From Calditrichaceae bacterium (lineage in GTDB: Bacteria > Calditrichota > Calditrichia > RBG-13-44-9 > J075), in contig JABWBP010000005.1 of assembly GCA_013360445.1 (NCBI GenBank), forward strand, positions 20,487 to 84,486: a stretch of DNA of 64,000 nucleotides, in the 5' to 3' direction. The notes under the pieces were generated by a model that was not told the DNA's origin, ran no database searches, and saw only the letters and a list, made by a program, of their open reading frames with translations. How positions within the stretch are numbered: position 1 is the first letter of the stretch; the number at the start of each line of letters is the position of its first letter. Positions 1 through 64,000 of this stretch are shown piece after piece. The translations under genes and the position numbers were made by a program.

Positions 1-2018
1 GCGTGCTGCCAGTTCCGGGAGAGATAATTTTCGTATCCCTGCTGAAAATGCTCCAGCGTCTCGCGGATTTTCCCATCCGGCGCGTTTCCTTTCAGGGAGA
101 GCAATTCGTACACTTTCACCGGCGCCTGCTTTCCCTTTACCCGCAGCAAATCCAGTTGCCGCACCACCACTTCATCCTGCACCAGCCGGTGGGTCTCCTC
201 GCTGATCATGATCCCGGTGCCGTAAAACTTGTTCGCCCCTTCCAGGCGGGCGCCTAAGTTCACGGAGTCGCCGATGGCGGTGTAATCGAAGCGGATCTCC
301 GAACCCATGTTGCCGATCACCATCGGCCCGCTGTTGACGCCGATGCGCTGGTGCAGGTCCGGCAGGCCGCGCTTTTTCCAATCCTCGCGAATCTTTTCCA
401 ATCCTTCCTGCATCAGCAGCGCGGTGGCGCAGGCTTTCAGGGCGTGGTTGCCCACGTCGAGGGGCGCGCCGAAGATGGCCATGATCGCGTCGCCGATATA
501 TTTGTCGAGGGTTCCCTGGTTCTTCAAAACGATGTGGGTCATCTCGTTGAGGTATTCGTTGAGCAGTTTGACCAGCTCCTCCGGCGCGGTAGCTTCGGAG
601 AGGTTGGTAAACCCGGCCAGGTCCGAGAACAGCACGGTGCAGAGCTTCTTTTCCCCGCCCAATTTCACCAGCTCCGGCTTCTTCAAAAGCTCATCCACCA
701 CGTTGGAAGAGACGTAGTGGGTGAAAATGCGTTTGATTTCGCGTTTGTCGTGCTCCTCCACCCGGTAGCGGTAAGCGTAGTGAATGGCGTAGGTGAACAG
801 CACCGCCAAAAAGGGCGCGATCACCGGGAGCCAGAGGAATTTCAGGGCAAACCCCAGCCAGGCGGTCAAAAAGGCCAGCCCGTACACCGCCACGCTGGCC
901 GCCACCCCGCCCACCGGGCGCAGGAAGGCGAATACCAGCCCGGCAAAGATTCCGACCAGGAGAATGAACAGAAAGTGCCCGCCTTTGGACATCTCCCGGA
1001 TGAAGTGGTTGTTGAGAATCTGCCAGAAGACGTTCGCGTGAACCTCCACGCCCGGGAAACTGGGCTGCCAGGGGGTGGAGCGGAAGTCGCCCAGCCCCGG
1101 CGCGGAAGCGCCGATGAACACCACCTTGCCGGCGAAAAATTCCAGGGGCACTTCTTCTTTGAATAAATTATAAAAGGAGATGTAGCGAAAGGTTTTGAAG
1201 GGGCCGTGATAATAGACCAGGGTTTTGCTCTTCTCGTCCGTGGGAATGCGCACCGAGAAGCCCGAGGGGGTCAGCAGCTCCATTTCCCGGCGTTCCGGGC
1301 GCCAGTGCAATTGATCCACTTCCAATTCCCGCATGGCCATGGCCACCGCCAGGGTGGGATAGACGTGGTCGTTGAAGCGCAGGAAGAGGGGAACCCGGCG
1401 GGAGATGCCGTCTTTATCCGGGGAGAGGTTTACCGCGCCGATGCCGGCGCTGGCGTTGTGCAGATCGGGAAATTCCGGCTCCATGCGGTCGATGGCGTCG
1501 AGGCGGAACATCAGCTCATCAGGCACCTCCAGGCGGAAGCGGTCGGCCTGGAAACCGGCCGGCTCGGAGGCCATGGCCTCCAAAAAGTTGTCCACGTCCA
1601 TGGGGGTCAGCACAAAGGCGGTGAAGACGTTTCCGTGCGCCCGCGCCGCCTCCACAAAGCGTTTATCCTCCTCCGGGAAGCGGTTGCTGCGGTCGAAGAG
1701 CACATCCATGGCCACCATGCGGGCGTTAGCGCGTTTCAGGGTTTCCAGAATTTGCGCCCAGTAGGTGCGCGGCCACTGGCTGAAGGAGCCTAACTCTTTC
1801 AAAGTGCGCCCGTCGATGTCCAAAATGATAATATCTTCGATGGGATTCTGCGGCGGCTCGATGATCTTGCGCACCCGGTAGTCGTAGGTGGCGGCCTCGA
1901 ATTTGTAGAAAAACTCTCCCAGGGCCCCGAAAGTGGTCATGATCCACACTCCCAGGCTTGCCACCGCGCCCGATCCCAGCCCCATCCAGAGCTTTCGCAG
2001 AAATCTTTTTTTGCGCAT
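1..2018 (-). CDS. CHASE2-domain sensor adenylate/guanylate cyclase (class III). The N-terminus is in the window; the C-terminus runs off the window edge.
   Basis: Manual reverse-strand translation from the ATG at 2016-2018 gives MRKKRFLRKLWMGLGSGAVASLGVW (TM helix). A CHASE2-like periplasmic region and 3 further TM helices follow. The cyclase core motifs are present: LFSDLAGFT, KYIGDAIMAIFGAP, RIGVNSGPMVIGNMGS, FDYTAIGDSVNLGARLE. There is no stop before position 1, so the gene is absent from the ORF track. Confidence 0.85.
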   Translation of the reverse strand, partial: MRKKRFLRKLWMGLGSGAVASLGVWIMTTFGALGEFFYKFEAATYDYRVRKIIEPPQNPIEDIIILDIDGRTLKELGSFSQWPRTYWAQILETLKRANARMVAMDVLFDRSNRFPEEDKRFVEAARAHGNVFTAFVLTPMDVDNFLEAMASEPAGFQADRFRLEVPDELMFRLDAIDRMEPEFPDLHNASAGIGAVNLSPDKDGISRRVPLFLRFNDHVYPTLAVAMAMRELEVDQLHWRPERREMELLTPSGFSVRIPTDEKSKTLVYYHGPFKTFRYISFYNLFKEEVPLEFFAGKVVFIGASAPGLGDFRSTPWQPSFPGVEVHANVFWQILNNHFIREMSKGGHFLFILLVGIFAGLVFAFLRPVGGVAASVAVYGLAFLTAWLGFALKFLWLPVIAPFLAVLFTYAIHYAYRYRVEEHDKREIKRIFTHYVSSNVVDELLKKPELVKLGGEKKLCTVLFSDLAGFTNLSEATAPEELVKLLNEYLNEMTHIVLKNQGTLDKYIGDAIMAIFGAPLDVGNHALKACATALLMQEGLEKIREDWKKRGLPDLHQRIGVNSGPMVIGNMGSEIRFDYTAIGDSVNLGARLEGANKFYGTGIMISEETHRLVQDEVVVRQLDLLRVKGKQAPVKVYELLSLKGNAPDGKIRETLEHFQQGYENYLSRNWQH

Positions 2019-2044
2019 GCCGTCCCTTTCGCCAGAAATTGACG

Positions 2045-2058
2045 GCCTAAATTTAGGC
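2045..2058. promoter_or_regulatory. Perfect 14-bp palindrome GCCTAAATTTAGGC about 30 bp upstream of the cyclase start; possible operator site.
   Basis: Exact dyad symmetry seen directly. The position relative to the start codon at 2018 suggests a regulator binding site. Confidence 0.25.
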
Positions 2059-2157
2059 AGGCGAAGCGGATTAGCAAGGTAAAAAATATCTCGCCCGGCA
2101 ACTGTTTCAAGGCTAAAGCCTGTTCGCCCGACAGTAAACAACAGGGAGGGCGATCCG

Positions 2158-2217
2158 ATGAAAAGCATCGCTGGTGCAAAAAAGAAGCGCGCCGCGGCGC
2201 GCCTCGAAGAAGAATAG
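2158..2217 (+). CDS. Possible 19-aa small basic peptide, MKSIAGAKKKRAAARLEEE.
   Basis: ATG is preceded by a strong Shine-Dalgarno (SD) sequence, AGGGAGGG, at 6-nt spacing. It is too short to support by composition and could be chance. Confidence 0.15.
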   Translation: MKSIAGAKKKRAAARLEEE

Positions 2218-2245
2218 TTGAACGGTTTCGTTTCTGGGCCGCGTC

Positions 2246-3142
2246 TCAGCGCAGCAGCACCATCTTCCGGGTTTGCCGGTAATTTCCGGCAACGAAATGA
2301 TACAGATACACACCTGAAGCCGCTTCATTTCCCCGCTCATCCCGGCCATCCCACTTCACCCGGTGCGTTCCCGCGGGAAATTCTCCATCGGCCAGCGTTT
2401 TTACCAGCCGCCCCCGGATGTCGTAAATCTTCAGGGTAACCGCGCCGTTCATTGGCAAATCGAATTGGATGATGGTTTCCGGGTTGAAGGGGTTGGGGAA
2501 ATTCTGGTGCAAAGCATACGTCTGCGGCATGCTGCTCACCTGAACCCGTTCGAGATTGTTTTTGGCAAAGAGGGTTCCCTCTCTTTCTTTCGGGTAAAAT
2601 TCCTGGATGTGAATCCGTTGAGCCTTCCAACTGCCCAGGAGATGCTCAATGGTCTGCAATTGCAGAACTACTTCCCTGCCGACAAAGGGCTGTAAATCAA
2701 TTTCCAGTGAATCCTGCCAGCTAAACTGGGAACCGTTCAGAGAATCCAGGGCAATTTCCCGCGCGCTCAGCAAAGGTTCGCCGTTGCGATGGTCTATCAA
2801 ACGCAGGCGCAGCAAGGGCAGGTGGGGAACCGCGCCGGTCTTTCTCATATCCCGCACCCGGGCGCGCGCTTTCAGGAATGCTGATTGCACCTCACTGTCC
2901 ACAATTAGAGGAAGGGTTTGCAGGAAGCGGGAGGCGGAACCGCCTTGCGCCAACGGATCAAACCGCCAAACCCGCAGGCTGTCCGGAGTGCGAATCTGAA
3001 TATCCCCGAACAATAGCGCCGCCCGGCCTTCCAGGTTCAGGCCCGGCAAATCCTGCAAGCGGAAAAGCTCTTTGCGGTATTGTTTCTCCGCCAGGGTGCT
3101 GGCTTCCTGCCTTATAACGGAAAACCGGGAAATGAACCCCAT
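2246..3142 (-). CDS. C-terminal portion of a T9SS cargo protein (Por secretion C-terminal sorting domain). Probably the 3' part of one gene interrupted by a frameshift with 2958-4475.
   Basis: The C-terminus NFPNPFNPETIIQFDLPMNGAVTLKIYDIRGRLVKTLADGEFPAGTHRVKWDGRDERGNEAASGVYLYHFVAGNYRQTRKMVLLR is a canonical T9SS CTD. There is an in-frame stop at 3167-3169 just upstream of the annotated M. Confidence 0.6.
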   Translation of the reverse strand: MGFISRFSVIRQEASTLAEKQYRKELFRLQDLPGLNLEGRAALLFGDIQIRTPDSLRVWRFDPLAQGGSASRFLQTLPLIVDSEVQSAFLKARARVRDMRKTGAVPHLPLLRLRLIDHRNGEPLLSAREIALDSLNGSQFSWQDSLEIDLQPFVGREVVLQLQTIEHLLGSWKAQRIHIQEFYPKEREGTLFAKNNLERVQVSSMPQTYALHQNFPNPFNPETIIQFDLPMNGAVTLKIYDIRGRLVKTLADGEFPAGTHRVKWDGRDERGNEAASGVYLYHFVAGNYRQTRKMVLLR

Positions 3143-4475
3143 TTTGCTCCCGGTCCCACGCCACGCCTAACCGGAGCAACCCGGTGTGATAAGCAATGCT
3201 GGGAGAGCGGTTCTTTCCCCAGGAGGCGGTAGAGCTTAAGCGGGTTTCCGCGCTCCAGCTCTGGCCGTTGTCGGTAGAGGCGGTGTAGTAGATGTTGCCG
3301 CCGTCTTCATATACCAAATGCCAGGTTCTATCTTCATCCACTACTACCCGGCGGCCGTTGTTGTAGGCGGTGGCGGCAGCAGAGTTGCTGGCCAGGTGGC
3401 CTTTGAAATTGGCAATAACCGTGGCATTGTCCTGGGTGAAAATCACCGGGCTTTCGTAGTAGCCGTTCACCGGATTATTGGGTTCAGTGATAGTAGCATA
3501 ACTGGTTTCCCAATGTTGAAAATACCAGGTAATATTTTGCCCATGAAAAGGAATCATAGTATCCTGACGTGCACGAACAGCATAGTAAGGCTTGCCTGGT
3601 AAAACAGTTTGATTCAAAAATATTCCTTTATAAAAATCTCCAGAATTTGGTTCAATCACCAACGGTGAGGGGTGGGTATGCCAAAGGGGTGCGGTTCCGC
3701 GGTTTTGGGGAATCCCACCCAATTCCGGACCATCTGACAACCACGGGTCCTTAAAACCGATGTCTCCTTTTTCAACACTTGCAGATAACAAATATACTCC
3801 CAACGTAGCACTCTTAACCGACTTGAGCCAGGAGATCAGTTGATCCATAGAACTATCAATTAAGAAAGCTCTATAATTCAATACATCACTTTCATCATCG
3901 TTCCAGTGATGGTATTTCTCGGGAGGGTTTTCCACCAGACCCGTATCCGACCATATTGTTTCACTCTGTTGTAGAGTCAGCCAGACATGAAGGGGATCTG
4001 GAACCCACAGGTCGCGCCAGTGAGGATTGGTATAATGTTTCAAATAATTCCCGGTGAGATCCAGCATATTTTCTCTTTTGACAAATACATCGACATTTTG
4101 AGGTGTGCCCCCTTTTCCAATAGTGATGGTATCAGAAGTTACCATAAAGCCCGGACCTGTAATATCCGCATAAATTTGATAAAATTGATTCGGATGTCCA
4201 TCCGGACTAACGTGATACAAATTATATCCGGAAGATCTTATTTGGAATGGCCCGTTTGGATTGGCATACCATACATAAAAGTAATTCGCTGAAGGCGGTA
4301 TAGGGTTGCCATTCAGATACAAATCAGCATAAACTTCGGAATTCCATTCATGGCCGTTGGGATCCCAGCGAAAATCTTCCCCCCGCACTTGTACAGTATA
4401 GCCGCTTTGTGCCGATAACCTGCTTACCGGAAGCAACAGCAAGATTGAAAAAATAAGTTTGAGGTAATAATTCAT
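2958..4475 (-). CDS. Secreted BNR/Asp-box repeat protein (sialidase-like propeller start), N-terminal portion. The last ~60 residues of this frame look like an out-of-frame read-through.
   Basis: SD TAAGGAG is followed by ATG and the signal peptide MNYYLKLIFSILLLLPVSRLSAQ. A BNR motif YYTASTDNGQSWS is present. The frame after ...WDREQNG becomes low-complexity G/P/A-rich and overlaps 2246-3142 by 185 nt in another frame. Confidence 0.6.
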   Translation of the reverse strand: MNYYLKLIFSILLLLPVSRLSAQSGYTVQVRGEDFRWDPNGHEWNSEVYADLYLNGNPIPPSANYFYVWYANPNGPFQIRSSGYNLYHVSPDGHPNQFYQIYADITGPGFMVTSDTITIGKGGTPQNVDVFVKRENMLDLTGNYLKHYTNPHWRDLWVPDPLHVWLTLQQSETIWSDTGLVENPPEKYHHWNDDESDVLNYRAFLIDSSMDQLISWLKSVKSATLGVYLLSASVEKGDIGFKDPWLSDGPELGGIPQNRGTAPLWHTHPSPLVIEPNSGDFYKGIFLNQTVLPGKPYYAVRARQDTMIPFHGQNITWYFQHWETSYATITEPNNPVNGYYESPVIFTQDNATVIANFKGHLASNSAAATAYNNGRRVVVDEDRTWHLVYEDGGNIYYTASTDNGQSWSAETRLSSTASWGKNRSPSIAYHTGLLRLGVAWDREQNGVHFPVFRYKAGSQHPGGETIPQRAFPLAGFAGPEPGRPGGAIVRGYSDSHSGQPAGLAV

Positions 4476-4506
4476 GATGGTTTCTCCTTATGTTTATAAA
4501 ATGGTG

Positions 4507-5613
4507 TTAATTTCTCCTTCCCATTACCAGGACATCATGATTATCCACATATCCTACCGTTACCATGAGGTTGTCGCTTACAGCTAAACCTTCAAAAGAA
4601 CCGGTAGCCATCATTAAATCCTCATAAGTTTGCCAGCTTGATCCATTATAATGTACACATAATCCAAACGCACCGACGACAAAGATATTGTTCAAGGCGC
4701 TTCCCCGCACGCGGGTCGAGAAATAATTTGGTATGAGAATTTCTTCCCATTGATGTACTTTCCAAACCCTTAACCCACTTCCACTTACAAAAACCGGAGA
4801 GTTTATATCAAACCAGGTACTATGAAGACGACGGGATAATGTCCAATTCAAGGTATCAGCAATTCCGTTAAGCGCTATAGATAAGAGGCGGTATTCTCCC
4901 ACATAATACCGGTCAGAAACAACCGCCAAAATGGTGGTTTGCCCGGTTGCTCTATCTAAAACTCCCCAAATATCATTAATGTTGGTATGGGTGCCACTCT
5001 CAATCCGCTGCCAATTGATGCCATCGTAATAGAAGATATTGCCTTTTTTACCAACCCCCCAGAGATCAGTGTTTGAGCTTCCCCAAAATTGTCTGATTCC
5101 TCCGAATGTGGTATCATTCAGATCATCGAACAAGAATTTCCATTCACTCCAGCTTTGTCCATTAAATCTAATGACTTCACCTCCATCGGTTGTCCAAACA
5201 TCATTTGGAGCAAAAGCGAATACACTCTGCAATGTGCTGATTATGAAAGAGTTTGTGTTGAATATTTTCACTGGAATTTTTTTCAACTCCCACTTTTGCC
5301 CATCCCAATGGACTGCGTTATGGGGGTTATACTGGCCAGAGGAATCTAGTACATGAATTTCACCCACTGCCCAAATGTCGTTTTCATTAATGATACATAC
5401 ATCTTTCAGAATGCTGGCGTTTCCGTCCCCGAAACTATAGGTTGTCCAGGTAAAGTTATGGCTGGTAGTGTCGGGTTTATTGGGAGGCGGCGGGGGCGGC
5501 GGTTCGGTGCCGGATTTTTCACAACTGCAAGCCAGCAGGAGGAAATGTAAAATGTAAAATGTAAAGTGTAAAATGCGGTGAATACGAATTTCAGGAGACC
5601 GGTAGCGCATCAT
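4507..5613 (-). CDS. Lipoprotein with beta-propeller-like Trp-containing repeats (DIWAVG, NDVWTT, TDLWGVG, NDIWGV, NIFVVG).
   Basis: SD AAAGGAG lies before ATGATG. The signal peptide MMRYRSPEIRIHRILHFTFYILHFLLLAC has an LLAC lipobox, followed by a polyproline linker. There are about 5 repeats with G-x-W / WxxG spacing. The ORF track extends to 5781 but the SD supports a start at 5610-5613. Confidence 0.7.
   Translation of the reverse strand: MMRYRSPEIRIHRILHFTFYILHFLLLACSCEKSGTEPPPPPPPNKPDTTSHNFTWTTYSFGDGNASILKDVCIINENDIWAVGEIHVLDSSGQYNPHNAVHWDGQKWELKKIPVKIFNTNSFIISTLQSVFAFAPNDVWTTDGGEVIRFNGQSWSEWKFLFDDLNDTTFGGIRQFWGSSNTDLWGVGKKGNIFYYDGINWQRIESGTHTNINDIWGVLDRATGQTTILAVVSDRYYVGEYRLLSIALNGIADTLNWTLSRRLHSTWFDINSPVFVSGSGLRVWKVHQWEEILIPNYFSTRVRGSALNNIFVVGAFGLCVHYNGSSWQTYEDLMMATGSFEGLAVSDNLMVTVGYVDNHDVLVMGRRN
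5545..5575. repeat. Tandem heptamer array (TGTAAAA)x4.5 lying inside the lipoprotein signal-peptide coding region.
   Basis: aatgtaaaatgtaaaatgtaaagtgtaaaatg, seen directly. Its reverse complement encodes HFTFYILHF. Confidence 0.6.
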
Positions 5614-5941
5614 TGACTCCTTTATTTGAGTTTCGGGAAAATACGCATTCTTCCCGGTGGGAGGCGGGCGGATTTGTTGAAGAATCTCAGGCGGGTAAGG
5701 AGAGAAAAAAGCAGAATAGAATATATTCCTCTTTCTCGCGCAGAAACTGGCGCAGAAGAGAGGATTTGCAAGGCTGTTCATGGCATTCTCCCCATTGAAT
5801 CACCGTTGTTACTCCGGGGAAATCGGCCACTTCCTCTATGGATGGCGCGTCAGGGGGAGGAGGCGTTACAATATCCGTACCACCGGTTCAGGCAACCACG
5901 TTTCCTTATTACGGCAGCAAGTTAAACTCAGGCATTCTCAA

Positions 5942-5985
5942 AAAACATGACTTTGGTCAGGTTAAAACATGATTTTGGTCAAGTC
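5942..5985. repeat. Two tandem 22-bp direct repeats, AAAACATGAYTTTGGTCARGTY.
   Basis: aaaacatgactttggtcaggtt and aaaacatgattttggtcaagtc, adjacent to each other. They lie in the spacer upstream of the lipoprotein gene. Confidence 0.5.
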
Positions 5986-6080
5986 TTTTAAGGAGGGAGG
6001 GCGGCAACACCGCGATTAGAGCGGGAGAGGTTACGGCGGAAAGGGTGGTGGGAAAAACACGGGGTGATCGAATTGCTAAC

Positions 6081-6190
6081 TGGTTGAATGGTTGGATGGT
6101 TGGATGGCTAAGTGGTTAAACGGTCGGCTGGCCATTTAGCCATTTAACCATTTACTCATCCATCCATCAATCCATTACTCCATTACCCCA
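6081..6190. repeat. Long imperfect hairpin: TGG-word array (TTGGATGG, CTAAGTGG ...) immediately followed by its complement, a CCAT-word array.
   Basis: tggttgaatggttggatggttggatggctaagtggttaaacggtcggctgg | ccatttagccatttaaccatttactcatccatccatcaatccattactccattacc. It sits at the 3' end of the aminotransferase gene. Confidence 0.6.
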
Positions 6191-6200
6191 TGATACTCCC

Positions 6201-7487
6201 TCAATCTCGGTCGAAGCCCAGCAGCAGTTCCATCAGGCAGTCGATGTCATCTTCATTATTATAAAAGTGGGGGGAGACGCGGATGAAGCCGTTGCGCAGG
6301 GAAACGTGCACCCGGCGGCTCTTCAGGTGCTCGAACAAAGCGGGGGCGTTGGAATGGTGGAAGGTGACGATGCCGGAGCGGGATTCCGGCTCTAAGGGAG
6401 TGTAAATCCGGTAGCCGTTCTCTTGCAAACGCTCGATGAGGTAAGCGGTAATATAAAGAATGCGCTGCTCGATGGCGCGGGAGCCAATTTCCAAAAACAT
6501 CTCCAGGGAGGCGCCGGCCCCCGCCACGCCCGCGGCGTTGTAATTGCCCGGCTCGAAGCGCTCCGCAGTCGGCAAAAATTTCAGCTCATACTTGAAAAAT
6601 TCCCAGGAATCCTCCACGGAGAGCCAGCCTGCGGCCATGGGGTGGACTTGCTCGAAAATCCGCGGGGAGATGTACATGAACGCGGTTCCTAACGGCCACA
6701 TCAGCCACTTTTGCCCCCCGGAAACCAGGAAATCGATCCCGCTTTCCTGCACGTCCAAATGCAGCGCGCCCAATCCCTGGATGCCGTCCACGCAAAAAAT
6801 AACGTTATTTTCCCGGCACAGCCGCCCGATCTCTTTCAAATCGTTGCGAAAACCGTTCAAGAACTCCACGAAGCTGATGGAGAGCAGGCGGGTTTGGGGG
6901 CGAATCATGGCGGCGATATCCTCCAACTCGATCCGGCCGTCGCGCTGCTTTACGAAGTCGATCTCCACCCCGCGGCGCTGCAAGTTCAGAAAGGGGTACA
7001 CGTTGGAGGGGAATTCGAAATCGTTCAGCAGGATGCGCTCCCCGGGTTTCCACTCCAGTCCCTGCGCCAGCCAGTTCAGCCCCATGGAGGTGCTGTCGGT
7101 AAGGGCCAGGTATTCCGGCGCCGCGTTGATGAAACGGCCCAGCAAATTTTTGAAGCTGCGTTTGACCTCTACCAAATCCGGCCAGAACTCGATGTTGCCG
7201 CAGGAGCGTTCCCGGTTGTGGCGCTCGATGGCGGCAATCGCTTCGCTGTGCATGGGCCCCAGGGCGGCGTGGTTCAAATAGACCATCGCGGGGGATGGGG
7301 CGTTTATTTCGGCCAATTTGGGGCCGAAAGCGCCGGCCAAACCGGCGTGGTTATTTCCGTTGGATTCCCGGTACGGGGCTATCAAAGCCGGCTCCGCCGG
7401 GCTGAAGGTATGGGGGAATAAAGCGCGGTATTTTTTCCAATCGACTGCGGCGCCGCGCTTTTCCCTGCTCAGAACCATGTTTTCCAT
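6201..7487 (-). CDS. Class V aminotransferase-fold PLP-dependent enzyme (cysteine desulfurase / epimerase-like).
   Basis: SD GGAGAAG lies before MENMVLS. A PLP-lysine region, SGGQKWLMWPLGTAF, is present. The length and motif order fit the class V fold. The ORF track extends to 7544 with an earlier start. Confidence 0.8.
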   Translation of the reverse strand: MENMVLSREKRGAAVDWKKYRALFPHTFSPAEPALIAPYRESNGNNHAGLAGAFGPKLAEINAPSPAMVYLNHAALGPMHSEAIAAIERHNRERSCGNIEFWPDLVEVKRSFKNLLGRFINAAPEYLALTDSTSMGLNWLAQGLEWKPGERILLNDFEFPSNVYPFLNLQRRGVEIDFVKQRDGRIELEDIAAMIRPQTRLLSISFVEFLNGFRNDLKEIGRLCRENNVIFCVDGIQGLGALHLDVQESGIDFLVSGGQKWLMWPLGTAFMYISPRIFEQVHPMAAGWLSVEDSWEFFKYELKFLPTAERFEPGNYNAAGVAGAGASLEMFLEIGSRAIEQRILYITAYLIERLQENGYRIYTPLEPESRSGIVTFHHSNAPALFEHLKSRRVHVSLRNGFIRVSPHFYNNEDDIDCLMELLLGFDRD

Positions 7488-7769
7488 GTTGCTTCTCCAT
7501 ATCCCGGCGATATCACAGCTTCCGGACGCCGGATGGCAGACCATCGTTTATCATTCACCCTGAATGGCAGGCAGGTGAATTCGCAATAGTGAATTCGAAT
7601 CTAATTTTGAAAGGGAGATCACACCACGGGGCGGCGACGCCCCGGGTATTGGGGAGAAACCTCGCTCCGCGGGGATGCTCACCCGCTTCGCCGTAGGGGA
7701 AAAACGAGCCTGCCCTCGTCTCCGCCGCTCCCAATAATCCCCGGCCGGGCGCTCCCCTCCCGCCGCATT

Positions 7770-9419
7770 TTATGAAAGCGCCAGCGCCTCGGCCAGGTTT
7801 TCTTCGAATTCCCGGAGAATTTCTTTGAACTGATCGGGAGAATAGAAACTGATCTCGTGAAGCATCATTTCCGGCGCCTGCCTTTCGGAAGGCCGCCAGC
7901 GCCAGCGAAAACCGTCATCGGACTTCACCAGCGCCTTCAAACGCCGGTTTTCCCCGTCGCGCAGCAACATGGAAATATCCACCTGCACCGGGGCGCCATT
8001 CACCACCGCGGTCGCCGCAACCTGTTCGTTCTGGAACAGCCGGGGGACAAAAGAAACCGGGTATTTCGAGTAGGTTTTGAGCAAGAAATAGACGTGCAGC
8101 GCAAAGACCCACACCGGGTAAGCGGCTTCCAGGTCTTCTAATTGGAAGGGCGGCACCTGGCCTTTTTTCTTGCGCTCCTGGTAGATCACCGCCCAGAGAT
8201 CCGAGGGATTGGGGATGTAGTTATGAATGGAAATCTGGCTGATGAAGATTTCCAGGGCGTAAGTGGGCAATTTTTCGTAAGTCACGTCGCGCACGTCGGA
8301 ATTGATGATGTTCAGGTGTTCCAGGCTCTCGACAAACTTACGGTGATCCATCTCGCAAATCGCCAGCCAGTCCTCCCGGGCGCCAATGCCGCGCAGGTAG
8401 TTGAACAACTCCACCTGGTTGGCGTTTTCTAACAGCACCTGCTGCACTAAGTGTTTCCAGTTATCCAACTGGTCCTGCACCAGGAAATAATTTTCCAGAA
8501 CGCTGCGCACCTCTTTATCGGTAGAATCCTGCAAAAACAGGATCCGAAACTCTTCCACGCTTTCCTCCACGTTGCCCATTTCTAACTTCAGGAAGGCTCT
8601 TCTTTTGCGCCAGAAGTAGCTTTCCGGTTCTTTTTTCAAAATGGCGCTGATCCTGGCCAGGGCTTCTTCGTGCTGATCATTGCCGGCCAGGTAGCCGGTT
8701 TCCAGCTCTACCAGATCCAGCTCATCCAGGGAGACCAGGTGGGGCACCGATGCTTTCAGGATTTGATACACTTCCGCGGGAGATTTTTTGCCGCTCTGGC
8801 TGGAAAGCTGCAAATAGCGTTTCAAGAGGCGCTTGTTGGCGGGATCGCCCAACAGGGCGTCGCGCATTTTGGTGAAGGCCGCGGCGTGTTTGTTCAATTG
8901 CAGGAGCGCTTCCGCCTGCTGTTCCGCAAACAGGAACGGTTTGCGCAGCAGGGTTTGATATTCGCGGATGAGGTTCAGGGCTTCCTCCGCCCGGCGGTGC
9001 TCGATCATCAGGGTAACCAGGCGGGAGAGCACGTAGAGATCATTTTTGCTCTCCGTGAGCGCTTTTTCATAGTCGGTCATGGCCTTTTTGGAGTCCTGCA
9101 ATTCCTCGAAGATCTTGCCGCGCAGGAAATAAGAAAAAGGCAGGTCGGGATGGTGGCGCACCAGGCGGTTGGTCATGGTCAGCGCCTTTTCCGGCATGTC
9201 CAATTTGAGGTATAAATTAGATAAACGGGTAAGCAAATGGGGATGGTTGGGTAATTTTTCCAGGGCCAACAACAAGGTTTTTTCGGCTTTTCGATAGAGC
9301 TGCAATTCCTGAAATTCTTTTGATAGCGCCAGGTAATTCCTGAGAACCTCCGTTTCCGGAATTTGCTTGTAGATTGCTTCCATGCGAACGATCCCTGTTA
9401 AAGTGTCCCTTTGTTCCAT
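7770..9419 (-). CDS. TPR-repeat protein with an unassigned C-terminal domain.
   Basis: The N-terminal half has repeated 34-residue helical repeats with the TPR A/L/Y pattern. No catalytic motif was recognised. Confidence 0.7.
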   Translation of the reverse strand: MEQRDTLTGIVRMEAIYKQIPETEVLRNYLALSKEFQELQLYRKAEKTLLLALEKLPNHPHLLTRLSNLYLKLDMPEKALTMTNRLVRHHPDLPFSYFLRGKIFEELQDSKKAMTDYEKALTESKNDLYVLSRLVTLMIEHRRAEEALNLIREYQTLLRKPFLFAEQQAEALLQLNKHAAAFTKMRDALLGDPANKRLLKRYLQLSSQSGKKSPAEVYQILKASVPHLVSLDELDLVELETGYLAGNDQHEEALARISAILKKEPESYFWRKRRAFLKLEMGNVEESVEEFRILFLQDSTDKEVRSVLENYFLVQDQLDNWKHLVQQVLLENANQVELFNYLRGIGAREDWLAICEMDHRKFVESLEHLNIINSDVRDVTYEKLPTYALEIFISQISIHNYIPNPSDLWAVIYQERKKKGQVPPFQLEDLEAAYPVWVFALHVYFLLKTYSKYPVSFVPRLFQNEQVAATAVVNGAPVQVDISMLLRDGENRRLKALVKSDDGFRWRWRPSERQAPEMMLHEISFYSPDQFKEILREFEENLAEALALS

Positions 9420-9521
9420 ACCTCAGCCCTGAGGCATTATAACGAAGTGAGCATAATTTATACAAAACCGTCACCCCAATTTTGATGATTTGCCCAAAAT
9501 GGCGGGTGGGAAAAATAAATA

Positions 9522-9602
9522 AGTGAGAAGTGGGAGGTAAGAAGTGGCAAGTAAGAAGTGAGAAGTTGCAAGTGAAAGGTGCAAATTCTCACTTGCAACT
9601 TA
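9522..9602. repeat. GAGAAGT-word heptamer array (8 units, NNNAAGT) ending in a short complementary segment.
   Basis: gtgagaagtgggaggtaagaagtggcaagtaagaagtgagaagttgcaagtgaaaggtgcaaattctcacttgcaactt, in the divergent spacer. Confidence 0.6.
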
Positions 9603-9656
9603 CCCCGTCTTGTTTGTAAAATCAACTGGTAAGCTCACCCTCCCAAAGGAGAAATA

Positions 9657-10058
9657 ATGACCTATGAAGATTGGGTAAGGCAGGTGCCAGATAGCATCAG
9701 GATTGATCCGCTATGGGCTTTTCAGGTTTATCCGAAGGCATTGTTTCTTTCGGATTTGGCCTGGGAGGATAGTGGAAAGATGTTAAAAGATGCCCGGGGA
9801 CGCAAAATCGCCGACCAATTGATTGACAGCGCCGGCTCTGTTAGCGCAAATATCGAAGAAGGTTTTGGCAGGGGATTTGGAAAAGACTATGCACGATTCT
9901 TGAGCATCTCTTTAGGCTCTGCTCGCGAGTGTCGCGGTTGGTACTATCGAGGAAGACGGTTGCTCAGCGACAATGTTCTCCGGCATCGATATCGTCTGCT
10001 GGATGAAATAATCGCCTTGTTAACAACACATATTCAAAAGCAGCGGAAGCATAAATGA
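9657..10058 (+). CDS. Four-helix-bundle protein of the TIGR02436 family (23S rRNA-intervening-sequence protein / Avd-like).
   Basis: SD AAAGGAG at 6 nt from ATG. The central motif SAGSVSANIEEGFGRGFGKDYARFLSISLGSARECRGWYY matches the family core (SNIAEG.GR ... FL.IA.GS). Length is 133 aa. Confidence 0.8.
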   Translation: MTYEDWVRQVPDSIRIDPLWAFQVYPKALFLSDLAWEDSGKMLKDARGRKIADQLIDSAGSVSANIEEGFGRGFGKDYARFLSISLGSARECRGWYYRGRRLLSDNVLRHRYRLLDEIIALLTTHIQKQRKHK

Positions 10059-10192
10059 GAAGTTAGAAGTGAGAAGTTGCAAGTGAGAAGTTGCAGGTTG
10101 CAAGTCAGAAGTGAATCTTCACCACCCTCTCACTTCTCACTTCCCACTTCTTACTTCCTACTTCTTACTTCTCACTTGCAACTTCTCACTCC
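10056..10192. repeat. Long imperfect hairpin: forward GAGAAGT-word array, then the reverse ACTTCTC-word array.
   Basis: tgagaagttagaagtgagaagttgcaagtgagaagttgcaggttgcaagtcagaagtgaatcttcaccaccctctcacttctcacttcccacttcttacttcctacttcttacttctcacttgcaacttctcac. It starts at the stop codon of the four-helix-bundle gene and overlaps the stop of the convergent ABC gene. Confidence 0.65.
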
Positions 10193-11163
10193 CTCATCCA
10201 GCAGCGCACCTCCTGGCCGGAAGGGAGAGAAAGCGGCGGCGGGGGATCGAGCCGGCAGCGTTCCGCCGCTTCCGGGCAGCGGGGGTGAAAGGGGCAGCCG
10301 GGAGGCAGGGCGCCCGGGGAGGGAATCTGGCCGGGGATGGGCGACAGCGCGCCGCGGGGTTTGTCCAAGCCGGGGATGGTTTGCAGCAGCAGGCGGGTGT
10401 AGGGGTGCTGCGGGGAGGCAAAAATCTGCTCGATGGAGGCGCTTTCCACGATCTGCCCGGCGTACATCACTAACACGCGCTGGCACACTTCCGCAATCAC
10501 CCCCAAATCGTGGCTGATGAAGATCATGCTCATCCCGCTCTCCCGCTGCAAATTTTTCAGCAGCTCCAGGATTTGCACCTGGATGGTCACGTCCAGGGCG
10601 GTGGTCGGCTCGTCGGCGATGAGGATTTCCGGGCGGCAGGCTAAGGCCATGGCGATCATGACCCGCTGCTGCAAGCCCCCGGAAAGCTGGTGGGGATACT
10701 GCTGAAAGCGCCGTTCGGGATCGGGGATGCCCACCCGCGCGAATAATTCTAACACTTCCCGCTGCGCTTCCCGGCGGGTTTTGCCGGAGTGGAGGGTCAG
10801 CGCTTCCGCGGCCTGCTCCCCGGCCTTGAGGACCGGGTTGAGGGCGCTGAGCGCCTCCTGGAAGATCATGGCGACGCGCCGCCCGCGAACTTTTTGCAGC
10901 GCTTTCTCCGAAGCCTGCCACAAATCCTCCCCCCGGAAGAGCACGCTGCCGGAGCGGTACAGCGCCGGCGGGGAGGGCAGCAGGCGCAGCAGGCTGAGGC
11001 AGGCAACGGTCTTGCCGGAGCCGCTCTCCCCCACAATGCCCAGGGCCTCGCCGGGGTGGAGATCGAAAGAAATGTCGCGGAGGATGGGCAGGGTTCCGTT
11101 TTCGCTGCGGATGTCGAGGTGGAGATTGCGGGCTTGCAGGATGGGAGTGGTTTTTTCAACCAT
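10186..11163 (-). CDS. ABC transporter ATP-binding protein, oligopeptide/dipeptide (OppD/DppD) type.
   Basis: Walker A GESGSGKT, signature LSGGLQQR, Walker B ILIADEPTTALD, and the C-terminal oligopeptide-type extension with cysteines. Confidence 0.85.
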   Translation of the reverse strand: MVEKTTPILQARNLHLDIRSENGTLPILRDISFDLHPGEALGIVGESGSGKTVACLSLLRLLPSPPALYRSGSVLFRGEDLWQASEKALQKVRGRRVAMIFQEALSALNPVLKAGEQAAEALTLHSGKTRREAQREVLELFARVGIPDPERRFQQYPHQLSGGLQQRVMIAMALACRPEILIADEPTTALDVTIQVQILELLKNLQRESGMSMIFISHDLGVIAEVCQRVLVMYAGQIVESASIEQIFASPQHPYTRLLLQTIPGLDKPRGALSPIPGQIPSPGALPPGCPFHPRCPEAAERCRLDPPPPLSLPSGQEVRCWMRE

Positions 11164-12030
11164 AGTAAAACAGCGCCCACAAAAACGGAGAAGTGAAAAT
11201 AATCGAATCGAAGCGGTCCAAAAAACCCCCGTGCCCGGGCAGCAGGGTGGAGGTGTCCTTCACCCCGGCGTCGCGCTTGAAGCGGGATTCCACCAGGTCG
11301 CCGATCTGCCCGAAAATCCCCACGATCGCGCCGCAGGCCAGGGAGTAGGTTAGCGGCAGGCCGGGAAGGAAAAGCTTTCCCAGCAGCATAAAACTGAGAA
11401 TCCCGAACAGCAGCCCGGCAATCGCTCCTTCCCAGGTCTTGTTGGGGCTGACCGCGGGCGCTAATTTGTGCTTGCCTAACTTGCGGCCGGCGGTGTAGGC
11501 GGCGGTGTCGCAAATCCAGATCGCGCCAAACATGACGATGATCAACCGCCCCCCGGCCGGGGAGATGGGCATCCCGAAAGTGGGCAGCCAGCTTTCCAGC
11601 CCGGTCAGGGAAACGCTCTCCGCCGCGGCGGGCATCCACTCCGCAAAATTCAGGCGCAGGCGCAGCAGGGTGGAGAGGAACAGGGTGATGTAAGCAAAGC
11701 CGGTAATCGTAAAAGTGGCGTTTTTGCTCGCCAGCCCTTCCTGCTTGCTCAGGTGCACGAATAAAATATACACCAGGGCCAGCAGCAGCAGGCTCTCCCA
11801 ATGGCCGGGATAGAAAAACGCCGCCAACAGAAAAAAACTGCTCAGCACTAACGCCGGCGCGCGGTAGGGATAGATCTGCTTGTGGTGGTACATGGTATAA
11901 AATTCCCACAGCGCCATTCCGTTGATGATCAAAATCAAGGCCAGGAAATAATAGCCGCCTAAGTAGGTTAGCAGCAGCAGCAGGGGAATTCCCCACAAAG
12001 CCACGCCGATTCGCTTGCCTAATTCGCTCA
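11156..12030 (-). CDS. cdsA: Phosphatidate cytidylyltransferase.
   Basis: Polytopic membrane protein with the C-terminal signature SPNKTWEG ... GHGGFLDRFDS. The likely start is the GTG preceded by AAAGGAG; the ORF track extends to a TTG at 12055. Confidence 0.85.
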
Positions 12031-12046
12031 CAATTTCTCCTTTGCG

Positions 12047-12165
12047 GGTGTCCAAGTGTTTAAGTGTTCAGGTGTTATAGTGTTTTAGTATTAAGGTGCT
12101 TTCCTAAATTTCGATCACAAGACGGCCATAACACATGAACACAATAACACTTAAACACTTGATCA
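12047..12165. repeat. GTGTT-word array, then a ~30-nt loop, then the AACAC-word array (long imperfect hairpin).
   Basis: gggtgtccaagtgtttaagtgttcaggtgttatagtgttttagtattaaggtgc ... ccataacacatgaacacaataacacttaaacacttgatcac. Confidence 0.6.
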
Positions 12166-12900
12166 CTGTAGTACCCGCGGAATGGTAGTGCGGAAATCCC
12201 GGAACAGGTGGTAGGCGTTTTCCAGGTAATCGACGGCGCGATCCCACTCCCGCTCGCTAACCGCCCGCAGCAGTTGGGCGATTTCTTCCTCAACGCCCAT
12301 AAATTGGTAGAATTGCACCGTATCCAGCAAACGGGCGATCACCCGCTCCAGTTCTTTTTGATTGCGCTCGGAGATGAGACGCAGGAGGGTCAGGTAGATA
12401 TTTTCGAAGTGCAGAATGAAGCTTTCTCTCATGCGCTCGTAGGATTTGCCGGGCGGCGCGGCGAGCGGGTCCGGGGCGAGGGCCGCCTCGGTGAATTTAT
12501 TTTGCTGCTGGCGGTTCAGCAGTACGAAGTTCATCTTGCGGATCAGGTCGCCGCGTAAAAAAGGTTTGGTGATAAAATCATTGGCGCCCATCCGTAACGC
12601 CTGCATCAGGGTGGCGCTGTCGGTGCGCGAGGTGATGATGATAACCGGGATGGCGCGGGTTTTTTCCATTTTCCGCAGCCGCTCCAGGGTCTGGAAACCG
12701 TCTAAGTGGGGCATGATCACGTCTAAAAAAATTAAATCCGGGCGGTACACCAGCGCCAGTTGGATGGCATCCTCTCCGTTGGTGGCGGTAGCCACCCGGC
12801 AATCCCTGCCGGTCAGCAGGTCGGATAGAATCTGCCGGGTAACCGGGTCGTCGTCCACCACTAACACATTGATCCTGGTTTTCTCTGGCTGCGGAACCAT
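12163..12900 (-). CDS. Response regulator with a receiver domain and a C-terminal ~120-aa helical domain of unknown output.
   Basis: VLVVDDD ... D ... the receiver-fold pattern with conserved Asp and Lys positions. The C-terminal half is helical with no recognisable DNA-binding motif. Confidence 0.75.
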   Translation of the reverse strand: MVPQPEKTRINVLVVDDDPVTRQILSDLLTGRDCRVATATNGEDAIQLALVYRPDLIFLDVIMPHLDGFQTLERLRKMEKTRAIPVIIITSRTDSATLMQALRMGANDFITKPFLRGDLIRKMNFVLLNRQQQNKFTEAALAPDPLAAPPGKSYERMRESFILHFENIYLTLLRLISERNQKELERVIARLLDTVQFYQFMGVEEEIAQLLRAVSEREWDRAVDYLENAYHLFRDFRTTIPRVLQ

Positions 12901-12912
12901 CTTCCCCTGTTT

Positions 12913-13887
12913 TTACAAATACCGGTCCACAAACTCTTTCAGCTCGAACACCCCGTCTTCCAGGATAATCTTATCGGCCATGGAAATGGGGGATTCCTCG
13001 AAATAAATATTTTCTACTTGCAAGTTATCCGATAATTTACTCACCAACTCTTTGGGATTGTTTTGCACAAACCGTACCGGGTAAGTCCTTTTTAACAGCA
13101 CTTTGGCGGTTTCCCCGGCCACGAAAAGGGATTTATTCATGTGCTTTGCCATGACGGCGATGGCGTGGGTGCCGGTTTTGTTCACAAAAGTGGTTTCCGT
13201 AAAGCGGTCGGTGCCGGTTAATACAAAATGGCACTCCTCCACCGCCCGGGCGATATCCGCATCCGGCACCAGGCGCACCTTGATCCCGGCTTTGGCGAGG
13301 CGGTAGGCCATTTGGGTGCCTTCATTCAACGGGCGGCTTTCGGTGCAGATCACCCGGAAACGCTTTTTCTGCCGCCGCGCTTCCATCAGAATGGATTCCA
13401 CCACGCTGCTGGCGGAGTGGGTCAGGATGACGTGGTGGTCGAGAATCAGGCGGCATCCCCAGCGGGTAATCACCTTCACGTTGTCTTCCGCGCGCTGGCG
13501 GATTTGAACGATCTCTTCCAGGGTGGCGTCGCGGATGGAGTTGATATCCTTCTGCTCTTTGGGAATATTCTGAATGAATATCAATACGTGGCGGGTGCGG
13601 TTATAGATCAACGCCATCAACGGTTTGGCGCGCACCAGGGCGTTGCTCAACTTGGAGAGAGCCTGAATCAACTCGGTGCGGTTTTTGTACAACTGCCGGC
13701 GAACAAAGTCATCCACAATATCTAACGCCTGGTTGGCCAGGTAAATGGAACCGTGCGTGGAATCATCGCGGATTTTGGCGACGTCCGTTCTCCAATACTC
13801 TAAGCCGTCATCTTCCGAGCCATTCAATTCGTCGATTTCTTTACTTGCCTTGATTTCTTTGCTTGCTTTGCTACTCGACATTTTCAT
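12913..13887 (-). CDS. eIF-2B alpha/beta/delta family protein (sugar-phosphate isomerase-like, MtnA/e2b2 family).
   Basis: Family-typical segments: VILTHSASSVVESIL, RVICTESRP, GTDRF. About 320 aa. Confidence 0.65.
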   Translation of the reverse strand: MKMSSSKASKEIKASKEIDELNGSEDDGLEYWRTDVAKIRDDSTHGSIYLANQALDIVDDFVRRQLYKNRTELIQALSKLSNALVRAKPLMALIYNRTRHVLIFIQNIPKEQKDINSIRDATLEEIVQIRQRAEDNVKVITRWGCRLILDHHVILTHSASSVVESILMEARRQKKRFRVICTESRPLNEGTQMAYRLAKAGIKVRLVPDADIARAVEECHFVLTGTDRFTETTFVNKTGTHAIAVMAKHMNKSLFVAGETAKVLLKRTYPVRFVQNNPKELVSKLSDNLQVENIYFEESPISMADKIILEDGVFELKEFVDRYL

Positions 13888-14191
13888 CCACCCATGTTAA
13901 GTATTTCAAGAATCCCTCATTTACCGGCAGAGCCAGGATTTCCGGTATCTCATAAGGATGCAAAGATTGAATGCGCTGTTCGAGGCGCCCGTAAACGTCG
14001 GTGTGGGATTTGATCATCAGCAGGTATTCGCGGTCATCGCAAATTTCTCCCTTCCAGCGATAGATCGAGCGCAGCCCCGGGATGACGTTGCAACAAGCAG
14101 CCAATTTCTCCGTTACCAGCGCCCGGGAGATCGCTGCGGCGGTCGCCTCGTCGGGAACGGTACAGAGTATAACGTAATATTTTTGATTCAT
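13871..14191 (-). CDS. cutA: Divalent-cation tolerance protein CutA.
   Basis: 106 aa, VILCTVPDEATAAAISRALVTEKLAACCNVIPGLRSIYRWKG ... HPYEIPE, the typical CutA1 pattern. It overlaps the downstream gene by 17 nt. Confidence 0.85.
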   Translation of the reverse strand: MNQKYYVILCTVPDEATAAAISRALVTEKLAACCNVIPGLRSIYRWKGEICDDREYLLMIKSHTDVYGRLEQRIQSLHPYEIPEILALPVNEGFLKYLTWVDENVE

Positions 14192-14250
14192 AGGCTGTCA
14201 AATATAATGATTTCAGATACTTAAAATCAAGCTGATTTTCTTGCTGAAAA

Positions 14251-14333
14251 GTTGCGAGTGAGAAGTGGCAAGTGGCAAGTGGTAAGTGGCAAGTGAGAGG
14301 TAGTAATTCCACTTCCCACTTGCCGCTTCCCAC
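14251..14333. repeat. GAGAAGT/GGCAAGT-word array followed by its complement (hairpin).
   Basis: gttgcgagtgagaagtggcaagtggcaagtggtaagtggcaagtgagaggtagtaattccacttcccacttgccgcttcccac. Confidence 0.6.
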
Positions 14334-14426
14334 TAAATTATTGACATCCGCTTTGCAAATGGCGGAGAGGATTAGTTATATTGGCTCCCGCCATTTTGAG
14401 GGCGCCGGGCTGATAAGCGAATAAAT

Positions 14427-15272
14427 ATGATGATTGAGATCCTCCGACACACCTTTTGGGAGACCCTGGAGATTTCCGGGTTAGTGTTTGTCGCCCTGGT
14501 GGCGATGGACCTGGCCTACGTGTATTCTCGCGGTCAAATGCTCTCCTTCCTGCAAAAATACCCCCGCGCCCAGTACCTCATCAGCGCTTTCCTGGGCGCC
14601 GTTCCCGGTTGCGAAGGCGCTTTTTTAGCGGTCTCCCTCCATACCCACGGATTGATCACCTTCGGGGCGCTGATAGCGGCGTTCATCGCCACCACCGGCG
14701 ACGAAGCCTACGTGATGTTCTCCGAATTCCCTCTCGCCGCCCTGGGATTGACTGCGCTGCTCTTCTTAATAGGCTACCTCGCCGGCTGGCTGGTCGATGT
14801 AGCGCAAAAACGGCGGCGCGGCGGGCACGAATTCCATTGCGTGACGGCTATTTTTCATCCCGCGGTCAAGTTTTCCTTCCGGCACTACACCCTCGACCAT
14901 GTCTGGAACCACATCATCAAGCAGCACATGATCAAAATTTTTCTGTGGACTTTTGCGGCCATTTTTTTGATCGAATGGGCAATAACCGCCTACCAGTTGG
15001 AGCAATTTTTGAGCGACAAACCGTATTTAATGCTCTTAGCAGCAGGGCTGGTGGGGTTGATCCCCCAGAGCGGCCCGCATCTGATTTTCGTGAGCATGTT
15101 CATGGAAAAGACCATTCCGTTTTCGGTTTTGTTCACCAATATGCTGGTGCAAAACGGCCACGCCCTGCTGCCCCTGCTCTCGGTATCGCTCAAGGATTCC
15201 CTGGTAATCAAGGGGATCGGCCTGGCGCTCGGCCTGCTGCTTGGCGGCGCCCTGATGTGGGGGGGCATGTGA
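14427..15272 (+). CDS. Polytopic membrane protein, putative permease with a two-fold internal repeat; family uncertain.
   Basis: About 8-10 predicted TM helices. PGCEG is present in the first half and there is a duplicated architecture. No confident family name. Confidence 0.6.
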   Translation: MMIEILRHTFWETLEISGLVFVALVAMDLAYVYSRGQMLSFLQKYPRAQYLISAFLGAVPGCEGAFLAVSLHTHGLITFGALIAAFIATTGDEAYVMFSEFPLAALGLTALLFLIGYLAGWLVDVAQKRRRGGHEFHCVTAIFHPAVKFSFRHYTLDHVWNHIIKQHMIKIFLWTFAAIFLIEWAITAYQLEQFLSDKPYLMLLAAGLVGLIPQSGPHLIFVSMFMEKTIPFSVLFTNMLVQNGHALLPLLSVSLKDSLVIKGIGLALGLLLGGALMWGGM

Positions 15273-15294
15273 GGGGGGATTGGGTATTACTTAA

Positions 15295-15370
15295 AACGTG
15301 ATGCGTAAAACATAATGCGTAATAAATACGCAATATGCAATACGAATTACGAGTTATGCATCACGTTTCA
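15295..15370. repeat. CGTAA-word array followed by the TTACG-word complement (hairpin).
   Basis: acgtgatgcgtaaaacataatgcgtaataaatacgcaatatgcaatacgaattacgagttatgcatcacgt. Confidence 0.55.
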
Positions 15371-15408
15371 TTCATCGAGCCGGACATTCCTAAACGCAGG
15401 AGACAAAC

Positions 15409-16407
15409 GTGGAAACCCCCTTAATGGTGGTGGGAGATGGAAACGGGAATTTTACCGAGGTTCCGGAACTGAATATGGCGGGGGTCAATTTTGTGAAGCC
15501 GCTTCTGCCCCGGGCGGAAGAGCTTATTCCCCTTCCCCCGGAGGCCCGGCTGGCGGCGCTGCCGGGACGGAACGCCATCGGCTACGATGCGGACCTGGAA
15601 AAATTTATCCCCCTCCGGGAATATGGGGGAACGCGGGTGTTCCCGGCGGCGGCAATATTGCCCGATACCTGCCTGCAACTCCTGCGAAGCGCGTTTTCCA
15701 TGGTATTGGATTCCCCGCGCCTGCCGAACGGAAATTTTACTGCGGTGGGACGCCTGGAAGACCGCTACGTGGTCGCGGCAACGCCGTTGCAGCAAGCGCT
15801 TTTTCCCGATCAGCAGATTTTCGTGATCCAGCCGGATAACGCCGCCTCCGAAACTGTTTTCGCCGCAGCATCGCACTTGAAAAGCGTCCCCCATGGCCTG
15901 GTTCGCTTCGAGATAAACCACCTGGAGCAGTTGCCGGCGGCGGCGGAAATGATCGGTGAAATTCGCTCCCAAACCGAGAAAGGGGCGGTACACCTCGCCG
16001 CGAGCGTGTTCGATCCCCGGCGCATAAAAGCGTGCTGCCGCGCCGGCTTAGACGGCCTGGAAGCGATCACCCATTCCGCCCGGGAAGAGTATTACGAAAA
16101 ATTCGCCGACCTCTCGTTCGACAACCTGCGGGAATCCCTGAAAGCCGTCAGCCAGGCCGGCCGCCGCGCCATTCTACGCTATCGCGTCTTCCCGGGACTG
16201 ACTGACCATCCCCTGGAATTCGAAGCGCTGAAAAAGCTGCTCTCCGAAACCGGGGTGGAATGGATTCGCCCGGTCAATCTGAACGTGGACCCGGAATGGT
16301 ACATGGATCGCCTGATGCTCTGGACCCTCCCGCGCACCCAGGCGGGCATGCGCAAGTGGCTGAAGACCATCGCTGAAAAATTTCCCCACATCCGGGTGGG
16401 ATATTAG
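15409..16407 (+). CDS. Hypothetical protein (332 aa); no recognisable family.
   Basis: SD AGGAGA at 6 nt from a GTG start. Coding-like composition with no motif recognised. Confidence 0.55.
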   Translation: METPLMVVGDGNGNFTEVPELNMAGVNFVKPLLPRAEELIPLPPEARLAALPGRNAIGYDADLEKFIPLREYGGTRVFPAAAILPDTCLQLLRSAFSMVLDSPRLPNGNFTAVGRLEDRYVVAATPLQQALFPDQQIFVIQPDNAASETVFAAASHLKSVPHGLVRFEINHLEQLPAAAEMIGEIRSQTEKGAVHLAASVFDPRRIKACCRAGLDGLEAITHSAREEYYEKFADLSFDNLRESLKAVSQAGRRAILRYRVFPGLTDHPLEFEALKKLLSETGVEWIRPVNLNVDPEWYMDRLMLWTLPRTQAGMRKWLKTIAEKFPHIRVGY

Positions 16408-16424
16408 GAGGACAGGGGGCAGCC

Positions 16425-16492
16425 GGAGTGCAAAACTTCAGTTTTGCACTCCTAAAACGCAGCCAGTGTGCAAAACTGAAGTTTTGCACTCC
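16425..16492. repeat. Two REP-like perfect hairpins, GGAGTGCAAAACTTCAGTTTTGCACTCC and GTGCAAAACTGAAGTTTTGCACTCC.
   Basis: 10-12 bp perfect stems with 2-4 nt loops. The same motif recurs in about 10 other spacers. Confidence 0.7.
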
Positions 16493-16511
16493 TATAAGAA
16501 ACGGGGTGTTT

Positions 16512-18839
16512 ATGACTGAATTCCTGTTGCTGATCATTCTCATTCTCCTGGCCGTCTTCATCCGCAGGACCTTCATCCTGCGCGATGAGCTGCGCCTGCT
16601 CCGGCAGGAATTTTCCGATCTACGGCGGCAGTTTTCCCGCGACGAGGCGCCCTCGCCGCTCTCCCCGGAACCGTCTGCCGGTGAGATGGCCGCAGCGGCG
16701 CCGCCCCCCCAACCTTTCCTGCCGCCGCAGCCCGCAGAGCAGCCAGAACCCCCCGCATCGCCAGTTTTTCCCTCTCCCTCGCCGGCGTTCCTGAAAAAGT
16801 CCGCCAGCCGGGAGGAGTGGGAAGCGCTCATCGGCGGGCAGTGGCTCAACCGCATCGGGGCGCTGGCGCTGATCATCGGGGCGATCTTTTTCCTGAAATA
16901 CGCCTTCGACAATGACTGGATCAACGAAACCGTGCGGGTGCTGTTAGGCGGGCTGGCGGGTCTGGCCGCGCTCTTCGCGGCGCTGCGCTCCCACCGGAAA
17001 GGGTTCCACATCTTTTCCCAGGGACTTTTCGGGGCGGGAATCGGCCTGCTCTACCTGTCCAGCTATGCTTCCTACAATTTTTATCAACTCGTTCCCCAGC
17101 CGGGCGCTTTCGGGTTGATGATCATCATTACCGCGTTGAGCATCTTCCTCGCCCTGCGCTTCAATGCCCTCTCCATCGCCATATTAGGCTGGGCCGGCGG
17201 CTTCCTAACCCCCCTGGCGCTCAGCGCCGGGCAGGCCAACCAGGTGGGATTGTTCAGCTATATCGCGTTTTTAGACATCGCCCTGCTGGCGATTCTCTAC
17301 CGGAAACCCAACTGGGCGATTTTAAAACCGCTCACCCTGGGCGCCACCTACCTGATGTACCTGCTCTGGTTCGACCAGTACTACTCTCCGGAGCGCTTAG
17401 CCCTGACCATTTTCTTCCTCACCCTGTTCTGGGCGCTCTTCTACGCCGCCGCCCTGCCCAATTTGCTGCGGGCGGAACTCCCTTTTGCTCCCCTGGACCA
17501 GGCCATCGCCGCGCTGAACGCGGCGCTTTACTACCTCTTTCTGCATATCATTCTCCACCCGGAACACCCCACCACAACCGCGCTGGCGGCCCTGGCGCTG
17601 GGAACGGTTTACTTCCTTCCTTATCTGAACGTCAATTCCCGGCAGCCGGAAAAAGAAAAAAGCTTAGCCTCCTTCGCGGTCATCGCCGTTGCGCTGTTAG
17701 CCATTGCCACGGCGATCCAGTTTTCCGGGTACTGGCGGGTATTTTTCTGGTCCCTGGAGGGGCTGGCGCTGGTGGGCGCGGGGGTGCGTTTCAACCTGAA
17801 GCGGGTCTGGCAAATCGCCCTGTTGCTGCTGCCGGTAGCAGTAGCGGGCTTGTTGGGGGAGCTGATTTTTGAAGCCTTCCCTTTCGGAAAACCGGAATAT
17901 CCCTTTCTCTTCAGCAAGCGCACCGCCGCCTTCGCGATGGCCGCGCTGGCTTGCGGGTTGAGCGCCGCGCTCTTAAACCGAACTGGTGAAAACCGCCCGG
18001 CCATCATTCAGCAGATATTGCATTACGCCTGGAGCGTGTTAGGATTTATCTGGATCAACGTTGAGATCAACGAATATTTCCGTAAATTGCTCGAAGCCTC
18101 GCCGGATCATACCGAAACCCTGGAGTTCCGGCTCCTGCTGCTGCGTTACAGCGCCTGGATGGCCTACTCCCTGCTGCTGGCCTTCTTCGGCGCTTCCCGG
18201 GGGAATCCGGCGCTGCGCTGGGTGGGATTGGGAATTGCCGGAATCGCGGTTTTCTTTTCCGTCTTTGATCTGAGCCTCTACCGCCCCATCGAGCATTTTA
18301 CGGTTTTATGGAACGGGCGGGCTGCGACGCTGCTTTTCCTGGCGCTGGGATTATTCGTGCACGGGCAATGGATCTATCGTTGGGAATTGCCGCTGCGCTG
18401 GAGCCGGAAAGCGGTGACCGCGCTGCGCCTGGCGGCATTGCTGCTGATCCTGGCGCTGGTCACCGCGGAAACCAACGACGCATTCGACAAAAAGATCGTT
18501 TCCTTTATCTTAGAAAATCAAACCACGGACGCTCATCCGCAGGTAAAAACCCTGCACGACGTGCAGCAACTGGCCATCTCCCTGGTCTGGCTGATGTATT
18601 CGATTATTTTGATGGGGGTGGGAATCTGGCGGCGCATGGCCGGGGCGCGCTTTGCCGCCATCGGCCTGTTCGGCCTTACCATTCTGAAGATTTTTGTGTA
18701 CGACCTGTCATTTCTCGGCACCCTGTACCGCTTTATTTCCTTCATCGGCCTGGGGCTGGTGCTGTTGGGCGTATCGTACCTCTACCAGCGATACAAAGCG
18801 GTTCTCTTCGGCAACGAGGCCGGGAGAACCGCCCGATAG
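16512..18839 (+). CDS. DUF2339-like polytopic membrane protein (N-terminal TM helix, coiled-coil and Pro-rich linker, then about 20 TM helices).
   Basis: Architecture: MTEFLLLIILILLAVF, a charged heptad region, a PPPQPFLPPQP linker, then many hydrophobic helices. The track start at 16428 lies inside the REP hairpin; ATG 16512 is the likely start. Confidence 0.65.
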   Translation: MTEFLLLIILILLAVFIRRTFILRDELRLLRQEFSDLRRQFSRDEAPSPLSPEPSAGEMAAAAPPPQPFLPPQPAEQPEPPASPVFPSPSPAFLKKSASREEWEALIGGQWLNRIGALALIIGAIFFLKYAFDNDWINETVRVLLGGLAGLAALFAALRSHRKGFHIFSQGLFGAGIGLLYLSSYASYNFYQLVPQPGAFGLMIIITALSIFLALRFNALSIAILGWAGGFLTPLALSAGQANQVGLFSYIAFLDIALLAILYRKPNWAILKPLTLGATYLMYLLWFDQYYSPERLALTIFFLTLFWALFYAAALPNLLRAELPFAPLDQAIAALNAALYYLFLHIILHPEHPTTTALAALALGTVYFLPYLNVNSRQPEKEKSLASFAVIAVALLAIATAIQFSGYWRVFFWSLEGLALVGAGVRFNLKRVWQIALLLLPVAVAGLLGELIFEAFPFGKPEYPFLFSKRTAAFAMAALACGLSAALLNRTGENRPAIIQQILHYAWSVLGFIWINVEINEYFRKLLEASPDHTETLEFRLLLLRYSAWMAYSLLLAFFGASRGNPALRWVGLGIAGIAVFFSVFDLSLYRPIEHFTVLWNGRAATLLFLALGLFVHGQWIYRWELPLRWSRKAVTALRLAALLLILALVTAETNDAFDKKIVSFILENQTTDAHPQVKTLHDVQQLAISLVWLMYSIILMGVGIWRRMAGARFAAIGLFGLTILKIFVYDLSFLGTLYRFISFIGLGLVLLGVSYLYQRYKAVLFGNEAGRTAR

Positions 18840-18841
18840 TT

Positions 18842-18859
18842 GGACGCTTCCCTGCGTCC
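18842..18859 (+). terminator. Short hairpin GGACGC-ttccct-GCGTCC immediately after the DUF2339 stop.
   Basis: 6-bp stem seen directly. There is no U-tract, so its role as an intrinsic terminator is uncertain. Confidence 0.25.
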
Positions 18860-18886
18860 CGGCGTTGTGGCGTTGTGGCGAATAAC

Positions 18887-18934
18887 CAATTTAATTCGCA
18901 ATTGGCAATTACCAATTGGCAATTGCCAATTTAA
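18887..18934. repeat. Palindromic CAATTG-heptamer array.
   Basis: ccaatttaattcgcaattggcaattaccaattggcaattgccaatttaaaag, in the convergent spacer before ftsZ. Confidence 0.65.
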
Positions 18935-18994
18935 AAGCCTTTCCCCGTCACACGGGCCGGCATCTCCAACCCGGCAATCTTCAATCGAAAATCC

Positions 18995-20164
18995 CTAATC
19001 CATCTGCTTGCGCAAAAAAGTGGGGATGTCCAGGTCGTCGATTTCCGAATCGAAAGTGATCCCGTCCGATTTCTGGATGAGGGGGCGGTTTTCCGCCGCT
19101 TCCTCGGTTTTTTTCCGTTTTTCCCGCAAGAAGGTCGGCAAATCCAGCACCCGGGGATTGACCTCCATGGGCTTGCTAACTTCCGGTTTGACCACCGCCC
19201 GTTCATCGGTATTGAAGCCGGTAGCGATCACGGTAATGAAAATTTCGTCGTTCAGATTTTCATCGATCACCGCCCCGAAGATCACGTTGGCGTCTTCCCC
19301 GGCTTCCTCGTAGATGATGGTGGTCGATTCGCTCACTTCGTAGAGGGACATCTGGCTGCCGCCGGTAATATTGACCAGCACGCCCCGGGCCCCGCGAATG
19401 GAAACTCCTTCCAACAGCGGGCTGGCGATGGCTTGCTGCGCCGCCTGCACCGCCTTGCCGTCGCCGCGGGAGTAGCCGGTTCCCATCAGCGCGTCACCCA
19501 TCTCCGCCATAATGGTGCGCACGTCCGCAAAATCCAGGTTGATCAGCCCCGGCACGGTAATCAGGTCGGAAATGCCCTTGGTGGCATGCAGCAGCACCTC
19601 ATCGGCCACTTTGAAGGCGTCTAACAGGGGGGTGGTTTTATCCACCACCGCGAACAACCGCTGGTTGGGGATCACGATGAGGGTATCCACGGCCTTGCGC
19701 ATTTCCTGAATGCCCTGTTCCGCCCGCTGCGACCGTTTCAGGCCCTCGAACGTGAAGGGCTTGGTCACGATCCCGACCGTCAGCGCCCCTAACTCTTTGG
19801 CCGCTTGCGCCACCACCGGCGCGGCCCCGGTGCCGGTTCCGCCGCCCATTCCCGCGGTCACGAACACCATGTCCGCCCCGGCCAGCGCCTTCTTCACCTC
19901 TTCATAATCTTCCTCGATGGCCTTGCGCCCGATCTCCGGATTGGCCCCGGCGCCCAGCCCGTGGGTGAGCTGCTTGCCGATTTGCACCTTGAACTGGGCG
20001 TGATTCTGCTCCAGCGCCTGGGAATCGGTGTTGATGGAAATGAAATCCACCCCGCTCAGGCCGGTTGTTACCATGGTGTTGATGGCATTGCCGCCGGCGC
20101 CGCCGACCCCGATTACCTTCAACTTCGCATTCAATTCCGCTCGTTCGTCAAACTCTATCGCCAT
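18995..20164 (-). CDS. ftsZ: Cell division protein FtsZ.
   Basis: [11 protein letters not shown], the tubulin signature [13 protein letters not shown], and the T7 loop region NLDFADV. Confidence 0.95.
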
Positions 20165-20218
20165 AACGCCTCCAGTTGGTTATAGTTGATCGCCTTCCTG
20201 GCGCCGCTTTTTTCAACA

Positions 20219-20316
20219 GGAGTGCAAAACTTTAGTTTTGCATTCCAGATGCGGTTTTTTTTGCTTCCGCAAAAAGTCGAAGATTACCCCAGTGCAAAAC
20301 TGAAGTTTTGCACTCC
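20219..20316. repeat. Two REP-like hairpins in the ftsA-ftsZ spacer.
   Basis: ggagtgcaaaactttagttttgcattcc and agtgcaaaactgaagttttgcactcc. Confidence 0.65.
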
Positions 20317-20320
20317 GAAT

Positions 20321-21553
20321 CTAAAAGAACCGCTTAAAAAACTGCCGGAAACTGCCTAACACGTCGTCCCACAAAACCCCGTGCTGGGGATTGGATAATA
20401 CGCCGTTCTGATGGTATAGCGGCCCGTAGAGGCACAATCCCACCGCGGTGCTGTAAATGGGGCTGCGCACGGAGTCGGTCAGCCCGCCTAAGGTTTTGGG
20501 AACTCCCAACCGCACCGGCATTCCCCAGATGTCTTCAGCCATTTTTGCAGTGCCCTCTAACAGCGCCGCGCCGCCGGTAATCACCGCGCCGGCGGCCATC
20601 AAATCTAACAGCTCTGATTTTTTCATTTTTTGGTGCACTAACGACAGGATTTCCTCCATGCGCGGGGCAATAATATCCACTAACACTGCCCGGGAGATGG
20701 TGCGCGGCAGCCGCCCTCCTACACCGGGCACGGTGATCGTATCCGCCTCGCTGATGCTGTCGCGCATGGCCGCACCGTATTTGATCTTGATCGCCTCGGC
20801 CTGCTCCGGGGGGGTGCGCAATCCCACCGCAATATCATTGGTGACGTGCTGCCCGCCTAAGGCCACCACGGAGGTATGCTGGATGTGCCCGTCGAAGAAC
20901 ATGGCGATGTCGCAAGTGCCGCCGCCGATGTCCACCAGCGCCACCCCTAACTGCCGCTCGTCGTCATCCAACACCGCGATGCTGGAGGCCAGCGGCTCCA
21001 GCACGATCTCTTCCACGTCGTAACCGGCGCGCTGCACGCTGCGCACGATGTTCTGCGCGGAAGTGACCGCGGCGGTAACGATGTGCACCTCTACCTCTAA
21101 GCGCACCCCGGACATGCCCACCGGGTCGGCGATGCCGTCCTGGTCGTCCACCAGGAATTCCTGGGGAATGACGTGGATGATTTCCCGGTCGATGGGAAGT
21201 GCCAGGGCTTTGGCGGCGTTGACAGCCCGCTCCACGTCTTCCTCGCTGATCTCGTGATCGTCGCGGGAGACGCCCACCATGCCCTTGCTGTTGATGCTGC
21301 GGATGTGGTCCCCGGCAATGCCCACAAAAACCGATTCCACCTGGATGCCGGCCATCGCTTCCGCCTCTTCCACGGCCGCCCGCACGGAATTGACGGTTTT
21401 ATCGATGTTTACCACCACTCCCTTGCGCAGCCCGTGAGAGGGGGAGCTGCCGATCCCCACGACGTTCAGCTTGCCGTCGGGGTCCTCTTTCACCACCACG
21501 GCGCAAATCTTGGTCGTGCCAATATCTAACCCGGTAATGAGTCTGCCTTCCAT
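20321..21553 (-). CDS. ftsA: Cell division protein FtsA.
   Basis: Actin-like ATPase motifs GLDIGTTKICAVV and VDIGGGTCDIAMF. Confidence 0.95.
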   Translation of the reverse strand: MEGRLITGLDIGTTKICAVVVKEDPDGKLNVVGIGSSPSHGLRKGVVVNIDKTVNSVRAAVEEAEAMAGIQVESVFVGIAGDHIRSINSKGMVGVSRDDHEISEEDVERAVNAAKALALPIDREIIHVIPQEFLVDDQDGIADPVGMSGVRLEVEVHIVTAAVTSAQNIVRSVQRAGYDVEEIVLEPLASSIAVLDDDERQLGVALVDIGGGTCDIAMFFDGHIQHTSVVALGGQHVTNDIAVGLRTPPEQAEAIKIKYGAAMRDSISEADTITVPGVGGRLPRTISRAVLVDIIAPRMEEILSLVHQKMKKSELLDLMAAGAVITGGAALLEGTAKMAEDIWGMPVRLGVPKTLGGLTDSVRSPIYSTAVGLCLYGPLYHQNGVLSNPQHGVLWDDVLGSFRQFFKRFF

Positions 21554-21625
21554 AACTGATCCTTTTGTGTGTCAGGGTCTCTGTTGCTTTGTTATTCTGC
21601 TTTGTTATTCCAAATCTGATTCTAT

Positions 21626-21733
21626 CGATGCTCGATGCTCGATACTCGATGCTCGATGCTCGATATAGATCAAATCCGCTGCCAGGTATCCGGCATCCGG
21701 CATCCAGCATCCAGTATCCAGCATCCGGCATCC
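21626..21733. repeat. ATGCTCG heptamer array (x5) followed by a CATCCRG heptamer array (x7). The two are partially complementary (GATGC/GCATC) and form a hairpin.
   Basis: cgatgctcgatgctcgatactcgatgctcgatgctcgata ... ggtatccggcatccggcatccagcatccagtatccagcatccggcatcc. Confidence 0.6.
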
Positions 21734-21739
21734 CAACTT

Positions 21740-22519
21740 TCACCCCTTTTTCCGCAAGACGATGCGCTCCTCAAAGGTGAGATCGATTTGCCGGATGGCC
21801 GGCAACTGGCCGACGACCGGCTCTTTTTCCAGCAACTGGCTGAGCAGGTAGAGACGCTGGTAATGCTTTTCCCGGCCAATCTTTACCCGCGCCGCGCCTT
21901 TTACTAAAATCAATTCCGGCTCGTGATTTTTCCCCAGGTTGATCTCGGAAATAAACGAAAAGAGATTGCGATCGACTTCGCGAATTTTTTGCACCACCCC
22001 GATGATCTCTTGCAGCGCTAAACTGTCTTTGGCCAACTCCCGGGCGGTTATGCCGGTCACCAGCGGGTATTTACTCATGGGCATGGAGGGCAATTTTTTG
22101 AGAATCACACCCTCTTCATCGACCATGTAGAGCGCCTTATCGGCCAGGTAGAAGACCGGCTCGCGCTCCTGCACGTTGATCAAAATCGTCGCCGGCATCA
22201 CCCGGGAGACGCTGACCCCACGGAAATAAGCGTTCTTCAGCAGCGTTTTGTTCAACTCCTCGACGTTAACCTTATACATGATTTGCGTGGTATCGATCTT
22301 AGCCGCCTTGCGGATCTCCTGCGTATCGATGAAACGGTTGCCGGTAATACGCACCGTTTCCGCCCGGAAAAGCGAGGTGCGGTACATCAGGTAATTGCTC
22401 CCGCGATAGACGCCATACCCCGCCAGCGCCAGCAATCCCAAAATCGCCACCAGTTTGGGGCTGGGATATAGCATTTTTGGCATCTGTTTATTTTTACGCT
22501 TCATAGCTTTTTCAAGCAC
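21740..22519 (-). CDS. ftsQ: Cell division protein FtsQ/DivIB (single TM helix plus POTRA domain).
   Basis: N-terminal TM helix LVAILGLLALAGYGVY, the POTRA pattern VRITGNRFIDTQEI, and cluster position. Confidence 0.85.
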   Translation of the reverse strand: MLEKAMKRKNKQMPKMLYPSPKLVAILGLLALAGYGVYRGSNYLMYRTSLFRAETVRITGNRFIDTQEIRKAAKIDTTQIMYKVNVEELNKTLLKNAYFRGVSVSRVMPATILINVQEREPVFYLADKALYMVDEEGVILKKLPSMPMSKYPLVTGITARELAKDSLALQEIIGVVQKIREVDRNLFSFISEINLGKNHEPELILVKGAARVKIGREKHYQRLYLLSQLLEKEPVVGQLPAIRQIDLTFEERIVLRKKG

Positions 22520-22612
22520 ACGGGTGTTTTAGTGCTCTGGTGTTCGAGTGTTATGCTGTGTCATTCTCAAAATTTACGAGAACACTCGGACACTAAAACA
22601 CTTGAACACATT
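22520..22612. repeat. GTGTT-word array followed by its AACAC-word complement.
   Basis: cacgggtgttttagtgctctggtgttcgagtgttatgctgtg ... gagaacactcggacactaaaacacttgaacac. Confidence 0.6.
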
Positions 22613-23559
22613 TACGGTTTTTCCACCCTTCGCTGATCTTCCTCCGAAAAACCCACTAACTTTACTTCCAATTCCAGCCACACCCCGGAGTGTTCGTACA
22701 CTTTGCGCTGCACCCGCCAGATCACTTCGTAAATGTCCCCCGCAGCGGCGTGGTTGAAGTTGACCACGAAGTTGGCGTGCTTGGGAGAGACCATCGCGCC
22801 TCCCACGGTAAATCCTTTGCACCCTGCCGCTTCGATCAGCCGCCCGGCGTAATCCCCGGGGGGGCGTTTGAACACGCTCCCGCAGGATGGATATTCCAAA
22901 GGCTGCTTCTCGGCGCGGCGTTTCAGGTAATCTTCCCGGGAGCGGCTCAATTGCTCCCGGTCTCCCGGCTCCAGGAACAGCCAGCAACCTAAGAGTATTT
23001 TGTTTTCCAGGCCGTCGGCGCGGCGGTAACCGAACTGCGCTTCCTCCCGGGGAAGCTGAACCCGGCGGCCCTTTTTATCCAGCGCGTCGATGCGCAGCAC
23101 CCGGTCGCCGATCTCGCCCACGAACGCCCCGGCGTTCATGCGAAGCGCTCCTCCCACGGTGCCGGGAATGCCGGACATGTAATCCAATCCTCCTAAGCTG
23201 TGCTTTTCGCAATATTCCACCAAATCCGCCACCGTTGCGCCGGCGCCCACGTAGAGCAACTCCCCCTCGTGAAACAACTGGCTGCAACAATGCTCTAACA
23301 GCACCACCACCCCCCGGAATCCCTCATCATGCACCAGCACGTTGGCGCCCTTTCCCATCACAAAATAAGGGACTCCTTCCCGGGTGCAGCAGCGAATGAT
23401 CTGCTCCAGCTCTTCCACCGTCGCGGGGGTTGCCAGAACATCTGCCTTACCGCCCACCTGGTAACTGGTCAGCGGCGCCAGGGGCGCATCCAGACGGCAG
23501 CTATCCGGGTATTCCCGTTTCAGCCGCTGGATGGTCTTTTTGATCTTCTCCGAGTTCAA
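22612..23559 (-). CDS. murB: UDP-N-acetylenolpyruvoylglucosamine reductase.
   Basis: FAD-binding domain GGKADVLATPATVEEL, a C-terminal MurB domain, and a TTG start. Confidence 0.9.
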   Translation of the reverse strand: MNSEKIKKTIQRLKREYPDSCRLDAPLAPLTSYQVGGKADVLATPATVEELEQIIRCCTREGVPYFVMGKGANVLVHDEGFRGVVVLLEHCCSQLFHEGELLYVGAGATVADLVEYCEKHSLGGLDYMSGIPGTVGGALRMNAGAFVGEIGDRVLRIDALDKKGRRVQLPREEAQFGYRRADGLENKILLGCWLFLEPGDREQLSRSREDYLKRRAEKQPLEYPSCGSVFKRPPGDYAGRLIEAAGCKGFTVGGAMVSPKHANFVVNFNHAAAGDIYEVIWRVQRKVYEHSGVWLELEVKLVGFSEEDQRRVEKP

Positions 23560-23561
23560 GG

Positions 23562-23588
23562 TTCAATCTTCAATTTTCAATCTTCACT
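23562..23588. repeat. TTCAATC heptamer x3 in the 24-nt murC-murB gap.
   Basis: ttcaatcttcaattttcaatcttcac. Confidence 0.5.
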
Positions 23589-24963
23589 TCTTTCCCAGCT
23601 TTTCCGCCAATTCATTGGCGCACTTCCAGACGTCGCCGGCGCCGATGGTGATGACCATATCGCCGGGCTGCAGAAGCGGGAACACTTCCCCGGCCAATTT
23701 GCGCTTGTCTTCCACGTAGAGCACTTGCTTGTGCCCCATGGTGCGGGCGGTATCGGCGATGAGTCTGCCGCTGACGCCCTCGAGGGGTTTCTCCCGCGCC
23801 GGGTAAACGTCGGTGACCACCAGGATATCCGCGTCGAAAAAGGAGCGGGCAAACTCTTTGTAAAAATCCCGGGTGCGGGAATACAGGTGCGGCTGGAATA
23901 CCGCGATGATGCGTTTTTCCGGCCAGCTGCTGCGCGCCCCTTGCAGGGTGGTCAGGATTTCCGCGGGATGATGGCCGTAATCATCCACCACCATGATGTC
24001 GTTTACCTGCGCCTTGACCTCGAAGCGGCGGCTGATCCCGGAAAATCCTTCCAGGGCTTTTTGAATGGTCGCAAAGGGAACTTCTAACTCCAATCCCACG
24101 GCAATGGAAGCCAGGGCGTTCTGAATATTGTGCCTGCCGGTCAAATTCAGCTTGACGCGGCCCAGCAATTCGCCCTCGTGGAAGGCGTCGAACTCCGTTC
24201 CGTAAGGCAAAAAATGCAGGTTGCGGGCGGTAAAATCCGCCTGGCTGCTGAAGCCGTAGCTGATCACGGTGCGCTTCAAGGCGTGGAGGATTTCCTGCAC
24301 CCCGGGATTATCCAGGCAGGCGATCACCTTCCCGTAAAAGGGAACCTTGTTGGCAAAGGCAATGAAAGCGTTTTTCAGATCCTCCAGGTCCTTGTAGCAG
24401 TCTAAGTGATCGGTGTCCACGTTGGTAATCACCGCAATGGTCGGGATCATGGAAAGGAAGCTGCGGTCGAATTCATCCGCTTCCGCCACCAGGAACTCTC
24501 CCCTCCCTAACTTGGCGTTGGTGTCCAGGGAGCGAACCTTGCCGCCGATGATCAGGGTGGGGTCCAGCCCGCCCTCGGTCAGCGCCGCCCCGATCAGCGA
24601 CGTGGTGGTGGTTTTCCCGTGGGTTCCGGCCACGGCGATGCCGTATTTCAGGCGAATCAGCTCGCCCAACATCTCCGCGCGTTTGATCACCGGAATCTTG
24701 CGCCGCAGCGCTTCCTGCACTTCTAAGTTATCCGCGTTGACCGCAGAGGAGTAGATCAGCACCTCCGCGTCCTGCACGTTCTCCGCCCGGTGGCCTTCGC
24801 TAATCCGCGCGCCCATGGCGGCGAGCTTGTGGGTAAGTTCGGAAAGCTGGGTGTCCGAACCGCTCACCTGGTAGCCGAGGTTCAGCAGCAGCTCCGCAAT
24901 GCCGCTCATGCCGATCCCGCCGATCCCGACGAAGTGAATTTTGTGAATTTTGCCTAAGCGCAT
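23584..24963 (-). CDS. murC: UDP-N-acetylmuramate--L-alanine ligase.
   Basis: IHFVGIGGIGMSGIA, the Mur ligase P-loop GTHGKTTTT. Confidence 0.95.
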   Translation of the reverse strand: MRLGKIHKIHFVGIGGIGMSGIAELLLNLGYQVSGSDTQLSELTHKLAAMGARISEGHRAENVQDAEVLIYSSAVNADNLEVQEALRRKIPVIKRAEMLGELIRLKYGIAVAGTHGKTTTTSLIGAALTEGGLDPTLIIGGKVRSLDTNAKLGRGEFLVAEADEFDRSFLSMIPTIAVITNVDTDHLDCYKDLEDLKNAFIAFANKVPFYGKVIACLDNPGVQEILHALKRTVISYGFSSQADFTARNLHFLPYGTEFDAFHEGELLGRVKLNLTGRHNIQNALASIAVGLELEVPFATIQKALEGFSGISRRFEVKAQVNDIMVVDDYGHHPAEILTTLQGARSSWPEKRIIAVFQPHLYSRTRDFYKEFARSFFDADILVVTDVYPAREKPLEGVSGRLIADTARTMGHKQVLYVEDKRKLAGEVFPLLQPGDMVITIGAGDVWKCANELAEKLGKK

Positions 24964-25003
24964 TCTGTTTTTCCGGTGATTATGTTTTTATCCACCCGTT
25001 TTT

Positions 25004-25125
25004 CAGTAGGCAGTAGGCAGTTGGCAGTAGGCAAAAGAAACTGCGCTTCTGCCGCTTTTCACTGCAAAACTGAAGTTTTGCACTCCGGTTATTGCTTACT
25101 GCCTACTGCCTACTTGCCTACTGCT
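25004..25125. repeat. Nested element: a GTAGGCA-heptamer array, then a REP-like hairpin, then the TGCCTAC complement array.
   Basis: cagtaggcagtaggcagttggcagtaggcaa ... ctgcaaaactgaagttttgcactcc ... ttgcttactgcctactgcctacttgcctactgc. The right arm overlaps the murG stop. Confidence 0.65.
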
Positions 25126-26221
25126 TTTCCAGCAGTTTCAATATCTCCTCGCCAATCTGCTCCGCGGCGCGGGGGCGGGCCAATGTTTTCCAGGCCGCGC
25201 TCTGCCGCTGCCGCAGAGATTCATCGCTCAACAGGGTTTCCAATGCCTGCTGCAATTCCTTTTCCCAGCCCGTTTTTTCCGTGACCATCAGGGCCGCCCC
25301 GGCTTCCGCGACCATGCGGCTGTTGTGCTCCTGGTGATTTCCCGCCGCGAAGGGATAGGGCACTAACACGGCCGGCCTGGCGACTGCGGCCAGCTCCGCC
25401 AGGGTGATCGCCCCGGCGCGGCATACGACCACGTCTGCCGCGGCGTAAGCCGCCTCCATCTCCTGAATGTAGGGCAGAATGCGCACCCTTTCATCGGCGC
25501 TTTGAAATCCCTTCACCACTGTCTGGAACTGGCTTTCCCCGGCCTGCCAGATCACCTGCATGGGGTATTTCTTCAGCAATTCCGGGAGAATGCCGCTCAT
25601 GGCGTTGTTGATGGAGCGCGCTCCCTGGCTGCCGCCGAATATGAGCAAGGTGATTTTATCCGGCTCCAGCCCCATTTTTTCCCGCCCGGCCTGCCGGGTA
25701 ACGCCGCCCAGGGTCTCCCGAACCGGGTTGCCGGTGACCACCAATTTATCCGCATACTGCGAAAAATACCGCCGCGCCGCTTCGAAAGAGAGGCAGATGC
25801 GCCGCGCGTATTTGGCCAGCAGCCGGGTGGTGACGCCGGGGTACACGTCCTGCTCCTGGATGAGCACCGGCACGCCCATTTTCGCCGCAGCGTAGAGCGC
25901 CGGGCCGCTCACGTAGCCGCCGGTTCCCACCGCCGCGTGGGGCGCAAACCGCTTCACGATTTTCCGGCTTTGATACAGACCGATGAGCAGCTTCGCCGGG
26001 AATAGCAGGTTTTTTAGGTTGAAGCTGCGCGCGAATCCCGAAATCAGGATGGTTTCCAGGGGAACGCCGTAACGGGGCACAATCCGGGTTTCGATCCCGT
26101 TTTTGCCCCCCACGTAAAGGAACCGGAAATCGCCCTTGCGTTTCAGCGCTTCGATAGTCGCCAGCGCCGGGTACACGTGCCCGCCGGTTCCGCCCCCGGC
26201 AATCAAGATTCGCTTTTCCAT
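25118..26221 (-). CDS. murG: Lipid II synthase MurG (undecaprenyldiphospho-muramoylpentapeptide beta-N-acetylglucosaminyltransferase).
   Basis: ILIAGGGTGGHVYPALA, the GT-B fold, and cluster position. Confidence 0.95.
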   Translation of the reverse strand: MEKRILIAGGGTGGHVYPALATIEALKRKGDFRFLYVGGKNGIETRIVPRYGVPLETILISGFARSFNLKNLLFPAKLLIGLYQSRKIVKRFAPHAAVGTGGYVSGPALYAAAKMGVPVLIQEQDVYPGVTTRLLAKYARRICLSFEAARRYFSQYADKLVVTGNPVRETLGGVTRQAGREKMGLEPDKITLLIFGGSQGARSINNAMSGILPELLKKYPMQVIWQAGESQFQTVVKGFQSADERVRILPYIQEMEAAYAAADVVVCRAGAITLAELAAVARPAVLVPYPFAAGNHQEHNSRMVAEAGAALMVTEKTGWEKELQQALETLLSDESLRQRQSAAWKTLARPRAAEQIGEEILKLLEKQ

Positions 26222-26240
26222 TCACATTCACTATTCGCTA

Positions 26241-26525
26241 CCCTTCGACAAGCTCAGGGCAAGTTTCATCATTCTCAGTTCACTATTCACAATTCCCCGT
26301 TCACCATTCCCCTTCACCGCACCTTTTTCACCCCCGCCCGGCTGCGGGTTCGGCGACGAACCGGCAGATGAACCCCTTCATGCGGCAGCGGGGCGGCAAC
26401 CGCCGGGATAAACGCCATGCTTTTTAGCTTGATCTTGATTTTCATTTTCATCTTCATACCACACCATCCTTTCCAGGAATCCTTTTCCCTTCTCACTTCT
26501 CACCCTTCGACAAGCTCAGGGCAAG
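26241..26525. repeat. 309-bp spacer bounded by perfect 23-bp direct repeats CCCTTCGACAAGCTCAGGGCAAG (26241-26263 and 26503-26525). The interior holds TTCACTATTC / TCACTTCTCAC word runs.
   Basis: Exact repeat found by eye about 262 bp apart. It lies between murG and ftsW inside the dcw operon. Confidence 0.6.
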
Positions 26526-26529
26526 CTTC

Positions 26530-27711
26530 TCACTTCTTATCTCTTCCTCTTCTCTCCCGCGGCAGGTAGTTGAACTTCGGCATTCGCAGGCTCCTCAACG
26601 AGCGCTCTTTCCAGGGAACGCGATTGGCGGCAACCCGCCCGGAGACCTGCCCGGCCAGCCGCAGCAGCATTCCCGCGTAGATGCAGGAGAACAGCAGCGC
26701 CGTTCCCCCGTAGCTGATAAACGGCATGGGCAGGCCGGTGGCGGGGATCAGGCGCAGGGTCACCATCATGTTAATGGTGGCGTAATACACGAAATGGGCG
26801 GTAACGCCCACCGCCAGGTACACCTCGAAACGATCCGTCGAGCGGCGGGCGATGCGAACCCCCTGCACCAGGATGACCCCGAATAGCGCGACTACCGTTA
26901 AAGCCCCGACCAGCCCCCACTCTTCCCCGATAATGGCAAAAATGAAATCGGTATGCGCCTCCGGCAAAAAGAACATTTTTTGGGTGCTCTGGGCAAACCC
27001 TACCCCGGTGATCCCGCCCTGCCCTAAGCTGACCAGGGATTGATACACCTGGTATCCCGCGCCCTGGATATCCGATTCCGGGTTGAGGAAGGAGAGCACC
27101 CGGCGCATTTTGTAGGGAGAAATCACCGCCGCCGCGGCCAGGGCCGGAATGAACATTAGCCCGGTGAGCGCCAGGTGCCACACCCGGGTGGGGGCGGCAA
27201 ACAGCATGGTGATTCCGATCAGGATGATCATGGCGGCGCTGCTGAAATTCGGCTGCAAAAGAACCAGGAACGAAAACAGCGCCACGTAGAACAGGTGCGG
27301 GAACACCCCCTGCCCGTAACTGCCCAGGATCTTTTCCTTGCGGCTCAGGGAGTCGGCGAAGAAAAGGATCAGGCTGAATTTGGCCACATCTACAGCCTGG
27401 AAATGGATCGGGCCGATATAGACCCAACGCCCCCGGTGGATAAAAGCGGTATAAATCAGCAGCGCCAGGCTGATCAATAAAAGGATCCAGGTATGCCCCT
27501 GCAATTTTTTGTAGGGCAGGCTGTAAGCCGCGGCCATGCCGATCAAGCCTAAGAACAGCCAGGTGAGGTGGCGCTTCAGAAAGTAAAAATGGTCGCCAAA
27601 ATATTGCTGGGCATAGAAGGCGCTGGCGCTATATACCATAATGATCCCCAACAGGATCAGCAAGAAAAATGCAGCTGCCAGCCAAAAATTTTGGAATCGT
27701 TTTTTCATCAT
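26530..27711 (-). CDS. ftsW: Peptidoglycan glycosyltransferase FtsW (SEDS family).
   Basis: Start MMKKRFQNFW, 10 TM helices, SEDS motifs. The track ORF extends to 28011 through low-complexity hairpin DNA. Confidence 0.9.
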   Translation of the reverse strand: MMKKRFQNFWLAAAFFLLILLGIIMVYSASAFYAQQYFGDHFYFLKRHLTWLFLGLIGMAAAYSLPYKKLQGHTWILLLISLALLIYTAFIHRGRWVYIGPIHFQAVDVAKFSLILFFADSLSRKEKILGSYGQGVFPHLFYVALFSFLVLLQPNFSSAAMIILIGITMLFAAPTRVWHLALTGLMFIPALAAAAVISPYKMRRVLSFLNPESDIQGAGYQVYQSLVSLGQGGITGVGFAQSTQKMFFLPEAHTDFIFAIIGEEWGLVGALTVVALFGVILVQGVRIARRSTDRFEVYLAVGVTAHFVYYATINMMVTLRLIPATGLPMPFISYGGTALLFSCIYAGMLLRLAGQVSGRVAANRVPWKERSLRSLRMPKFNYLPRERRGRDKK

Positions 27712-27727
27712 CTTCTTCACTGTACGG

Positions 27728-27772
27728 GAGGCGGAGCCTCCACGGTGGCGATCCGACGCAGAGCGTCGGATC
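27728..27772. repeat. Two adjacent perfect hairpins, GGAGGC-gga-GCCTCC and GATCCGACGC-agag-GCGTCGGATC, in the murD-ftsW spacer.
   Basis: 6-bp and 10-bp perfect stems seen directly. Confidence 0.55.
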
Positions 27773-27800
27773 GAGCAAAACGTAGTGGATTCTTCTACCC

Positions 27801-29207
27801 TTAAAGCACCATAAACCCGCCCTCGAGCACGTTCATCTTCTTTACCAGCTCTTTGAAACGCCGCCCCCGCTCCTCGTAATCCCGGAACATATCGAAACTG
27901 GAGCAGGCCGGGGAGAGCAGCACCACTTCGCCGGGGCGCGCCAGGGCGCGGGAGCGGCTCACCGCTTCCTCCAAACTGGCTGCCTGGTACACCGGCACGA
28001 CTCTTTCCCACGCCTCCGCCATGCGCCGGGACGCTTCCCCGATCACGATAACCGCCCGGGCGTGTTTTTTGAGCAGTTCATTGATTTCGGAGAAATCGCC
28101 TCCCTTGTCCTTTCCCCCGGCGATCAATATGATCGGTTCCCGGAAGCTCTGCAACGCATACCCCAGGGAGGCGACCGTGGTGGCTTTGGAATCGTTCACG
28201 AATTGCACCCCTTCGATGGTGCGCACCGCTTCCAAACGGTGCTCCACCCCGGGGAAATTTTCCAGCACCCCGCGGATGGCGTTCGCCGGAATTCCGTGCA
28301 ACGTTCCTAACAGGGCGGCGGCGGCCATGTTGTAGCGATTGTGCGGCCCGCGCAGCAGGGTTCGCTGCACCGGAATGTGCAGATTGAGGCGTTGCCAGCG
28401 GATTTCGATGGCATCTTTGCGCCAGAACGCCCCCGCTTGCAGCTCCCGGGAAATACTGAAGGGAATTTTTTGCGGGCGCGAAGCGGCGATGCGCCGGCTC
28501 AGAAATTCGTCGTCAGCGCAATAGATCAGAAGGTCCTCTTCTTCCATGCTGCGTAAAATTTGCAGCTTGGCCTGCACGTAGGATTCGTAATCCGGGTAAC
28601 GGTCTAAGTGATTGGGGGACAGATTCATGATCACCGCAACGCGAGGGCGGAAATTGGCGATGGTTTCCAATTGGAAGCTGCTAACTTCTAAAATAACGGC
28701 TTGCGGATCGGGCAGGCGGCGGATTTCCGCGGCCAGGGGGGAGCCGATGTTTCCCCCCACCAGCACCCGCTCGAAGCGCTGTTTGAAAATCTCCCCGGTT
28801 AATTGCGTGGTGGTGGTTTTTCCGTTGCTGCCGGTAATGGCGATGACCGGCGCGGGGCAGAACCAGGAGGAGACTTCTAACTCCCCGAGAATGGGGATGC
28901 CCCGTTCCCGCGCCCGAACCAGCGCCGGAACGGCGAGGGGAATGCCGGGGCTGATGCAGATGAGGTCGCTTTCCAGCACCCGCTCGCTGTGGCCGCCAAA
29001 CTCCACGGATACGCCGGGCAGCGCGATTTCATCCCCTGAAAACGGCGTCGCCGCGCGGGATTTTTGCTCGCTCAGCAGCACCCGGGCGCCGGCGGAAGCG
29101 AGCAATTCCGCGAGGGCGATCCCGCTGCGGGCCGCCCCTAACACCGCCACAGACGCGCCCTTCAGGCGCTGGCGGTTTTCCCGGTTATGGTGTGATATTT
29201 CGAACAT
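27801..29207 (-). CDS. murD: UDP-N-acetylmuramoylalanine--D-glutamate ligase.
   Basis: VAVLGAARSGIA Rossmann fold and GSNGKTTTT P-loop. Confidence 0.95.
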   Translation of the reverse strand: MFEISHHNRENRQRLKGASVAVLGAARSGIALAELLASAGARVLLSEQKSRAATPFSGDEIALPGVSVEFGGHSERVLESDLICISPGIPLAVPALVRARERGIPILGELEVSSWFCPAPVIAITGSNGKTTTTQLTGEIFKQRFERVLVGGNIGSPLAAEIRRLPDPQAVILEVSSFQLETIANFRPRVAVIMNLSPNHLDRYPDYESYVQAKLQILRSMEEEDLLIYCADDEFLSRRIAASRPQKIPFSISRELQAGAFWRKDAIEIRWQRLNLHIPVQRTLLRGPHNRYNMAAAALLGTLHGIPANAIRGVLENFPGVEHRLEAVRTIEGVQFVNDSKATTVASLGYALQSFREPIILIAGGKDKGGDFSEINELLKKHARAVIVIGEASRRMAEAWERVVPVYQAASLEEAVSRSRALARPGEVVLLSPACSSFDMFRDYEERGRRFKELVKKMNVLEGGFMVL

Positions 29208-29221
29208 CGCATCCTTGAAGA

Positions 29222-29336
29222 ATTGAAAAGTGCTAAATGAAAAGTGAAAATTGCGCAGGAGATTATCCCTTTCGCTCTCTTCCCTTTACACTTCACACTT
29301 TACACTTTTCATTTTGCATTTTTCACTTTGCACTTC
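29222..29336. repeat. GTGAAAA-word array followed by the TTTTCAC/ACTTTNC complement array (hairpin).
   Basis: ttgaaaagtgctaaatgaaaagtgaaaattgcgcagg ... ctttacacttcacactttacacttttcattttgcatttttcactttgcacttc. Confidence 0.6.
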
Positions 29337-30445
29337 TACCGCACTTTGAACGTCGTCAGCGTTAACATCGCCAACAGAATTCCCACGATCCAGAAGCGCA
29401 CCACCACTTTGGTCTCCGGCCAGCCTTTCAGCTCGAAATGGTGGTGCAGGGGGGCCATTTTGAAGACCCGGCGGCCCTGCCCGTAACGCTTCCGGGTGTA
29501 TTTGAAATAGCTGGTCTGGATGATCACGCTGAGCGTTTCCGCCACGAAAATCCCGCCGATCAGGATCAGGAAAATCTCCTTTTTGATGAGCACTGCCGCC
29601 GCGCCTAAAGTGCTGCCCAGGGCCAGGGAGCCGGTATCGCCCATGAACACTTCCGCAGGATGGGTATTGTACCAGAGAAATCCCGTGGCCGCGCCCACGA
29701 TGGTCATGCAATACACCGTCAACTCTCCGCTCCCGGGCAGGAAGATGATGTTCAGGTAATCGCTGAACACCGCGTTGCCGGTCACGTAGCACATTCCCGC
29801 AAAGGCCAGCATGGAAATGGCGATCAACCCGCTCGCCAGACCGTCCAGGCCGTCGGTAAGGTTTACCGCGTTGGAGGTTCCGGTGATGACGAACACGATC
29901 AATGGGATGTATAACCACCCGAACTGCATCTCCAGGTTCTTGAAAAAGGGCACGCTGGTGTTGGCGTTATAGCCCTTTTCCACGAACTCCGGGTTAAAGT
30001 AGATCAAGCTGCCGAAAAGCAGCCCTAAGACAATCTGCCCGGCCATTTTGTAGCGCCCGATCAATCCTTTTTTATATTTTTTCACCACTTTCAGGTAATC
30101 ATCGATGAAGCCGACCGCGCCCATCCAGAAGGTAGCCAGGAAGATCATGCGGATATAATAATTGCTCCATTTGGCCCACAGCAGCACGGAGATCAGCACC
30201 GCGCCTAAAATGATCAATCCCCCCATGGTGGGAGTGCCTTTCTTGGCCTGGTGAGTGGCCGGCCCGTCGTGGCGGATTTCCTCCCCGATCTGGTTTTTAT
30301 GCAGCAGGCGGATGATTTTCGGGCCGATCACAAAGCTGAACAGCAGCGCGGTGATCGCTCCCAACGCCGCCCGCACGGTGATGTAGCGGAACAGGTTGAA
30401 CCCGAAAAAATAGTCCCGGAATTCGAATAGAAAATCTGCCAGCAT
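29336..30445 (-). CDS. mraY: Phospho-N-acetylmuramoyl-pentapeptide transferase.
   Basis: TPTMGG, NAVNLTDGLDGLA, and FMGDTGSLALG motifs. Confidence 0.95.
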   Translation of the reverse strand: MLADFLFEFRDYFFGFNLFRYITVRAALGAITALLFSFVIGPKIIRLLHKNQIGEEIRHDGPATHQAKKGTPTMGGLIILGAVLISVLLWAKWSNYYIRMIFLATFWMGAVGFIDDYLKVVKKYKKGLIGRYKMAGQIVLGLLFGSLIYFNPEFVEKGYNANTSVPFFKNLEMQFGWLYIPLIVFVITGTSNAVNLTDGLDGLASGLIAISMLAFAGMCYVTGNAVFSDYLNIIFLPGSGELTVYCMTIVGAATGFLWYNTHPAEVFMGDTGSLALGSTLGAAAVLIKKEIFLILIGGIFVAETLSVIIQTSYFKYTRKRYGQGRRVFKMAPLHHHFELKGWPETKVVVRFWIVGILLAMLTLTTFKVR

Positions 30446-30461
30446 ATTTTTACCTGTTTTT

Positions 30462-30528
30462 GGGTGTTCGAGTTTTCATGTGTTCATGTTACTCGAACAC
30501 ACGAGCACTTGAACACCATAACACTCAA
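30462..30528. repeat. GTGTT-word hairpin with almost no loop.
   Basis: gggtgttcgagttttcatgtgttcatgttactcgaacacacgagcacttgaacaccataacactc. Confidence 0.6.
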
Positions 30529-31898
30529 AAAGCCTCCAAAACTTTTTCCATTTTCATCCCCCGCGACCCTTTCAGCAGCACCACGTCGTGAGGCTGCAAA
30601 ACTTGTTGTAAATGCGCGGCGATCTCTTCATGGGTTCGGTAATGGAACGCTCGCTTACCCCTGCCGGCCTTTTCTTCGAAGCCTTGCAGAATAAAACCGG
30701 AGAGCGGTCCGTAGAGCAGCGCCAGGTCCACCGGCTTCTCGGCCAGGAATTCTCCTAACCGGCGATGCTCGGTTTCGGCGAATTCGCCTAATTCTAACAT
30801 GTCTCCTAACACCGCGATCCGTTTTCCCCGCCCGTTTCGCAGTCCGGCCAGGTAGTTCAGGGCCGCGCGCATGGAATCCGGGTTGGCGTTGTAGGCGTCG
30901 TTAATGAACACGATGCCGTTTTTCTCGATGATCTCCATGCGCTGCTTTGCCGGGGCAAAATTTTCCAGCGCTTGCGCCGCCTCGCTCTCCGAAACGCCGT
31001 ACTGCAGCCCCACCGCCGCGGCTAACAGGGCGTTGAGCACCTGGTGCGTTCCGGGAACCTTCAGTTGAATGGAGACTGCGTCGTTCAGGCGGAATCTCAC
31101 CCGCCCGTAGCGGTCGATGAACTCCACCCTGCCGCGCACGTCGTTGCCGGAATTATATCCCACGGTAATCGCCTTGCGCCCGGCGCGGGGATAATTCCGC
31201 AAAAAGCGGTCTTCCATGTTCAAAAAGATGGGGGCCGAAGGCTCCAGGGCCTCGAACAGGGAAATTTTTTCCCGGTAAATGGCCTCCAGACTGCCCATGA
31301 ACCCGAGGTGCGCCTTCCCGACGTTGGTCACCAGGGCGGCGGTGGGTTTTGCCAGGCCGGCCAGCAGGGCGATCTCCCCGGGGTGATTCATGCCCATTTC
31401 CAGCACCGCCATCTCGGTCTGCTCGCCCAGTTGCAGGAGCATCAGGGGCAACCCGATGTGGTTGTTCTTGTTCCCCTGCGACTGAAAGACCCGGAAACGG
31501 GTCGCCAGCACCGCGGCGATCATCTCCCGGGTAGTGGTTTTGCCATTGGAGCCGGTGAGGCCGACCACTTCGATGTCAAATTGCCGCCGGCGCCAGGCGG
31601 CCAACTGCTGCAAAAAGTCCAGACTGTCTCCCACCACGATGAGCGGGCCTTGGGAGAACGCTTGCGCCGCGCGGTTTTTCTCCCACCATTTTTTCTCCAC
31701 CACAACGGCGGCAGCGCCCTTTTCCAGCGCCGCGGCGATATAGTCGTGCCCGTCGTGCGCCTCGCCCCGCAGGGCCAGGAACAATTCTCCCGGCTGCAAG
31801 CTGCGGCTGTCGATGGACAGGCGTCGCTCATCCGCCGCTTCCGCGTTCCCGCTCACCGATTGCAGACCGCGATATTCTTTCAAAAACTCCCCGATCAT
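30525..31898 (-). CDS. murF: UDP-N-acetylmuramoyl-tripeptide--D-alanyl-D-alanine ligase.
   Basis: LTGSNGKTTT P-loop and Mur ligase domain order. Confidence 0.9.
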   Translation of the reverse strand: MIGEFLKEYRGLQSVSGNAEAADERRLSIDSRSLQPGELFLALRGEAHDGHDYIAAALEKGAAAVVVEKKWWEKNRAAQAFSQGPLIVVGDSLDFLQQLAAWRRRQFDIEVVGLTGSNGKTTTREMIAAVLATRFRVFQSQGNKNNHIGLPLMLLQLGEQTEMAVLEMGMNHPGEIALLAGLAKPTAALVTNVGKAHLGFMGSLEAIYREKISLFEALEPSAPIFLNMEDRFLRNYPRAGRKAITVGYNSGNDVRGRVEFIDRYGRVRFRLNDAVSIQLKVPGTHQVLNALLAAAVGLQYGVSESEAAQALENFAPAKQRMEIIEKNGIVFINDAYNANPDSMRAALNYLAGLRNGRGKRIAVLGDMLELGEFAETEHRRLGEFLAEKPVDLALLYGPLSGFILQGFEEKAGRGKRAFHYRTHEEIAAHLQQVLQPHDVVLLKGSRGMKMEKVLEAF

Positions 31899-31920
31899 GG
31901 CTCACCGCGCTCAACCCGGT

Positions 31921-31944
31921 CGAAGTAATTTTTAATTGCCAATT
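31921..31944. repeat. CAATTG heptamer array (short copy).
   Basis: tttttaattgccaattgccaatta. Confidence 0.55.
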
Positions 31945-32040
31945 GCCAATTATCTCCCCCGCAGACCCTTTCCGACCCCCTCCCGAAGGCATCCCCACCG
32001 TGCGGGTTGACAGGAGAGGGTCAGAAAAGGACGGGAAGTT

Positions 32041-32094
32041 AGTGTTTGAGTGTTTTCGTAACTAAAACACCTGAACACTATAACACATGAACAC
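32041..32094. repeat. GTGTT-word array with its AACAC complement.
   Basis: agtgtttgagtgttttcgtaactaaaacacctgaacactataacacatgaacac. Confidence 0.6.
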
Positions 32095-32095
32095 T

Positions 32096-33553
32096 TTACG
32101 CCTCCTTCGCTAAAAACTGCTTCACCACCTCATGGTCGTCGAAGTGGACTTTTTTACCGGCAAATTCCTGGTAGGTCTCGTGCCCCTTTCCGGCAATCAG
32201 GATGATCTCATTCTTTCGCGCCTGCTTCAGCGCGGTTTCGATGGCGGCGCGGCGATCCGGGATCACCTGCACTTTGGCGCGGTCGTAAATGCCGCTTTGA
32301 ATCTGCTCCAAAATCTTTTCCGGATCTTCGCCGCGGGGATTGTCGTTGGTCAAAATCACCCGGTCGGCGTAATCCTCGGCGATTTTCCCCATGCGGGGGC
32401 GTTTTTCCGCGTCGCGCTCGCCCCCGCAGCCGAATACCACGGTGAGGCGGGGAGGCTTGAATTCCAACAGCGCTTCCAACATCCGCTGCAGCGCGTCCGG
32501 GGAGTGGGCGTAGTCGATATAGACCCGGTATCCCCGGGCGGAGAGATATTTCTCGCTGCGCCCGGGAACCCGGCGAAGCTTTTCGATCCCCCGGGTGATG
32601 TATTCTTCCAACAATCCTAAGGAGATCGCCGCAGTCGCGGCGGCCATCAGATTGTAAATATTGAACCGCCCTACCAGCGCGCTGCTGAAGAACATCTCCC
32701 CGGAAGGCGTCGCCAGGGTTACGAACATGCCCTCGGAAAGCAGCTGGTAGGATTTCAGCCGCACCGTCGCTTCGGGATCGGAAAACGAATAGGTAAACGC
32801 ATCGCCTTTGCTGCTTTGCAGGATGCGCCGGCTGTAAGGATCATCCAGGTTGACCACCGCGCGGTCGTTCTCCTGCAAATTGTCAAAGAGTTTTTTTTTC
32901 GCTAAGAAGTATTTCTCCATGGTTTTGTGAAAATCCAGGTGGTCATGCCCTAAATTGGTGAACACCGCCGCCCGAAAAGGCACGCCGTCGGTGCGGTGCA
33001 GCGCCAGGGCGTGGGAAGAGACCTCCATCACCACGCTCTTGTGCCCCTGGCGGTGCATATCGTAAAAGGTGCGGTGCAAATCCAGCGACTCCGGGGTGGT
33101 GCGCTCCGAAGGGGTGCGCTGCTCCCCGATAACCGTCTCCACGGTGCTGATCAACCCCGGCTTCCAGCTTGCCTCCCGCAAAATCGAGTGCAGCAGGTAG
33201 GCGGTGGTGGTTTTGCCGTTAGTGCCGGTAATTCCCACGATTTTCAATTCCTCAACCGCGTTTTCGTAAAAATTGCGGGCGATGAAGGGCAGCCAGCGCC
33301 GGGTATCCTTCACCTGCACGATCACCGCGCCTTCGATGGCGGGCATCTCTTCCACGATGAACGCCCGGCAGCCCCGCTCATACACCTGTTGAATAAAGCG
33401 ATGCCCGTCCTGCCGCAGCCCGCGAATGGCGATAAAAATATCCTCCTTTGCTACTTTGCGGGAATCGTACTGAATATCCCGCACGATGGTAGAGAGGTCT
33501 CCCCGCGCGCTGATCACCGGCAGATCTCCCATGATTTCGGAGATGCGTTTCAT
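32096..33553 (-). CDS. murE: UDP-N-acetylmuramoyl-L-alanyl-D-glutamate--2,6-diaminopimelate ligase (meso-DAP type; DNPR motif present).
   Basis: GITGTNGKTTT; the DNPR motif (TNDNPRGED) indicates DAP specificity. Confidence 0.95.
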   Translation of the reverse strand: MKRISEIMGDLPVISARGDLSTIVRDIQYDSRKVAKEDIFIAIRGLRQDGHRFIQQVYERGCRAFIVEEMPAIEGAVIVQVKDTRRWLPFIARNFYENAVEELKIVGITGTNGKTTTAYLLHSILREASWKPGLISTVETVIGEQRTPSERTTPESLDLHRTFYDMHRQGHKSVVMEVSSHALALHRTDGVPFRAAVFTNLGHDHLDFHKTMEKYFLAKKKLFDNLQENDRAVVNLDDPYSRRILQSSKGDAFTYSFSDPEATVRLKSYQLLSEGMFVTLATPSGEMFFSSALVGRFNIYNLMAAATAAISLGLLEEYITRGIEKLRRVPGRSEKYLSARGYRVYIDYAHSPDALQRMLEALLEFKPPRLTVVFGCGGERDAEKRPRMGKIAEDYADRVILTNDNPRGEDPEKILEQIQSGIYDRAKVQVIPDRRAAIETALKQARKNEIILIAGKGHETYQEFAGKKVHFDDHEVVKQFLAKEA

Positions 33554-35724
33554 GTCGGGTTACACACTAATTTTATTTTGGTGTTATGCTGCATCCTTTG
33601 CCCGGCGCCCGGCAACTGTCTTACCACCACCCCGCTGCCCTCTACCTCCACGGGTATATTCCAGGTGGAGAGCACTTGCAGCGCCTCCTTCAAGGTAAGG
33701 CCGGTTACCCGGGGCATCAGCGCGCGCCGGGGATCGCCCGCGGCATCGGTAAACAAACGCACTTTTTCCTTCCCGTTCAAGGGGGTGTATGCCGAAGGCT
33801 CCTGGCGATAGACCGTCTCCCCCTTGCCGACGATCTCGTATTCGACATCCTTCTTCTTCAGCATCCGGGAGGCTTTATTGACCGCCAGCCCCTCCAGGGC
33901 CGGCATCACATTTTTCACTTCCGGAAAATCTGCCCGGGCGTAAACCACGCTGGCAGATTTCTTCTCTTCCGGCTCCCCCGGCCGGTCCCATTGGGGCAGG
34001 TCATTTTGAGGCAGGCCGATGATCCGCTGGGCAATATTGCGAAAGGCCGGCGCCGCCACCTGGCTGCCGTAGTAACCGAGGCGCGGGTTATTGATCACCA
34101 CCAGCAGCACGAAGCGGGGCGCTTCCACGGGGAAGAATCCCACGAAGGAAGCGATGTGGCTGTTGGATGAAAAGGTATTGGTATTGCGATCCAGTCTCTG
34201 GGCGGTGCCGGTTTTACCGGCAATGCTGATGCCCTCGATGCGGGCGTTTTTCCCGGTTCCGTTTTCTACCACTCCTTGAAGGATGGTTTTCATCTGCCGG
34301 GCGGTCTCCGGGGAAACGACCTCGCGGATCGGCCGGGGGCGATACTCTTTATGTTCTTTCCCTTTAGAATCCACTACCCGGCGCACCAGGTAGGGCTGCA
34401 TCAACCGGCCGTCATTGGCGACCGCGGCGTAGGCGCTGGCAATCTGCAGGGGCGTCACCGCCACCTCGTATCCGATGCTCATAAATGAAAGGGAGTGGCG
34501 GGAGTATTCCGCCGGTTTGTGCAAAATGCCCCCGGCTTCCGCGGGCAGGTCGATGCCGGCGGGCGCCCCGAAGCCGAAATCCCGGGCGTAGCGGTAAAAT
34601 AGCGGCGCTTTGAACCGTTTGGAAAGCTTGATCACCCCGATATTGCTGGAATTTTCGAATACCTGCCGGGCGGTCAAGTTCCCGAAGCGATGGTGGTCTT
34701 TAATAACCTTTTGTGCTATGGGGTAGGAACCGTTTTCACAATAGATGATTTCGTTTTGCATATCTAAATGCAACTGTTCTAAGCACAGGGCCAGGGAAAC
34801 CATCTTGAAGGTCGAGCCAGGCTCGTACAGATCGGTGATGGCGCGGTTGAGGTAACGCTCCATGGAGTAGCGGTTGTACTCGTTGGGATTATAGCCCGGG
34901 TAGTTGGCCATTCCCAGTACTTCCCCGGTAAGCGGGTTCATTAAAATGGCCGACCCGCTGCCGGCCTGGTGGGCCTCCACCGCTTTTTTGACCTCCTCAT
35001 CCAAAATCCCCTGGTACACCACGTCGATGGTGGTTTCGAGGTGCATTCCGTTCACCGGTTCGGAGGCGGCAAAGTCCAGGTTGGGGAACTGGTTGCCCAG
35101 GGCGTCGCGCAGGTAGATCGACCAGCCGGGAGTTCCTTTGAGAAATTCGTCGTAGCCCATTTCCAGCCCGGCTTTGGCGTGGTTGTCGAAATCGCAGTAG
35201 CCGAGCAGGTGCGCCCCGGTCTGGCCGTAAGGGTAGTAGCGGCTGAATTTTTTCTCCAGGATGACTCCCTGCAGTTTGAGCGCCCGGATTTTCTCCGCCG
35301 TCTCCGGCGTCAAACGGTGCGCGAGGTACACGAACGGCTTGCTGGTTCGCACCTTTTGCAGCACGCTGTTGCGCGACTGCTGGATGAAGTCGGCAATTTT
35401 CCGGGCGTTGCTCTCCGGATTCTTCAGCAATTTGGGGCGAACCGCCAGGGAATAATAGATCAAATCCGTGGCCAACACCTGGCCGTTGCGGTCCAGGATA
35501 TTTCCCCGCTGCGCCGGCAGCACCAGGCGATTTTCCATTTGCCCTTTGGCAATTTTTTCATACTTCCCGTGGGAAAAAACCTGAATGATGGCCAGCTTGA
35601 TCACCACCAGCGACAAGCCCAATACCCAAAAAATCCCTAACACCACCAGGCGGTGATGAGGGAGCGGGGGGGAAGATTTTGGCCGGGCGGCTTTATTGAT
35701 CCGCCTGCCGGTCTTTTCCAACAT
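33550..35724 (-). CDS. ftsI: Penicillin-binding protein FtsI (class B transpeptidase) with two C-terminal PASTA domains.
   Basis: SXXK motif (GSTFK), SXN and KTG motifs. There are two C-terminal ~55-aa repeats matching the PASTA pattern (MPALEGL...LVCNPT). Confidence 0.9.
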   Translation of the reverse strand: MLEKTGRRINKAARPKSSPPLPHHRLVVLGIFWVLGLSLVVIKLAIIQVFSHGKYEKIAKGQMENRLVLPAQRGNILDRNGQVLATDLIYYSLAVRPKLLKNPESNARKIADFIQQSRNSVLQKVRTSKPFVYLAHRLTPETAEKIRALKLQGVILEKKFSRYYPYGQTGAHLLGYCDFDNHAKAGLEMGYDEFLKGTPGWSIYLRDALGNQFPNLDFAASEPVNGMHLETTIDVVYQGILDEEVKKAVEAHQAGSGSAILMNPLTGEVLGMANYPGYNPNEYNRYSMERYLNRAITDLYEPGSTFKMVSLALCLEQLHLDMQNEIIYCENGSYPIAQKVIKDHHRFGNLTARQVFENSSNIGVIKLSKRFKAPLFYRYARDFGFGAPAGIDLPAEAGGILHKPAEYSRHSLSFMSIGYEVAVTPLQIASAYAAVANDGRLMQPYLVRRVVDSKGKEHKEYRPRPIREVVSPETARQMKTILQGVVENGTGKNARIEGISIAGKTGTAQRLDRNTNTFSSNSHIASFVGFFPVEAPRFVLLVVINNPRLGYYGSQVAAPAFRNIAQRIIGLPQNDLPQWDRPGEPEEKKSASVVYARADFPEVKNVMPALEGLAVNKASRMLKKKDVEYEIVGKGETVYRQEPSAYTPLNGKEKVRLFTDAAGDPRRALMPRVTGLTLKEALQVLSTWNIPVEVEGSGVVVRQLPGAGQRMQHNTKIKLVCNPT

Positions 35725-36211
35725 AGTAGCGCCAGCTTTTTTTATCGACTTTAAAGATCAACGGTTCTTCAACTGTAGGCTTCAAGCCTAATTTTTCACC
35801 GGAGATTTGCGCCACCCGGTGATACTTGGTCAACTGGGAATTGACCTGCGCCTGGCGGCGGCTTACTTCGCTCTCCAGCCGCAGGACTTCCGATTTCAAT
35901 TTTTGAATATCCTTGTTGAACTCAACGATCTTATACTCTTTCCACTGGTAGAGTAAAAACGCCAGACTGAGCAGGATCAGCGCCAAAAAAACCGTTACCA
36001 CGTAAAGCGCCTGCTGCACCCCCTGTTTGAGATAATAAGCATTTCGCCCGGCCCGGGCGGGGGAGCGCCGCTGTTTTTCCACGGTTTTTTTCCGGGGCGG
36101 TTCCGGCCGTTTCGGCTCCCGTAGAACTTTGGATTTGCCCGGGACGGCTTTGGGCGCATTTTTAGCGCGAGGGCGTTTCACGTTACTCCTGGCCCTCCCG
36201 GTAAGGTACAA
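35693..36211 (-). CDS. ftsL: Cell division protein FtsL-like (single TM helix plus coiled coil), with a basic N-terminal extension.
   Basis: TM helix LYVVTVFLALILLSLAFLLY followed by the heptad region IQKLKSEVLRLESEVSRRQAQV. It sits between rsmH and ftsI. Confidence 0.7.
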   Translation of the reverse strand: MYLTGRARSNVKRPRAKNAPKAVPGKSKVLREPKRPEPPRKKTVEKQRRSPARAGRNAYYLKQGVQQALYVVTVFLALILLSLAFLLYQWKEYKIVEFNKDIQKLKSEVLRLESEVSRRQAQVNSQLTKYHRVAQISGEKLGLKPTVEEPLIFKVDKKSWRYYVGKDRQADQ

Positions 36212-37133
36212 TCTTCTCCGCCGCCCGCAGTTTGGCGCTGCGCGCCCGGGGATTGGCGCGGATTTCCTCCTCGTCCGGCGACAGGGGCCGGCGGGTTAAA
36301 ATTTCCAGTTCCCGAACCTTGTTGCAAACGCAGGCGGGCAGCTCCGGGGGGCAAACACAGCTCTGGTATTTTTCCCGGAAAAATTCTTTGACGATGCGGT
36401 CTTCTAAGGAATGATAACTGATCACCACCAGCCTCCCCCCTTGCTTCAATACCTGGAAAGCCGCCTCCAGCGAGGCGCGCAGGCGCTCCAGCTCCCGGTT
36501 CACTTCGATCCGGATCGCCTGGAACACCCGCGCCAGGGATTTATTCAAGAAGCGCTCGCCTACTACCGAGCGCACGACTGCCGCCAGATCGCCGGCGGTG
36601 CGAAATTCCGCGGTTTCCCGGCGGCGGGAAATTTCCCGGGCAATGGCCCGCCAGTGCCGCTCTTCCCCGAATTCCCGGATAATTCGCCCGAGATCCTCTT
36701 GCGAATAACCGTTCAGCACTACGGCTGCGGTAACTTTCTGCCGCGGATCAAAGCGCATATCCAGAGGCCCCTCGCTTTGGTAACTGAACCCGCGGCGCTC
36801 TTCATCCACCTGGAAAGAAGAAATTCCCAGGTCGTAGAGAACGCCGTCCACCGGATGCTTCCCGGCTTCGTGCAATACCACTTCCAACTGATCGAAAAAA
36901 GCCTGTTGCAGGTACTTGTTGGAGAAGCGGCTCAATCTTTGTGCGGCATATTCTATGGCTTCAGGGTCGGCGTCGATTCCGATTAAAAACGCGCGGGGAG
37001 AAGTCCGTTCTAAAATAGCGTAACCATGGCCGCCGCCCCCAAGCGTGCAATCAACATATACTCCTTCCTGATTATGAACCAGGTACTCTATCGCCAGCTT
37101 TGCCAGCGCCGGCTGGTGAAATCCCTTTTCCAT
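36183..37133 (-). CDS. rsmH: 16S rRNA (cytosine1402-N4)-methyltransferase.
   Basis: VDCTLGGGGH, IGIDADPEA, DLGISSFQVD. Start at MEKGF; the track ORF extends further upstream. Confidence 0.9.
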   Translation of the reverse strand: MEKGFHQPALAKLAIEYLVHNQEGVYVDCTLGGGGHGYAILERTSPRAFLIGIDADPEAIEYAAQRLSRFSNKYLQQAFFDQLEVVLHEAGKHPVDGVLYDLGISSFQVDEERRGFSYQSEGPLDMRFDPRQKVTAAVVLNGYSQEDLGRIIREFGEERHWRAIAREISRRRETAEFRTAGDLAAVVRSVVGERFLNKSLARVFQAIRIEVNRELERLRASLEAAFQVLKQGGRLVVISYHSLEDRIVKEFFREKYQSCVCPPELPACVCNKVRELEILTRRPLSPDEEEIRANPRARSAKLRAAEKIVPYREGQE

Positions 37134-37152
37134 ACCTGCGATCCCTGCAAGG

Positions 37153-37593
37153 TTAGATATCCAGGTCCCGAACGATATTCTGGTAATCCGTTTCGGTCGC
37201 CTCCACAAATTGCTGGTATTTGTCCGGGTTCCAAATTTCGAGTTTGTTCTGGTAGCCAACGATCAGAATTTCACTGTCCAGGTTGGCGTATTCGATCAAA
37301 TCGGCGCTGAGGTTCAAACGCCCCTGTTTGTCGATCTTTTGCTCCCCGGCCTGGTACATCAACCGCCGGGAGATCAGCCCGAACTCCCGCTCCGTTTGCA
37401 CCTTTCGCCGGATGTCTTCGATTAAGTAACGCCAGGAGGTAAGGGGGTACACGCTAATGCAGGGATGGGTTCCGCGAACCAACATGAGGGTATCTTCATC
37501 TTCCGGCTGAAGATTCCTGCGAAACCTGGCGGGGAAATTAATTCGCCCCTTGTTATCCAGAGTGCTGTTGACGCTGCCCCAAAATCCGTTCAT
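37153..37593 (-). CDS. mraZ: Transcriptional regulator MraZ.
   Basis: Duplicated MraZ fold. The N-terminus is MNGFWGSVNSTLDNKGRINFP (the canonical DxKGR motif), which is the likely start at 37593. Confidence 0.85.
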   Translation of the reverse strand: MNGFWGSVNSTLDNKGRINFPARFRRNLQPEDEDTLMLVRGTHPCISVYPLTSWRYLIEDIRRKVQTEREFGLISRRLMYQAGEQKIDKQGRLNLSADLIEYANLDSEILIVGYQNKLEIWNPDKYQQFVEATETDYQNIVRDLDI

Positions 37594-37817
37594 TTCGCCC
37601 TTATTCCCCACTTTAATGGAATTAAGTGGATTTTTCTCCACTGCAAATATCGACGGTTTTAGGGAATAAATCAAGGGAAAATTGAAATTCTGGCGAAAAA
37701 GGCAGGAAGATCAATAGAGAAGGATAGAAATATCCCCGCGGGAGAGGGGTTCGAAACGAATTGGCATTAAAATGTCGGCAAAAAATTTCAACTATCTTCG
37801 GTTGAGAATTTTACCCC
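37594..37817 (-). promoter_or_regulatory. Upstream region of the dcw cluster; the presumed mraZ promoter and autoregulatory region.
   Basis: The 224-bp AT-richer spacer is the only long spacer upstream of the 15-gene co-directional cluster. No specific -35/-10 could be assigned. Confidence 0.3.
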
Positions 37818-38573
37818 TTAAAACAGGGTAATGCTTCCCCCCACTCCCAGCGCCAGATACTCTCCGAATACGATATTCCCGGTCAGCGCCAGACGTTTGG
37901 TCGGATAAACGTGCACTCCCCCGTTCAGCCTGAGAAATGCTTCGATCAGGGAGCCTGGTTGGTTGTCCGGTTGCCCGTCCAAATGGGTATTGAACACACT
38001 GCGAGACGCGCCGGGAGCGATATAGAAATCTACCCGGGGCAAAAAATAACCGAGATAGGTCTGGATCAAGAGCATCCGAATATCAAAGTCCGTCAGTCGC
38101 TCTAATTGCTGGTAGAGCGCCAGGAAACCGACCCGCAGCGAGGAGGCTTCCTCGATCATGGTATAACGTATCCCCACGCCCCACAAAAAAGCGTTCTCCG
38201 GATTTGGCTGCCCGAATTTGAACGCCATTGCCCGGCCCAGCACGTGCACCCGGTAGGGCAGGCCTATCTCCATCTGGAAAAAAGGCACGTTGAAATTGCC
38301 GGTGTTGGCCAGCGCCCCGGTTTGCTGCTCTTTATTCACCACCGCCCAGGCGGTCGTGAAGGCTAAATTGACCCGCATCGCTCCCAGGGTTTGAATGCTC
38401 TGGATCGCGGAGCAATTCAATACACTGTTGATAGAAGCGTTCAGATTATTGACGCCGGTAGATGTAGAATCGTTAATGAGTTTGTCTAAATCGATCTCCT
38501 GGGCAAATAAGGGTGGGTCCACAGGACAGAAGAGGCAGAAAAAAATCACGCAGATATAGGGCATTAACTTCAT
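37818..38573 (-). CDS. Outer-membrane beta-barrel protein (signal peptide, C-terminal Phe).
   Basis: Signal peptide MKLMPYICVIFFCLFCPVDPPLFAQ, alternating hydrophobic beta-strand pattern, and the terminal ...GGSITLF. Confidence 0.65.
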   Translation of the reverse strand: MKLMPYICVIFFCLFCPVDPPLFAQEIDLDKLINDSTSTGVNNLNASINSVLNCSAIQSIQTLGAMRVNLAFTTAWAVVNKEQQTGALANTGNFNVPFFQMEIGLPYRVHVLGRAMAFKFGQPNPENAFLWGVGIRYTMIEEASSLRVGFLALYQQLERLTDFDIRMLLIQTYLGYFLPRVDFYIAPGASRSVFNTHLDGQPDNQPGSLIEAFLRLNGGVHVYPTKRLALTGNIVFGEYLALGVGGSITLF

Positions 38574-38682
38574 AAATATTCGACCGCTTCGACTCCGGCC
38601 AACTCGTTTTTGGGATGCTGATGGATATTGCCGCCCCAGGATGCATAAAAATCATACCCCTCCCTCGGGGCCCTGCGAACAT

Positions 38683-39459
38683 TTATCCTTTGATCAATCC
38701 CCGCTCGCTTTTTTCAAGGAAACCGATGATGGCCTCCAATTCGGGCAGGGGTTTCAACTCTTGCCGGATTTTCTCCACCGCTTCCTTCCGGGTCAAATTG
38801 CTGCGATAGATAAAGCGGTAGGCGCGTTTGATTTCCAGCAGCACATCCGCGCCGAATCCTTTGCGCGACAGCCCGACGTGATTGACGCCCCCGTATTGCA
38901 AAGGCTCGCCCATCGCCAATATAAACGGCGGCACATCCTTGGATATCTTACTGATTCCCCCGATAAACGCGTGCTGGCCGATATGGACAAATTGATGAAT
39001 GGCGCTGAGGCCCCCCACACCGACGTAATCTTCGATAGTCACGTGGCCGGCCATGTTCACGGCGTTGGCAATGATGACATTATTCCCGATTACGCAGTCA
39101 TGGGCGACGTGGGAGTAGGACATGAGCAGGCAGTTTTTGCCCACCACGGTTTTGTAGGAATGTACCGTGCCGCGGTTGAGCGTCGCGTATTCCCGGATGG
39201 TGGTGCCGTCGCCGATCTCCAGGTAGGTTTTCTCATCCTTGTACTTCAGATCCTGGGGGGCGGTGCCTAACACCGCGCCGGGAGAGACGCGCACGTTCTT
39301 GCCCAGCCGCACCCCGGAATCAATGAATACGTGGGACTGGATTTTGCACCCGTCGCCGATGATTGCATCGTCCTGGATGATGCTAAAAGGGCCGACTTCC
39401 ACGTCTGCGCCCAACTCCGCGCCGGGATGAACGATTGCCGTAGGGTGAATGGTTGCCAT
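38683..39459 (-). CDS. lpxA: Acyl-ACP--UDP-N-acetylglucosamine O-acyltransferase.
   Basis: MATIHPTAIVHPGAELG plus hexapeptide repeats. The track start lies further upstream. Confidence 0.9.
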   Translation of the reverse strand: MATIHPTAIVHPGAELGADVEVGPFSIIQDDAIIGDGCKIQSHVFIDSGVRLGKNVRVSPGAVLGTAPQDLKYKDEKTYLEIGDGTTIREYATLNRGTVHSYKTVVGKNCLLMSYSHVAHDCVIGNNVIIANAVNMAGHVTIEDYVGVGGLSAIHQFVHIGQHAFIGGISKISKDVPPFILAMGEPLQYGGVNHVGLSRKGFGADVLLEIKRAYRFIYRSNLTRKEAVEKIRQELKPLPELEAIIGFLEKSERGLIKG

Positions 39460-39463
39460 GAGA

Positions 39464-39574
39464 GTTTCAGGTTTTGAGTTTCGAGTTTGGCGCATGGCGC
39501 ATAGAGCATAGGGCATAGCGGGGCAGTTCCGTCTTATCCTTGCGCTTTGCACTCTGCGCTCTGCGCCATGCGCC
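39464..39574. repeat. GAGTTTC heptamer x3, then a GCGCAT-word array with its ATGCGC-word complement (hairpin).
   Basis: ggttttgagtttcgagtttgg cgcatggcgcatagagcatagggcatagcg ... cgctttgcactctgcgctctgcgccatgcgcc. Confidence 0.6.
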
Positions 39575-40984
39575 TTAGCGGTCTATAATGGCGGCTAACA
39601 TCTCTGCTTCCGCCACCAATTCTCCATCCACAAAAGCCTTTCCATACATTTTACAGGAAGTGGCGCGCTGGCGCAGCATTTCCAGTTCGTACACCAGTTG
39701 CGCCCCGGGAAGCACCGGTTTGCGAAAGCGCACCCCGTCCATTCCCATGAAATAGACCAGTTTGTGGTCGGGGTTCTCTTCCCCGTTCAGCAGCAGGATG
39801 CCGCCGGTTTGCGCCATCCCTTCGATGATGAGAACCCCCGGCATGATGGGGTGGCCGGGAAAATGCCCCTGGAAAAATTCCTCGTTGCCGGTAACGTTTT
39901 TGATGCCCACGATCCGTTTGCCCATGTCGAATTCCACGATCCGGTCCACTAACAGAAAGGGGTAACGGTGGGGCAAAATGCGCTGAATGGCGTCGAAATC
40001 GAACACTACTCCTTTGCGGGGAACGTCCTGGTATTTGCGGGTCAACTGCTGGCTTTTGTAATATTCCCGCAGGCGGCGGGCAAATTCGATATTGCTTTGA
40101 TGCCCGGGGCGGGCGGCCAGAATCTGTCCTTTGATCGGCGCTCCCACCAGGAACAGATCGCCTAACATATCCAGCACCTTATGGCGGGCAGGCTCGTTGC
40201 GGAAGCGCAGCGCCCGGTTGTTCAAAATACCGTTCGAGCCGGCAAACACCTCACCCTCGATCTTCAAGGCATTGCGAATACTATCCTGGTCGATCTCTTC
40301 CAGCTCTTTATCGCAAATCACCACCGCGTTATTCAGGTTGCCTCCCTTGATCAATCCCTGTTCGATCAGCATTTCGACCTCGTGGAGGAAGCAAAAGGTG
40401 CGCGCGGGGGCGAATTCGGTCACAAATTCCTTCTCTAAGGAGAACAATCCGGAGTGCTGGCTGCCCAAGGCGGGGTTCTGGTAATCGATCATGACGGTGA
40501 TGCGGAAGTCATCCAAAGGCAGCGCCACCATGTCGATTCCGCGCTTCTCATTATGAAAATGGAGGGTTTCCGAAACCACTAAGTAATTTTTCGGCGCTTC
40601 CTGTTCCATAACCCCCGCTTCTAAGAGCACGTTCACATAGGGCATGGCGCTGCCGTCGCCCACCGGGGGCTCCGCGGCGCTCAATTCGATCAGGAGGTTG
40701 TCGATTTCCATTCCCGCCACCGCCGCTAAAACGTGCTCCACGGTATAGATCCGGCAGCCGCCTTTTTGCAGGTTGGTGCCGCGCAGGCTGTCGATGGAAT
40801 TATCCTGAACCACGTAGTCCACCAGCGCCGGCACCTCCACCGGGTTCTCCAAATCCGAGCGGCTGAAGACGATCCCGTAATTTTCCGGGGCCGGTTTGAA
40901 AGTGATGGTGGAACGCTCCCCGGTATGCAGCGCGATGCCCGCAAACGAGGCCGTGGTTTTGATGGTCCGTTGCTTTTTGGACAT
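39575..40984 (-). CDS. lpxC/fabZ: Bifunctional UDP-3-O-acyl-GlcNAc deacetylase / 3-hydroxyacyl-ACP dehydratase (LpxC-FabZ fusion).
   Basis: The N-terminal LpxC fold (HTGERSTITFKP, zinc ligands) is fused to a C-terminal FabZ hotdog domain (HFPGHPIMPGVL). Confidence 0.9.
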   Translation of the reverse strand: MSKKQRTIKTTASFAGIALHTGERSTITFKPAPENYGIVFSRSDLENPVEVPALVDYVVQDNSIDSLRGTNLQKGGCRIYTVEHVLAAVAGMEIDNLLIELSAAEPPVGDGSAMPYVNVLLEAGVMEQEAPKNYLVVSETLHFHNEKRGIDMVALPLDDFRITVMIDYQNPALGSQHSGLFSLEKEFVTEFAPARTFCFLHEVEMLIEQGLIKGGNLNNAVVICDKELEEIDQDSIRNALKIEGEVFAGSNGILNNRALRFRNEPARHKVLDMLGDLFLVGAPIKGQILAARPGHQSNIEFARRLREYYKSQQLTRKYQDVPRKGVVFDFDAIQRILPHRYPFLLVDRIVEFDMGKRIVGIKNVTGNEEFFQGHFPGHPIMPGVLIIEGMAQTGGILLLNGEENPDHKLVYFMGMDGVRFRKPVLPGAQLVYELEMLRQRATSCKMYGKAFVDGELVAEAEMLAAIIDR

Positions 40985-41065
40985 ATATTTTTATCCCTTA
41001 CACATATTCATCAATCCGAAAAACCAGGCTTCAAGAACCCGCAGCCAATTACAAGATTTCCCCCG

Positions 41066-41123
41066 CTTCCCCAAATTCACTTTTCATCCCCGCATTCACG
41101 GGGACAAATTTTTCACTTTTCAC
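41066..41123. repeat. TTTTCAC heptamer run (direct, x5) around a small hairpin TCCCCG-cattca-CGGGGA.
   Basis: ttcacttttcatccccgcattcacggggacaaatttttcacttttcacttttcactttc. Confidence 0.55.
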
Positions 41124-42147
41124 TTTTCACTTTCTCCAACTCCTCTTCTAACTTCTTTACCCGTTTCAGCAATTCCGGGAGGCTGTTGAGCGCCGCTTCA
41201 ATGCGTTTGGTTTTCATGATCGGGCGGGCCGGGTACCCGAAGATGATTTCGTCGTCTCCCACGCTTTTGGGTACCCCGGATTTCGCCCCGATCTGCACCC
41301 GGTCGCCGATGGTGATGTGCCCCACCGTGCCCACCTGCCCGGCAATCATCACGTTCCGCCCGATTTTGGTGCTCCCGGAAATGCCGGTTTGCGCCGCAAT
41401 CACGGTGTTTTCCCCCACGGTGACGTTGTGGGCTAAGTGTACCAGGTTGTCTAATTTTGCGCCGGCCTTCACTACCGTCTCGCCTAAGGTGGCGCGGTCG
41501 ATGGTGGCGTTTGCGCCGATTTCCACGTCGTCTTCGATAACCACCCGCCCGACCTGGGGAATTTTGTGAAATTTCCCCTGGTAAGGGGCAAATCCAAACC
41601 CGTCGCTGCCGATTACCGCGCCGTTGTGAATGATCACCCGGCTGCCGATGCGGCAATTTTCCCGGACGCCCACCGAGGGATAGAGGATGCAGTCATCGCC
41701 CACGCTGCTGTCGTCTAATATCACGCAATTGGGGAAAATCTGGCAGCGCTCGCCGATCCGCACGTTCGCCCCGATGTAAACATTTGCCCCGATAGCGCTG
41801 TCCTTGCCGATCCGGGCGCCGGGGTGAACCACCGCGCTGGGGTGAATCCCCGCTTCTAACATCTTTTTGGGAGCGTTGAACAGGAGAAACGTTTTCAGAA
41901 AACCGAAATAAGCGTCAATGGCCTGAATATAAGGAATCGCGGGCGTAACCCCCGCTTTGGCGTCGATGATGACCGCAGAAGCCCCGGTCTTCGCCAAATA
42001 TTCCCGGTAGCGGGGATTGGCCAGAAAGGTGATCTCCCCGGCTTTCGCTTTGTCGATTTCGGCCACGTTAGTGATTTTTACGTTCGGATCGCCCTGCAAT
42101 TCCCCGCCGATATGTTCGGCAATTTCCGCCAGGGTAAAAACCGGCAT
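41113..42147 (-). CDS. lpxD: UDP-3-O-acylglucosamine N-acyltransferase.
   Basis: N-terminal LpxD domain, hexapeptide repeats, and C-terminal coiled coil. Confidence 0.9.
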   Translation of the reverse strand: MPVFTLAEIAEHIGGELQGDPNVKITNVAEIDKAKAGEITFLANPRYREYLAKTGASAVIIDAKAGVTPAIPYIQAIDAYFGFLKTFLLFNAPKKMLEAGIHPSAVVHPGARIGKDSAIGANVYIGANVRIGERCQIFPNCVILDDSSVGDDCILYPSVGVRENCRIGSRVIIHNGAVIGSDGFGFAPYQGKFHKIPQVGRVVIEDDVEIGANATIDRATLGETVVKAGAKLDNLVHLAHNVTVGENTVIAAQTGISGSTKIGRNVMIAGQVGTVGHITIGDRVQIGAKSGVPKSVGDDEIIFGYPARPIMKTKRIEAALNSLPELLKRVKKLEEELEKVKSEK

Positions 42148-42204
42148 AACCCTCTCCGTGTTTTGAAAAATTGAGCACAGGTTGGACGCTTTTCCCGATT
42201 CCGG

Positions 42205-42340
42205 GAGCGAGTGTTTTCGTGTGCAAGTGTTATGGTGTTCAAGTGTTCGAGTGTTATAGTGTTTTAGTGTCAGGTATTATCGTATTGAGATAACTTGAAC
42301 ACTAAAACATCATAACACCATAACACGAAAACACTCGCCC
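42205..42340. repeat. Longest GTGTT-word hairpin: 8-mer NNNGTGTT x8, a loop, then the AACAC-word complement.
   Basis: gagcgagtgttttcgtgtgcaagtgttatggtgttcaagtgttcgagtgttatagtgttttagtgtcaggtattatcg ... gataacttgaacactaaaacatcataacaccataacacgaaaacactcgccc. Confidence 0.65.
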
Positions 42341-42363
42341 TCTAAAGCATTTCCGGCGAATAC

Positions 42364-42897
42364 TTACTGGGCTTTGCCTAATTCTTCCAACACTTTATCG
42401 GTAATGTCATAATCGGGTTTGGCGAAGAGCACCACGCCTCCCACCGCGTCCAAAATATAATCGTAACCTTCCTGCTCCCCGACTTTACGGATGACCTGGT
42501 TGATTTTGTTGACAATCGGATCGGTCAATTCTTTATTCTTACGATACAGCTCTCCCTGGGGCCCTAATTTTTCGTATTGGTAGCGCTCTAACTGGGTGGC
42601 CAGGTTCTGAAGCTCGGATTCCTTTTCCGCTTTTTTCTCGGGGCTTAACAGCAGGCTCTGGTTTTGGATCTCTTCGTAGAGCTTCTGCGCATCCTGCTGC
42701 ATTTGGGTAAATTCCGTTTCGTAAGTTTTCCGCAGTTCATCGAGTTTCTTTTGGGTTTCCTGAAATTCCGGGTAGCTATCCAGGATTTTTTGGGAGTCGA
42801 TGTAGCGAATTTTCATCTGCGCGTAGCCGTGATTCACCATGGCAAACGAGAATATGCCTATAAACAGCATCCACACATACATTTTACTTAACTTCAC
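42364..42897 (-). CDS. skp: Periplasmic chaperone Skp/OmpH.
   Basis: Signal peptide, 177 aa, coiled-coil rich. It sits between lpxD and bamA. Confidence 0.85.
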   Translation of the reverse strand: MKLSKMYVWMLFIGIFSFAMVNHGYAQMKIRYIDSQKILDSYPEFQETQKKLDELRKTYETEFTQMQQDAQKLYEEIQNQSLLLSPEKKAEKESELQNLATQLERYQYEKLGPQGELYRKNKELTDPIVNKINQVIRKVGEQEGYDYILDAVGGVVLFAKPDYDITDKVLEELGKAQ

Positions 42898-42957
42898 AGT
42901 TTCCTCCTGAGGTTGATGGTCTGAAAAAATTAGCCAGATTCGTTATATTTGAAAAGT

Positions 42958-43064
42958 GGGACGTAAAGTGTAAAGCGTAAATCGTAATGCGTAATTTCAT
43001 TTTCTATTCGCTTTAGATATTACCCTTTACGCATTACGTGTTACACATTACGCATTACGTTTCA
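42958..43064. repeat. CGTAAA-word array with its TTACG-word complement (hairpin).
   Basis: gacgtaaagtgtaaagcgtaaatcgtaatgcgtaatttc ... ccctttacgcattacgtgttacacattacgcattacgtttcac. Confidence 0.6.
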
Positions 43065-43067
43065 CTC

Positions 43068-45383
43068 CTAAAATTGCCCGAATTTGAAATGGATTTTCCA
43101 TTGCCCTTTGCGATTCCCGAAGCGGTCGTAGTAATCGTACCCGTAACCGAAATCCACCCCGATGATCCCCAGCAAAGGCATAAACAGCCGCGCGCCTACC
43201 CCGGCGGAGCGGCGCATATCCGAAAGGTTGAATTCCGAAGAAGATTCCCAGGCGTTTCCCGTCTCCATAAAGAAAAGCCCGAAAATGGTGGGGTTGGGGG
43301 CAATGGGAAAGCGCAGTTCCGCAGTAAAGCGGGCCATGGAGCGTCCCCCCTGGGGAGGGCCAACCCGCCCTTCATCGTAACCGCGCAGCGATTCCGAATA
43401 TCCCAGGCCGGAACCACCCATGAAAAACAGTTCGTTGGGATTGATGTAATAATTACTGTGCAGCCCGTTGATAGAACCGAACATACTTTCCAGGTAAAGC
43501 ACCAGGCCCAATAGAAGCGGACTGTAGGATTCTACCGAGAAGATATTTTTGACGAAATCTTCGTCCCCGCCCAGGAAGCCCCCGGCAAGCTTGGTGCGCA
43601 GGTTGAAAACCGTTCCCATGGTAGGGAATTCCGGGCGGTTGCGGCTGTCCCGGCGGAAGATTTGGGTAACGCTAACCTGGGTAGAACTGGTTGCAAACAG
43701 GTTCGGGTTGAATCCGATGGTATTGCGGATATTGAAAATTTCGTTTTCCGCGACCCGGAAAATCCAATCGCCCCGGAAATAGTTGTCCGGCCAGCGGAAA
43801 CGGCGCCCGACCTGAACGGTGAACCCCCGTTCTTTGCCGTCCCAGGGACGGAAAGCCCCGTTAAAGCGGGTATCGAACACCGAGAAACCTAACAGGGTGG
43901 GACTGCCGAAAGCCCAGGGCTCGGTAAAACTCAAGGTGAGGTTACGGTAAAACTTTCCGAAATCCCACTGAAACCCTAACCGCTGCCCGTCTCCGCCGGA
44001 AAGCGGCCGCCGCAAGGAGAAGTTGTTCAGCGCAAACCCGATGCTGCCGATAACCCCGTCGCGCTGGCTGTAACCGGCGCTCATATTGGCGGTATCGGTG
44101 GAGCGCTCTTCCACGTTCACTTCCAGGTTAACGTGCTTGTCGTCGTTGGGAAGGAGCTTCACATCCGGCACCACGTTGCCAAAATAGTTCAGAATCCACA
44201 CGTCGCGCACGCTGCGTTCCAGCCTGGCGCGGTTGAAAATGTCTCCGGGATATATTTTGAACTCCCGCCGCACCACTTTTTCGTTGGTTTTGGAATTACC
44301 GGTGATGATGATCTCCTTGATCCGCACCACGTGCCCCTCGTTGATCCGCAGCTTAATGTCCACGGTATTCTGGTTGACCGGAATTTCCTGCGGCAAAACG
44401 TTGGCGAAAAGGTAGCCCTCATTGTAATAAAGGTTTTGGATATTCTCCCGGATGCTTTTCTCGAAATTCTCCTGGTTGTAAATGTCCCCTTCCTTGAACA
44501 GCAACTGCCGCTCCAGTACTTCGCTGGGGAACACCGTATTGCCCTCGAACGAGATCTTCCCGAAATAGTACTGGTTTCCTTCGTTGACGTAAACGTCGAT
44601 GAACAGGTCGCGCTTATCTTCGCTGTAATAAATGGAATCCCTTTCCACTTCGGCGTCGCGGAAGCCTCTTTTGCGGCAGAACTTCACCAGGTTTTCCAGG
44701 TCTTCTTCGTATTTTTCCCGGTTGTAATCGGCTCCCCGCCACCAGCGGTCTTCTTTAATCTTTTTAAACGATTTCTTCACCTCTTTTTCGGTCAGCTCAT
44801 CCAGGCCGAGAACGCGAATGCGTTTTACCTGCACCTTTTTGCCTTCCCGCAACACTATGCTGGCCTGCACGCGATTATCGGCGGTATGCACGGTATCAAT
44901 GTCAACTTTCGCCAGCAGGTAGCCTTCTTCTTTATATTTATTCAGGAGGGAGCGTTTGGCTTTATATTGCGAAAAAGGAGTCAGCACCATCCCCTTAAAA
45001 AAGCCGATTTCTTTGTCGATATCTTTTTTCTTCAGCTTTTTGTTGCCCTCTACCGTCCATCCATCCAGGCGGGGATACTCTTCGACCCGGATGAGCAGAT
45101 CCAGGTTCTCTCCTACCTGGCGTTCTGCTAAAACCTGCACGTCGGAGAAGATGTTCAGCGCCCACAAATTCTTGATCGCCCGCTGCACCTGGTCCCCGGT
45201 AATGAAGGTGCCGCGAATCAAACCGCTATTTAACAGGATGAGCGTGCTGTCGGCGAGTTCGTTCCCCTCGATCCGGATATTGTTGATCTTAAACTGCTGT
45301 TGAACCTGGGCAGAAAGGGCCGGCGGGAGCATTACCGCCGCCAGCATCAAAAAGAGCAGCAATTTAAGTTGTTTATAGCGCAT
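43068..45383 (-). CDS. bamA: Outer membrane protein assembly factor BamA.
   Basis: Signal peptide, 5 POTRA repeats, a C-terminal 16-strand barrel ending in ...KFGQF. Confidence 0.9.
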   Translation of the reverse strand: MRYKQLKLLLFLMLAAVMLPPALSAQVQQQFKINNIRIEGNELADSTLILLNSGLIRGTFITGDQVQRAIKNLWALNIFSDVQVLAERQVGENLDLLIRVEEYPRLDGWTVEGNKKLKKKDIDKEIGFFKGMVLTPFSQYKAKRSLLNKYKEEGYLLAKVDIDTVHTADNRVQASIVLREGKKVQVKRIRVLGLDELTEKEVKKSFKKIKEDRWWRGADYNREKYEEDLENLVKFCRKRGFRDAEVERDSIYYSEDKRDLFIDVYVNEGNQYYFGKISFEGNTVFPSEVLERQLLFKEGDIYNQENFEKSIRENIQNLYYNEGYLFANVLPQEIPVNQNTVDIKLRINEGHVVRIKEIIITGNSKTNEKVVRREFKIYPGDIFNRARLERSVRDVWILNYFGNVVPDVKLLPNDDKHVNLEVNVEERSTDTANMSAGYSQRDGVIGSIGFALNNFSLRRPLSGGDGQRLGFQWDFGKFYRNLTLSFTEPWAFGSPTLLGFSVFDTRFNGAFRPWDGKERGFTVQVGRRFRWPDNYFRGDWIFRVAENEIFNIRNTIGFNPNLFATSSTQVSVTQIFRRDSRNRPEFPTMGTVFNLRTKLAGGFLGGDEDFVKNIFSVESYSPLLLGLVLYLESMFGSINGLHSNYYINPNELFFMGGSGLGYSESLRGYDEGRVGPPQGGRSMARFTAELRFPIAPNPTIFGLFFMETGNAWESSSEFNLSDMRRSAGVGARLFMPLLGIIGVDFGYGYDYYDRFGNRKGQWKIHFKFGQF

Positions 45384-45446
45384 CGAATCAAACCCTTTTT
45401 TTACTTCAAACCATACAAATTAAACGATTCACGTATTTTTTGCAAA

Positions 45447-48400
45447 TCAAAAATTAAACGAATGGCGGAAACGGAAGCGGAAGTCATTGGTGATTTGCTC
45501 ATTATAGAACGGGTTGAACTGAAATTTATTCCACTCCACTTCAAACAGAAGGTTGTACAGCAGCCGGTATTCCATCCCAAAGGTATGGTTGACGCCTAAT
45601 TTGGATTCTTCGTATCCCAAAACCAGCTCGCCGGTATAGGTGAGGTAAAGATCCCGCAGCAAATATTTACCCATCGTTATGCCTGAGCTATGGAGTAATA
45701 GTAACGCCGGATCAATATTATTGTTCAAATTCGGGGCTAAAAAGGTGGTGGAGTTCAGTTGCGCCCGGTCCTGGAAGCTGAGGTAAAAAAGATTCGCGGT
45801 AAAATTGGAGCGCAACCGGACATAATCCACGTGCAACCCCCGCTCCATCTGGCGTTCGATGGGCCGGAAGAGGGGCCGGATCAAAAAGTTCTCGGTCATG
45901 CTCAAACCCACTTCCCCGGCCTTATAGTGCAGGTTTCGCACACTGTATCCCAGGTAAGAGAGCACCTGTTCCTGGGTTTCCCCGGTAACCTCATCCCGGG
46001 AAACCAGTTTGAAGCGAAAGTCCTCCCAGCGCCCCTTGGAAACCTCTTTTTTGGTTACCGGGTCGATGACGTATAATACCAGGTAGATATCCCGGGGGAA
46101 ATTCCCCGTGGAGTCGCGCACAGTCGTGTAAGCCCGGCCATACACCTCCGGAAAAATCTCGAAGCGATTGAATTCCGCCCCGAACCGCTCTACCCGGAAC
46201 TTTACATCCAGGTACTCCACCTGCCCGCGGGTGGATTCCACCGCTCCCTCCACCCGGAAAGTTTCATCCGCCAATCGCCCGCTAAAATCCAGCCCGGCAG
46301 AGGCGTTATCGATATCCAGCTCCATAAAAACCTCCCCCACGTAGGCCGGCACCTTCACGAAGTAGTGGTTATTCCTGCCGGGCAGGGAGTTGATGTCCCA
46401 GCGCATATTCATCAAAAAATCCACCACTTTATTCTCTTCGTAAAATTTTTCATCCTCGTCGTACATGCCGATGAAGGGGAAGGTAACCCGGCAATTGTAA
46501 AGCGTCAGGGTTCCCCGGGCCAGGGGCAGCTCCGGGGGGCCGGCGAAGTAGAACTTTTCCCCCGGTTTTTTGCCGCTCGCGGCAAAGTAGCCGATATCGC
46601 CTTCCTCCATCATGCCGGGAATGGCCAACGGAATGCCCTGATCGGCGGTTTCCAGCGCCAGCACCCCAAAGTTCAACCCCACTTCGTCGAATATCCAGGG
46701 AGCAAGCCGGGTGGTGTCTATCGTAACCTCGGGCAGGTTGTAAATGCGCGCCCGGCGGTTACCCACCAACCCTTCGATGGTTTTGATATGGATGAAATTG
46801 CCCGCCCCGGTTAGCTCCACCTCGGCTTTCAATTGCGCCAGCGCGGGGATGACGCCGTCGAATTCCAGGGAACCGTTGAAAATTTGCAGGCGCATCGCCT
46901 CTAAGGAAGGGCGGGAGCGGGTTCCGATCACCCGCGCGAAGAAGTTCCCCTCGCAATCCGGGTTTTTGAAATAGGGCAGTAGTTTCGGCAGTTCTGCCAG
47001 CACGTTTCCCCGGGCGGTGATGCGCATATCCATGGGCGCGTCGGGATCGACCCCGATGAACCCTTCCCCCTCCACGGTGTACTCATCGCGGTTGATATAG
47101 ATGAATTTCCGCACCCGCACGAGGTGGTTGCTAAGCTCCCAAAACGGTTCCCCGGCCGCCACGGAATCTTCGAAAGTCAGGATGATGGTATCGAAAGGAT
47201 TGTTTTTGAACAGCCCGTTTTTGATCTGCACGTCCCCGTAAATGGCCGGGCGGCTCATGGGACCGGCGGCCGCAATGGTGTAATTGAAGTTTCCGCGAAT
47301 GATCTCCGGGTCGCGAAATACCGTCTCGGCCAGGAAATTGCTCTCCACGTTCTCCGCCCGGATGGCCAGGTTCAGGGAATCGGTCTGCAAGTTCCAGGCG
47401 AAATCCGCGTTGAAAACCTGCTCGCCGTTCAGCCGCACCCAGAAATTGTCGAAATTCAAGCGATAATTCTCCAGGGTTCCGGAGAACCGGGTGTCGTAAT
47501 ATCCCACCCGGTTCACGATAAAATCCGTCGCTTCCAGGTTGAACTTCAGCCGGGGATTGCTGACCGTCCCTTCCACGGCCATCTCTCCCTGGATCACCCC
47601 TTCTTCGAAAACCGCCCCGATAGTGGGGCTATTTTGCAGGTAATCGGCGATAGAGAAGCGCTCGATGCGGATATTTCCCCGGAAAGGCGCATCAGGGCGG
47701 GCGCCGGAAAACAGATCCCCGTGGAATAGATTTTCCGCATCGATGCGGGTGAACATGCCCTCTTCGGAAGAATTTATTTCAAAGTCGCCTTTGAGCGGTT
47801 GCGGGGCGGTGGCAGCGCTGAATTTGCCCTTGATTTTCTGGTTCTCCATAAAAATATCCCGGATATTGGCGGAAAGCGAGAAAACGTCGCGCTGGCGATC
47901 GCCGCTGATGATATTCATGTTTGCATGAAGAAAGTTGTAGGGGCCGGAAAAATTGAAATCGACTGCGCGCCCGGCCACGAATCCGGCCGCCAGGGGATTC
48001 CGGGTAAAGCGCAGCGCCGGGAAATCCTTCACGTCCAAAACGGCCACGTTGGGATCGCTGAACAGGTTTTTGATCGTGCCCTTGACGGCAAAATCATCCG
48101 CCAGGTCTTCGGAATGGAGGCTGAAGTCGAAAAGCTGGTCCTGCAGGATGAATGGTCCCCGCCCTTTTACGAACAGGCTGTCCTGCCCGTGTACCTGGTA
48201 TTTGAAGGTTCCCCCGAACAGTTTGGCGCGGAAGTCGCCCCCGAAATCGGTATGCAGCAGGATTTTCCCGCCGTTCAGGGCGTCGAAAATGCTAAAGTAG
48301 CTCGCCGGCACGGAAATGTCGGAGTCCAGGTCGAGGTCGATTCGATTTTCCGCAAAATTCACCTCCCCGGTTCCCTGGGTGCGGAATTTCATAAAATCCG

Positions 48401-49622
48401 CCCGCAGGTAGGGGAATTCCATCAATTTGCTGCGGGTATTGTAATTCAGGCGCAGGCGCACGGTATTGAAGGGCGCCACGGCGTACAACAGCGCCGGGCA
48501 GCGCAGGTCCGCGGCAATGTCGAGGGAGTTGAACGGCCCGGTAAACGCGGCGCGGGCGGCAATTTTTCCCTCGTAGGCGTAATCAAAAATGGAGTGTGAT
48601 TTTTTGAGATTCGCAGCGGAATAGTTCGCCACTTCTAAGTTCCAGTCCGCTTCCGGGTGGAAAAGGTCCGCAACCGCGCCAAAAAATTGCCCCGTTCCGT
48701 CTTCGATCTCGCAGGCAAACGGCTCGATGACCACCCCGCGCCGGGCGAAGCGCAGGGTAAGCTCCGCGGCCCGGGCGTGCTGGTTATGGATGTAGATGGA
48801 AAAATCCCGCACCCGGATCGCGCCGTCAAAAGCGAGGCTGTCCGGAGAGAACCCCCGGTTGGTGATTCCCACCCGGCCGGCCAGCCGGGCGTTTTCCAGT
48901 TGCAAGAAGCCGAGTTTCCAGAAGGGCCAGTTGGAGGTAATGATACATTCGTTGAGGGCCAAATCCGCGGAGAATTTCCTGGCCGGAAAATCCACAGTCC
49001 CGGTTAAGTTGATAGAAGAATTGGCGGCGCCTAAGAATTCTCCTTGCAGATTCAAATCCGCCTGCTCCAGGTGGGAGGAATAAGCCACCCGTCCCGCCAG
49101 GCGGTTCAGGAGGGGGAATTCCTTGCCTCCCGGCGCTTTCAGAAGGATGCCCCCATCTTCAACGGAGATAAAATTAATGCCCGGAAATTCGCGGATGCTG
49201 GAAAAAATATCCTGGAAAAGTTTTTCCATGGGGATTGCGCCGCTTCCCGCGAGGGCGGGTTTCTCCGAATAATAGAGGTTGAATTTGGGATTGACTAAGG
49301 TGACCGAAGTGAGGCAGTGGGGAATTTGAAATTTGTGGGTGATGAGTTTAAAGGGATTGAACCCGATGCGGATCTCTTCTAATTCCAGGCTGAAGGTGGC
49401 GTTTTCATCGGCGGCGCGGAGTTTGTAAAATGATAACGAATTGAAGCCCGCGGAGAAATCGTTGATCAAAAACAACTCCCCGAAGTAGGGCTGGAGTTTT
49501 TTGACCAGCAGGGTCCTTATCTCGGTTTTGACCGGGGTGAAGGTCCAGAGCAGGTACCATCCCAGGGCTACCGACATAAGGGTAATGAAAAGGTAAAAAT
49601 GCCAACTGCGCTTGTGTTTCAT
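45447..49622 (-). CDS. tamB: Translocation and assembly module protein TamB-like (AsmA-family, DUF490 C-terminus).
   Basis: About 1390 aa, N-terminal TM anchor, long beta-rich body, and a conserved C-terminal DUF490-like segment. Start at MKHKRSWHFY. Confidence 0.8.
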   Translation of the reverse strand: MKHKRSWHFYLFITLMSVALGWYLLWTFTPVKTEIRTLLVKKLQPYFGELFLINDFSAGFNSLSFYKLRAADENATFSLELEEIRIGFNPFKLITHKFQIPHCLTSVTLVNPKFNLYYSEKPALAGSGAIPMEKLFQDIFSSIREFPGINFISVEDGGILLKAPGGKEFPLLNRLAGRVAYSSHLEQADLNLQGEFLGAANSSINLTGTVDFPARKFSADLALNECIITSNWPFWKLGFLQLENARLAGRVGITNRGFSPDSLAFDGAIRVRDFSIYIHNQHARAAELTLRFARRGVVIEPFACEIEDGTGQFFGAVADLFHPEADWNLEVANYSAANLKKSHSIFDYAYEGKIAARAAFTGPFNSLDIAADLRCPALLYAVAPFNTVRLRLNYNTRSKLMEFPYLRADFMKFRTQGTGEVNFAENRIDLDLDSDISVPASYFSIFDALNGGKILLHTDFGGDFRAKLFGGTFKYQVHGQDSLFVKGRGPFILQDQLFDFSLHSEDLADDFAVKGTIKNLFSDPNVAVLDVKDFPALRFTRNPLAAGFVAGRAVDFNFSGPYNFLHANMNIISGDRQRDVFSLSANIRDIFMENQKIKGKFSAATAPQPLKGDFEINSSEEGMFTRIDAENLFHGDLFSGARPDAPFRGNIRIERFSIADYLQNSPTIGAVFEEGVIQGEMAVEGTVSNPRLKFNLEATDFIVNRVGYYDTRFSGTLENYRLNFDNFWVRLNGEQVFNADFAWNLQTDSLNLAIRAENVESNFLAETVFRDPEIIRGNFNYTIAAAGPMSRPAIYGDVQIKNGLFKNNPFDTIILTFEDSVAAGEPFWELSNHLVRVRKFIYINRDEYTVEGEGFIGVDPDAPMDMRITARGNVLAELPKLLPYFKNPDCEGNFFARVIGTRSRPSLEAMRLQIFNGSLEFDGVIPALAQLKAEVELTGAGNFIHIKTIEGLVGNRRARIYNLPEVTIDTTRLAPWIFDEVGLNFGVLALETADQGIPLAIPGMMEEGDIGYFAASGKKPGEKFYFAGPPELPLARGTLTLYNCRVTFPFIGMYDEDEKFYEENKVVDFLMNMRWDINSLPGRNNHYFVKVPAYVGEVFMELDIDNASAGLDFSGRLADETFRVEGAVESTRGQVEYLDVKFRVERFGAEFNRFEIFPEVYGRAYTTVRDSTGNFPRDIYLVLYVIDPVTKKEVSKGRWEDFRFKLVSRDEVTGETQEQVLSYLGYSVRNLHYKAGEVGLSMTENFLIRPLFRPIERQMERGLHVDYVRLRSNFTANLFYLSFQDRAQLNSTTFLAPNLNNNIDPALLLLHSSGITMGKYLLRDLYLTYTGELVLGYEESKLGVNHTFGMEYRLLYNLLFEVEWNKFQFNPFYNEQITNDFRFRFRHSFNF

Positions 49623-49624
49623 TC

Positions 49625-49705
49625 CATTGCTCGTACTGGATGCTCGATGCTCGATATTCGATGTTTGATGCTTGAAACGGGCCTGTTGCATCGGGCATCG
49701 GTGAA
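49625..49705. repeat. ATGCTCG-word array with a GCATCGG complement (same family as 21626-21733).
   Basis: ctcgtactggatgctcgatgctcgatattcgatgtttgatgcttg ... ttgcatcgggcatcggtg. Confidence 0.55.
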
Positions 49706-49742
49706 GGGCGCCGCTAGGGGCGTTTGCAGTGTATTATAACGC

Positions 49743-49770
49743 GAACCTGCTAAAAGGTTCGGGGGTTTTT
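49743..49770 (+). terminator. Hairpin GAACC-tgctaaaa-GGTTC followed by GGGGGTTTTTT (plus-strand orientation).
   Basis: 5-bp stem plus T-run. It is weak, and no plus-strand gene lies upstream. Confidence 0.2.
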
Positions 49771-49808
49771 TAGAATTGGCAATTACCAATTGCCAATTGG
49801 CAATTAAA
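49771..49808. repeat. CAATTG heptamer palindromic array.
   Basis: tagaattggcaattaccaattgccaattggcaattaaaaac. Confidence 0.65.
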
Positions 49809-49814
49809 AACACT

Positions 49815-51122
49815 TTAAGGAACCAATAAATCGCCTACCGGCGACAACTCGAAGCCGCGCGAGCGCAATTCCCCGATCAATTCCGCCAGCATGGTGTACA
49901 TCCTGCCGTTCTGCCGCTCCGTTCCCAGGTGCATTAACACAATCGCGCCGTTCAAGCTCTGGCTGGCGTCATCTTTGTCCAGGATGGCGTCGCGCACGAC
50001 CTCCGGGGTTTTGTAGAGGGCAGAGTTCTCGTCGTTCACCCAGTCGTGGGTATCAAAACCGTTGCTCCAGCCGATGTGCCGGAAGCCCGCTTCCGCCGCC
50101 CAGTCTAAAATTTCCTGGTTGTATTCTCCAAAAGCCGCCCGCCAGTAGGGCTTCATGGGATTCCCCACCAGGGCGTTGAAGAGGCTGTCGGTGCGCAGCA
50201 ACTGGCGCTGGAGGTACTCCCGGGTCACGCCCGGGGCGTTATCGTGCCGGCGGTTTTGCTCGAAGGTGGTGAGGTGGGGATGGTCGTAGGTGTGGTTGCC
50301 GATCTCGTGCCCGGCGTTGACCATTTCCAGCACCAATTCGGGGTATTTTTCGATGAACTGCCCGGTGAGGAACATGGTGGTAACCACCTGTTTTTCTTGC
50401 AGAATGGTTAAGATCTCCTTGGCGCCTTCCGCGCTGGAGCCGCCGTCGAAGGTAAGCGAAAGCTGCCGGCGCTGGCGATTGCCGCGCACCACCGGGTAGC
50501 GCAGCGCTTCCACCAGGGAGTTCTTGTAAGTGATTTCCAGGTGATCTTCATACACTAATTGCTGGCGCTCGTTCCAAACCCCGATGCGGAGGAGATTGCG
50601 GCCGTACTGCAACGGAAGGGGAAAACGCTGAGCGCCCCCGGCGGAAACGATCTGGCTGAGAATCGGCCAGTCGTTGCGCCAGACCGTGAGCACCGCCCCG
50701 CGTTCCAGGGAAAGATTCAGATCGTAGGTTTTTTGGGCGAGTATTTCGGAACGGAATGGCTGCCCGCTGCGCGCCAGGGAGTCGATTTGATCGGGCCGGG
50801 GAACGGGAAGGCTCTCGCCGGCATCTACCGGGAGCAAGGCCGGCGATTCCCCGGGGGAGACGCTTCCGGCCCCGGGCAGATAGAGCGCCAGCGCCAGCAA
50901 TCCTAACGTCAACACCGCGTTCCAACCTAATAGAATGGGAAATTTGCGCTTCTTGACCGGGGCCCAGATTTGCTGCAAGCGGAACAGAAGGTAACATTTG
51001 CGCCCGCAAAAATAATGGCGGTTCAGGTGCCGGCGGCATTCCAGGCAAATATCTTTTTTGCAGTGATAACAACGGGTTTTGGCGATCACCGCGGGATGCC
51101 GGTAACAGAATTTTATTGCCAT
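49815..51122 (-). CDS. Polysaccharide deacetylase (NodB homology domain) with an N-terminal B-box-type zinc finger and a TM segment.
   Basis: N-terminus CYRHP...CYHC...CLEC...C...C (B-box-like Cys/His spacing). NodB motifs TFDGG and HTYDHPHL. Confidence 0.75.
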   Translation of the reverse strand: MAIKFCYRHPAVIAKTRCYHCKKDICLECRRHLNRHYFCGRKCYLLFRLQQIWAPVKKRKFPILLGWNAVLTLGLLALALYLPGAGSVSPGESPALLPVDAGESLPVPRPDQIDSLARSGQPFRSEILAQKTYDLNLSLERGAVLTVWRNDWPILSQIVSAGGAQRFPLPLQYGRNLLRIGVWNERQQLVYEDHLEITYKNSLVEALRYPVVRGNRQRRQLSLTFDGGSSAEGAKEILTILQEKQVVTTMFLTGQFIEKYPELVLEMVNAGHEIGNHTYDHPHLTTFEQNRRHDNAPGVTREYLQRQLLRTDSLFNALVGNPMKPYWRAAFGEYNQEILDWAAEAGFRHIGWSNGFDTHDWVNDENSALYKTPEVVRDAILDKDDASQSLNGAIVLMHLGTERQNGRMYTMLAELIGELRSRGFELSPVGDLLVP

Positions 51123-51168
51123 GACTCTCTTGGGTTCGCTTTCCGAAGTCGCAAGGGCCGGTTGCGCT

Positions 51169-52539
51169 TTACAGATTATACTTTTTAACCTTATTTCTCA
51201 AAGTACGCAGGGTAAAACCCATCTTTCTGGCCGCCTGGGTTTTGTTGTTCCCGGTTTCGCTAAGCGCCTGGCGGATGATTTCCCGTTCGCAGGCTTCCAA
51301 TTTTTCCTTGTAGCCCAGGTTGCTGTCCTCTAACACCCGGTCGAACAGGGGCGAGCCGGTGGCCCGGGGCCCCTGCAAATACGCCGGGAGGTCCTGGGCG
51401 GCGATATGAGTCCCCTCGCACATCACCACCGCGTTTTCGATGGCGTTTTCCAGCTCCCGCACGTTGCCGGGCCAGTCGTAGCCCATCAGGAGCTTGCGGG
51501 CTTCTTCCGATATTCCCTGGATTTGGCGCTGATCCTTCAGTACGTATTTTTTGAGAAAATGGTCGGTGAGCGGGCCGATGTCCTCCAAACGCTCCCGCAA
51601 AGGGGGAATCAGGATCGGGATAACGTTCAGGCGGTAGTAGAGGTCTTCCCGGAACAGCTTTTCCGCCATGCGTTTTTCCAGGTCGGCGTTGGTGGCGGCG
51701 ATCAGGCGCACGTCCACCTCGATATTGTCCACCCCGCCTACCCGGTTGAAGCGTTTTTCCTGCAACACCCGCAGCAGCTTCGCCTGCAAGGAGAGCGGAA
51801 GCTCGCCGATCTCGTCCAAGAACAGGGTGCCTTTGTCGGCGATCTCGAACTTGCCCTTCTTCATTTTATAAGCGCCGGTGAAGGCGCCCTTTTCATGGCC
51901 GAACAGCTCGCTCTCTAACAGGTTTTCCGGGATAGAGGCGCAATTGATCTCTACCATGGCGTGATTCTGGCGCTTGCTCTGGAAATGCACCGCCCGGGCG
52001 ATCAGCTCTTTGCCGGTGCCGCTCTCTCCCCGCAGCAGCACCGTGGCGTCCGTGGCCGCGACTTTGGCGATCTTTTGGAACACTTCCTGCATCTTCCCGC
52101 TTACCCCGATGATATTCTCGAAGCGATACGTGCGGGTCAATTTGGATTTCAGATCCAGGTTTTCGCTGATGAGGCGTTTTTCTTCCAGCGCCCGGCGGAT
52201 AATGATCAGCAGCTCGTCTAAGTTGATGGGCTTGGTCAAATAGTCATAGATGCCCATTTTCATGGCGTTCACGGCGTTTTTGACGGTGCCGAAAGCGGTC
52301 ATCATAATGATTTTGATGTCCGGCTGGTTTTCCAGCAGCACGCCGGATAACTCCAGCCCGTTCTGGTCCGGCAGCAGGTAATCCATCAATACCAGGTCGA
52401 AAGCGCCTTTGTTGAACTCGCCCAGGGCCATGCGGGCATTTTTTGCCTTGCAGATTTCGAGGTTCTCTTCTTCCAGGATTTCGGCCAGGCCGTTCAAGGT
52501 ATTGATGTCATCTTCGACGATAAGGATTTTTTCTTTCAT
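51169..52539 (-). CDS. Sigma-54-dependent response regulator (NtrC family).
   Basis: Receiver domain, AAA+ domain with GESGTGKE and GAFTGA, and a C-terminal Fis-type HTH. Confidence 0.9.
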   Translation of the reverse strand: MKEKILIVEDDINTLNGLAEILEEENLEICKAKNARMALGEFNKGAFDLVLMDYLLPDQNGLELSGVLLENQPDIKIIMMTAFGTVKNAVNAMKMGIYDYLTKPINLDELLIIIRRALEEKRLISENLDLKSKLTRTYRFENIIGVSGKMQEVFQKIAKVAATDATVLLRGESGTGKELIARAVHFQSKRQNHAMVEINCASIPENLLESELFGHEKGAFTGAYKMKKGKFEIADKGTLFLDEIGELPLSLQAKLLRVLQEKRFNRVGGVDNIEVDVRLIAATNADLEKRMAEKLFREDLYYRLNVIPILIPPLRERLEDIGPLTDHFLKKYVLKDQRQIQGISEEARKLLMGYDWPGNVRELENAIENAVVMCEGTHIAAQDLPAYLQGPRATGSPLFDRVLEDSNLGYKEKLEACEREIIRQALSETGNNKTQAARKMGFTLRTLRNKVKKYNL

Positions 52540-52629
52540 AACAATGGCAATTTTCGATTGAAGATCAACAGTTTACGATTTATGAGCGTCCCGGCGGACC
52601 AAAGCACTTCATCGCGCCGGGGGCTACGC

Positions 52630-52765
52630 GTGCAGAACTGAAATTTTGCACCACAGGAGCCGCTTTGAGGCGCTCCAGCCGTTTTAATTGACAATTGGCA
52701 ATTAGCAATTGGCAATTGCCAATTATACCCTGATTGAGCGTGCAAAACTGAAGTTTTGCACTCCT
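52630..52765. repeat. A REP-like hairpin variant, then a CAATTG array, then a REP-like hairpin.
   Basis: gtgcagaactgaaattttgcac ... ttaattgacaattggcaattagcaattggcaattgccaatta ... gtgcaaaactgaagttttgcactcc. Confidence 0.65.
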
Positions 52766-52775
52766 GCCCCTGCCC

Positions 52776-54620
52776 CTACACATTTCCCCCCGGTTCATCA
52801 ATCGGCAGTTCGATGAATACCGAGGTTCCCACTTTCGGGGTGCTTTCAATATACACAACTCCTTTATGCCCCTCAACAATTTGTTTGGCAATTGCCAGTC
52901 CCAGCCCGCTGCCGGCGCGTTTGGTGGTATGGTAGAATTCGAAAACGTCCTTCAAAATCTCTTTGGGGATGCCCGCCCCGGTATCCCGGAATTCGATTTT
53001 GATATAATACCCCTGTTCCTTATCGGATTTTTCTTTGCGGATAATAGCGGTTTTGATCCACAGAATCCCTCCCTCCTCCATCGCTTCGAAAGCGTTGATG
53101 ATGATATTATGAAAAACCTGTTTGAGCTGGTTGTAATCGAACATGCCGGTAACGGCCCCGTTCTTGAATTCCTTCGCCGGGGCAAATTCCTGTTTGAGCG
53201 CCACTCTTAAAGAAGCGGCCCGGGCCGCCTGGATCATGATAATGTCCTCCAGCACCTGGTGAATATCGGTGCGGATGAGATTCAATTCCGGGGGGCGGGC
53301 GATGGTTAGAAAGTTGGTCACCAGCTCGTTGATGCGGGAGATTTCCGAAGAGATTACCTCCAGGTACTTGATCTTCTTTTCCGGGGAGATTTCCTTGCGA
53401 TGGATGAGGCGCTTCAAAATCTGCATGTTGATGTTCATGGAATTGAGGGGATTGCGGATTTCATGGCTCACCAGGGCGGAAAAACGGCTCAGCGCCTCTA
53501 ACCGTTCCATCTTTTGCAATTTCCGCTGGTTGCTCAGCAGGGAGCGGGCCATGGAGTTGAACTCCTGCGCCAGCTCGCCTAACTCATCCTGGTTTTTCAT
53601 TTGAATTTTATGCTGCAAATTGCCGCTGCCGTATTCCCGAACTCCCTGCACTAATTGCAGCAGCGGTCTGGTAAACCGTCTCACCCCTAATATTCCTAAT
53701 ACCAGCGCCACCAGGACGGTAATAGTGGTGAATATCCACAAGCGCACCTGCATCTGGTGCGCCAGGGTAAACGCTTCGTCCAGGGATTGCTGCACCACAA
53801 TGCCCCATCCCAACTGGGGAATGGGAACGTACACCAGGATGTTCTCCTCGCGGTCGATCGTGTAGGCGGTAATTCCTTCTTTGCCGGATTTCAGCTCCCG
53901 GGAAAATTCATAAAGAGAGTAGTCTTCCTGCTCGAAGACCTTTTCTTTATTCCGGTGCGCGATAACCTGACTCTCCGCGCTGAGCAGGAAAGCGAAGCCG
54001 GTTTTTCCGATGGTAACGCTGTCCACCACCGCCCAGATGGTTTTCAAATCGATCTCCGCAGCCAGCACCCCCAGCACCTGGTTGTATTTTTTGATCGGCT
54101 CCGAAACGGTGAGCAGGGGGAAGCGCGAAGGGGTGAAGTACACCTCGGAGAAATAGGAGCTGTCTTTCATCGCCCGGGTGAAAAGAGGCTCCCCGCTCAA
54201 ATCCTGCATTTCTTCCCCGAACCGGGTGGTGGCGGTTACCCGCCCGCTGTCATTCAACACAAAAACGGTGCGGAAGATGGGTTCTTCATCTTTTATTTTA
54301 TTGATCAGGTTGCTCTGGGTAAAGCGGTCCATGTCGGTAATATCGCGGGTGAGCGCGGCGCTGTGCAAAATGGTCAGGGGTTCTTTGATGAAGAGGTAGA
54401 TCTCATTGGCGGCGCGGCGGGCGATTTCCAGGTTGCGCTCGTAAATGTAGGATTGCACGGTGTTGCGGGTCAGGGAAATCAGGATCAGGCTGACGATCAA
54501 CAGCGGCAGGGTTCCTAACCCCACGTAGGTAATCATCAAACGATTGGAGATTTTCCGGGAAAGGAAGTGTTGGAAATTGCCCCGGGCTGCCCGAAGGCGC
54601 TGTTGAAAAGCCAGTTTCAT
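52776..54620 (-). CDS. Sensor histidine kinase (TM helix, dCache-like periplasmic domain, HAMP, HisKA, HATPase).
   Basis: H-box ALVSHEIRNPL, and the N, G1 and G2 boxes (DTGAGI, GSGLGLAI). Confidence 0.9.
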   Translation of the reverse strand: MKLAFQQRLRAARGNFQHFLSRKISNRLMITYVGLGTLPLLIVSLILISLTRNTVQSYIYERNLEIARRAANEIYLFIKEPLTILHSAALTRDITDMDRFTQSNLINKIKDEEPIFRTVFVLNDSGRVTATTRFGEEMQDLSGEPLFTRAMKDSSYFSEVYFTPSRFPLLTVSEPIKKYNQVLGVLAAEIDLKTIWAVVDSVTIGKTGFAFLLSAESQVIAHRNKEKVFEQEDYSLYEFSRELKSGKEGITAYTIDREENILVYVPIPQLGWGIVVQQSLDEAFTLAHQMQVRLWIFTTITVLVALVLGILGVRRFTRPLLQLVQGVREYGSGNLQHKIQMKNQDELGELAQEFNSMARSLLSNQRKLQKMERLEALSRFSALVSHEIRNPLNSMNINMQILKRLIHRKEISPEKKIKYLEVISSEISRINELVTNFLTIARPPELNLIRTDIHQVLEDIIMIQAARAASLRVALKQEFAPAKEFKNGAVTGMFDYNQLKQVFHNIIINAFEAMEEGGILWIKTAIIRKEKSDKEQGYYIKIEFRDTGAGIPKEILKDVFEFYHTTKRAGSGLGLAIAKQIVEGHKGVVYIESTPKVGTSVFIELPIDEPGGNV

Positions 54621-54645
54621 TTAATCACGTTGTGAGTTTGACCTC

Positions 54646-54820
54646 GGAGTGCAAAGCTTCAGCTTTGCACTGTATCGGAGTGTAAAACTCCGGCTTTGCA
54701 GTTTAATTCCTCATCGAGCAGTTCCGGCGTTTGCCCTGTTGCGAAGCGGCTCCTTCGGAGGATTGCCGTCAGATTGAGGATTTTTCAGGGTTGTGCAAAA
54801 CTGAAGTTTTGCACTCCGCT
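54646..54820. repeat. Three REP-like hairpins, two of them degenerate variants.
   Basis: ggagtgcaaagcttcagctttgcactg; ggagtgtaaaactccggctttgcag; gtgcaaaactgaagttttgcactcc. Confidence 0.6.
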
Positions 54821-54827
54821 TCTCGGG

Positions 54828-56492
54828 TCAATACTTCTGCAATTCCTTCGGCACGAACCAGTTTTCTACCGGGTTCATCCGGTAATAGAAGCGGCGCTCG
54901 TCTTTATGCACCGCCCGGAACTCCCGGAAACGGCTGTTCAGCCCGACCAGAATGCGCTCATCGAAAAACAGGAAAATGGCCGGATTTTCCCGCACCGCAA
55001 AGGTTTGGAAGCGCTGGTAAATATTCCGGTGAAGCTCCGCTTTTTCGCGTACCAGGCTGAACAAGCGGTTCAAATAGCGGTTCTGGTAATTCGGTTTTTC
55101 CAGCCCCGCTCCTAAGATGTTGAAGAAGAAATCATCGAATGCCTCGAAAAGGTAACGGGGGTCATAAGTATAAGCAAACAGGAGAGATTGGTAGGCGCCC
55201 TGCCGTACCAGCGTTTCCTTGTCATCCGGCGCCACGGGAATCGGTTCCACGTTCATGTTCAATTCTGCCAGGTAAATCTTGATCGCCCGGGCGACGTTTT
55301 CCTCCAGGTGGGAGTGGCGGGTAAAGTACAGGTTAAAGGAGAGCGGCTGGCCGTTTTTTTCCAGCATCCCGCTCTGCTTGTTCAAACGCCACCCCGCCCC
55401 GGTCATCAGGGTTAAGGCTTCCTGGGGGTCGTACTCTTCCCGGTAGAGGGAGCGTTCGTAATAGGGGCTGGACTCCGGCAGCAGGGTATTGGCCACTTTG
55501 CCGACGTCTTTCATAAAACGATTGACGATGTCCTGGCGATTGAGCGCCAGGTTGACGGCCTGCCGGACTTCCGGCTCGGAAAACGGGAAGCGGGTCAGGT
55601 TGAACAGCATGGTATAAACCTTGGTCTCCGGGCGGGGAACCGGGAAAAGCGCCATCCGCTGGCCCATCAATTCCCGGATGCGGTAGAGGGTGGTGGGGTC
55701 CGAAAATTCGATATAATCCACCTGCCCGTTTACCAGCGCGTCGATGAGAGCCTGTTCATCGGGGAAGAACAGAACTTTAACCCGGTCTAAAAACGGCCTT
55801 CCGGAATAATAGTGCGGGTGGAACCGCAAATTCATCATATTTTGAGAGAAGGATTCTATGATGAAAGGCCCCATCCCCACCGGCTCTTTTTCCTCGAATA
55901 CCCGCGGCCCGATCCGCAGCGCGGCCTGGTAATAATTCCCCGGAACGATGGGAATATCGGCCAGTTTGGCCCCGAAATTCTCATCCGGCTCGAATAACTC
56001 GAAACGCACTTCCAGGTCCCCGCTGCAAGAAATAGATTTGATATTGTCGAAATCGAACCGGCGATTGAGGATGAATCCACGGTATTTTTTCAACATCTCG
56101 AAGGTGAATTTGACGTCCACGTTGCGCAGGTTGGAGCCGTCGTGAAAACTGATATTACGATCCAGCAAAATTCTCCATACCCGGGGATCGTTCTTCCCGG
56201 GGGTGGTAAGGTAGCGTTCGATCAAATCGGGAGGATTCAGCACCTTGTCGGGAGTTTTGGTGAGGCCGTAACCGAAAATCAACTGCAAAATTTCCTTTTG
56301 GGCAGGAGTGTAGATTTGGAAAGGATTGAGGGTGAAATTCTTATCTTTCAGAACGCCGATCACCAGTTGGTCGCCGTAGCTTTCGATTCCCGGGGCAGCC
56401 GGCTGGCCCGCCAGCGGGGAAGCTGCCAGCGCCGCGATCCCCAGCCAGCATAAGATGCGAAAATAGTTGCCCAATAACGTTCCCTCGTTCAT
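54828..56492 (-). CDS. ABC transporter substrate-binding protein, family 5 (oligopeptide/dipeptide type).
   Basis: Signal peptide ILCWLGIAALAASPLAG, about 550 aa, SBP_bac_5-like organisation. Start at MNEGTLL; the track extends to 56546. Confidence 0.75.
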   Translation of the reverse strand: MNEGTLLGNYFRILCWLGIAALAASPLAGQPAAPGIESYGDQLVIGVLKDKNFTLNPFQIYTPAQKEILQLIFGYGLTKTPDKVLNPPDLIERYLTTPGKNDPRVWRILLDRNISFHDGSNLRNVDVKFTFEMLKKYRGFILNRRFDFDNIKSISCSGDLEVRFELFEPDENFGAKLADIPIVPGNYYQAALRIGPRVFEEKEPVGMGPFIIESFSQNMMNLRFHPHYYSGRPFLDRVKVLFFPDEQALIDALVNGQVDYIEFSDPTTLYRIRELMGQRMALFPVPRPETKVYTMLFNLTRFPFSEPEVRQAVNLALNRQDIVNRFMKDVGKVANTLLPESSPYYERSLYREEYDPQEALTLMTGAGWRLNKQSGMLEKNGQPLSFNLYFTRHSHLEENVARAIKIYLAELNMNVEPIPVAPDDKETLVRQGAYQSLLFAYTYDPRYLFEAFDDFFFNILGAGLEKPNYQNRYLNRLFSLVREKAELHRNIYQRFQTFAVRENPAIFLFFDERILVGLNSRFREFRAVHKDERRFYYRMNPVENWFVPKELQKY

Positions 56493-56644
56493 TGAAAACC
56501 CATAATACGCACGGGAAATTATAAAATCAAATTCTAATCGTTCCATTTCGCATGATGAAACCCCCCTTGCAATAATATTGGGGGGGTATTATATTGTGCA
56601 TCTCTTTTGAACCGTGATTATGAAAGGATAAACAAGGAACGGGT

Positions 56645-57940
56645 ATGCAAATAGACGTCAAAAAGGTAAATGCGAGCAAACGGCAGATCACCATCAAATT
56701 GACCCCGGAGGAGCTGCGGGAAGTCGAAAAGCAGGTAATCCGTAACCTCCAGAAAAAACTCACCCTCCCGGGTTTCCGTAAAGGACACATTCCCCCGGGA
56801 ATGTTCCGGCGCAATTTCGGCGAGGCCATCAAAGCGGAGATTCCGGAGCTTGCTATCGCCAAATATTATTCTGAAATGCTCGCTGAAACCGATCTGAAAC
56901 CTGTCGGCGTGGGAGAGATTACCCGGATCGACTTCAAGGAAATCGAAGAAGGAATGGAGTTTGATATTGAGTTGGAAGAGGAGCCGGAAATCGAGCTGAG
57001 AAAATATAAAAACCTGAAAGTCGAAAAAGAGATCGCGGTGGTGACGGATGAAATGGTCGATCAAACGCTGTTGAATATTCGCAAGCGTTTTGCCACCTCA
57101 AAAGCGGTCGAGATGGCCGCCAAAGGGCATTTCATCACCTTCACCGCCCAGTTGTTGGGGGAGGGCGACACCCCGGTAATCGGCAAAAAATATGATCAAA
57201 TCACCCTGGAAATCGGTTCCGGGGAATTTGATCCCGGTTTCGAGGAACAACTGATCGGCATGGAGGTGGGCGGGGAACGGATTATCCGCCGGATGGTTCC
57301 GCCCCGCCCCGGTGAAAAGAGCCGCGAGCCCCTTCTGGAAAGTTATAAAGTAACCGCCGAGGCCATCGAAGAGCGAGAATTGCCCCCCCTGGATGATGAT
57401 CTGGCAAAGAACCTCGATGATGAAAAAATCGAGACCCTCGAACAACTGAAGGATGCTTTGCGCAAAGACCTGCAGTACCGCCTCGAACGGCGCAGTAATT
57501 CCCAATTCTACAGCCGCCTGGCCGATGAAGCGCTCAAGGAAAATCCCTTTGAAGTGCCGGATTCGATGCTCAACCGGCAATTGGATTCCATTGTGGAACG
57601 GATTCAAGAACGCTATCCCGATGAAGAAATCGATGAAGCCACGGTGCGGGAAAAAAACCGCGCCGACGCCATTTACGCCCTGCGCTGGCACCTGCTGAAA
57701 AAGCAGATTGCCAGGGCCGAAAGCATCTCTGTCAGCGATGAAGAAACGCTCAAATTCATCGATTCTCTCAATATTACCGTCAAAGAAAAACACCAGCGGA
57801 AAAAGAATAAGGATTATCTCTATGACTTGAAGCAGGATTTGCTGGAAGAGAAAATCCTACATTTCTTGTCGCAGAATGCCGATATTGTCGAAGTCTTTGT
57901 TCAGCCGCAGGCAGAAGAAGGGGCAATCACCCGGGTGTAA
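56645..57940 (+). CDS. tig: Trigger factor.
   Basis: N-terminal ribosome-binding domain with a GFRKGH signature, 431 aa. Confidence 0.9.
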   Translation: MQIDVKKVNASKRQITIKLTPEELREVEKQVIRNLQKKLTLPGFRKGHIPPGMFRRNFGEAIKAEIPELAIAKYYSEMLAETDLKPVGVGEITRIDFKEIEEGMEFDIELEEEPEIELRKYKNLKVEKEIAVVTDEMVDQTLLNIRKRFATSKAVEMAAKGHFITFTAQLLGEGDTPVIGKKYDQITLEIGSGEFDPGFEEQLIGMEVGGERIIRRMVPPRPGEKSREPLLESYKVTAEAIEERELPPLDDDLAKNLDDEKIETLEQLKDALRKDLQYRLERRSNSQFYSRLADEALKENPFEVPDSMLNRQLDSIVERIQERYPDEEIDEATVREKNRADAIYALRWHLLKKQIARAESISVSDEETLKFIDSLNITVKEKHQRKKNKDYLYDLKQDLLEEKILHFLSQNADIVEVFVQPQAEEGAITRV

Positions 57941-58060
57941 GCGAACGCTGGCTATCTGCCGGCGTGCAGGCGCTGATTTTTTTCGATTTTTTCACCCAAC
58001 TTCAAAAGCCTTTCAGGGCTTTGATGGTTATGAAAACTTAAACGCTGCGAGGAATCATAC

Positions 58061-58678
58061 ATGCCTTTAGTCCCCATCGTTATCGAACAATCCGGGCGCT
58101 CGGAACGCGCCTACGACATTTATTCCCGCCTCTTGAAAGAGCGGATCATTTTTCTGAGCACTCCCATCGACGATACCATTGCCAGCCTTACCATTGCCCA
58201 GCTTCTGTTTCTGGAAGCGGAAGACCCGGAAAAAGACATCTACCTGTATTTGAATACCCCCGGCGGGTGGGTAACCTCCGGGCTGGCAATTTACGATACC
58301 ATGCAGTACATCAAGCCGGACGTGGTGACCACCTGCATCGGGCAGGCTGCCAGCATGGGCGCTATTTTGCTGGCTGCGGGGGCCCGGGGAAAGCGCTTCG
58401 CCCTGCCCAACGCCCGGATCATGATCCACCAGCCCCTCGGCGGAGTGGAAGGCCAGGCCACTGACATCGACATCCACGCCCGGGAAATTTTGAATATCCG
58501 CGACCGCTTGAACCACATTCTGTCGGAAAAAACCGGCCAGGCGCTGGAGAAGGTCGAACAGGATTCGGACCGGAATTTCTTCATGTCCGCCCAGCAGGCC
58601 CTGGAGTACGGGATCGTGGATGAAATTTTAGCCAAACGGGGCGGGATCGAGAAGCTGAAAGTGCGGGAAGAGGAATAG
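58061..58678 (+). CDS. clpP: ATP-dependent Clp protease proteolytic subunit.
   Basis: Ser-His-Asp catalytic triad context: [13 protein letters not shown]. Confidence 0.95.
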
Positions 58679-58884
58679 GTCGTGCAAGTATTCTGCGGGT
58701 ACCGGAAACGCAATACTCAACGCTATAACTACCGGGGCGGAAATTCATTATCAGAAGTAACTATTCAGGCGTTTTGCCACAGAGGCCACAGAGAGCACAG
58801 AGACATAAAAAAATTCCTAATCAAATCACAAATACAGGGATATAAGTCTCTAATGAATAGTGACTATCAGAAAACATTAAATTA

Positions 58885-59140
58885 ATACTGGTATCCGGTA
58901 TTAATGCGAATTGAATTAAGGATTGGAGTAAATATATGGGATTTGGAGGCTGATCGGTACTTAACATCCCCCCTGTCCCTCCTTCAAAAGGGGGAAATCA
59001 AGGGCGAATGCGAAGCTCCCCCCTTTGAAGGGGGGGACAGGGGGGATGTCGTAAGCCGATTTTAAGATAAATCCGATACAGTACTTTCAACCCTTAATTC
59101 TCATTATTGGCATCCGGTATCCGGTAGTAATCGTTATATC
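58885..59140. repeat. Composite palindromic element in the 475-bp clpP-clpX spacer. It has a flanking direct repeat GGTATCCGGTA[T/G]TAAT, terminal inverted repeats around GAATTAAGG / CCTTAATTC, and a central ~31-bp inverted repeat rich in C and G tracts.
   Basis: catcccccctgtccctccttcaaaaggggga ... tcccccctttgaagggggggacaggggggatg, with the flanks read directly from the sequence. Confidence 0.55.
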
Positions 59141-59153
59141 CAGTCACCTAACT

Positions 59154-60416
59154 ATGAAAAACAAAGATATGAGCAAGCGAGATTATTTCGATCACGAATC
59201 CTACTGTTCTTTTTGCAATCGCAAAGCCACCCAGGTGGCGCAATTGGTTACCGGGGCCTCCGCCAGTATCTGCGACCAGTGCATCCAGAGCGCCAACGAA
59301 ATTTTGCGCAATTCCCGCTCCTCGCGCTTCCAGCGGGGAGAGTTGCGGCTGCCCAAACCGGCGGATATCAAGAAATTCCTCGACCAGTTCGTCATCGGGC
59401 AGGAGCGCGCCAAGATCGCGCTCTCCGTGGCGGTCTATAATCACTACAAACGCATCTCCTTCGACGCCCAGGCCGATGACGTGGAAATCGACAAGAGCAA
59501 TATTCTCCTCATCGGCCCCACCGGGGTGGGTAAAACCCTCTTAGCCCAGACCCTGGCGCGGCTGCTGCAAGTGCCCTTCTCCATCTCCGACGCCACCACT
59601 CTTACCGAGGCCGGCTACGTGGGCGAAGACGTGGAGAATATCTTAGTGCGCCTGTACCAATCTTCCAATTATGATATTCCCTCCACGGAACGGGGCATCG
59701 TCTATATCGACGAGATCGATAAAATTGCCCGCAAGGCCGGCAGCCCCTCCATCACCCGCGACGTTTCCGGCGAAGGGGTGCAGCAGGCGCTGCTGAAAAT
59801 TTTAGAAGGCACCGTATCCGCCATTCCCCCCAAGGGCGGGCGCAAACACCCGGAAGCGCCGATGATCCACATCAACACCCGCAATATTCTTTTTATCTGC
59901 GGGGGGGCGTTCGAGGGCCTGGGGGACATCATTCGCCGGCGCATCGGGGAAAAATCGGTGGGATTTTCCGCCAAAATCAAATCCGTCAAGCACCTCAAAG
60001 AGGGGGAGGTGATGGAGTTCGTGGAGCCGGAAGACCTGCTCCATTACGGATTGATCCCGGAGCTGATCGGGCGGTTGCCGGTTTTCGTGGGATTGCAGGA
60101 ATTGAGCGATTCGGAAATGTTAGCAATCCTCTCGGAGCCGAAGAATTCCCTGATCAAACAATACAAAAAACTGTTCGAGTTAGAAGGCATCGAGCTGAAA
60201 TTTACCGAGAAAGCCCTGCGGGAGATCGTCAAAATGTCGCAGAAGCGGCGCACCGGGGCGCGGGGCCTGCGCAGCATCCTGGAAAAGGTGATGGTCAACG
60301 TAATGTTCCAGGTACCCTCGCTGGGCAACGTAAAGGAGTGCCTGATCACCGAAGAGGTGATCCTGGGCAGCGCCGAACCGGTCTTGAAGCAGGGGAAATC
60401 GCGCCAGTCCGCGTAA
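59154..60416 (+). CDS. clpX: ATP-dependent Clp protease ATP-binding subunit ClpX.
   Basis: N-terminal zinc-binding domain CSFC...CDQC, Walker A GPTGVGKT, and the GYVG pore loop. Confidence 0.95.
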
Positions 60417-60427
60417 GGATAAACACC

Positions 60428-60470
60428 TAATTGGCAATTAGCAATTGGCAATTGTCAATTGCCAATTTAA
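60428..60470. repeat. CAATTG heptamer palindromic array.
   Basis: taattggcaattagcaattggcaattgtcaattgccaattta. Confidence 0.65.
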
Positions 60471-60508
60471 TTTTTTTAACGCACCTTAGTCACTTTAAAA
60501 CACTTTCC

Positions 60509-62860
60509 ATGAAAACCATTCAACAATTTACCAAAGGCGATGAAACCATCCGCATTCCCGGCACTTTGCCGTTGCTGCCCATCCGCGACCTGGTGATTTT
60601 TCCCTACTCCGTGGTGCCGCTGTTAGTGGGGCGGGAGAAATCCCTGGCGGCCATCGAAATCGCCAAACATAACGACAACCTGCTGTTAGTAGCGACCCAG
60701 AAAAATCCCGAAAAAGAGGACATTACCTCCGCGGACCTGTTCCGGGTGGGCACGGTGTGCCGGGTTCTGCAAGTGCTGGAATTTCCCAACGGCCACGCCA
60801 AGTTAGTGGTGGAGGGGATCACCCGGGCGCGCATCAACCGATTTTTGAAAAACCGCCAATCCTTTCACGCGCAAATCTCCCTGTTCCGGGAGCAGGAAAC
60901 CTTCACCCGGGTTTCCGAAGCGTATCTCAAGCAGCTGATCTATTATTTTCAGGAATACATCAGCTTTACCCCGGATTTGCCGGACGAGATGCTGGAGCAC
61001 CTGCACCGCCAGGGCGACCCGGAGCGGATGATCGATTTCGTGGCTCTCAACATCCAGGCGGAGGCGGCGGAGAAGCAGAAAATTCTCCAGGAACGCGACC
61101 TGGAGAAGCGCCTGCTGCTCTTGTTAGAATTGCTGCAACAGGTCATCGGCCACCACCGGGTGCGCCAGGAGATCGACCAGCGGGTGCAGGAGCGGCTGAT
61201 CCAGAACCAGCGCAACTACTATTTGCAAGAGAAGCTGAAGGTGATCAACAAGGAGTTGGGCGAGGAAGAGGAGCTTTCGCCGGAAATCCTCAAGTTGGAA
61301 GAGGAAATCCTGGCGGCGAGCCTGCCCGATCACGCCCGGGAAAAGGCGGTGGAGGAGTTGGGCAAGCTGAAAAAAATTCCCCCCTTCTCCCCGGAATATA
61401 CCGTGATCCGCAACTACCTGGACTGGCTGATCCGGGTTCCCTGGGCGCAGCACACCCCCGACCGCCTCGACATCCGGGAAGCGCAGCGCATTCTCGACGA
61501 GGACCATTTCGGGCTGGAAAAACCCAAGGAGCGCATCGTGGAGCACCTCGCGGTGCTGAAACGGGTGCAGGGCATGAAGGGGCCGATCCTGTGCTTTGTA
61601 GGCCCCCCGGGGGTGGGGAAAACTTCGTTGGGAAAATCCATCGCCCGGGCGTTAGGGCGGAATTTCGTGCGCATCTCCTTAGGCGGGGTGCGCGACGAGG
61701 CGGAAATTCGCGGCCATCGCCGCACCTACATCGGCTCCCTGCCCGGCAAAATCATCCAGTCCATGAAAAAAGCGGCCACCAACAACCCGGTTTTTCTGTT
61801 AGACGAGGTGGATAAGATGAGCATGGATTTCCGAGGCGACCCCTCCGCGGCGCTGTTGGAAGTGCTCGACCCGGAGCAGAACAAGAGCTTCGTGGATCAT
61901 TATTTAGACGTGGATTACGATCTCTCCCAGGTCTTTTTCATCACCACCGCCAACGTGCGCGCCAATATTCCCCTGCCGTTGCAGGATCGCATGGAGATCA
62001 TCGAGCTGCCCGGCTACTTGGAGCACGAAAAGCTAAAAATTGCCCAACTGCACCTGATTCCCAAGCAGTTCCGGGAGCACGGATTAAGCTCCGGGGAGCT
62101 GCAAATTTCGGAAGAGAGCATTCTGCGGATCATCCGGGAATTTACCCGGGAGGCGGGGGTGCGTAATTTGGAGCGGGAAATCGCCAATCTTTGCCGCAAG
62201 GCGGTGCGGCGGCTCTCGGAAAACGGGGATATCAAGCGCCTGAACATCACCCCGGAGAGTCTGGAGGAATTCCTGGGCCAGCCCCACTTCCTCAACCGCA
62301 AAGCGGATTTGCGGGAAGAGGTGGGGGTGGCCACCGGCTTAGCCTGGACCCCTTTCGGCACCGGGGATTTGCTGCGCATCGAGGTAAGCGTGCTGCCCGG
62401 CAAGGGGCAGTTTACCCTCACCGGCAAATTGGGCGAGGTGATGCAGGAATCCGCCCGCACCGCGCTCAGTTACATCCGCTCCATCGCCGGGGAGTTGGAG
62501 ATCGCCAACGAAATTTTCGAGAAGAACGATCTGCACATTCACGTGCCGGAGGGAGCGGTTCCCAAGGACGGGCCTTCCGCGGGCATCGCGCTCACCTCGG
62601 CGATCATTTCCGCCCTGACCAAGCGCCCCCTGCGCAACACCGTGGCCATGACCGGGGAAATTACCCTGCGCGGCAAAGTGCTGGCCGTGGGCGGCCTGAA
62701 GGAAAAACTGTTAGCCGCCCAGCGCAATCGCGTGCCCATGGTCATCGTGCCCGCGGAGAACACCAAAGACATCGCGGACCTGCCCAAAGAGTTGCGGGAG
62801 GGATTGGAGATTGTGCAGGTGGAGCATTATAGGGAGGTGTTGGGGCGGGTGTTGGTGTAG
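60509..62860 (+). CDS. lon: ATP-dependent protease Lon.
   Basis: N-terminal LON domain, Walker A GPPGVGKTS, and the C-terminal Ser-Lys dyad region PKDGPSAGIA. Start at MKTIQQF; the track start at 60431 lies in the repeat. Confidence 0.95.
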   Translation: MKTIQQFTKGDETIRIPGTLPLLPIRDLVIFPYSVVPLLVGREKSLAAIEIAKHNDNLLLVATQKNPEKEDITSADLFRVGTVCRVLQVLEFPNGHAKLVVEGITRARINRFLKNRQSFHAQISLFREQETFTRVSEAYLKQLIYYFQEYISFTPDLPDEMLEHLHRQGDPERMIDFVALNIQAEAAEKQKILQERDLEKRLLLLLELLQQVIGHHRVRQEIDQRVQERLIQNQRNYYLQEKLKVINKELGEEEELSPEILKLEEEILAASLPDHAREKAVEELGKLKKIPPFSPEYTVIRNYLDWLIRVPWAQHTPDRLDIREAQRILDEDHFGLEKPKERIVEHLAVLKRVQGMKGPILCFVGPPGVGKTSLGKSIARALGRNFVRISLGGVRDEAEIRGHRRTYIGSLPGKIIQSMKKAATNNPVFLLDEVDKMSMDFRGDPSAALLEVLDPEQNKSFVDHYLDVDYDLSQVFFITTANVRANIPLPLQDRMEIIELPGYLEHEKLKIAQLHLIPKQFREHGLSSGELQISEESILRIIREFTREAGVRNLEREIANLCRKAVRRLSENGDIKRLNITPESLEEFLGQPHFLNRKADLREEVGVATGLAWTPFGTGDLLRIEVSVLPGKGQFTLTGKLGEVMQESARTALSYIRSIAGELEIANEIFEKNDLHIHVPEGAVPKDGPSAGIALTSAIISALTKRPLRNTVAMTGEITLRGKVLAVGGLKEKLLAAQRNRVPMVIVPAENTKDIADLPKELREGLEIVQVEHYREVLGRVLV

Positions 62861-62912
62861 TTTCTAAGCCAGCGGCTCGTTAACAGGCCTGCTGCGCTGG
62901 TGTTCTCGAACC

Positions 62913-63917
62913 TCACCCCTCCACCGCCGCCTCCGCCATGGCCCGGATATTCTCCGGCGGCACGTTGGGCAGCACGGCCTCGTGGCTGGGGCTGACGATC
63001 AGATTTGGCCCCAACAACCTTTTTACCCGGCGCACGTCCTCCCTCACCTGCTCCGGCGATCCATTCACCAGCAAATCCTGGGTGTCGATTCCCCCCATAA
63101 ATGCAATCTTTCCCCCAAATTCCCGGGCGAGCGTCTCCGCATCCATGTTGGCGGCTTTGGCCTGCAGCGGGTGCAGCCCATCCACGCCTAACTCGATCAG
63201 GTCAGGGATAATCCGGTAAATAGAGCCGCAGGAGTGCAGGATTACCGGCAATCCCTGCCGGTGCGCCAGGCCGATCAGCTTCTTGAAATAGGGTACGATA
63301 AACTCCCGGAATAATTCCGGGCTGATCAAAAGGTTCTGCTGGCTTCCGAAGTCATTGCCAAAGAAGTAAGCGTCGATAAGGCCATCCGCGGCGGCGAAGA
63401 AGCGGGCATTGGCTTGCAGGTAGAAATCGACCACGCGCTCCGTAACCGCGTGAACCACCCCGGGGTGGGTAAACATCTTGATAAAGTAGTTCTCCATCCC
63501 GAAGAATTCCGCCACGTCATGGAAGAACGGGCACCAGAATCCGCCGGCGCGATAGACGTCCCCCGCTTCCTGCAACGCCCGGATCACTTCCGAAAAATCC
63601 AGGAAATCGGGATCTGGCCACTCGAAATCCTCTACCTGGCGCACGTCTTCGCACCCGGCGAATGCGCCCCCGGCGCCAAGCTCCTCTCCGGTACGCTGCA
63701 CGTCGAACATGGGCTTGCCTCCGGGGTGTTTATAGACGCCCGCGGGTATCCATCTTAGATCGTCGTTCAGCGCCTGGCGCAACTGCTCCTCGGTCGCTGT
63801 TCCGAAATATTGATGGAGCAGGGGCCAGGTATCCGGGTGGGGATTTCCCAGCCACAGCCCGCAGCGGTCCGCAGGTAAACCGGCAATGATGGCCCGAATT
63901 CTATCGCGGCGGTTCAT
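62913..63917 (-). CDS. Uroporphyrinogen decarboxylase (URO-D) family protein (MtaA/CmuA-like methyltransferase fold).
   Basis: URO-D-like TIM barrel pattern. SD AAGGAA before MNRRDRIR; the track extends to 63995. Confidence 0.65.
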   Translation of the reverse strand: MNRRDRIRAIIAGLPADRCGLWLGNPHPDTWPLLHQYFGTATEEQLRQALNDDLRWIPAGVYKHPGGKPMFDVQRTGEELGAGGAFAGCEDVRQVEDFEWPDPDFLDFSEVIRALQEAGDVYRAGGFWCPFFHDVAEFFGMENYFIKMFTHPGVVHAVTERVVDFYLQANARFFAAADGLIDAYFFGNDFGSQQNLLISPELFREFIVPYFKKLIGLAHRQGLPVILHSCGSIYRIIPDLIELGVDGLHPLQAKAANMDAETLAREFGGKIAFMGGIDTQDLLVNGSPEQVREDVRRVKRLLGPNLIVSPSHEAVLPNVPPENIRAMAEAAVEG

Positions 63918-64000
63918 GGGATTTTCCTTTTTGCTGCATCCGGCAGAAGTTACAAGTTCCCCATCCTCTTCCTGAAAGTCTGGTTTTTTATGCAAGCAGT

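Follow-up and report, generated by a model that had tools for sequence, protein, structure and literature searches.

Probable recombination between conserved arms around an AT-rich core in a two-gene surface-protein cassette of Calditrichaceae

Organization of the cassette

The window, by which we mean the whole analysed stretch of 64,000 nucleotides, carries on its minus strand a two-gene cassette composed of an intact lipoprotein gene and, downstream of it, a broken gene for a T9SS cargo protein. The lipoprotein gene (4507–5613) encodes 367/368 aa comprising a signal peptide with the lipobox LLAC, a Pro-rich linker and a seven-bladed beta-propeller. The lipobox with its invariant Cys was read from the translation (MRYRSPEIRIHRILHFTFYILHFLLLAC followed by SCEKS), and the Cys is aligned in most homologues. 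The lipoprotein has 1610 homologues, and profile searches of Pfam and NCBIfam assigned it to no family. Its AF2 model (pLDDT 92.5) has its best structural matches in Ycf48 (E 4e-13, TM 0.6–0.7), and Ycf48/HCF136 (PDB 5oj5, 2xbg) is likewise a seven-bladed beta-propeller. The resemblance is one of fold only; sequence identity is 14–18% and, unlike Ycf48/HCF136, the lipoprotein is lipid-anchored, belongs to a non-photosynthetic host and is without a Pfam match.

A heptamer array, 4.7 copies of TTTTACA on the coding strand (5543–5575), codes for the hydrophobic stretch of the lipoprotein's signal peptide. Repeats in signal-peptide codons are found in phase-variable contingency loci, as with the CTCTT repeat of opa. 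Phase variation through the array was considered and rejected, since the copy number is invariant across ten contigs; the array is identical in the window, eight Logan contigs and the Logan contig L098, and the JGI contig L099 has the same number, with one adjacent base different.

The first ~56 lipoprotein codons and ~370 nt of 5′ non-coding sequence form the leader arm (5446–5985). At its outer edge lies a tandem pair of TGACCAAArTCATGTTTT (5942–5981), within a few nucleotides of which homology to L098, L099 and the sister-genome locus L100 starts; the pair is possibly an operator or promoter element. A sigma-70 promoter scan of the leader gave matches no commoner than in shuffled sequence. 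From the leader to the stop codon of an aminotransferase gene (6201) extends a junction segment (6003–6200) with a long hairpin formed from 8-nt repeats (6070–6200; dG -43.5, z -3.8). The upstream neighbour is an ECF sigma factor in L098/L099, and in L082/L100 a CDP-alcohol phosphatidyltransferase comes after the aminotransferase. When 1–12000 was searched for riboswitches and structured RNAs, Rfam gave only hairpins spuriously fitting miRNA models; the idea of a BtuG-like, B12-regulated lipoprotein with a riboswitch in the leader was rejected, Rfam being blank there.

A cargo gene broken by a deletion

What is left of the cargo gene is split between two reading frames. The first is an ORF of 505 aa (2958–4475), of which residues 1–~455 are the native N-terminus of the cargo (Sec signal peptide, N-terminal beta domains and the first propeller blades) and the last ~50 codons (2958–3110) are an out-of-frame read-through of the downstream module. 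Its product is identical to MCK6622111.1 / NUQ40147.1, and Pfam and NCBIfam profile searches gave no family match for the ORF. The native frame is resumed past the deletion as a 3′ remnant (2246–3106, within ORF 2246–3142), which encodes a beta-sandwich and a T9SS type A sorting domain at about 2258–2500. For this ORF, TIGR04183 scored 34.6 bits (cut-off 23) over residues 215–295, PF18962 26.7 (cut-off 27) and FlgD_ig 44.8 bits; the remnant is 92.8% identical in nucleotides to L011 12265–13007. A terminator-like GC-rich hairpin with a T run (2184–2205), 41 nt past the cargo stop codon, is the probable 3′ end of the cassette transcript.

The closest homologue of the cargo, P0002 from the sister-genome locus L011 (1041 aa), runs from the signal peptide to the sorting domain in one ORF (TIGR04183 34.7 bits). 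In comparison, 875–880 nt present in L099 (3570–4432) and in L011 (11391–12265) are missing from the window at 3091–3111, where the true junction lies at 3107–3111, and the reading frame is shifted. An imperfect 11-nt direct repeat (GGGAAGcCAGC / GGGAAGaCAGC) bounds the deleted stretch in the intact copy. The same deletion is carried by L098; another copy of the window type, P0054 (950 aa), is without it, but has its own 52-nt deletion ahead of the sorting domain. As the frame is shifted, the cargo gene is a pseudogene: signal peptide and sorting domain lie in different frames, no continuous ORF joins them, and the sorting domain is now cut off from any signal peptide. A sequence-only reading of the locus had described an AT-rich segment joined in frame to a T9SS cargo gene, making an intact fusion. 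Neither point holds, as the sorting domain belongs to ORF 2246–3142, in another frame than ORF 2958–4475, and the deletion parts it from the signal peptide. A warning for annotation follows, namely that the 505-aa “secreted protein” of public MAGs is the truncated product of a pseudogene.

The deletion falls within a conserved, GC-typical module B (2363–3457). Intact copies of the module measure 1.7–2.0 kb and code for a beta-propeller of predicted sialidase fold, a disordered linker, a beta-sandwich and the first part of the sorting domain. The proposed BNR nature of this region is only partly borne out. In sequence the support is weak, with P0002 scoring 13.5 bits for BNR_2 (PF13088; cut-off 31.4) and 11 for PF02012 (cut-off 27) and a single clear Asp-box (STDNGQSW) visible in the sequence. 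The fold of the module B model, whose confidence is moderate (pLDDT 72.5), nevertheless resembles sialidase propellers in Foldseek (e.g. 2w38, rmsd 4.4 over 292 columns, E 1e-6).

Extent and composition of the low-GC segment

GC is 0.427 across 3440–5580, compared with 0.578 in 1–3440, 0.565 in 6200–9200 and 0.551 in the whole window, and no other segment of 2141 nt has a lower value (mean 0.550, sd 0.034). The low-GC island noticed earlier is thus a real and strong compositional low, although the 35% GC given for it is measured as 42–44% and its extent has to be redrawn. Change-point analysis places the segment at ~3474–6269. The maximum-likelihood change point on the left is 3474 (support 3392–3499), and GC3 rises from 0.39 to 0.70 at codon 334, nt 3473, of the 505-aa ORF (support codons 328–337); both steps lie inside this ORF, as had been proposed, and the propeller and sorting-domain region beyond is indeed at genome-typical GC. 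On the right, GC remains at 0.45–0.49 as far as 6269 (support 6206–6288), where the change point falls in the region of the aminotransferase stop codon. A right boundary at 5580, coinciding with a TGTAAAA array, is not what the analysis finds, since 6269 is away from the array and 5580 itself falls within the signal-peptide codons of the lipoprotein.

Between the leader arm and module B lies an AT-rich variable core that is specific to the cassette (3474–5446, GC 0.42), consisting of the body of the lipoprotein gene and the first 334 cargo codons. The GC3 of both island genes is 0.44–0.46 against a window median of 0.71, and the tetranucleotide correlation of the core with its own genome is r=0.57, compared with 0.82 ± 0.03 for other 2-kb stretches of that genome.

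The source being a metagenome-assembled genome, a contig joining the DNA of two organisms at 3440 and/or 5580 had to be considered. It could be held in favour of such an artefact that Logan contigs from both sides stop at 5896–5905, within the repeated leader, and that the upstream context is unlike that of L098 and L099. Nonetheless, ten Logan contigs from ten runs span 2292–5905 at 99.9–100% identity, crossing 3474, 3107 and 5580, and seven or more Logan contigs carrying the aminotransferase cover 10103–5896 at 100%, including the 6002–6200 junction. Moreover, L099 and L098 repeat the join of core and module B. Only ~10 nt (5896–5905) are crossed by no short independent contig; the MAG contig L101 crosses them, but it is 100% identical to the window, probably its source, and hence not independent. 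Exact-pattern scans of JGI metagenome contigs gave no match for the 5990–6002 junction. Since independent assemblies reproduce both edges, the segment is not a chimera, and the check for one at both boundaries that had been called for ends with an artefact being extremely improbable.

A widespread family with AT-rich cores

Calditrichota and Ignavibacteria harbour the pair of beta-propeller lipoprotein and T9SS cargo as a large family with several divergent copies per genome, in which the partner of the cargo is always from the same lipoprotein family. Other members built in the same way have homologues of both the N-terminal cargo part and the upstream lipoprotein, so that the view of a foreign N-terminal module newly grafted onto a resident gene is not supported. 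The composition, too, is a family trait: of 23 loci with a background GC above 0.44, 21 have a lipoprotein gene richer in AT than the DNA around it (mean -5.3 points; regression slope 0.52), and in 19 of 25 loci GC3 goes up at the place in the cargo gene that is homologous to the step. The sister-genome cassettes at L011 and L100 share the GC step of the window, at the site homologous to it.

The host genomes are closely related (89–95% nt in syntenic genes). The site of the window cassette is occupied differently in L082, L100, L098 and L099, the position of the cassette differs between strains, and its homology starts at the same leader nucleotide in three contexts. In a relative, the insertion of a cassette is precise, ATGG standing at each of the two junctions. 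An integrative element or classical genomic island was among the candidates, given the atypical composition and the variable presence; it was rejected as tRNA, integrase and flanking repeat are absent. The two cassette genes were the only genes in 2246–6200 when mobility genes were sought, no tRNA gene was found in 1–20000, and no flanking repeats of the cassette were found.

Conserved arms around divergent cores

Module B is 90–96% identical in nucleotides among three cassettes, those of the window, L011 and L100, which occupy three different loci in sister genomes and whose cores are only 29–46% identical in amino acids. Between the window and L011, the lipoproteins share 46% aa and cargo residues 1–350 ~42% aa, the DNA being unalignable; from window position 3457 on, identity is 89–97% nt, and the jump lies within ~50 nt of the GC step. 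In the third cassette, at L100, the cargo is an S8 peptidase; its module B is 95.5% identical to that of L099 over 1708 nt, with N-terminal parts (A) of 29–31% aa identity. Compared with the window, its module B is patchy, some stretches of 100–400 nt being 100% identical and their neighbours 85–92%. As the hosts are 89–95% identical, module B is at or above the identity expected of orthologues, next to cores that cannot be aligned. The breakpoint between core and module B may be placed at 3404–3491, with the GC3 change at nt 3473 and high identity beginning at 3457 against L011 and at 3404 against L100. In the protein it corresponds to the final beta-strand in the block of N-terminal domains, 10–25 residues ahead of a linker, modelled at low confidence, that leads into the propeller.

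Strains of the same cassette give the complementary picture. Core identity among them is 98.5–100% nt, and the leader of the window is only 84% identical to those of L098/L099. The window and L098 agree at every one of 2469 nt across the lipoprotein gene, cargo A and B1, and 31 of 630 sites (5%) differ in B2, as does 16% of the leader. Strains with identical cores thus differ in B2 and in the leader, which points to recombining arms and to the AT-rich core as the stable, cassette-specific part. Cassettes that differ elsewhere also have the leader in common, at identities of 80.6% (L100), 91.5% over 176 nt (L069) and 74% (L082), and this sharing between unrelated cassettes makes a fine-scale mosaic.

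The step inside the ORF had been taken to imply a recent insertion or recombination. A genuine recombination breakpoint at ~3460 is supported by the homology jump at the GC step; a recent insertion is not supported, as L098 and L099 have the same A–B arrangement and L011 and L100 the same step. Because it is the GC-typical module B that is common to three otherwise unrelated cassettes at three loci, and because strains with identical cores differ in B2 and in the leader, the evidence favours a direction of exchange opposite to the one first supposed.

Weighing the explanations

We consider it probable that the window holds one copy of a mosaic two-gene cassette in which conserved arms recombine, the AT-rich core stays and the cargo was later broken. 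In such a cassette, an outer-membrane beta-propeller lipoprotein would be followed by a T9SS-sorted secreted protein, and the core (lipoprotein body and N-terminal cargo domains) would sit between the leader arm, i.e. 5′ UTR and signal-peptide codons, and an arm reaching from the sialidase-fold propeller up to the sorting domain. Recombination of the arms, which are similar enough between copies for it, may proceed through interlocus gene conversion or through exchange among the genomes of close relatives; the arms would be overwritten again and again, and the cores, too divergent for this, would preserve an old history and a composition of their own. The step in GC and GC3 at ~3473 would then be the edge of the recombining B arm, near a protein domain boundary. 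Later, in the lineage of the window, 875 nt would have been lost between the short direct repeats, putting the sorting domain out of frame and leaving a cargo pseudogene beside an intact lipoprotein gene. The steps in composition and homology, the presence of module B in three cassettes, the strain differences confined to the arms, the deletion and the AT bias across the family are direct observations. From them we infer that homologous recombination or gene conversion is at work and that it is the arms which move while the cores stay; whatever function the pair may have is likewise inferred.

Some points weigh against the recombining arms. The data can also be read as divergent cores swapped between conserved arms, and the AT-richness and atypical signature of cores in GC-rich hosts, even at 45–60% aa divergence, are left unaccounted for. 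Moreover, the B-carrying cassettes seen are one per genome, every genome being an incomplete MAG, so that the donors that gene conversion needs are unsampled. In addition, the shifting position of the cassette, whose homology begins at one leader nucleotide in three contexts, and the ATGG insertion in a relative hint at a mobility mechanism beyond simple gene conversion. Core swapping would take the form of a recent horizontal import of a foreign AT-rich segment, a double crossover in the leader and B arms replacing the 5′ part of the resident cargo. The conserved arms on both sides could act as crossover sites, and the core is atypical in GC3 and tetranucleotide signature; sister-genome cassettes with the same module B hold different cores, and cassettes are gained and lost between close relatives. 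However, when the N-terminal 346 aa were searched against 5.8 billion proteins, only 6 matches were returned, the nearest at 63%, with no low-GC donor, and among 17 other host backgrounds none matched the core in tetranucleotides better than its own genome. Neither the protein search nor the signature matching thus identified the donor lineage that a BLAST check was to reveal. Among strains, moreover, no part of the cassette is better conserved than the core, and the arms differ. The B-sharing cassettes lie at three different loci, for which core swapping alone would also need relocation, and the AT bias usual in cassettes of GC-rich hosts speaks against many independent recent imports. We therefore regard an import as unlikely.

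Could the core have become AT-rich in place? A fast-evolving, weakly constrained and surface-exposed core might drift to AT under the universal AT-biased mutation of bacteria, with module B constrained or subject to GC-biased conversion. It fits that A is less conserved than B in family members (in P0006, A is ~45% and B ~60% identical), that the family-wide AT bias scales with host GC (the slope of 0.52 given above) and that cargo genes are often broken, suggesting weak selection. Yet point mutation cannot yield a passage from unalignable sequence to 95% identity within ~50 nt in genomes ~93% identical, and drift cannot yield 0 differences in 2469 nt beside 31 in 630 nt between two strains. 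As a full explanation it is quite improbable; it can only be complementary to recombining arms, explaining why the cores are AT-rich.

A bolder proposal, for which we see only a small chance, is that the cassette is a dedicated system for the diversification of T9SS surface proteins, in which portable arms would re-pair cores of payload and partner lipoprotein with delivery modules, also between loci. The arms in question would be the leader, including the TGACCAAArTCATGTTTT pair and the signal peptide encoded by the heptamers, and the C-terminal module from the propeller to the sorting domain.

Comparison with known systems

Polymorphic toxin, Rhs and CDI cassettes combine a conserved delivery part with a variable tip of lower GC and an adjacent cognate gene. 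The present cassette is like them in its conserved secretion module, in the sharp GC drop inside one ORF and in its small co-varying neighbour. In contrast, its polarity is reversed, the variable part being N-terminal because the T9SS signal is C-terminal, and its neighbour is always of one lipoprotein family, unlike immunity genes. The constancy of this partner family speaks against a cassette of the polymorphic toxin type, as do the profile searches, in which no Pfam or NCBIfam domain, and no toxin domain, was detected in the core of the window.

In O-antigen and capsule loci, as in gene conversion of the pilE/pilS type, variable loci for surface structures lie between conserved recombination arms. 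Here, too, an AT-rich, divergent centre is found between conserved crossover sequences, with sharp breakpoints of composition and homology. The copies of the cassette, however, sit at separate places on the chromosome and are not alleles of a single locus, they come without silent donor cassettes or biosynthetic genes, and the closest strains differ in the arms, not in the core.

Surface proteins exported by the T9SS of Porphyromonas gingivalis (Kgp/RgpA/HagA) diversify by rearranging their domains and by gene conversion or allelic exchange (Dashper et al. 2017, PMC5266723). Like the cassette, these are T9SS cargo with a C-terminal sorting domain, whose domains are reshuffled among paralogues, through homologous recombination or gene conversion, into a mosaic off the genome phylogeny. 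Unlike there, the exchanged unit in the cassette is the C-terminal propeller module together with a non-coding leader, the upstream lipoprotein gene co-varies with the N-terminus of the cargo, the variable part is compositionally distinct (AT-rich) and the hosts are uncultured environmental Calditrichaceae.

Seen as a whole, the cassette shows mosaic gene evolution of an ordinary, if tidy, kind. The gene pair that it defines, a Ycf48-like lipoprotein with a T9SS cargo, is very widespread, with more than 1600 lipoprotein homologues, and uncharacterised. A sharp intragenic GC step need not mean a recent foreign insertion; in the present case it would lie at the border between a conserved module, which recombines among paralogous cassettes for surface proteins, and an old AT-rich core specific to the cassette. 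The persistence of AT-rich cores in GC-rich hosts could be used to test models of GC maintenance, biased gene conversion against AT drift. If a dedicated diversification system were true, it would be an analogue, with reversed polarity, of polymorphic-toxin or antigenic-variation cassettes, and the AT-richness of the cores would be part of its mechanism. The precise ends, and the presence of cassettes at synteny breakpoints, would then reflect a mobility mechanism that has gone unrecognised.

Composition and family context of the cassette

The GC content of 3440-5580 is the lowest among all 2.1-kb windows (mean 0.550, sd 0.034), averaging 42.7% versus 55.1% for the whole window, and not the 35% given in the sequence-only reading. 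A two-change-point fit placed the low-GC block at about 3401-6266 (GC 0.58, 0.44 and 0.57 before, within and after it), and single-change-point refinement set its edges at 3474 (support 3392-3499) and 6269 (support 6206-6288). The right edge is thus where the adjacent aminotransferase gene has its stop codon, and not, as had been proposed, the TGTAAAA array (5543-5575), which encodes part of the lipoprotein's signal peptide. In the 505-aa ORF (2958..4475, minus strand), GC3 is 0.39 up to codon 334 (nt 3473) and 0.70 beyond it, while the two island genes have a GC3 of 0.44-0.46 versus a median of 0.71 for the window's genes. The composition-normalised tetranucleotide correlation of the AT-rich core (3474..5446: lipoprotein body and N-terminal part "A" of the cargo) with the rest of the window is 0.57, versus 0.82 +/- 0.03 for ordinary 2-kb windows, which confirms the atypical composition.

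An assembly artefact was ruled out. The window is identical to contig JAPKGE010000011.1 of GCA_026648155.1, and 2292-5905 is matched by 10 Logan contigs from 10 sequencing runs (identity 99.9-100%) that span the GC step, the frameshift site of the cargo gene and position 5580, excluding a chimera at 3440 or 5580. At least 7 other Logan contigs match 10103-5896 at 100%, spanning the aminotransferase/cassette junction; both sets end at 5896-5905, within leader sequence repeated between cassettes.

The lipoprotein gene (4507-5613) is intact, with lipobox LLAC; AlphaFold models its product as a seven-bladed propeller (pLDDT 92.5), for which Ycf48 structures are the top matches. Homologues number 1610 (E<1e-5), and a scan of species-representative genomes located 123 loci, distributed over Calditrichota, Ignavibacteria and KSB1 MAGs and frequently present in several copies per genome, many of them followed by a T9SS cargo gene with domains like those of P0002, the cargo at locus L011. 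Several members (P0100, P0124, P0125, P0135, P0150, P0163, P0166 and P0168) are named "glucosyl transferase" by NCBI, probably a propagated mis-annotation, as the predicted fold is a seven-bladed beta-propeller without a glycosyltransferase domain.

Of 23 loci with background GC >0.44, 21 have a lipoprotein gene richer in AT than the DNA around it (mean difference 5.3 points; the slope of lipoprotein GC on host GC is 0.52), and GC3 rises at the homologous point in the cargo gene in 19/25 loci, the rise at L011 (0.39 to 0.69) being as sharp as the window's and those at L017 and L077 also strong. An AT-rich 5' part thus characterises the family and is not peculiar to this genome. AT drift under weak constraint is one candidate explanation for such cores; neither protein database searches nor matching of tetranucleotide signatures to host backgrounds yielded a donor lineage for the core.

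Decay of the cargo gene

ORF 2246..3142 encodes the T9SS sorting domain (TIGR04183; 34.6 bits, cut-off 23) in another frame than the 505-aa ORF, so that the in-frame join once claimed does not hold. Two comparators were used. The window-type P0054 (950 aa; JGI contig L099), at 96-97% nt identity to the window, is without the window's deletion; P0002 (1041 aa, GCA_964522165.1) is the nearest homologue that is intact. Comparison with both shows that 875-880 nt are missing from the window; the junction is at 3091-3111, and imperfect 11-nt direct repeats bound the lost segment. This loss puts the sorting domain out of frame and renders the cargo gene a pseudogene, in which an out-of-frame tail of 50 codons comes after about 455 native residues.

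Cargo genes carrying module B (sialidase-fold propeller to CTD) have 3 independent frame-breaking lesions: the 875-nt deletion, common to the window and L098, one of 52 nt in L099 (about 4965; window 2524-2575) and one of 1 nt in the cassette at L100 (12118 in L011 coordinates). These suggest that selection on B-carrying cargo genes is weak. At L016 (1390-4447) the cargo gene is fragmented into three ORFs; the clade's independent lesions in L099, L100 and L016 fall upstream of the sorting domain, and the adjoining lipoprotein genes are unbroken.

Proposed exchange of arms between cassettes

Two closely related genomes, GCA_964522165.1 and GCA_011526015.1, have syntenic genes 89-95% identical in nucleotides to those of the window's genome. 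Between the window and L011 cassettes, the lipoproteins share 46% and cargo residues 1-350 about 42% amino acid identity, their DNA being unalignable. At window 3457 identity jumps to 89-97% nt, which bears out the proposed recombination breakpoint inside the gene, and it continues to 2363, dropping again in the final ~40 codons. The P0002 model shows N-terminal beta domains and a low-confidence linker (residues 376-380), continues as a sialidase-fold propeller and closes with a disordered stretch, then a beta-sandwich and the CTD. Projected onto this model, the GC step falls in the final strand ahead of the linker, and is thus close to a domain boundary.

Module B recurs at 95.5% nt in a third cassette, that of L100, whose cargo is an S8 peptidase and whose core is 29-34% identical to the window's. 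The three cassettes occupy separate loci: the window type lies between an ECF sigma factor gene (in the window, the aminotransferase gene) and a CHASE2 cyclase gene, that of L011 is flanked by NiFe hydrogenase and alanine dehydrogenase genes, and that of L100 has an ABC ATPase gene downstream of it and occupies a site empty in the window (11160/11163). Identity along module B is patchy: 100% stretches are interspersed with ones at 85-92%, in pairings that vary. The leader (5446-5985) is likewise common to unrelated cassettes and mosaic at fine scale. Its non-coding segment 5749-5924 (176 nt), for which an Rfam search gave no match, is 91.5% identical to 1-176 of L069, the start of contig WYBG01000470 from another MAG, despite only 34% identity between the lipoproteins.

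The most informative comparison is that of the window with L098: the two, which have the deletion in common, show 0 differences in 2469 nt (lipoprotein, cargo A and B1), versus 31/630 sites in B2, beginning directly past the deletion junction, and 16% in the leader. Arms have thus been overwritten while the core stayed unchanged. Swapping of cores between arms may be an alternative or complementary process, and GC-biased conversion of the arms is a candidate source of the contrast in composition.

Insertion sites and repeats

Cassette homology starts at one and the same nucleotide in four different upstream contexts (window 5985-6002, L098 2857, L099 662, L100 1190), just outside a tandem TGACCAAArTCATGTTTT pair. 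Directly upstream, L098 and L099 carry a divergently transcribed ECF sigma factor gene and a small zf-HC2-like ORF. Downstream, window 1-1930 (minus strand) encodes a CHASE2-domain class III nucleotidyl cyclase (768 aa in L099), whose codons differ from those of L099 by 10 nonsynonymous versus 1 synonymous changes. In two sister genomes, a different lipoprotein and cargo cassette (L082, 9197-15334; L100, about 1190-6700) sits precisely where the stop and start (ATGGTTGA) of two operon genes overlap; these genes adjoin in the window (11156-11163). No recombinase gene was seen; ATGG is present at both junctions in L082, resembling a target-site duplication.

Tandem arrays of 7-nt period, at least 20 of them, occur across the window and are mostly intergenic (for example 9521-9566, 10058-10190, 14263-14295, 18893-18931, 21625-21733, 25004-25124, 29284-29335, 42962-43059, 52686-52724 and 60429-60467). 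Many are inverted pairs folding to long hairpins, such as 6070-6200 (dG -43.5, z -3.8) and 10050-10180 (dG -47.5, z -5.7). The TGTAAAA array belongs to this genome-wide class, yet lies within a CDS, and similar runs occupy the same signal-peptide codon position in the lipoprotein genes of L082, L011, L100 and L069. A 23S-rRNA-IVP/four-helix-bundle gene (PF05635; 9657-10058, plus strand; GC3 0.47) lies within a 668-nt AT-rich segment (9521-10189) with heptamer arrays on either side; the same position spans just 134-160 nt in L082 and L100, indicating a small insertion or deletion polymorphism.

Nature of the cassette

Three known kinds of locus were rejected: a classical integrative island, as integrase, tRNA (scan of 1-20000) and flanking repeats are all absent; a phase-variable locus, as heptamer copy number is invariant among the contigs and strains compared; and a polymorphic-toxin cassette, as it lacks a toxin domain and its partner genes form a conserved family. 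A recent graft of foreign AT-rich DNA onto a resident gene, as first suggested, is not supported; against it speak the family-wide AT-richness and the finding that the arms, not the core, differ between the window and L098. The best-supported reading is a mosaic paralogous cassette, in which old, divergent, AT-rich cores would be bordered by conserved arms exchanged by interlocus gene conversion or between close relatives, and the GC step would show where the B arm ends.

Domain rearrangement and allelic exchange or gene conversion are described for surface proteins exported by the T9SS in Porphyromonas gingivalis (PMC5266723), and the phenomenon seen here matches that description; a looser parallel is with variable surface loci that have conserved recombination arms. 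The compositional and phylogenetic discontinuity is real and well supported, and its proposed mechanism is ordinary. If the conserved arms were a dedicated diversification or mobility system, the finding would be somewhat more interesting.

Follow-up and report, generated by a model that had tools for sequence, protein, structure and literature searches.

The 64,000-nt window analysed here, from a member of the Calditrichaceae, carries dcw genes and an lpx/bam operon, and its intergenic spacers hold tandem arrays of 7- or 8-nt words, often followed by the reverse-complement words in a hairpin arrangement. TRF detects 44 merged arrays of period 7 or 8 in the window (multiples of 14, 16, 21 and 24 nt counted in), at 195 bp/kb in non-coding DNA versus 2.6 bp/kb in core coding DNA, a density about 75-fold higher in the spacers. 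Between 5545 and 60470, 32 spacers reach 40 nt or more; they contain 38 arrays that cover 1342 of their 5391 bp (25% of the spacer DNA), whereas 100 dinucleotide-preserving shuffles of the same spacers averaged 0.40 arrays and 7.5 bp (~0.1%), with at most 3 arrays. The claim of a preliminary description that word arrays concentrate in spacers is therefore borne out for the window, against both coding DNA and composition. Its statement that nearly every spacer carries a hairpin was too broad: a word hairpin, two-arm or self-complementary, is found in 19 of the 32 (59%), and 3 more contain only a REP-like palindrome, distinct from the word hairpins.

The hairpins run from the upstream stop codon, which is often part of the first word, to just short of the next ribosome-binding site; in the dcw and lpx/bam operons nearly every gene has one that starts at or inside its stop codon and ends 10-70 nt ahead of the following start. 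A TGGWTGGN 8-mer hairpin (6078..6195, arms 6078-6122 and 6130-6195) sits just 3' of the stop of an aminotransferase gene (6201-7544, - strand), with folds of -60 kcal/mol on the + strand and -46.3 kcal/mol on the sense strand (z -4.4). Between cdsA (11156-12055) and a response-regulator gene (12163-12900) lies a GTGTTNNN 8-mer hairpin (12048..12166, z -4.8), in which the core is paired and the three variable positions form 3x3 loops. Further GTGTTNNN hairpins separate murB from ftsQ (22524..22611, z -4.9) and murF from mraY, the latter beginning at the murF stop codon (30463..30524, z -4.9); the murE/murF spacer (31933..32095, z -2.2) combines one at 32040-32095 with an AATTGCC array at 31933-31952, and the longest hairpin of the window, between lpxD and skp/ompH (42209..42338, z -9.6), folds at -68.7 kcal/mol on the + strand and -58.8 kcal/mol on the sense strand. 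An ORF-less AAGT-core heptamer hairpin (AAGTGGC / GCCACTT) occupies a divergent spacer (14247..14335, z -5.9), and an AAGTGNA hairpin of the same family lies between mraY and murD (29218..29337, z -3.2). CGTAA-core heptamer hairpins are present at 15296..15366 (z -4.8) and between skp and bamA (42960..43062, z -6.2). Between ftsQ and ftsA, (TCGATGC)n faces (GCATCCR)n with a mismatch in each heptad (21625..21735; TRF matches of 93% and 89%; -48.9 kcal/mol on the + strand and -61.2 kcal/mol on the sense strand, z -7.5). The GCAGTAG heptamer hairpin between murG and murC (25003..25127, z -9.1) contains the murG stop codon TAG in its first word and a REP-like palindrome (25062-25083) in its loop. 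Between lpxC-fabZ and lpxA, the lpxA ORF call runs over a GCGCATR heptamer hairpin (39489..39575, z -5.5), and the hexapeptide domain of this 289-aa call does not begin until about residue 47.

Self-complementary AATTGSC heptamer arrays occur between the convergent DUF2339 and ftsZ genes (18893..18931, z -3.6), at 49778..49808, next to a mostly single-arm GATGC array (49628-49675), at 52685..52726 (z -3.4), with REP-like palindromes on both sides (52630 and 52740), and at 60429..60468 (z -4.0). The REP-like palindrome of this genome, GTGCAAAACTGAAGTTTTGCAC, is a separate element with 9 copies. Four sites previously listed as hairpins are single arms or weak. The array at 23562..23586 (- strand; (AGATTGA)n on the sense strand) crosses the murC stop, lacks its complement and has the same sequence in the relative L001; the (GTGAAAA)n array at 41110..41133 (- strand), earlier placed at 41066, is single-arm and codes for the final lpxD codons and the stop codon; the TGTAAAA site at 5545 is a single AAATGTA arm within the coding sequence of a lipoprotein signal peptide; and at 49625 the pairing spans only 12 bp. 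Single-arm arrays on the - strand also lie in the murG/ftsW spacer (26286..26503), where they are broken by two exact 23-nt insertions (26241, 26503).

Folding confirms that the arms are complementary to each other: all 18 folded regions gave z-scores between -2.2 and -9.6 (13 of them beaten by 0 of 200 shuffles); word hairpins reach -25 to -69 kcal/mol, their stems broken by a 1x1 or 3x3 mismatch at every 7 or 8 nt. Rather than a different word at each locus, as first described, about eight families recur across loci: GTGTTNNN (GTGTT) at 5 loci, AAGT-core at 6, AATTGSC at 5, CGTAA at 2, GATGC at 2, GCAGTAG, TGGWTGGN and GCGCATR, with GAGAAGT and GTGAAAA, initially kept apart, both falling within AAGT-core. 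Each word has 4-5 near-invariant core positions (conservation >0.9) and 2-3 variable ones (~0.5), and unlinked loci and other organisms have the same words, even with the word variants arranged identically (exact runs of 32 nt and 20 nt). The G-rich arm is 5' in 15 of 15 two-arm hairpins (p = 6e-5; 8/8 by family), with a GC skew at 6078..6195, for example, of +0.70 in the 5' arm and -0.69 in the 3' arm. Sense-strand mismatches comprise 29 G.U and 36 A.C, with no G.U excess, and in 6 of 9 operon hairpins the antisense strand folds at least as stably as the sense strand; this second result therefore gives no sign of selection on mRNA structure specifically. The word hairpins, checked for terminator-like features, are not terminator-like, and the same architecture is also found in divergent and convergent spacers (14251, 10056). 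None of 120 viral contigs with GTGTTNNN arrays has a complementary arm, and thus arrays do not turn into hairpins automatically.

One locus of the window combines such hairpins with a gene. This complete cassette (9521..10196, + strand) consists of hairpin A (W 9521-9583, rc(W) 9586-9606; z -3.2), a Shine-Dalgarno-like AAAGGAG, an ORF (9657-10058) and hairpin B (W 10056-10116, rc(W) 10128-10190; z -7.1), and its arm words are AAGT-core heptamers (GAGAAGT / GCAAGTG). The ORF encodes a four-helix-bundle "23S rRNA intervening-sequence protein" (PF05635 in Pfam, 9.6e-16; TIGR02436, 2.1e-18), for which a search of solved structures by sequence found no relative. The cassette aligns over its full length, arms included, with loci L101-L103, and its 3' arm is identical to L101/L102 at 32 of 32 nt, while the ORF is about 70% identical. 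Of 17 homologous loci spanning at least five phyla (among them Calditrichaceae, KSB1, Anaerolineae, Nostoc, Anabaena, Calothrix and Riemerella), 16 have heptamer arrays adjoining the four-helix-bundle gene, with few arrays elsewhere in these loci. The flanking word varies by subfamily of the protein (GAGAAGT/GCAAGTN, GCAGGAG, TCAGGAG, GGTGACA, GGTTYAA), and GACAGAT is the word beside the Coxiella gene (PMC4990558).

The ORF-less hairpin at 14247..14335 matches the arms of the L092 cassette exactly over 20 nt and those of L102 over 18 nt; for other families the background is 6-10 nt. In the sister species L234, a 190-nt ORF-less GCGCATR hairpin, of the same family as the window's 39489..39575 hairpin, replaces the 676-nt cassette at the 3' end of the ABC gene; the breakpoints (~9520 and ~10197) coincide with the outer array ends of the cassette, and a transposase, a target-site duplication or another mobility signature was looked for at this junction and none was seen. 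The window has one four-helix-bundle gene versus about 20 hairpins, and the array-rich Thermoanaerobaculia and Phycisphaerales loci that were searched yielded no such gene. AAGT-core is the only family tied directly to the cassette, GCGCATR being linked only by the common insertion site, and in the window and compared loci no cargo-bearing form was demonstrated for GTGTT, CGTAA, AATTGSC, GATGC, TGGWTGGN or GCAGTAG. These non-AAGT families may share an origin with the AAGT-core cassette.

Three close relatives (L001, L002 and L234, ~91% nucleotide identity to the window) keep an array or hairpin in every comparable spacer. At three sites the word family has switched, as at murG/murC, where the GCAGTAG hairpin of the window is matched by a GTGTT-family hairpin in L001 and L002 (the murG end differs there), and at murB/ftsQ, where L001 has a CGTATT/AATACG-family hairpin instead of GTGTT. 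Other sites differ by whole-word indels (8, 14, 19, 70 and 20 nt between the window and L001): L001 is shorter by 14 nt, or two units, at mraY/murD (29218..29337), longer by 7 + 39 nt at murF/mraY (30463..30524), longer by one 8-nt unit at murE/murF, with 19 nt more in the AATTGSC array, and longer by 70 and 20 nt at 14247..14335, while at 15296..15366 it has the same CGTAA family, strongly rearranged. Arm lengths change independently of one another, and one 7-nt unit differs between 98%-identical strains, the arrays being otherwise stable across ten metagenome copies. The earlier suggestion that architecture persists while sequence turns over thus holds at ~91% identity. More distant relatives (orthologous proteins 51-71% identical) have compact, plain spacers: the dcw spacers of L003 (MurC 69% identity), L024 and L032 measure 0-30 nt and lack arrays, and the spacers of L235 (ABC ATPase 71% identity) are plain too. 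The word hairpins are lineage-specific insertions, restricted to one Calditrichaceae lineage. The swaps could also represent recombination between diverged alleles rather than transposition.

The preliminary description knew of no element class that matched; the STRR heptamer hairpins of filamentous cyanobacteria do (PMC2670836). STRRs are tandem 7-nt units, with several words per genome, that lie between genes, often co-transcribed ones such as hupS/hupL, can form hairpins, and have been proposed to stabilise transcripts or couple translation (PMC2670836); strain lengths differ in 7-nt steps (PMC4679880). The window differs in belonging to Calditrichota, in its words, in having 8-nt families too, and in the inverted two-arm form being the rule, which is the exception in STRRs; as far as we could find, neither a uniform G-rich-5' chirality nor a link to a four-helix-bundle cassette has been described for them. 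Intergenic heptamer repeats of several words are also known from other phyla, as long SSRs (TAACTGA in Beggiatoaceae, Cyanobacteria and Bacteroidetes; GGGAATC in Xanthomonas), and these too lie beside start or stop codons, are phylogenetically patchy, are missing from orthologous spacers of close relatives and include some inverted pairs (PMC4679880, PMC4692102). However, they are mostly direct repeats of one dominant word per genome, whereas the window has many families with inverted hairpins dominant.

A second comparison is with the intervening sequences (IVSs) of 23S rRNA with an S23p/PF05635 ORF, found in Coxiella, Leptospira and Xanthomonas, where the complementary ends pair into a long stem and the four-helix-bundle ORF occupies the loop. 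In Coxiella, RNase III cuts the terminal stem of the IVS, tandem heptameric repeats precede the ORF in strain-variable number, and the element is considered selfish and possibly once mobile (PMC4990558). The window cassette, in contrast, is located between protein-coding genes rather than in helix 25/45 of 23S rRNA and has arms made of word arrays of 60-140 nt in place of a 28-bp stem; most of the window's hairpins are ORF-less, and RNase III excision, shown for rRNA IVSs, is only predicted for them. REP/BIME, ERIC and miniature palindromic elements are likewise structured, transcribed intergenic insertions in operons that differ between close relatives, but they have a conserved consensus and no internal word periodicity, whereas the window hairpins share only architecture and word core. 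SRPS 3' stem-loops are stable structures right after cistron stop codons in a polycistronic operon (PMC4423207); they are a functional class defined by experiment, while such a function of the window hairpins would be putative, and these are dispensable in related genera.

On balance we favour, with moderate confidence, the reading that the hairpins belong to a kind of structured, IVS-like insertion element that exists with and without cargo and is co-transcribed with host operons. On this reading, inverted 7- or 8-nt word arrays, kin in kind to cyanobacterial STRR hairpins, have spread through the intercistronic spacers of a single Calditrichaceae lineage, where they behave as discrete, exchangeable insertion units rather than as spacer sequence grown in situ. 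Because AAGT-core words form the arms of the PF05635 cassette, we see in the ORF-less hairpins probable solo arms of selfish IVS-like elements, or relatives of these without cargo.

A less likely alternative, with some real chance of being correct, is that these are selected intercistronic RNA stem-loops (SRPS-like structures, RNase III sites or anti-polarity devices), one per cistron, that set mRNA half-lives and protein stoichiometry. Their placement from stop codon to shortly before the next start, their very stable folds, the retention of a hairpin or array in all comparable spacers of L001 despite family change, and the SRPS precedent (PMC4423207) are in line with this, and a G-rich arm transcribed first would never leave the C-rich arm single-stranded, which would avoid Rho loading. 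However, the same operons in related genera have unstructured spacers of 0-30 nt, and the hairpins are therefore not required; moreover, there is no G.U-over-A.C bias or stability advantage of the sense strand, nothing terminator-like, and the identical architecture appears in divergent and convergent spacers.

We think it improbable that the hairpins are a local mutational by-product, neither mobile nor functional and tolerated only in spacers, in which SSR slippage is combined with intrastrand template switching to give the inverted symmetry. Whole-word indels, independently varying arm lengths and the lack of a sense-strand G.U bias would fit such a process, and in many bacteria no class of long SSR is more over-represented than heptamers, an excess for which slippage has been suggested (Mrazek 2007, as summarised in PMC4679880 and PMC4692102). 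It does not lead one to expect position-specific core conservation under neutral homogenisation, the same words and word-variant order at unlinked loci and in other organisms, the cleanly bounded exchange of complete hairpins for those of another family at orthologous sites, or one chirality in every two-arm hairpin, and the viral GTGTTNNN arrays never have a complementary arm. Comparably doubtful is the idea, also raised in the preliminary description, that the arrays are putative binding sites for a protein that reads the word core, the candidate being the pentameric four-helix-bundle protein with its own word per subfamily. Conserved core positions that keep a fixed spacing and are separated by free ones, cassette arms more conserved than the ORF, and the change of flanking word with subfamily are in line with such recognition; yet at least eight cores lie within 64 kb with one such gene in view, the search of solved structures offers no relative, and the cores could be accounted for equally well if every unit must be able to pair with all those of the facing arm. 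The REP/BIME-type origin raised in the preliminary description, taken here together with movement by a REP-associated tyrosine transposase, is very improbable: the hairpins are intergenic, palindromic, numerous and within operons, but they lack a shared palindromic consensus, have tandem-word stems of 60-140 nt and not 20-40, coexist with the genome's own typical REP-like palindrome, and no transposase gene is present among the genes scanned.

If the hairpins are IVS-like insertion elements, the arrays would, after insertion, grow and shrink by replication slippage in whole-word steps and, co-transcribed with the host operon, could form long imperfect stems. By analogy with rRNA intervening sequences, these RNA stems may be cut by RNase III or may stabilise the upstream cistron, and a selected stem-loop role can be compatible with such elements as a secondary, exapted one.

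Word hairpins, inverted tandem arrays of 7- or 8-nt words in which an array W faces its complement rc(W), lie mostly in two of the most conserved bacterial operons in this window of an uncultured Calditrichaceae bacterium (G+C ~56%), namely the dcw cluster (mraW/ftsL to ftsZ, 18995-37259) and the bamA-skp-lpxD-lpxC/fabZ-lpxA operon (38683-45383), both assigned with Pfam and both on the minus strand. TRF returned 44 merged arrays in the window, with periods of 7 or 8 or multiples of these (14, 16, 21, 24) and matches of 69-100%, and 7-nt units stand head to tail in at least three copies, as they do in short tandemly repeated repetitive (STRR) heptamers. The intergenic preference of STRRs is also seen, with arrays covering 195 bp per kb of non-coding DNA versus 2.6 bp per kb of core coding DNA. 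Across the 32 spacers of at least 40 nt in the interval of the preliminary description, arrays make up 1342 of 5391 bp, whereas 100 dinucleotide-preserving shuffles of the same spacers give a mean of 7.5 bp (38 arrays observed, 0.4 expected). The proposed enrichment in spacers therefore holds within the window; "nearly every" spacer was too strong, a word hairpin being found in 19 of the 32. Nor does each locus use its own word: about eight families recur, and GAGAAGT and GTGAAAA share the core AAGT. Some of the listed sites must also be reclassified, as those at 23562 and 41110 are single arms, that at 49625 is marginal, and that at 5545 is a single arm in coding sequence. This last array, (AAATGTA)n at 5543-5575, encodes on the minus strand ...ILHFTFYILHFLLLAC, which comprises the hydrophobic stretch of a lipoprotein signal peptide and its lipobox; an array of this word also occurs 3' of ftsZ in a 68%-identity relative (L004, 5581-5649). 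A low-G+C island at 2958-5781 (43% vs ~56%), whose two long ORFs lack Pfam matches, may have been horizontally acquired. A long G/C-rich hairpin not built of words (ACATCCCCCCTGTCCCTCC...GGGGGGGACAGGGGGGATGT, 58960-59050) lies in a 475-nt spacer, with short ATCCGGT repeats on both sides.

The expectation that the two arms are mutually complementary was confirmed by RNA folding of 18 regions, with energies of about -15 to -69 kcal/mol and z scores of -2.2 to -9.6 against dinucleotide shuffles. Stems are interrupted every 7 or 8 nt by a 1x1 mismatch, or by a 3x3 loop in the GTGTTNNN family, and each word family has four to five positions conserved above 90% and two to three that are near random. 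The cores may be conserved so that each unit can pair with every unit across the stem, or because a protein recognizes them. In all 15 two-arm hairpins (and in eight of eight families) the G-rich arm stands 5' of the C-rich one, whichever strand is read. Hairpins of other phyla mostly follow the same order, the CAGCTNT family (L015 and L017, two Acidobacteriota loci) being the exception; a "G/T-rich 5' arm" failed as a general rule outside the lineage, and only the G>C rule holds well. This uniform chirality may be inherited from the layout of the cassette described below, with its purine-rich array upstream of an ORF, or may be imposed by a polar single-strand process. Rho avoidance as a role for single-arm arrays is unsupported, since the 11 arrays are, on the sense strand, six G-rich, four C-rich and one equal. 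A selected mRNA fold would be expected to favor G.U over A.C among stem mismatches, but the two number 29 and 36 on the mRNA strand, and the antisense fold is at least as stable as the sense fold in six of nine operon hairpins. Given these counts and the lack of a sense fold-energy advantage, we no longer claim visible selection on mRNA structure. A terminator and promoter scan of the dcw region gave a count equal to shuffle expectation and flagged no hairpin, and none of the word hairpins resembles an intrinsic terminator (a short G+C-rich stem with a U-tract). An Rfam scan of the window yielded no match for the hairpins and no rRNA, and a tRNA scan found nothing. By analogy with rRNA intervening sequences, the transcribed stems could plausibly be RNase III substrates or 3' stabilizers.

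One pair of arrays encloses a gene. The ORF at 9657-10058 encodes a four-helix-bundle protein (PF05635/TIGR02436, "23S rRNA intervening-sequence protein"), and it is flanked by a G-rich AAGT-core array upstream and by the complementary C-rich array that closes the block, giving the order hairpin A, ORF, hairpin B. The bordering stem arms (W, 9521-9583; rc(W), 10128-10190) and the cargo family are those of rRNA intervening sequences (IVSs), but the insertion site is not, as the cassette is flanked by genes for a TPR protein and an ABC ATPase and is not at helix 25/45 of 23S rRNA. The other ~19 hairpins of the window have loops of 0-60 nt and lack this cargo. We compared 17 homologous loci, comprising nine close ones (61-77% identity, between unrelated housekeeping genes, the named ones from KSB1 and Anaerolineae) and eight remote ones (29-49% identity within the aligned portion) from plasmids of Nostoc, Anabaena, Calothrix, Pseudanabaena and Riemerella. 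A tblastn search of the plasmids gave no match at 1e-6 and matches only at E up to 1, so that the remote homology rests on the records' own annotation. Heptamer arrays abut the four-helix-bundle gene in 16 of the 17 loci and are rare in their other spacers; the usual layout is W upstream and rc(W) downstream, starting 0-3 nt from the upstream stop codon. The flanking word varies by protein subfamily (GAGAAGT/GCAAGTN, GCAGGAG, TCAGGAG, GGTGACA, GGTTYAA). In an alignment of the window with the homologous loci L101, L102 and L103 across both arms and the ORF, the terminal arm TACTTCTTACTTCTCACTTGCAACTTCTCACT is identical over 32 nt versus ~70% identity for the ORF DNA. The ORF-less hairpin at 14251 has a 20-nt exact run in common with the arms of the L092 cassette, whereas hairpins of other families share only 6-10 nt exact runs with any cassette arm. 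Between distant W and rc(W) arrays in all loci compared, four-helix-bundle cassettes were the only cargo found. The four-helix-bundle HMM had no match in any of 80 dcw loci, so that the array-rich loci of Thermoanaerobaculia and Phycisphaerales have no bearing on the cassette idea. Viral contigs scanned for four copies of GTGTTNNN serve as a negative control only: none of 120 loci had a complementary arm or a four-helix-bundle gene. In L101 (53-2811), L102 and L103 (205-2770), the homologues and their heptamer arms stand between a reverse-transcriptase gene (RVT_1) and cas1, and on a plasmid of Anabaena sp. 90 (L110, 1-1634), a homologue lies between cas6 and cas4 behind 275 nt of GGTGACA/GGGAACA repeats; these could be either chance insertions or a functional link like that of Avd and its RT.

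A view of the cassette as a unit comes from L234, whose ABC ATPase gene is 94% identical to 10186-11163 and which thus represents a sister species. Homology with the window stops at ~10197 and resumes at ~9520, and between these breakpoints the window has its 676-nt cassette (9521-10196), whereas L234 has a single 190-nt ORF-less GCGCATR hairpin (-116 kcal/mol). In both, the stop codon of the ABC gene comes from the first word of the insert. This clean replacement indicates that the cassette, arms included, is one unit, and that precisely this site can instead be occupied by an ORF-less hairpin from a different family. Further swaps are seen in the murG/murC spacer (GCAGTAG in the window, GTGTT in the relatives L001 and L002) and in the murB/ftsQ spacer (GTGTT in the window, CGTATT in L001). 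In each case the replaced stretch begins in the final codons of the upstream gene and takes in everything up to the following start codon. The swaps could be products of allelic recombination and not of transposition. Inverted arms, as a MITE would have, are present, and no target-site duplication is visible at the one clean swap junction, where the comparison is between two occupied sites.

The comparison with L001, collinear with the window over 21 kb at ~91% nucleotide identity, agrees with the prediction that architecture persists in orthologous spacers while sequence turns over. Arrays occur in every comparable spacer, with differences of 8, 14, 19, 39, 70 and 20 nt that are mostly whole words, so that copy number changes in whole units between relatives as in STRRs, the indels measuring 7, 8 and 14 nt and, among the larger, 19, 70 and 20 nt. 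Arrays are stable at the species level: two SNPs and one 7-nt unit difference are seen among ten metagenome contigs, one of which (L082, 98% identical to the window) was compared in full, and the identical unit number upstream of the ORF in these copies led us to reject hypervariable phase-variation loci. An FtsQ scan of metagenome contigs found one distant (51%) locus only and hence no population series. The three species represented by the window, L001 and L234 are found side by side in sample 3300009873 and in numerous Logan runs. More distant relatives (L003, 69% MurC; L024 and L032, 51% MurC; L235, 71% ABC ATPase) keep the gene order with spacers of 0-30 nt, or longer but plain ones, from which we conclude that the hairpins are insertions specific to the genus-level lineage and dispensable for the operons. 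Outside it the architecture is sporadic: certain Thermoanaerobaculia/Acidobacteriota (L015, L017, L025) and Phycisphaerales (L075, L076) have it densely in their dcw loci, and most other loci compared lack it. L001 also has a 62-nt structured insertion between murD and ftsW (7188-7249), where the window genes overlap. The first hairpin word often provides the stop codon of the upstream gene, as for murG (TAG in GCAGTAG, 25118-25127), the ABC ATPase gene (TGA in GTGAGAAGT, 10186-10196), lpxD (TGA in GTGAAAA, 41113-41133) and the ABC gene of L234 (TAG in GCGCATAG, L234 2860-2868), and orthologues consequently differ in their C-terminal residues.

Among known repeat classes, the preliminary description suggested REP/BIME-type elements as one of two possibilities, yet the word hairpins have no common 20-40 nt palindrome consensus, and the REP feature is fitted by a separate palindrome, GTGCAAAACTGAAGTTTTGCAC, often extended to GGAGTGCAAAACTGAAGTTTTGCACTCC, with nine copies (16428, 16468, 20222, 20292, 25062, 52630, 52740, 54649 and 54793) against none expected. 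These palindromes are often paired, the loop of the 25004 word hairpin holds one of them, and the window and L001 differ in which copies they have. Three further spacers hold only this palindrome, unrelated to word hairpins; no RAYT (IS200/IS605-like) transposase was found in a scan of the window genes. Upstream of the DUF2339 gene, a palindrome pair in the window is matched in position by a 290-nt nested-palindrome insertion in L001 (18309-18598). A CRISPR array is excluded by contiguous units of 7-8 nt as against 24-48 nt repeats with unique spacers, and attC sites by their anatomy. The murG/ftsW spacer holds two exact copies of a 23-nt sequence, CCCTTCGACAAGCTCAGGGCAAG (26241-26263 and 26503-26525). 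Both copies, each interrupting a heptamer array, are missing from L001 and all other loci compared; the sequence resembles what has been reported from heptamer arrays of Nostoc as "small dispersed repeats".

The statement that no described element class matches was mistaken, as STRR heptamers between co-transcribed genes form hairpins in filamentous cyanobacteria, where their function is unknown (PMC2670836); as originally defined, STRRs belong to heterocystous/filamentous cyanobacteria, a host range that does not include Calditrichaceae. Among long SSRs, heptamers show the strongest over-representation in many genomes, and intergenic multi-word heptamer arrays are not found where close relatives have the orthologous spacer (PMC4679880, PMC4692102). 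In Coxiella, the 23S rRNA IVS comprises a 28-bp terminal stem that RNase III cleaves, an S23p ORF in its loop and, upstream of this ORF, two to three strain-variable heptameric repeats, and is suspected to be a former mobile element (PMC4990558). Within the incomplete coverage of our literature search, nothing linked four-helix-bundle genes to heptamer arrays in general. We interpret the hairpins as inverted, STRR-like arrays of words that behave as structured insertions and can be exchanged, the AAGT-core family being part of an IVS-like cassette that carries the four-helix-bundle gene as cargo. The ORF-less hairpins are most simply its cargo-less relatives, although this is unproven for non-AAGT families, GCGCATR being tied to the cassette only through the shared insertion site. 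Recombination between the two direct W arrays of a cassette, at 9521-9583 and 10056-10116 in the window, would leave just such a solo hairpin, and slippage would afterwards alter unit numbers. More tentatively, and with some doubt on our part, inverted heptamer hairpins, cyanobacterial STRRs included, might be the arms or solo remnants of one widespread, unrecognized class of mobile IVS-like cassettes with PF05635 cargo, in which each putative subfamily reader recognizes its own word array. If true, this would explain the words, their conserved cores and the IVS protein together, and the PF05635 protein would be the "heptad-reading protein" imagined in the preliminary description.

In practical terms, assemblies, metagenomic ones included, break or are masked at arrays: L001 has N runs in two array spacers (13109-13208 and 15815-15937), many contigs (such as L087-L091, ending at 2947) stop 45 nt after the four-helix-bundle stop codon, and many representative four-helix-bundle proteins are truncated to 72-125 aa. 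ORF callers run genes into arrays, and mechanical calls do so at the 5' ends of lpxA (38683-39552), the tamB-like gene (45447-49691), an 809-aa ORF (60431-62860) and the DUF2339 gene (16428-18839), where over-extension by annotation pipelines is likely, while new stop codons from arrays rewrite gene 3' ends. Two observations have stood unexplained for some 35 years, the abundance of STRR heptamers in some bacterial genomes and the conserved four-helix-bundle ORF inside rRNA IVSs. They are now linked, and both are testable: in five or more phyla word arrays are the conserved arms of a four-helix-bundle cassette, this cassette shares its insertion site with ORF-less hairpins in sister species, and the most conserved operons of a whole lineage (dcw, lpx/bam) have been invaded between cistrons.

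Follow-up and report, generated by a model that had tools for sequence, protein, structure and literature searches.

The four-helix-bundle (4HB) genes of the TIGR02436 family are very abundant, and have had no assigned function for 30 years. Both these genes, also called S23p, and the intervening sequences (IVS) of 23S rRNA that carry an ORF have been known since the 1990s; hosts of the IVS include Leptospira, Coxiella, Brucella, and Haemophilus. In the 64-kb window (the whole stretch of Calditrichaceae DNA analysed here), one 4HB gene lies between a TPR gene and an ABC ATPase gene, and is flanked on both sides by tandem arrays of short words. The original prediction read this arrangement as a free-standing IVS-like cassette. 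The window is, however, rich in word hairpins, about 17 of which were located between genes by TRF and periodicity scans, so the flanks of the gene could have been two ordinary hairpins. The question raised by this locus is whether gene and arrays form one module.

The family assignment of the ORF was confirmed by profile HMMs, with scores of 66.6 bits for TIGR02436 (cut-off 24) and 58.4 bits for PF05635 (cut-off 33.8). The AF2 monomer model, for which 33 homologues were used as input, has four long helices and a pLDDT of 95.5. Foldseek matched this model to 2GSC (TM 0.74-0.90, rmsd 1.6-1.7), 2RLD (TM 0.70-0.89), and Avd (4DWL; TM 0.66-0.79, probability 0.99), in agreement with the predicted Avd-like fold. 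The model thus has the fold of the family members XCC0516 (2GSC) and BT_0352. There are five chains per crystal in each of 2GSC, 2RLD, and Avd; 2GSC was described as a homopentameric toroid (PMC4990558), and PF05635 has been equated with Avd (PMC10053308). The 33-sequence alignment contains six invariant residues (S61, A64, N65, E67, E68, and G69) and a conserved basic/aromatic motif, RGWYYRGR. The window protein also contains the GxxRxxxSxxxNxxE-type motif, which is conserved across TIGR02436/PF05635 proteins (PMC3936711). HMM profiles and fold matches gave no indication that the protein is a transposase, HUH (Y1) or DDE enzyme. The dN/dS ratio of the ORF is 0.03-0.15 in orthologous pairs; selection is weaker in the window lineage (0.33), and the copy at locus L092 has a premature stop. 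These ratios show strong purifying selection on a functional protein.

Both flanks of the gene are built from one word family (Table 1). The words of the 5' arm, with a period of 7, include the run AAGTGAG AAGTGGG AGGTAAG AAGTGGC. The predicted complementarity of the GAGAAGT-type arrays was borne out: over a span of 48-60 nt, the 5' forward arm and the downstream reverse arm show 78-85% complementarity. The window has 13 copies of GAGAAGT where 4.5 are expected, a count not reached by any of 100 shuffles, and 8 of the copies fall within 9525-10187. Taken alone, the downstream array forms a complete hairpin as well, with 59-nt arms and a 15-nt loop in the inverted-repeat search, a point left out by the original prediction. 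This hairpin extends exactly from the 4HB stop to the stop of the convergent ABC ATPase gene, whose stop codon (TCA, 10186-10188) lies in the last word of the 3' arm. The short upstream reverse arm, likewise missing from the earlier description, has two possible partners: the end of the 5' arm, in a fold-back, and the downstream forward arm. The sigma70-like site, if real, would place the 5' arm outside the mRNA. No intrinsic terminator (GC-rich hairpin with U tract) was found in 9300-10350 on either strand. The position of the locus outside rRNA, as originally proposed, is supported by the Rfam scan of the window, which gave no match and no rRNA; a tRNA search was also negative, and the window holds no second copy (paralogue) of the 4HB gene. 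The nearly identical strain contigs (L001-L010) were considered for a covariation test. They differ by a single 7-nt indel, the gain or loss of one word of the 3' arm, and therefore carry no covariation information.

Table 1. Sequence features of the 4HB gene and its flanking word arrays (positions in the window)
Feature	Position	Strand	Evidence
Upstream (5') arm, nine purine-rich heptamer words, AAGTGAG/AAGTGGC/AAGTTGC family	9519..9583	+	Sequence, repeat scans, complementarity
Short upstream reverse arm, TTCTCACTTGCAACTTAC, 18 nt	9586..9603	+	Inverted-repeat search, folding
Only sigma70-like match, TTGCAA-18-TAAAAT	9593..9622	+	Promoter scan: weak, 1 found vs 0.7 expected
Shine-Dalgarno-like AAGGAG, 5 nt 5' of ATG	9646..9651	+	Sequence inspection
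4HB protein gene, TIGR02436/PF05635, S23p/Avd-like, 133 aa	9657..10058	+	Profile HMMs, AF2, Foldseek
Downstream forward arm; first word includes the TGA stop of the ORF	10056..10114	+	Sequence, repeat scans
Loop of downstream hairpin, 13 nt	10115..10127	.	Inverted-repeat search
Downstream reverse (3') arm, nine pyrimidine-rich words (CTCACTT, CTTACTT, GCAACTT ...)	10128..10190	+	Sequence, repeat scans

RNA folding of the segment 9500-10210 gave an MFE of -255.5 kcal/mol (z = -6.8). In both the MFE and the centroid structures, each upstream arm is paired with the downstream arm of opposite orientation, forward with reverse and reverse with forward. Pairing of the flanks across the ORF was thus reproduced in silico. 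The further claim that the ORF sits in the loop of a giant stem was only partly sustained: the predicted structures agree with it, but the net long-range gain over two local hairpins is only -13.5 to -22 kcal/mol, and the promoter-like site lies between the 5' arm and the ORF. The giant stem is only modestly favoured at this locus because each flank folds alone, and the local hairpins would form before the long-range stem. The gain is about 0 in L011 and L107, the nearest relatives. The orientation of the window cassette is also rare, since only 4 of 69 loci are antisense to both neighbours; in 47 of the 69, both neighbours are co-oriented with the cassette. The window cassette is a hairpin-plus-hairpin variant, antisense to its neighbours.

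Relatives of the gene were compared at 160 homologous loci, consisting of 80 loci from species-representative genomes (mostly Chloroflexota and KSB1, 56-69% identity) and a second, independent set of 80 metagenome loci. These loci represent one subfamily (56-79% identity); with four Xanthomonadales genomes and one published IVS added, the sample covers part of the Pfam family. Arrays with a period of 7 or 8 are found both upstream and downstream at nearly all of the 72 genome loci with flanks, and the two sides of a locus agree in period; in the metagenome set, the period is shared at 39 of the 40 loci that have both flanks periodic. The arrays are concentrated beside the gene, with a density of 2.45/kb within 250 nt and 0.065/kb elsewhere in the same loci, a 38-fold difference. 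In these relatives, the upstream arm stops shortly before the ATG (median 28 nt), and the downstream arm begins at or just after the stop (median 10.5 nt), with a median length of 46 nt for the aligned arms. Upstream and downstream words are reverse complements of each other, as in the pairs GCAAGTTT/ACTTGCAY, AAATCGGC/GATTTGCY, GAGTCARC/GATTCGYY, and GGTGGCA/TGCCACC. At many loci (such as L013, L014, L025, L033, L044, L050, and L062), forward words are found only upstream and reverse words only downstream. With one word orientation per flank, pairing is possible only across the ORF. Some genomes contain several paralogues with different words, for example at loci L013, L014, and L054 of DAOUBA01; no distant paralogues of the 4HB gene were found in the fetched loci.

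The pairing of the two flanks was measured as the net gain in energy on cofolding, compared with each flank alone. In the genome set, the median gain is -28.5 kcal/mol, compared with about -14 kcal/mol for swapped or shuffled arms and -7.3 kcal/mol for ordinary ORFs of comparable length from these loci (p = 7e-15). The result was replicated in the metagenome set (-34.0 vs -16.9 kcal/mol). The net gain was used in place of other pairing metrics that proved uninformative. RNA duplexfold energies were swamped by background pairing, and shared 6-mers were limited by the redundancy of the arrays. The number of long-range pairs in the MFE structures did not differ significantly from that of swapped-arm controls (p = 0.10); this count is uninformative, since the ends of long RNAs pair with each other and purine/pyrimidine arms are common to all cassettes. 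Generic hairpin classes for the flanks did not cleanly separate the architectures either.

The Xanthomonadales branch was sampled with the aligned part of XCC0516 (2GSC) as the query. In Xanthomonas, Rhodanobacter, Pseudoxanthomonas, and Dokdonella, the 4HB gene lies between accB and accC, with spacers of 17 nt upstream and 40-55 nt downstream. Both spacers are miniature arms. The upstream one is GGGAATC-GGGAATG, and one of its words includes the start codon; the downstream spacer contains a CATTCCC/GATTCCC array that ends at the ATG of accC. The two arms covary, since GGGAATC is found with GATTCCC in Xanthomonadales, and Rhodanobacter has GGATTCG upstream and three to four copies of CGAATCC downstream. 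In the 23S IVS of Coxiella, the terminal stem is cleaved by RNase III, and the loop holds the S23p ORF; directly 5' of the ATG are heptamers (GACAGAT) in two to four tandem copies, a number that varies between strains (PMC4990558). These heptamers upstream of the S23p ORF strengthen the analogy between the cassette and the 23S IVS. Complementary word arms are present in every sampled branch, in a sampling that falls far short of the whole Pfam family. Gene and arms thus behave as a module, as the original prediction had suggested: the relatives are bracketed in both independent locus sets and in Xanthomonadales.

The protein clades track the word family and the period (67.6% vs 59.1% identity, p = 7e-41). 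The window protein groups with the KSB1 locus L011 and the metagenome loci L105-L110 (70-77% identity), and the words of these loci are the AAGTGAG/AAGTGGC/AAGTTGC words of the window. Locus L091, from a 90%-related genome, gives a closer comparison. Its 4HB gene is about 96% identical to that of the window, and both arms have changed words in concert: both are GGC-rich in L091, and GAG/AAG/GGG-rich in the window. The comparison also shows the loss of 46 nt from the downstream forward arm. The ORF-less hairpin at 6070-6193 was tried as a comparison for the same pair of genomes; a rearrangement has left only half of it conserved, which makes the comparison uninformative. Gene and arms are thus inherited together, and the turnover of words leaves the complementarity of the arms intact.

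Although the words differ, purines predominate on the sense strand of the 5' arm at 87 of 88 loci, which indicates that the arms keep a constant polarity with respect to the ORF. The mismatches between the arms show no excess of G.U over A.C (149 vs 168), and hence give no sign of selection for an RNA helix on the sense strand. A mirrored order of word variants between the two arms was not found, so the duplex is imperfect, with about 86% Watson-Crick pairs. The complementarity is one of word families. The symmetry of the mismatches and the unmirrored order would fit DNA-level maintenance or selection on word identity equally well.

The arms fill almost the entire spacers between the 4HB gene and its neighbours (median 82 nt upstream and 60 nt downstream). 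Within clades, the same highly conserved neighbours (85-99% identity) were found, indicating that these copies are orthologous and vertically inherited; with positions conserved in this way, mobility is not demonstrable on short time scales. Across clades the contexts differ, and only 153 of 3240 locus pairs share neighbours. At least five contexts are represented among cassettes of the window clade, which use the same words: between TPR and ABC genes (window and L091), between alpha2-macroglobulin and pbpC genes (L105 and L185), between RT and Cas1 genes (L011, L108/L189, and L188), upstream of Cas1 with the upstream neighbour beyond the captured sequence (L107), and between Cas6 and RT genes (L109). 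4HB-family genes have been noticed inside cas loci before (PMC3936711). Closely related cassettes with the same word family are thus shown to occupy unrelated neighbourhoods, a distribution that suggests mobility. The cassette is absent from loci with more distant TPR orthologues (71%, 59%, and 56%), and CdsA lies immediately next to the TPR gene in L097. These loci yielded no empty site with exact boundaries, and none can be defined because the synteny also differs there. No transposase or recombinase was found in or beside the cassettes, no match to the cassette was obtained on plasmids (tblastn) or viral contigs, and a first-pass metagenome scan with the TPR protein gave no match.

The cassette resembles several known systems. 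Like the 23S rRNA IVS, it encodes a PF05635 protein, has its ORF between complementary stem-forming ends (in silico for the cassette), and is nested in a host transcription unit. Unlike the IVS, it is located outside rRNA, not in helix 25 or 45, and is therefore not a strict IVS. Its arms are arrays of about 4-10 words, whereas the IVS has a unique 28-bp stem; its ORF is under strong purifying selection, whereas the S23p ORF of Coxiella is decaying and apparently untranslated. In a similar way, REP/REPIN elements with their RAYT genes combine a small gene with flanking inverted short repeats, which are also seen as ORF-less intergenic hairpins, and different gene clades go with different repeat sequences. 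However, the RAYT protein is an HUH tyrosine transposase and the cassette protein is a four-helix bundle, the cassette arms are tandem word arrays, and most of the ORF-less hairpins in the window use other words. Without an HUH transposase, the cassette is not a REP/RAYT system. The terminal inverted repeats of transposons or MITEs were also considered and rejected, since the arms are tandem word arrays with variant order not mirrored. The cassette protein shares its fold with Avd of the DGRs, and some close relatives of the window gene adjoin a reverse transcriptase in RT-Cas1 modules. These RTs belong to CRISPR adaptation modules, not to DGRs, and most cassettes sit among housekeeping genes. 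A tblastn search of the 64-kb window with three RTs from related loci found nothing real. The cassette is thus not a DGR, as the original prediction had argued from the lack of an RT nearby.

The heptanucleotide STRRs of cyanobacteria are tandem intergenic 7-nt words, with several families per genome, and often form hairpins. They are not known to be tied to a particular flanked gene. The ORF-less word hairpins of the window resemble the STRRs of heterocystous cyanobacteria, since tandem intergenic 7-nt words of several families are found here in a host that is not a cyanobacterium. The cassettes differ from STRRs in their hosts (Calditrichota, Chloroflexota, KSB1, and Xanthomonadales), in the use of octamers as well, and in arrays that are complementary across an ORF. 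The intergenic hairpins of the window have arms of 7- or 8-nt words, and the words differ by place. Examples are located at 6070-6193, 12048-12166, 14245-14334, 21622-21735, 25003-25124, 39490-39574, 42210-42334, and 42962-43060. AATTGSC arrays occur at five sites, and at least eight other word families were found in the window without a 4HB gene nearby. Only one other hairpin of the window, at 14245-14334, is of the word family of the cassette, and the proposal that the cassette is the source of the GAGAAGT family thus has almost no support. The full texts searched, a coverage that largely leaves out subscription journals, contain no description of flanking word arrays for the 4HB family.

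The locus and its relatives leave four readings to be weighed. One is coincidence, in which two ordinary local word hairpins, such as mRNA 3'-end or stability structures between convergent genes, happen to flank a small gene. The abundance of word hairpins in the window, the self-contained downstream hairpin that runs stop to stop, the small fold-back of the upstream array, and the small net long-range gain at this locus would all be expected in this case. However, the two flanks share one word family, from which the words of most other hairpins in the window differ, the same gene-plus-arms arrangement occurs with the same words at other sites and in other phyla, and the arrays are 38-fold enriched beside the 4HB family. 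Coincidence is strongly disfavoured by this family-wide association, and we consider it highly improbable. A DNA-level mobile element, whose arms would be recombination or transposition substrates, either as ssDNA hairpins or as terminal repeats, for a host or trans-encoded enzyme, as in REP/RAYT, with the ORF-less hairpins as non-autonomous derivatives, might explain why one clade with one word family occupies at least five unrelated neighbourhoods, why so few locus pairs share neighbours, and why one genome may hold several paralogues with different words. The symmetry of G.U and A.C mismatches fits DNA-level maintenance, copy number shifts by whole words, and the window genome has many ORF-less hairpins in dispersed word families. 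These points are countered by the lack of any transposase or recombinase in or beside the cassettes, a protein that is neither HUH nor DDE, the fixed polarity of arms that are not mirrored repeats, positions that are stable across species, the negative searches of viral contigs and plasmids, and the other word families of the window, which have no associated 4HB gene. On balance, this explanation appears quite unlikely.

The arrays might instead be binding sites (RNA or ssDNA) for the encoded protein, serving autoregulation or propagation, with the complementarity of the arms being secondary. This would be consistent with the covariation of word family and period with the protein clade, with a purine polarity that stays fixed despite word turnover, and with an unmirrored word order, in which word identity seems to be kept rather than a perfect helix. 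The number of words per arm (about 5-9), the match of the fold to 2GSC, 2RLD, and Avd, which are all five-chain crystals, and the conserved RGWYYRGR motif also point in this direction. However, the covariation is equally expected from common descent of gene and arms, AAGTGGC occurs with proteins of different clades (L047 vs L011), and binding alone leaves the complementarity unexplained. We regard this possibility as unlikely. The reading we prefer, to which we give about an even chance, is that the cassette is one copy of a conserved module, in which a 4HB gene is framed by two arrays of 7- or 8-nt words, a purine-rich one on the 5' side and one of complementary words on the 3' side; this would be the design of the 23S IVS outside rRNA, with arms that pair in the transcript. 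The original reading as a free-standing IVS-like cassette is, in this sense, largely supported.

If the module works through its transcript in this way, the cassette would be transcribed, usually as part of the host operon. The two arms would zip into a long imperfect duplex, and the repeated words would allow many pairing registers. The ORF would be looped out, and the end of the upstream gene would be brought beside the start of the downstream gene. By analogy with the rRNA IVSs, the duplex is probably an RNase III substrate, and the insert might be cut from the host transcript or insulated from it, which would explain its persistence inside essential operons. Spread to new sites would be rare. 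It is also possible, if doubtful, that the TIGR02436 4HB genes in general are the cargo of an unrecognised class of self-insulating insertions, whose arrays loop the insert out of host transcripts (rRNA, accBC, and cas operons), and whose pentameric protein controls or propagates the insert by recognising the words of its own arrays; the rRNA IVSs and the STRR-like hairpins would then be special cases or remnants.

In summary, the cassette links three long-standing oddities: the rRNA IVSs, an orphan four-helix-bundle family, and the heptamer repeat arrays. Word arrays of this kind break metagenome assemblies, and insertion, not function, may lie behind the reported "association" of the 4HB family with cas genes. 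Should complementary arrays accompany the gene in every case, the rRNA IVSs would be one case of a general insert that lives in operons, including essential ones, and such inserts might be a possible origin of the STRR-like heptamer hairpins. The question would then be tractable in Xanthomonas, where XCC0516, with its solved structure, lies between accB and accC.

The reverse arm downstream of the four-helix-bundle ORF (window 10128-10190) carries complements of the word variants of the upstream forward arm (window 9519-9583) in the same 5'->3' order, with a score of 39.5 versus 29.5 for the mirrored order. Across 140 related loci, there was no preference between the same and the mirrored order (51 versus 66). 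The arms are therefore not simple inverted duplications.

Word arrays are also found elsewhere in the window (see the table). Intergenic hairpins without an ORF, with both arms built of runs of 7- or 8-nt words, represent at least eight word families, such as TCGATGC/GCATCCR, CAGTAGG/CCTACTG, AGTGTTnn/nnAACACT, and GCGCATA/TGCGCTC. These ORF-less hairpins resemble the STRR arrays; the host here is a Calditrichaceae genome. The heptamer AATTGSC has 35 matches versus 0.08 expected, and forms five scattered arrays. Each of these is self-complementary, with alternating AATTGGC and AATTGCC words; therefore, a single array is a hairpin on its own. The REP-like sequence GTGCAAAACTGAAGTTTTGCAC, a perfect palindrome, is a distinct element with nine sites in the window versus 0 expected. 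Its sites are frequently paired at a spacing of 40-145 nt, and twice adjoin or lie within a word hairpin: the site at 25062 falls within the CAGTAGG hairpin's loop, and that at 52740 is beside an AATTGSC array.

Coordinates of word arrays, palindromes and related loci
Feature	Locus	Position
AATTGSC arrays	window	18893-18931, 31927-31952, 49774-49806, 52686-52725, 60429-60468
ORF-less word hairpins	window	6070-6193, 12048-12166, 14245-14334, 15290-15345, 21622-21735, 25003-25124, 29224-29335, 30460-30520, 32060-32095, 39490-39574, 42210-42334, 42962-43060, 49628-49700
Palindrome (22 nt each)	window	16428, 16468, 20222, 20292, 25062, 52630, 52740, 54649, 54793
Tandem copies 3' of ORF	L185	3352-3714
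Interrupted ORF (= window 9657-10058)	L092	2341-2742
Contig end points	L003, L006-L010	counterpart of window ~10076-10190
cdsA/ABC ATPase gene overlap	window	11156-11163
cdsA/ABC ATPase gene spacer	L091	931-1290
accB/accC copies (gene)	L098-L104	2001-2387
Relatives in CRISPR adaptation modules	L011	1703-4519
	L108/L189 + L188	~1850-4613
	L107	
	L109	125-3569

In the related locus L185, the last ~45 nt of the ORF and the first AAGTGGC words are present in two additional tandem copies, and the reverse arm (GCCACTT x4) is not reached until 3686-3714, immediately 5' of a pbpC-like start; the neighbouring sequence was apparently duplicated through word-array recombination. The ORF of L092, a metagenome variant from the 90%-related population, stops prematurely at codon 29 and has a dN/dS of 0.33 against the window ORF. 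Decay of this gene may be under way in the lineage, similar to that reported for the Coxiella S23p. The cdsA and ABC ATPase genes overlap in the window, and are separated in the 90% relative L091 by a 340-nt spacer that contains a strong terminator-like hairpin as well as a word-like purine-rich run (GGAGTGAGAGTATTGGAGGGATGGG...). In this lineage, structured intergenic DNA is gained or lost fast. The downstream array is the end point of many short-read metagenome contigs with the gene. Because word arrays break assemblies, MAGs probably contain too few of these cassettes, or contain them in truncated form.

Family members in Xanthomonas, Rhodanobacter, Pseudoxanthomonas, and Dokdonella lie between accB and accC, within the essential operon that encodes acetyl-CoA carboxylase. 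These copies include the clade of the crystallised XCC0516; their complementary heptamer arms are miniature and end at the accC start codon. The nearest relatives of the window's gene lie inside type III CRISPR adaptation modules, at RT/Cas1 or Cas6/RT junctions, and keep AAGTGAG-type arrays on their flanks. The junctions used differ, which speaks for insertion of these copies and against a fixed partnership in function. Even so, an Avd-like protein neighbouring an RT is a pairing that merits attention.
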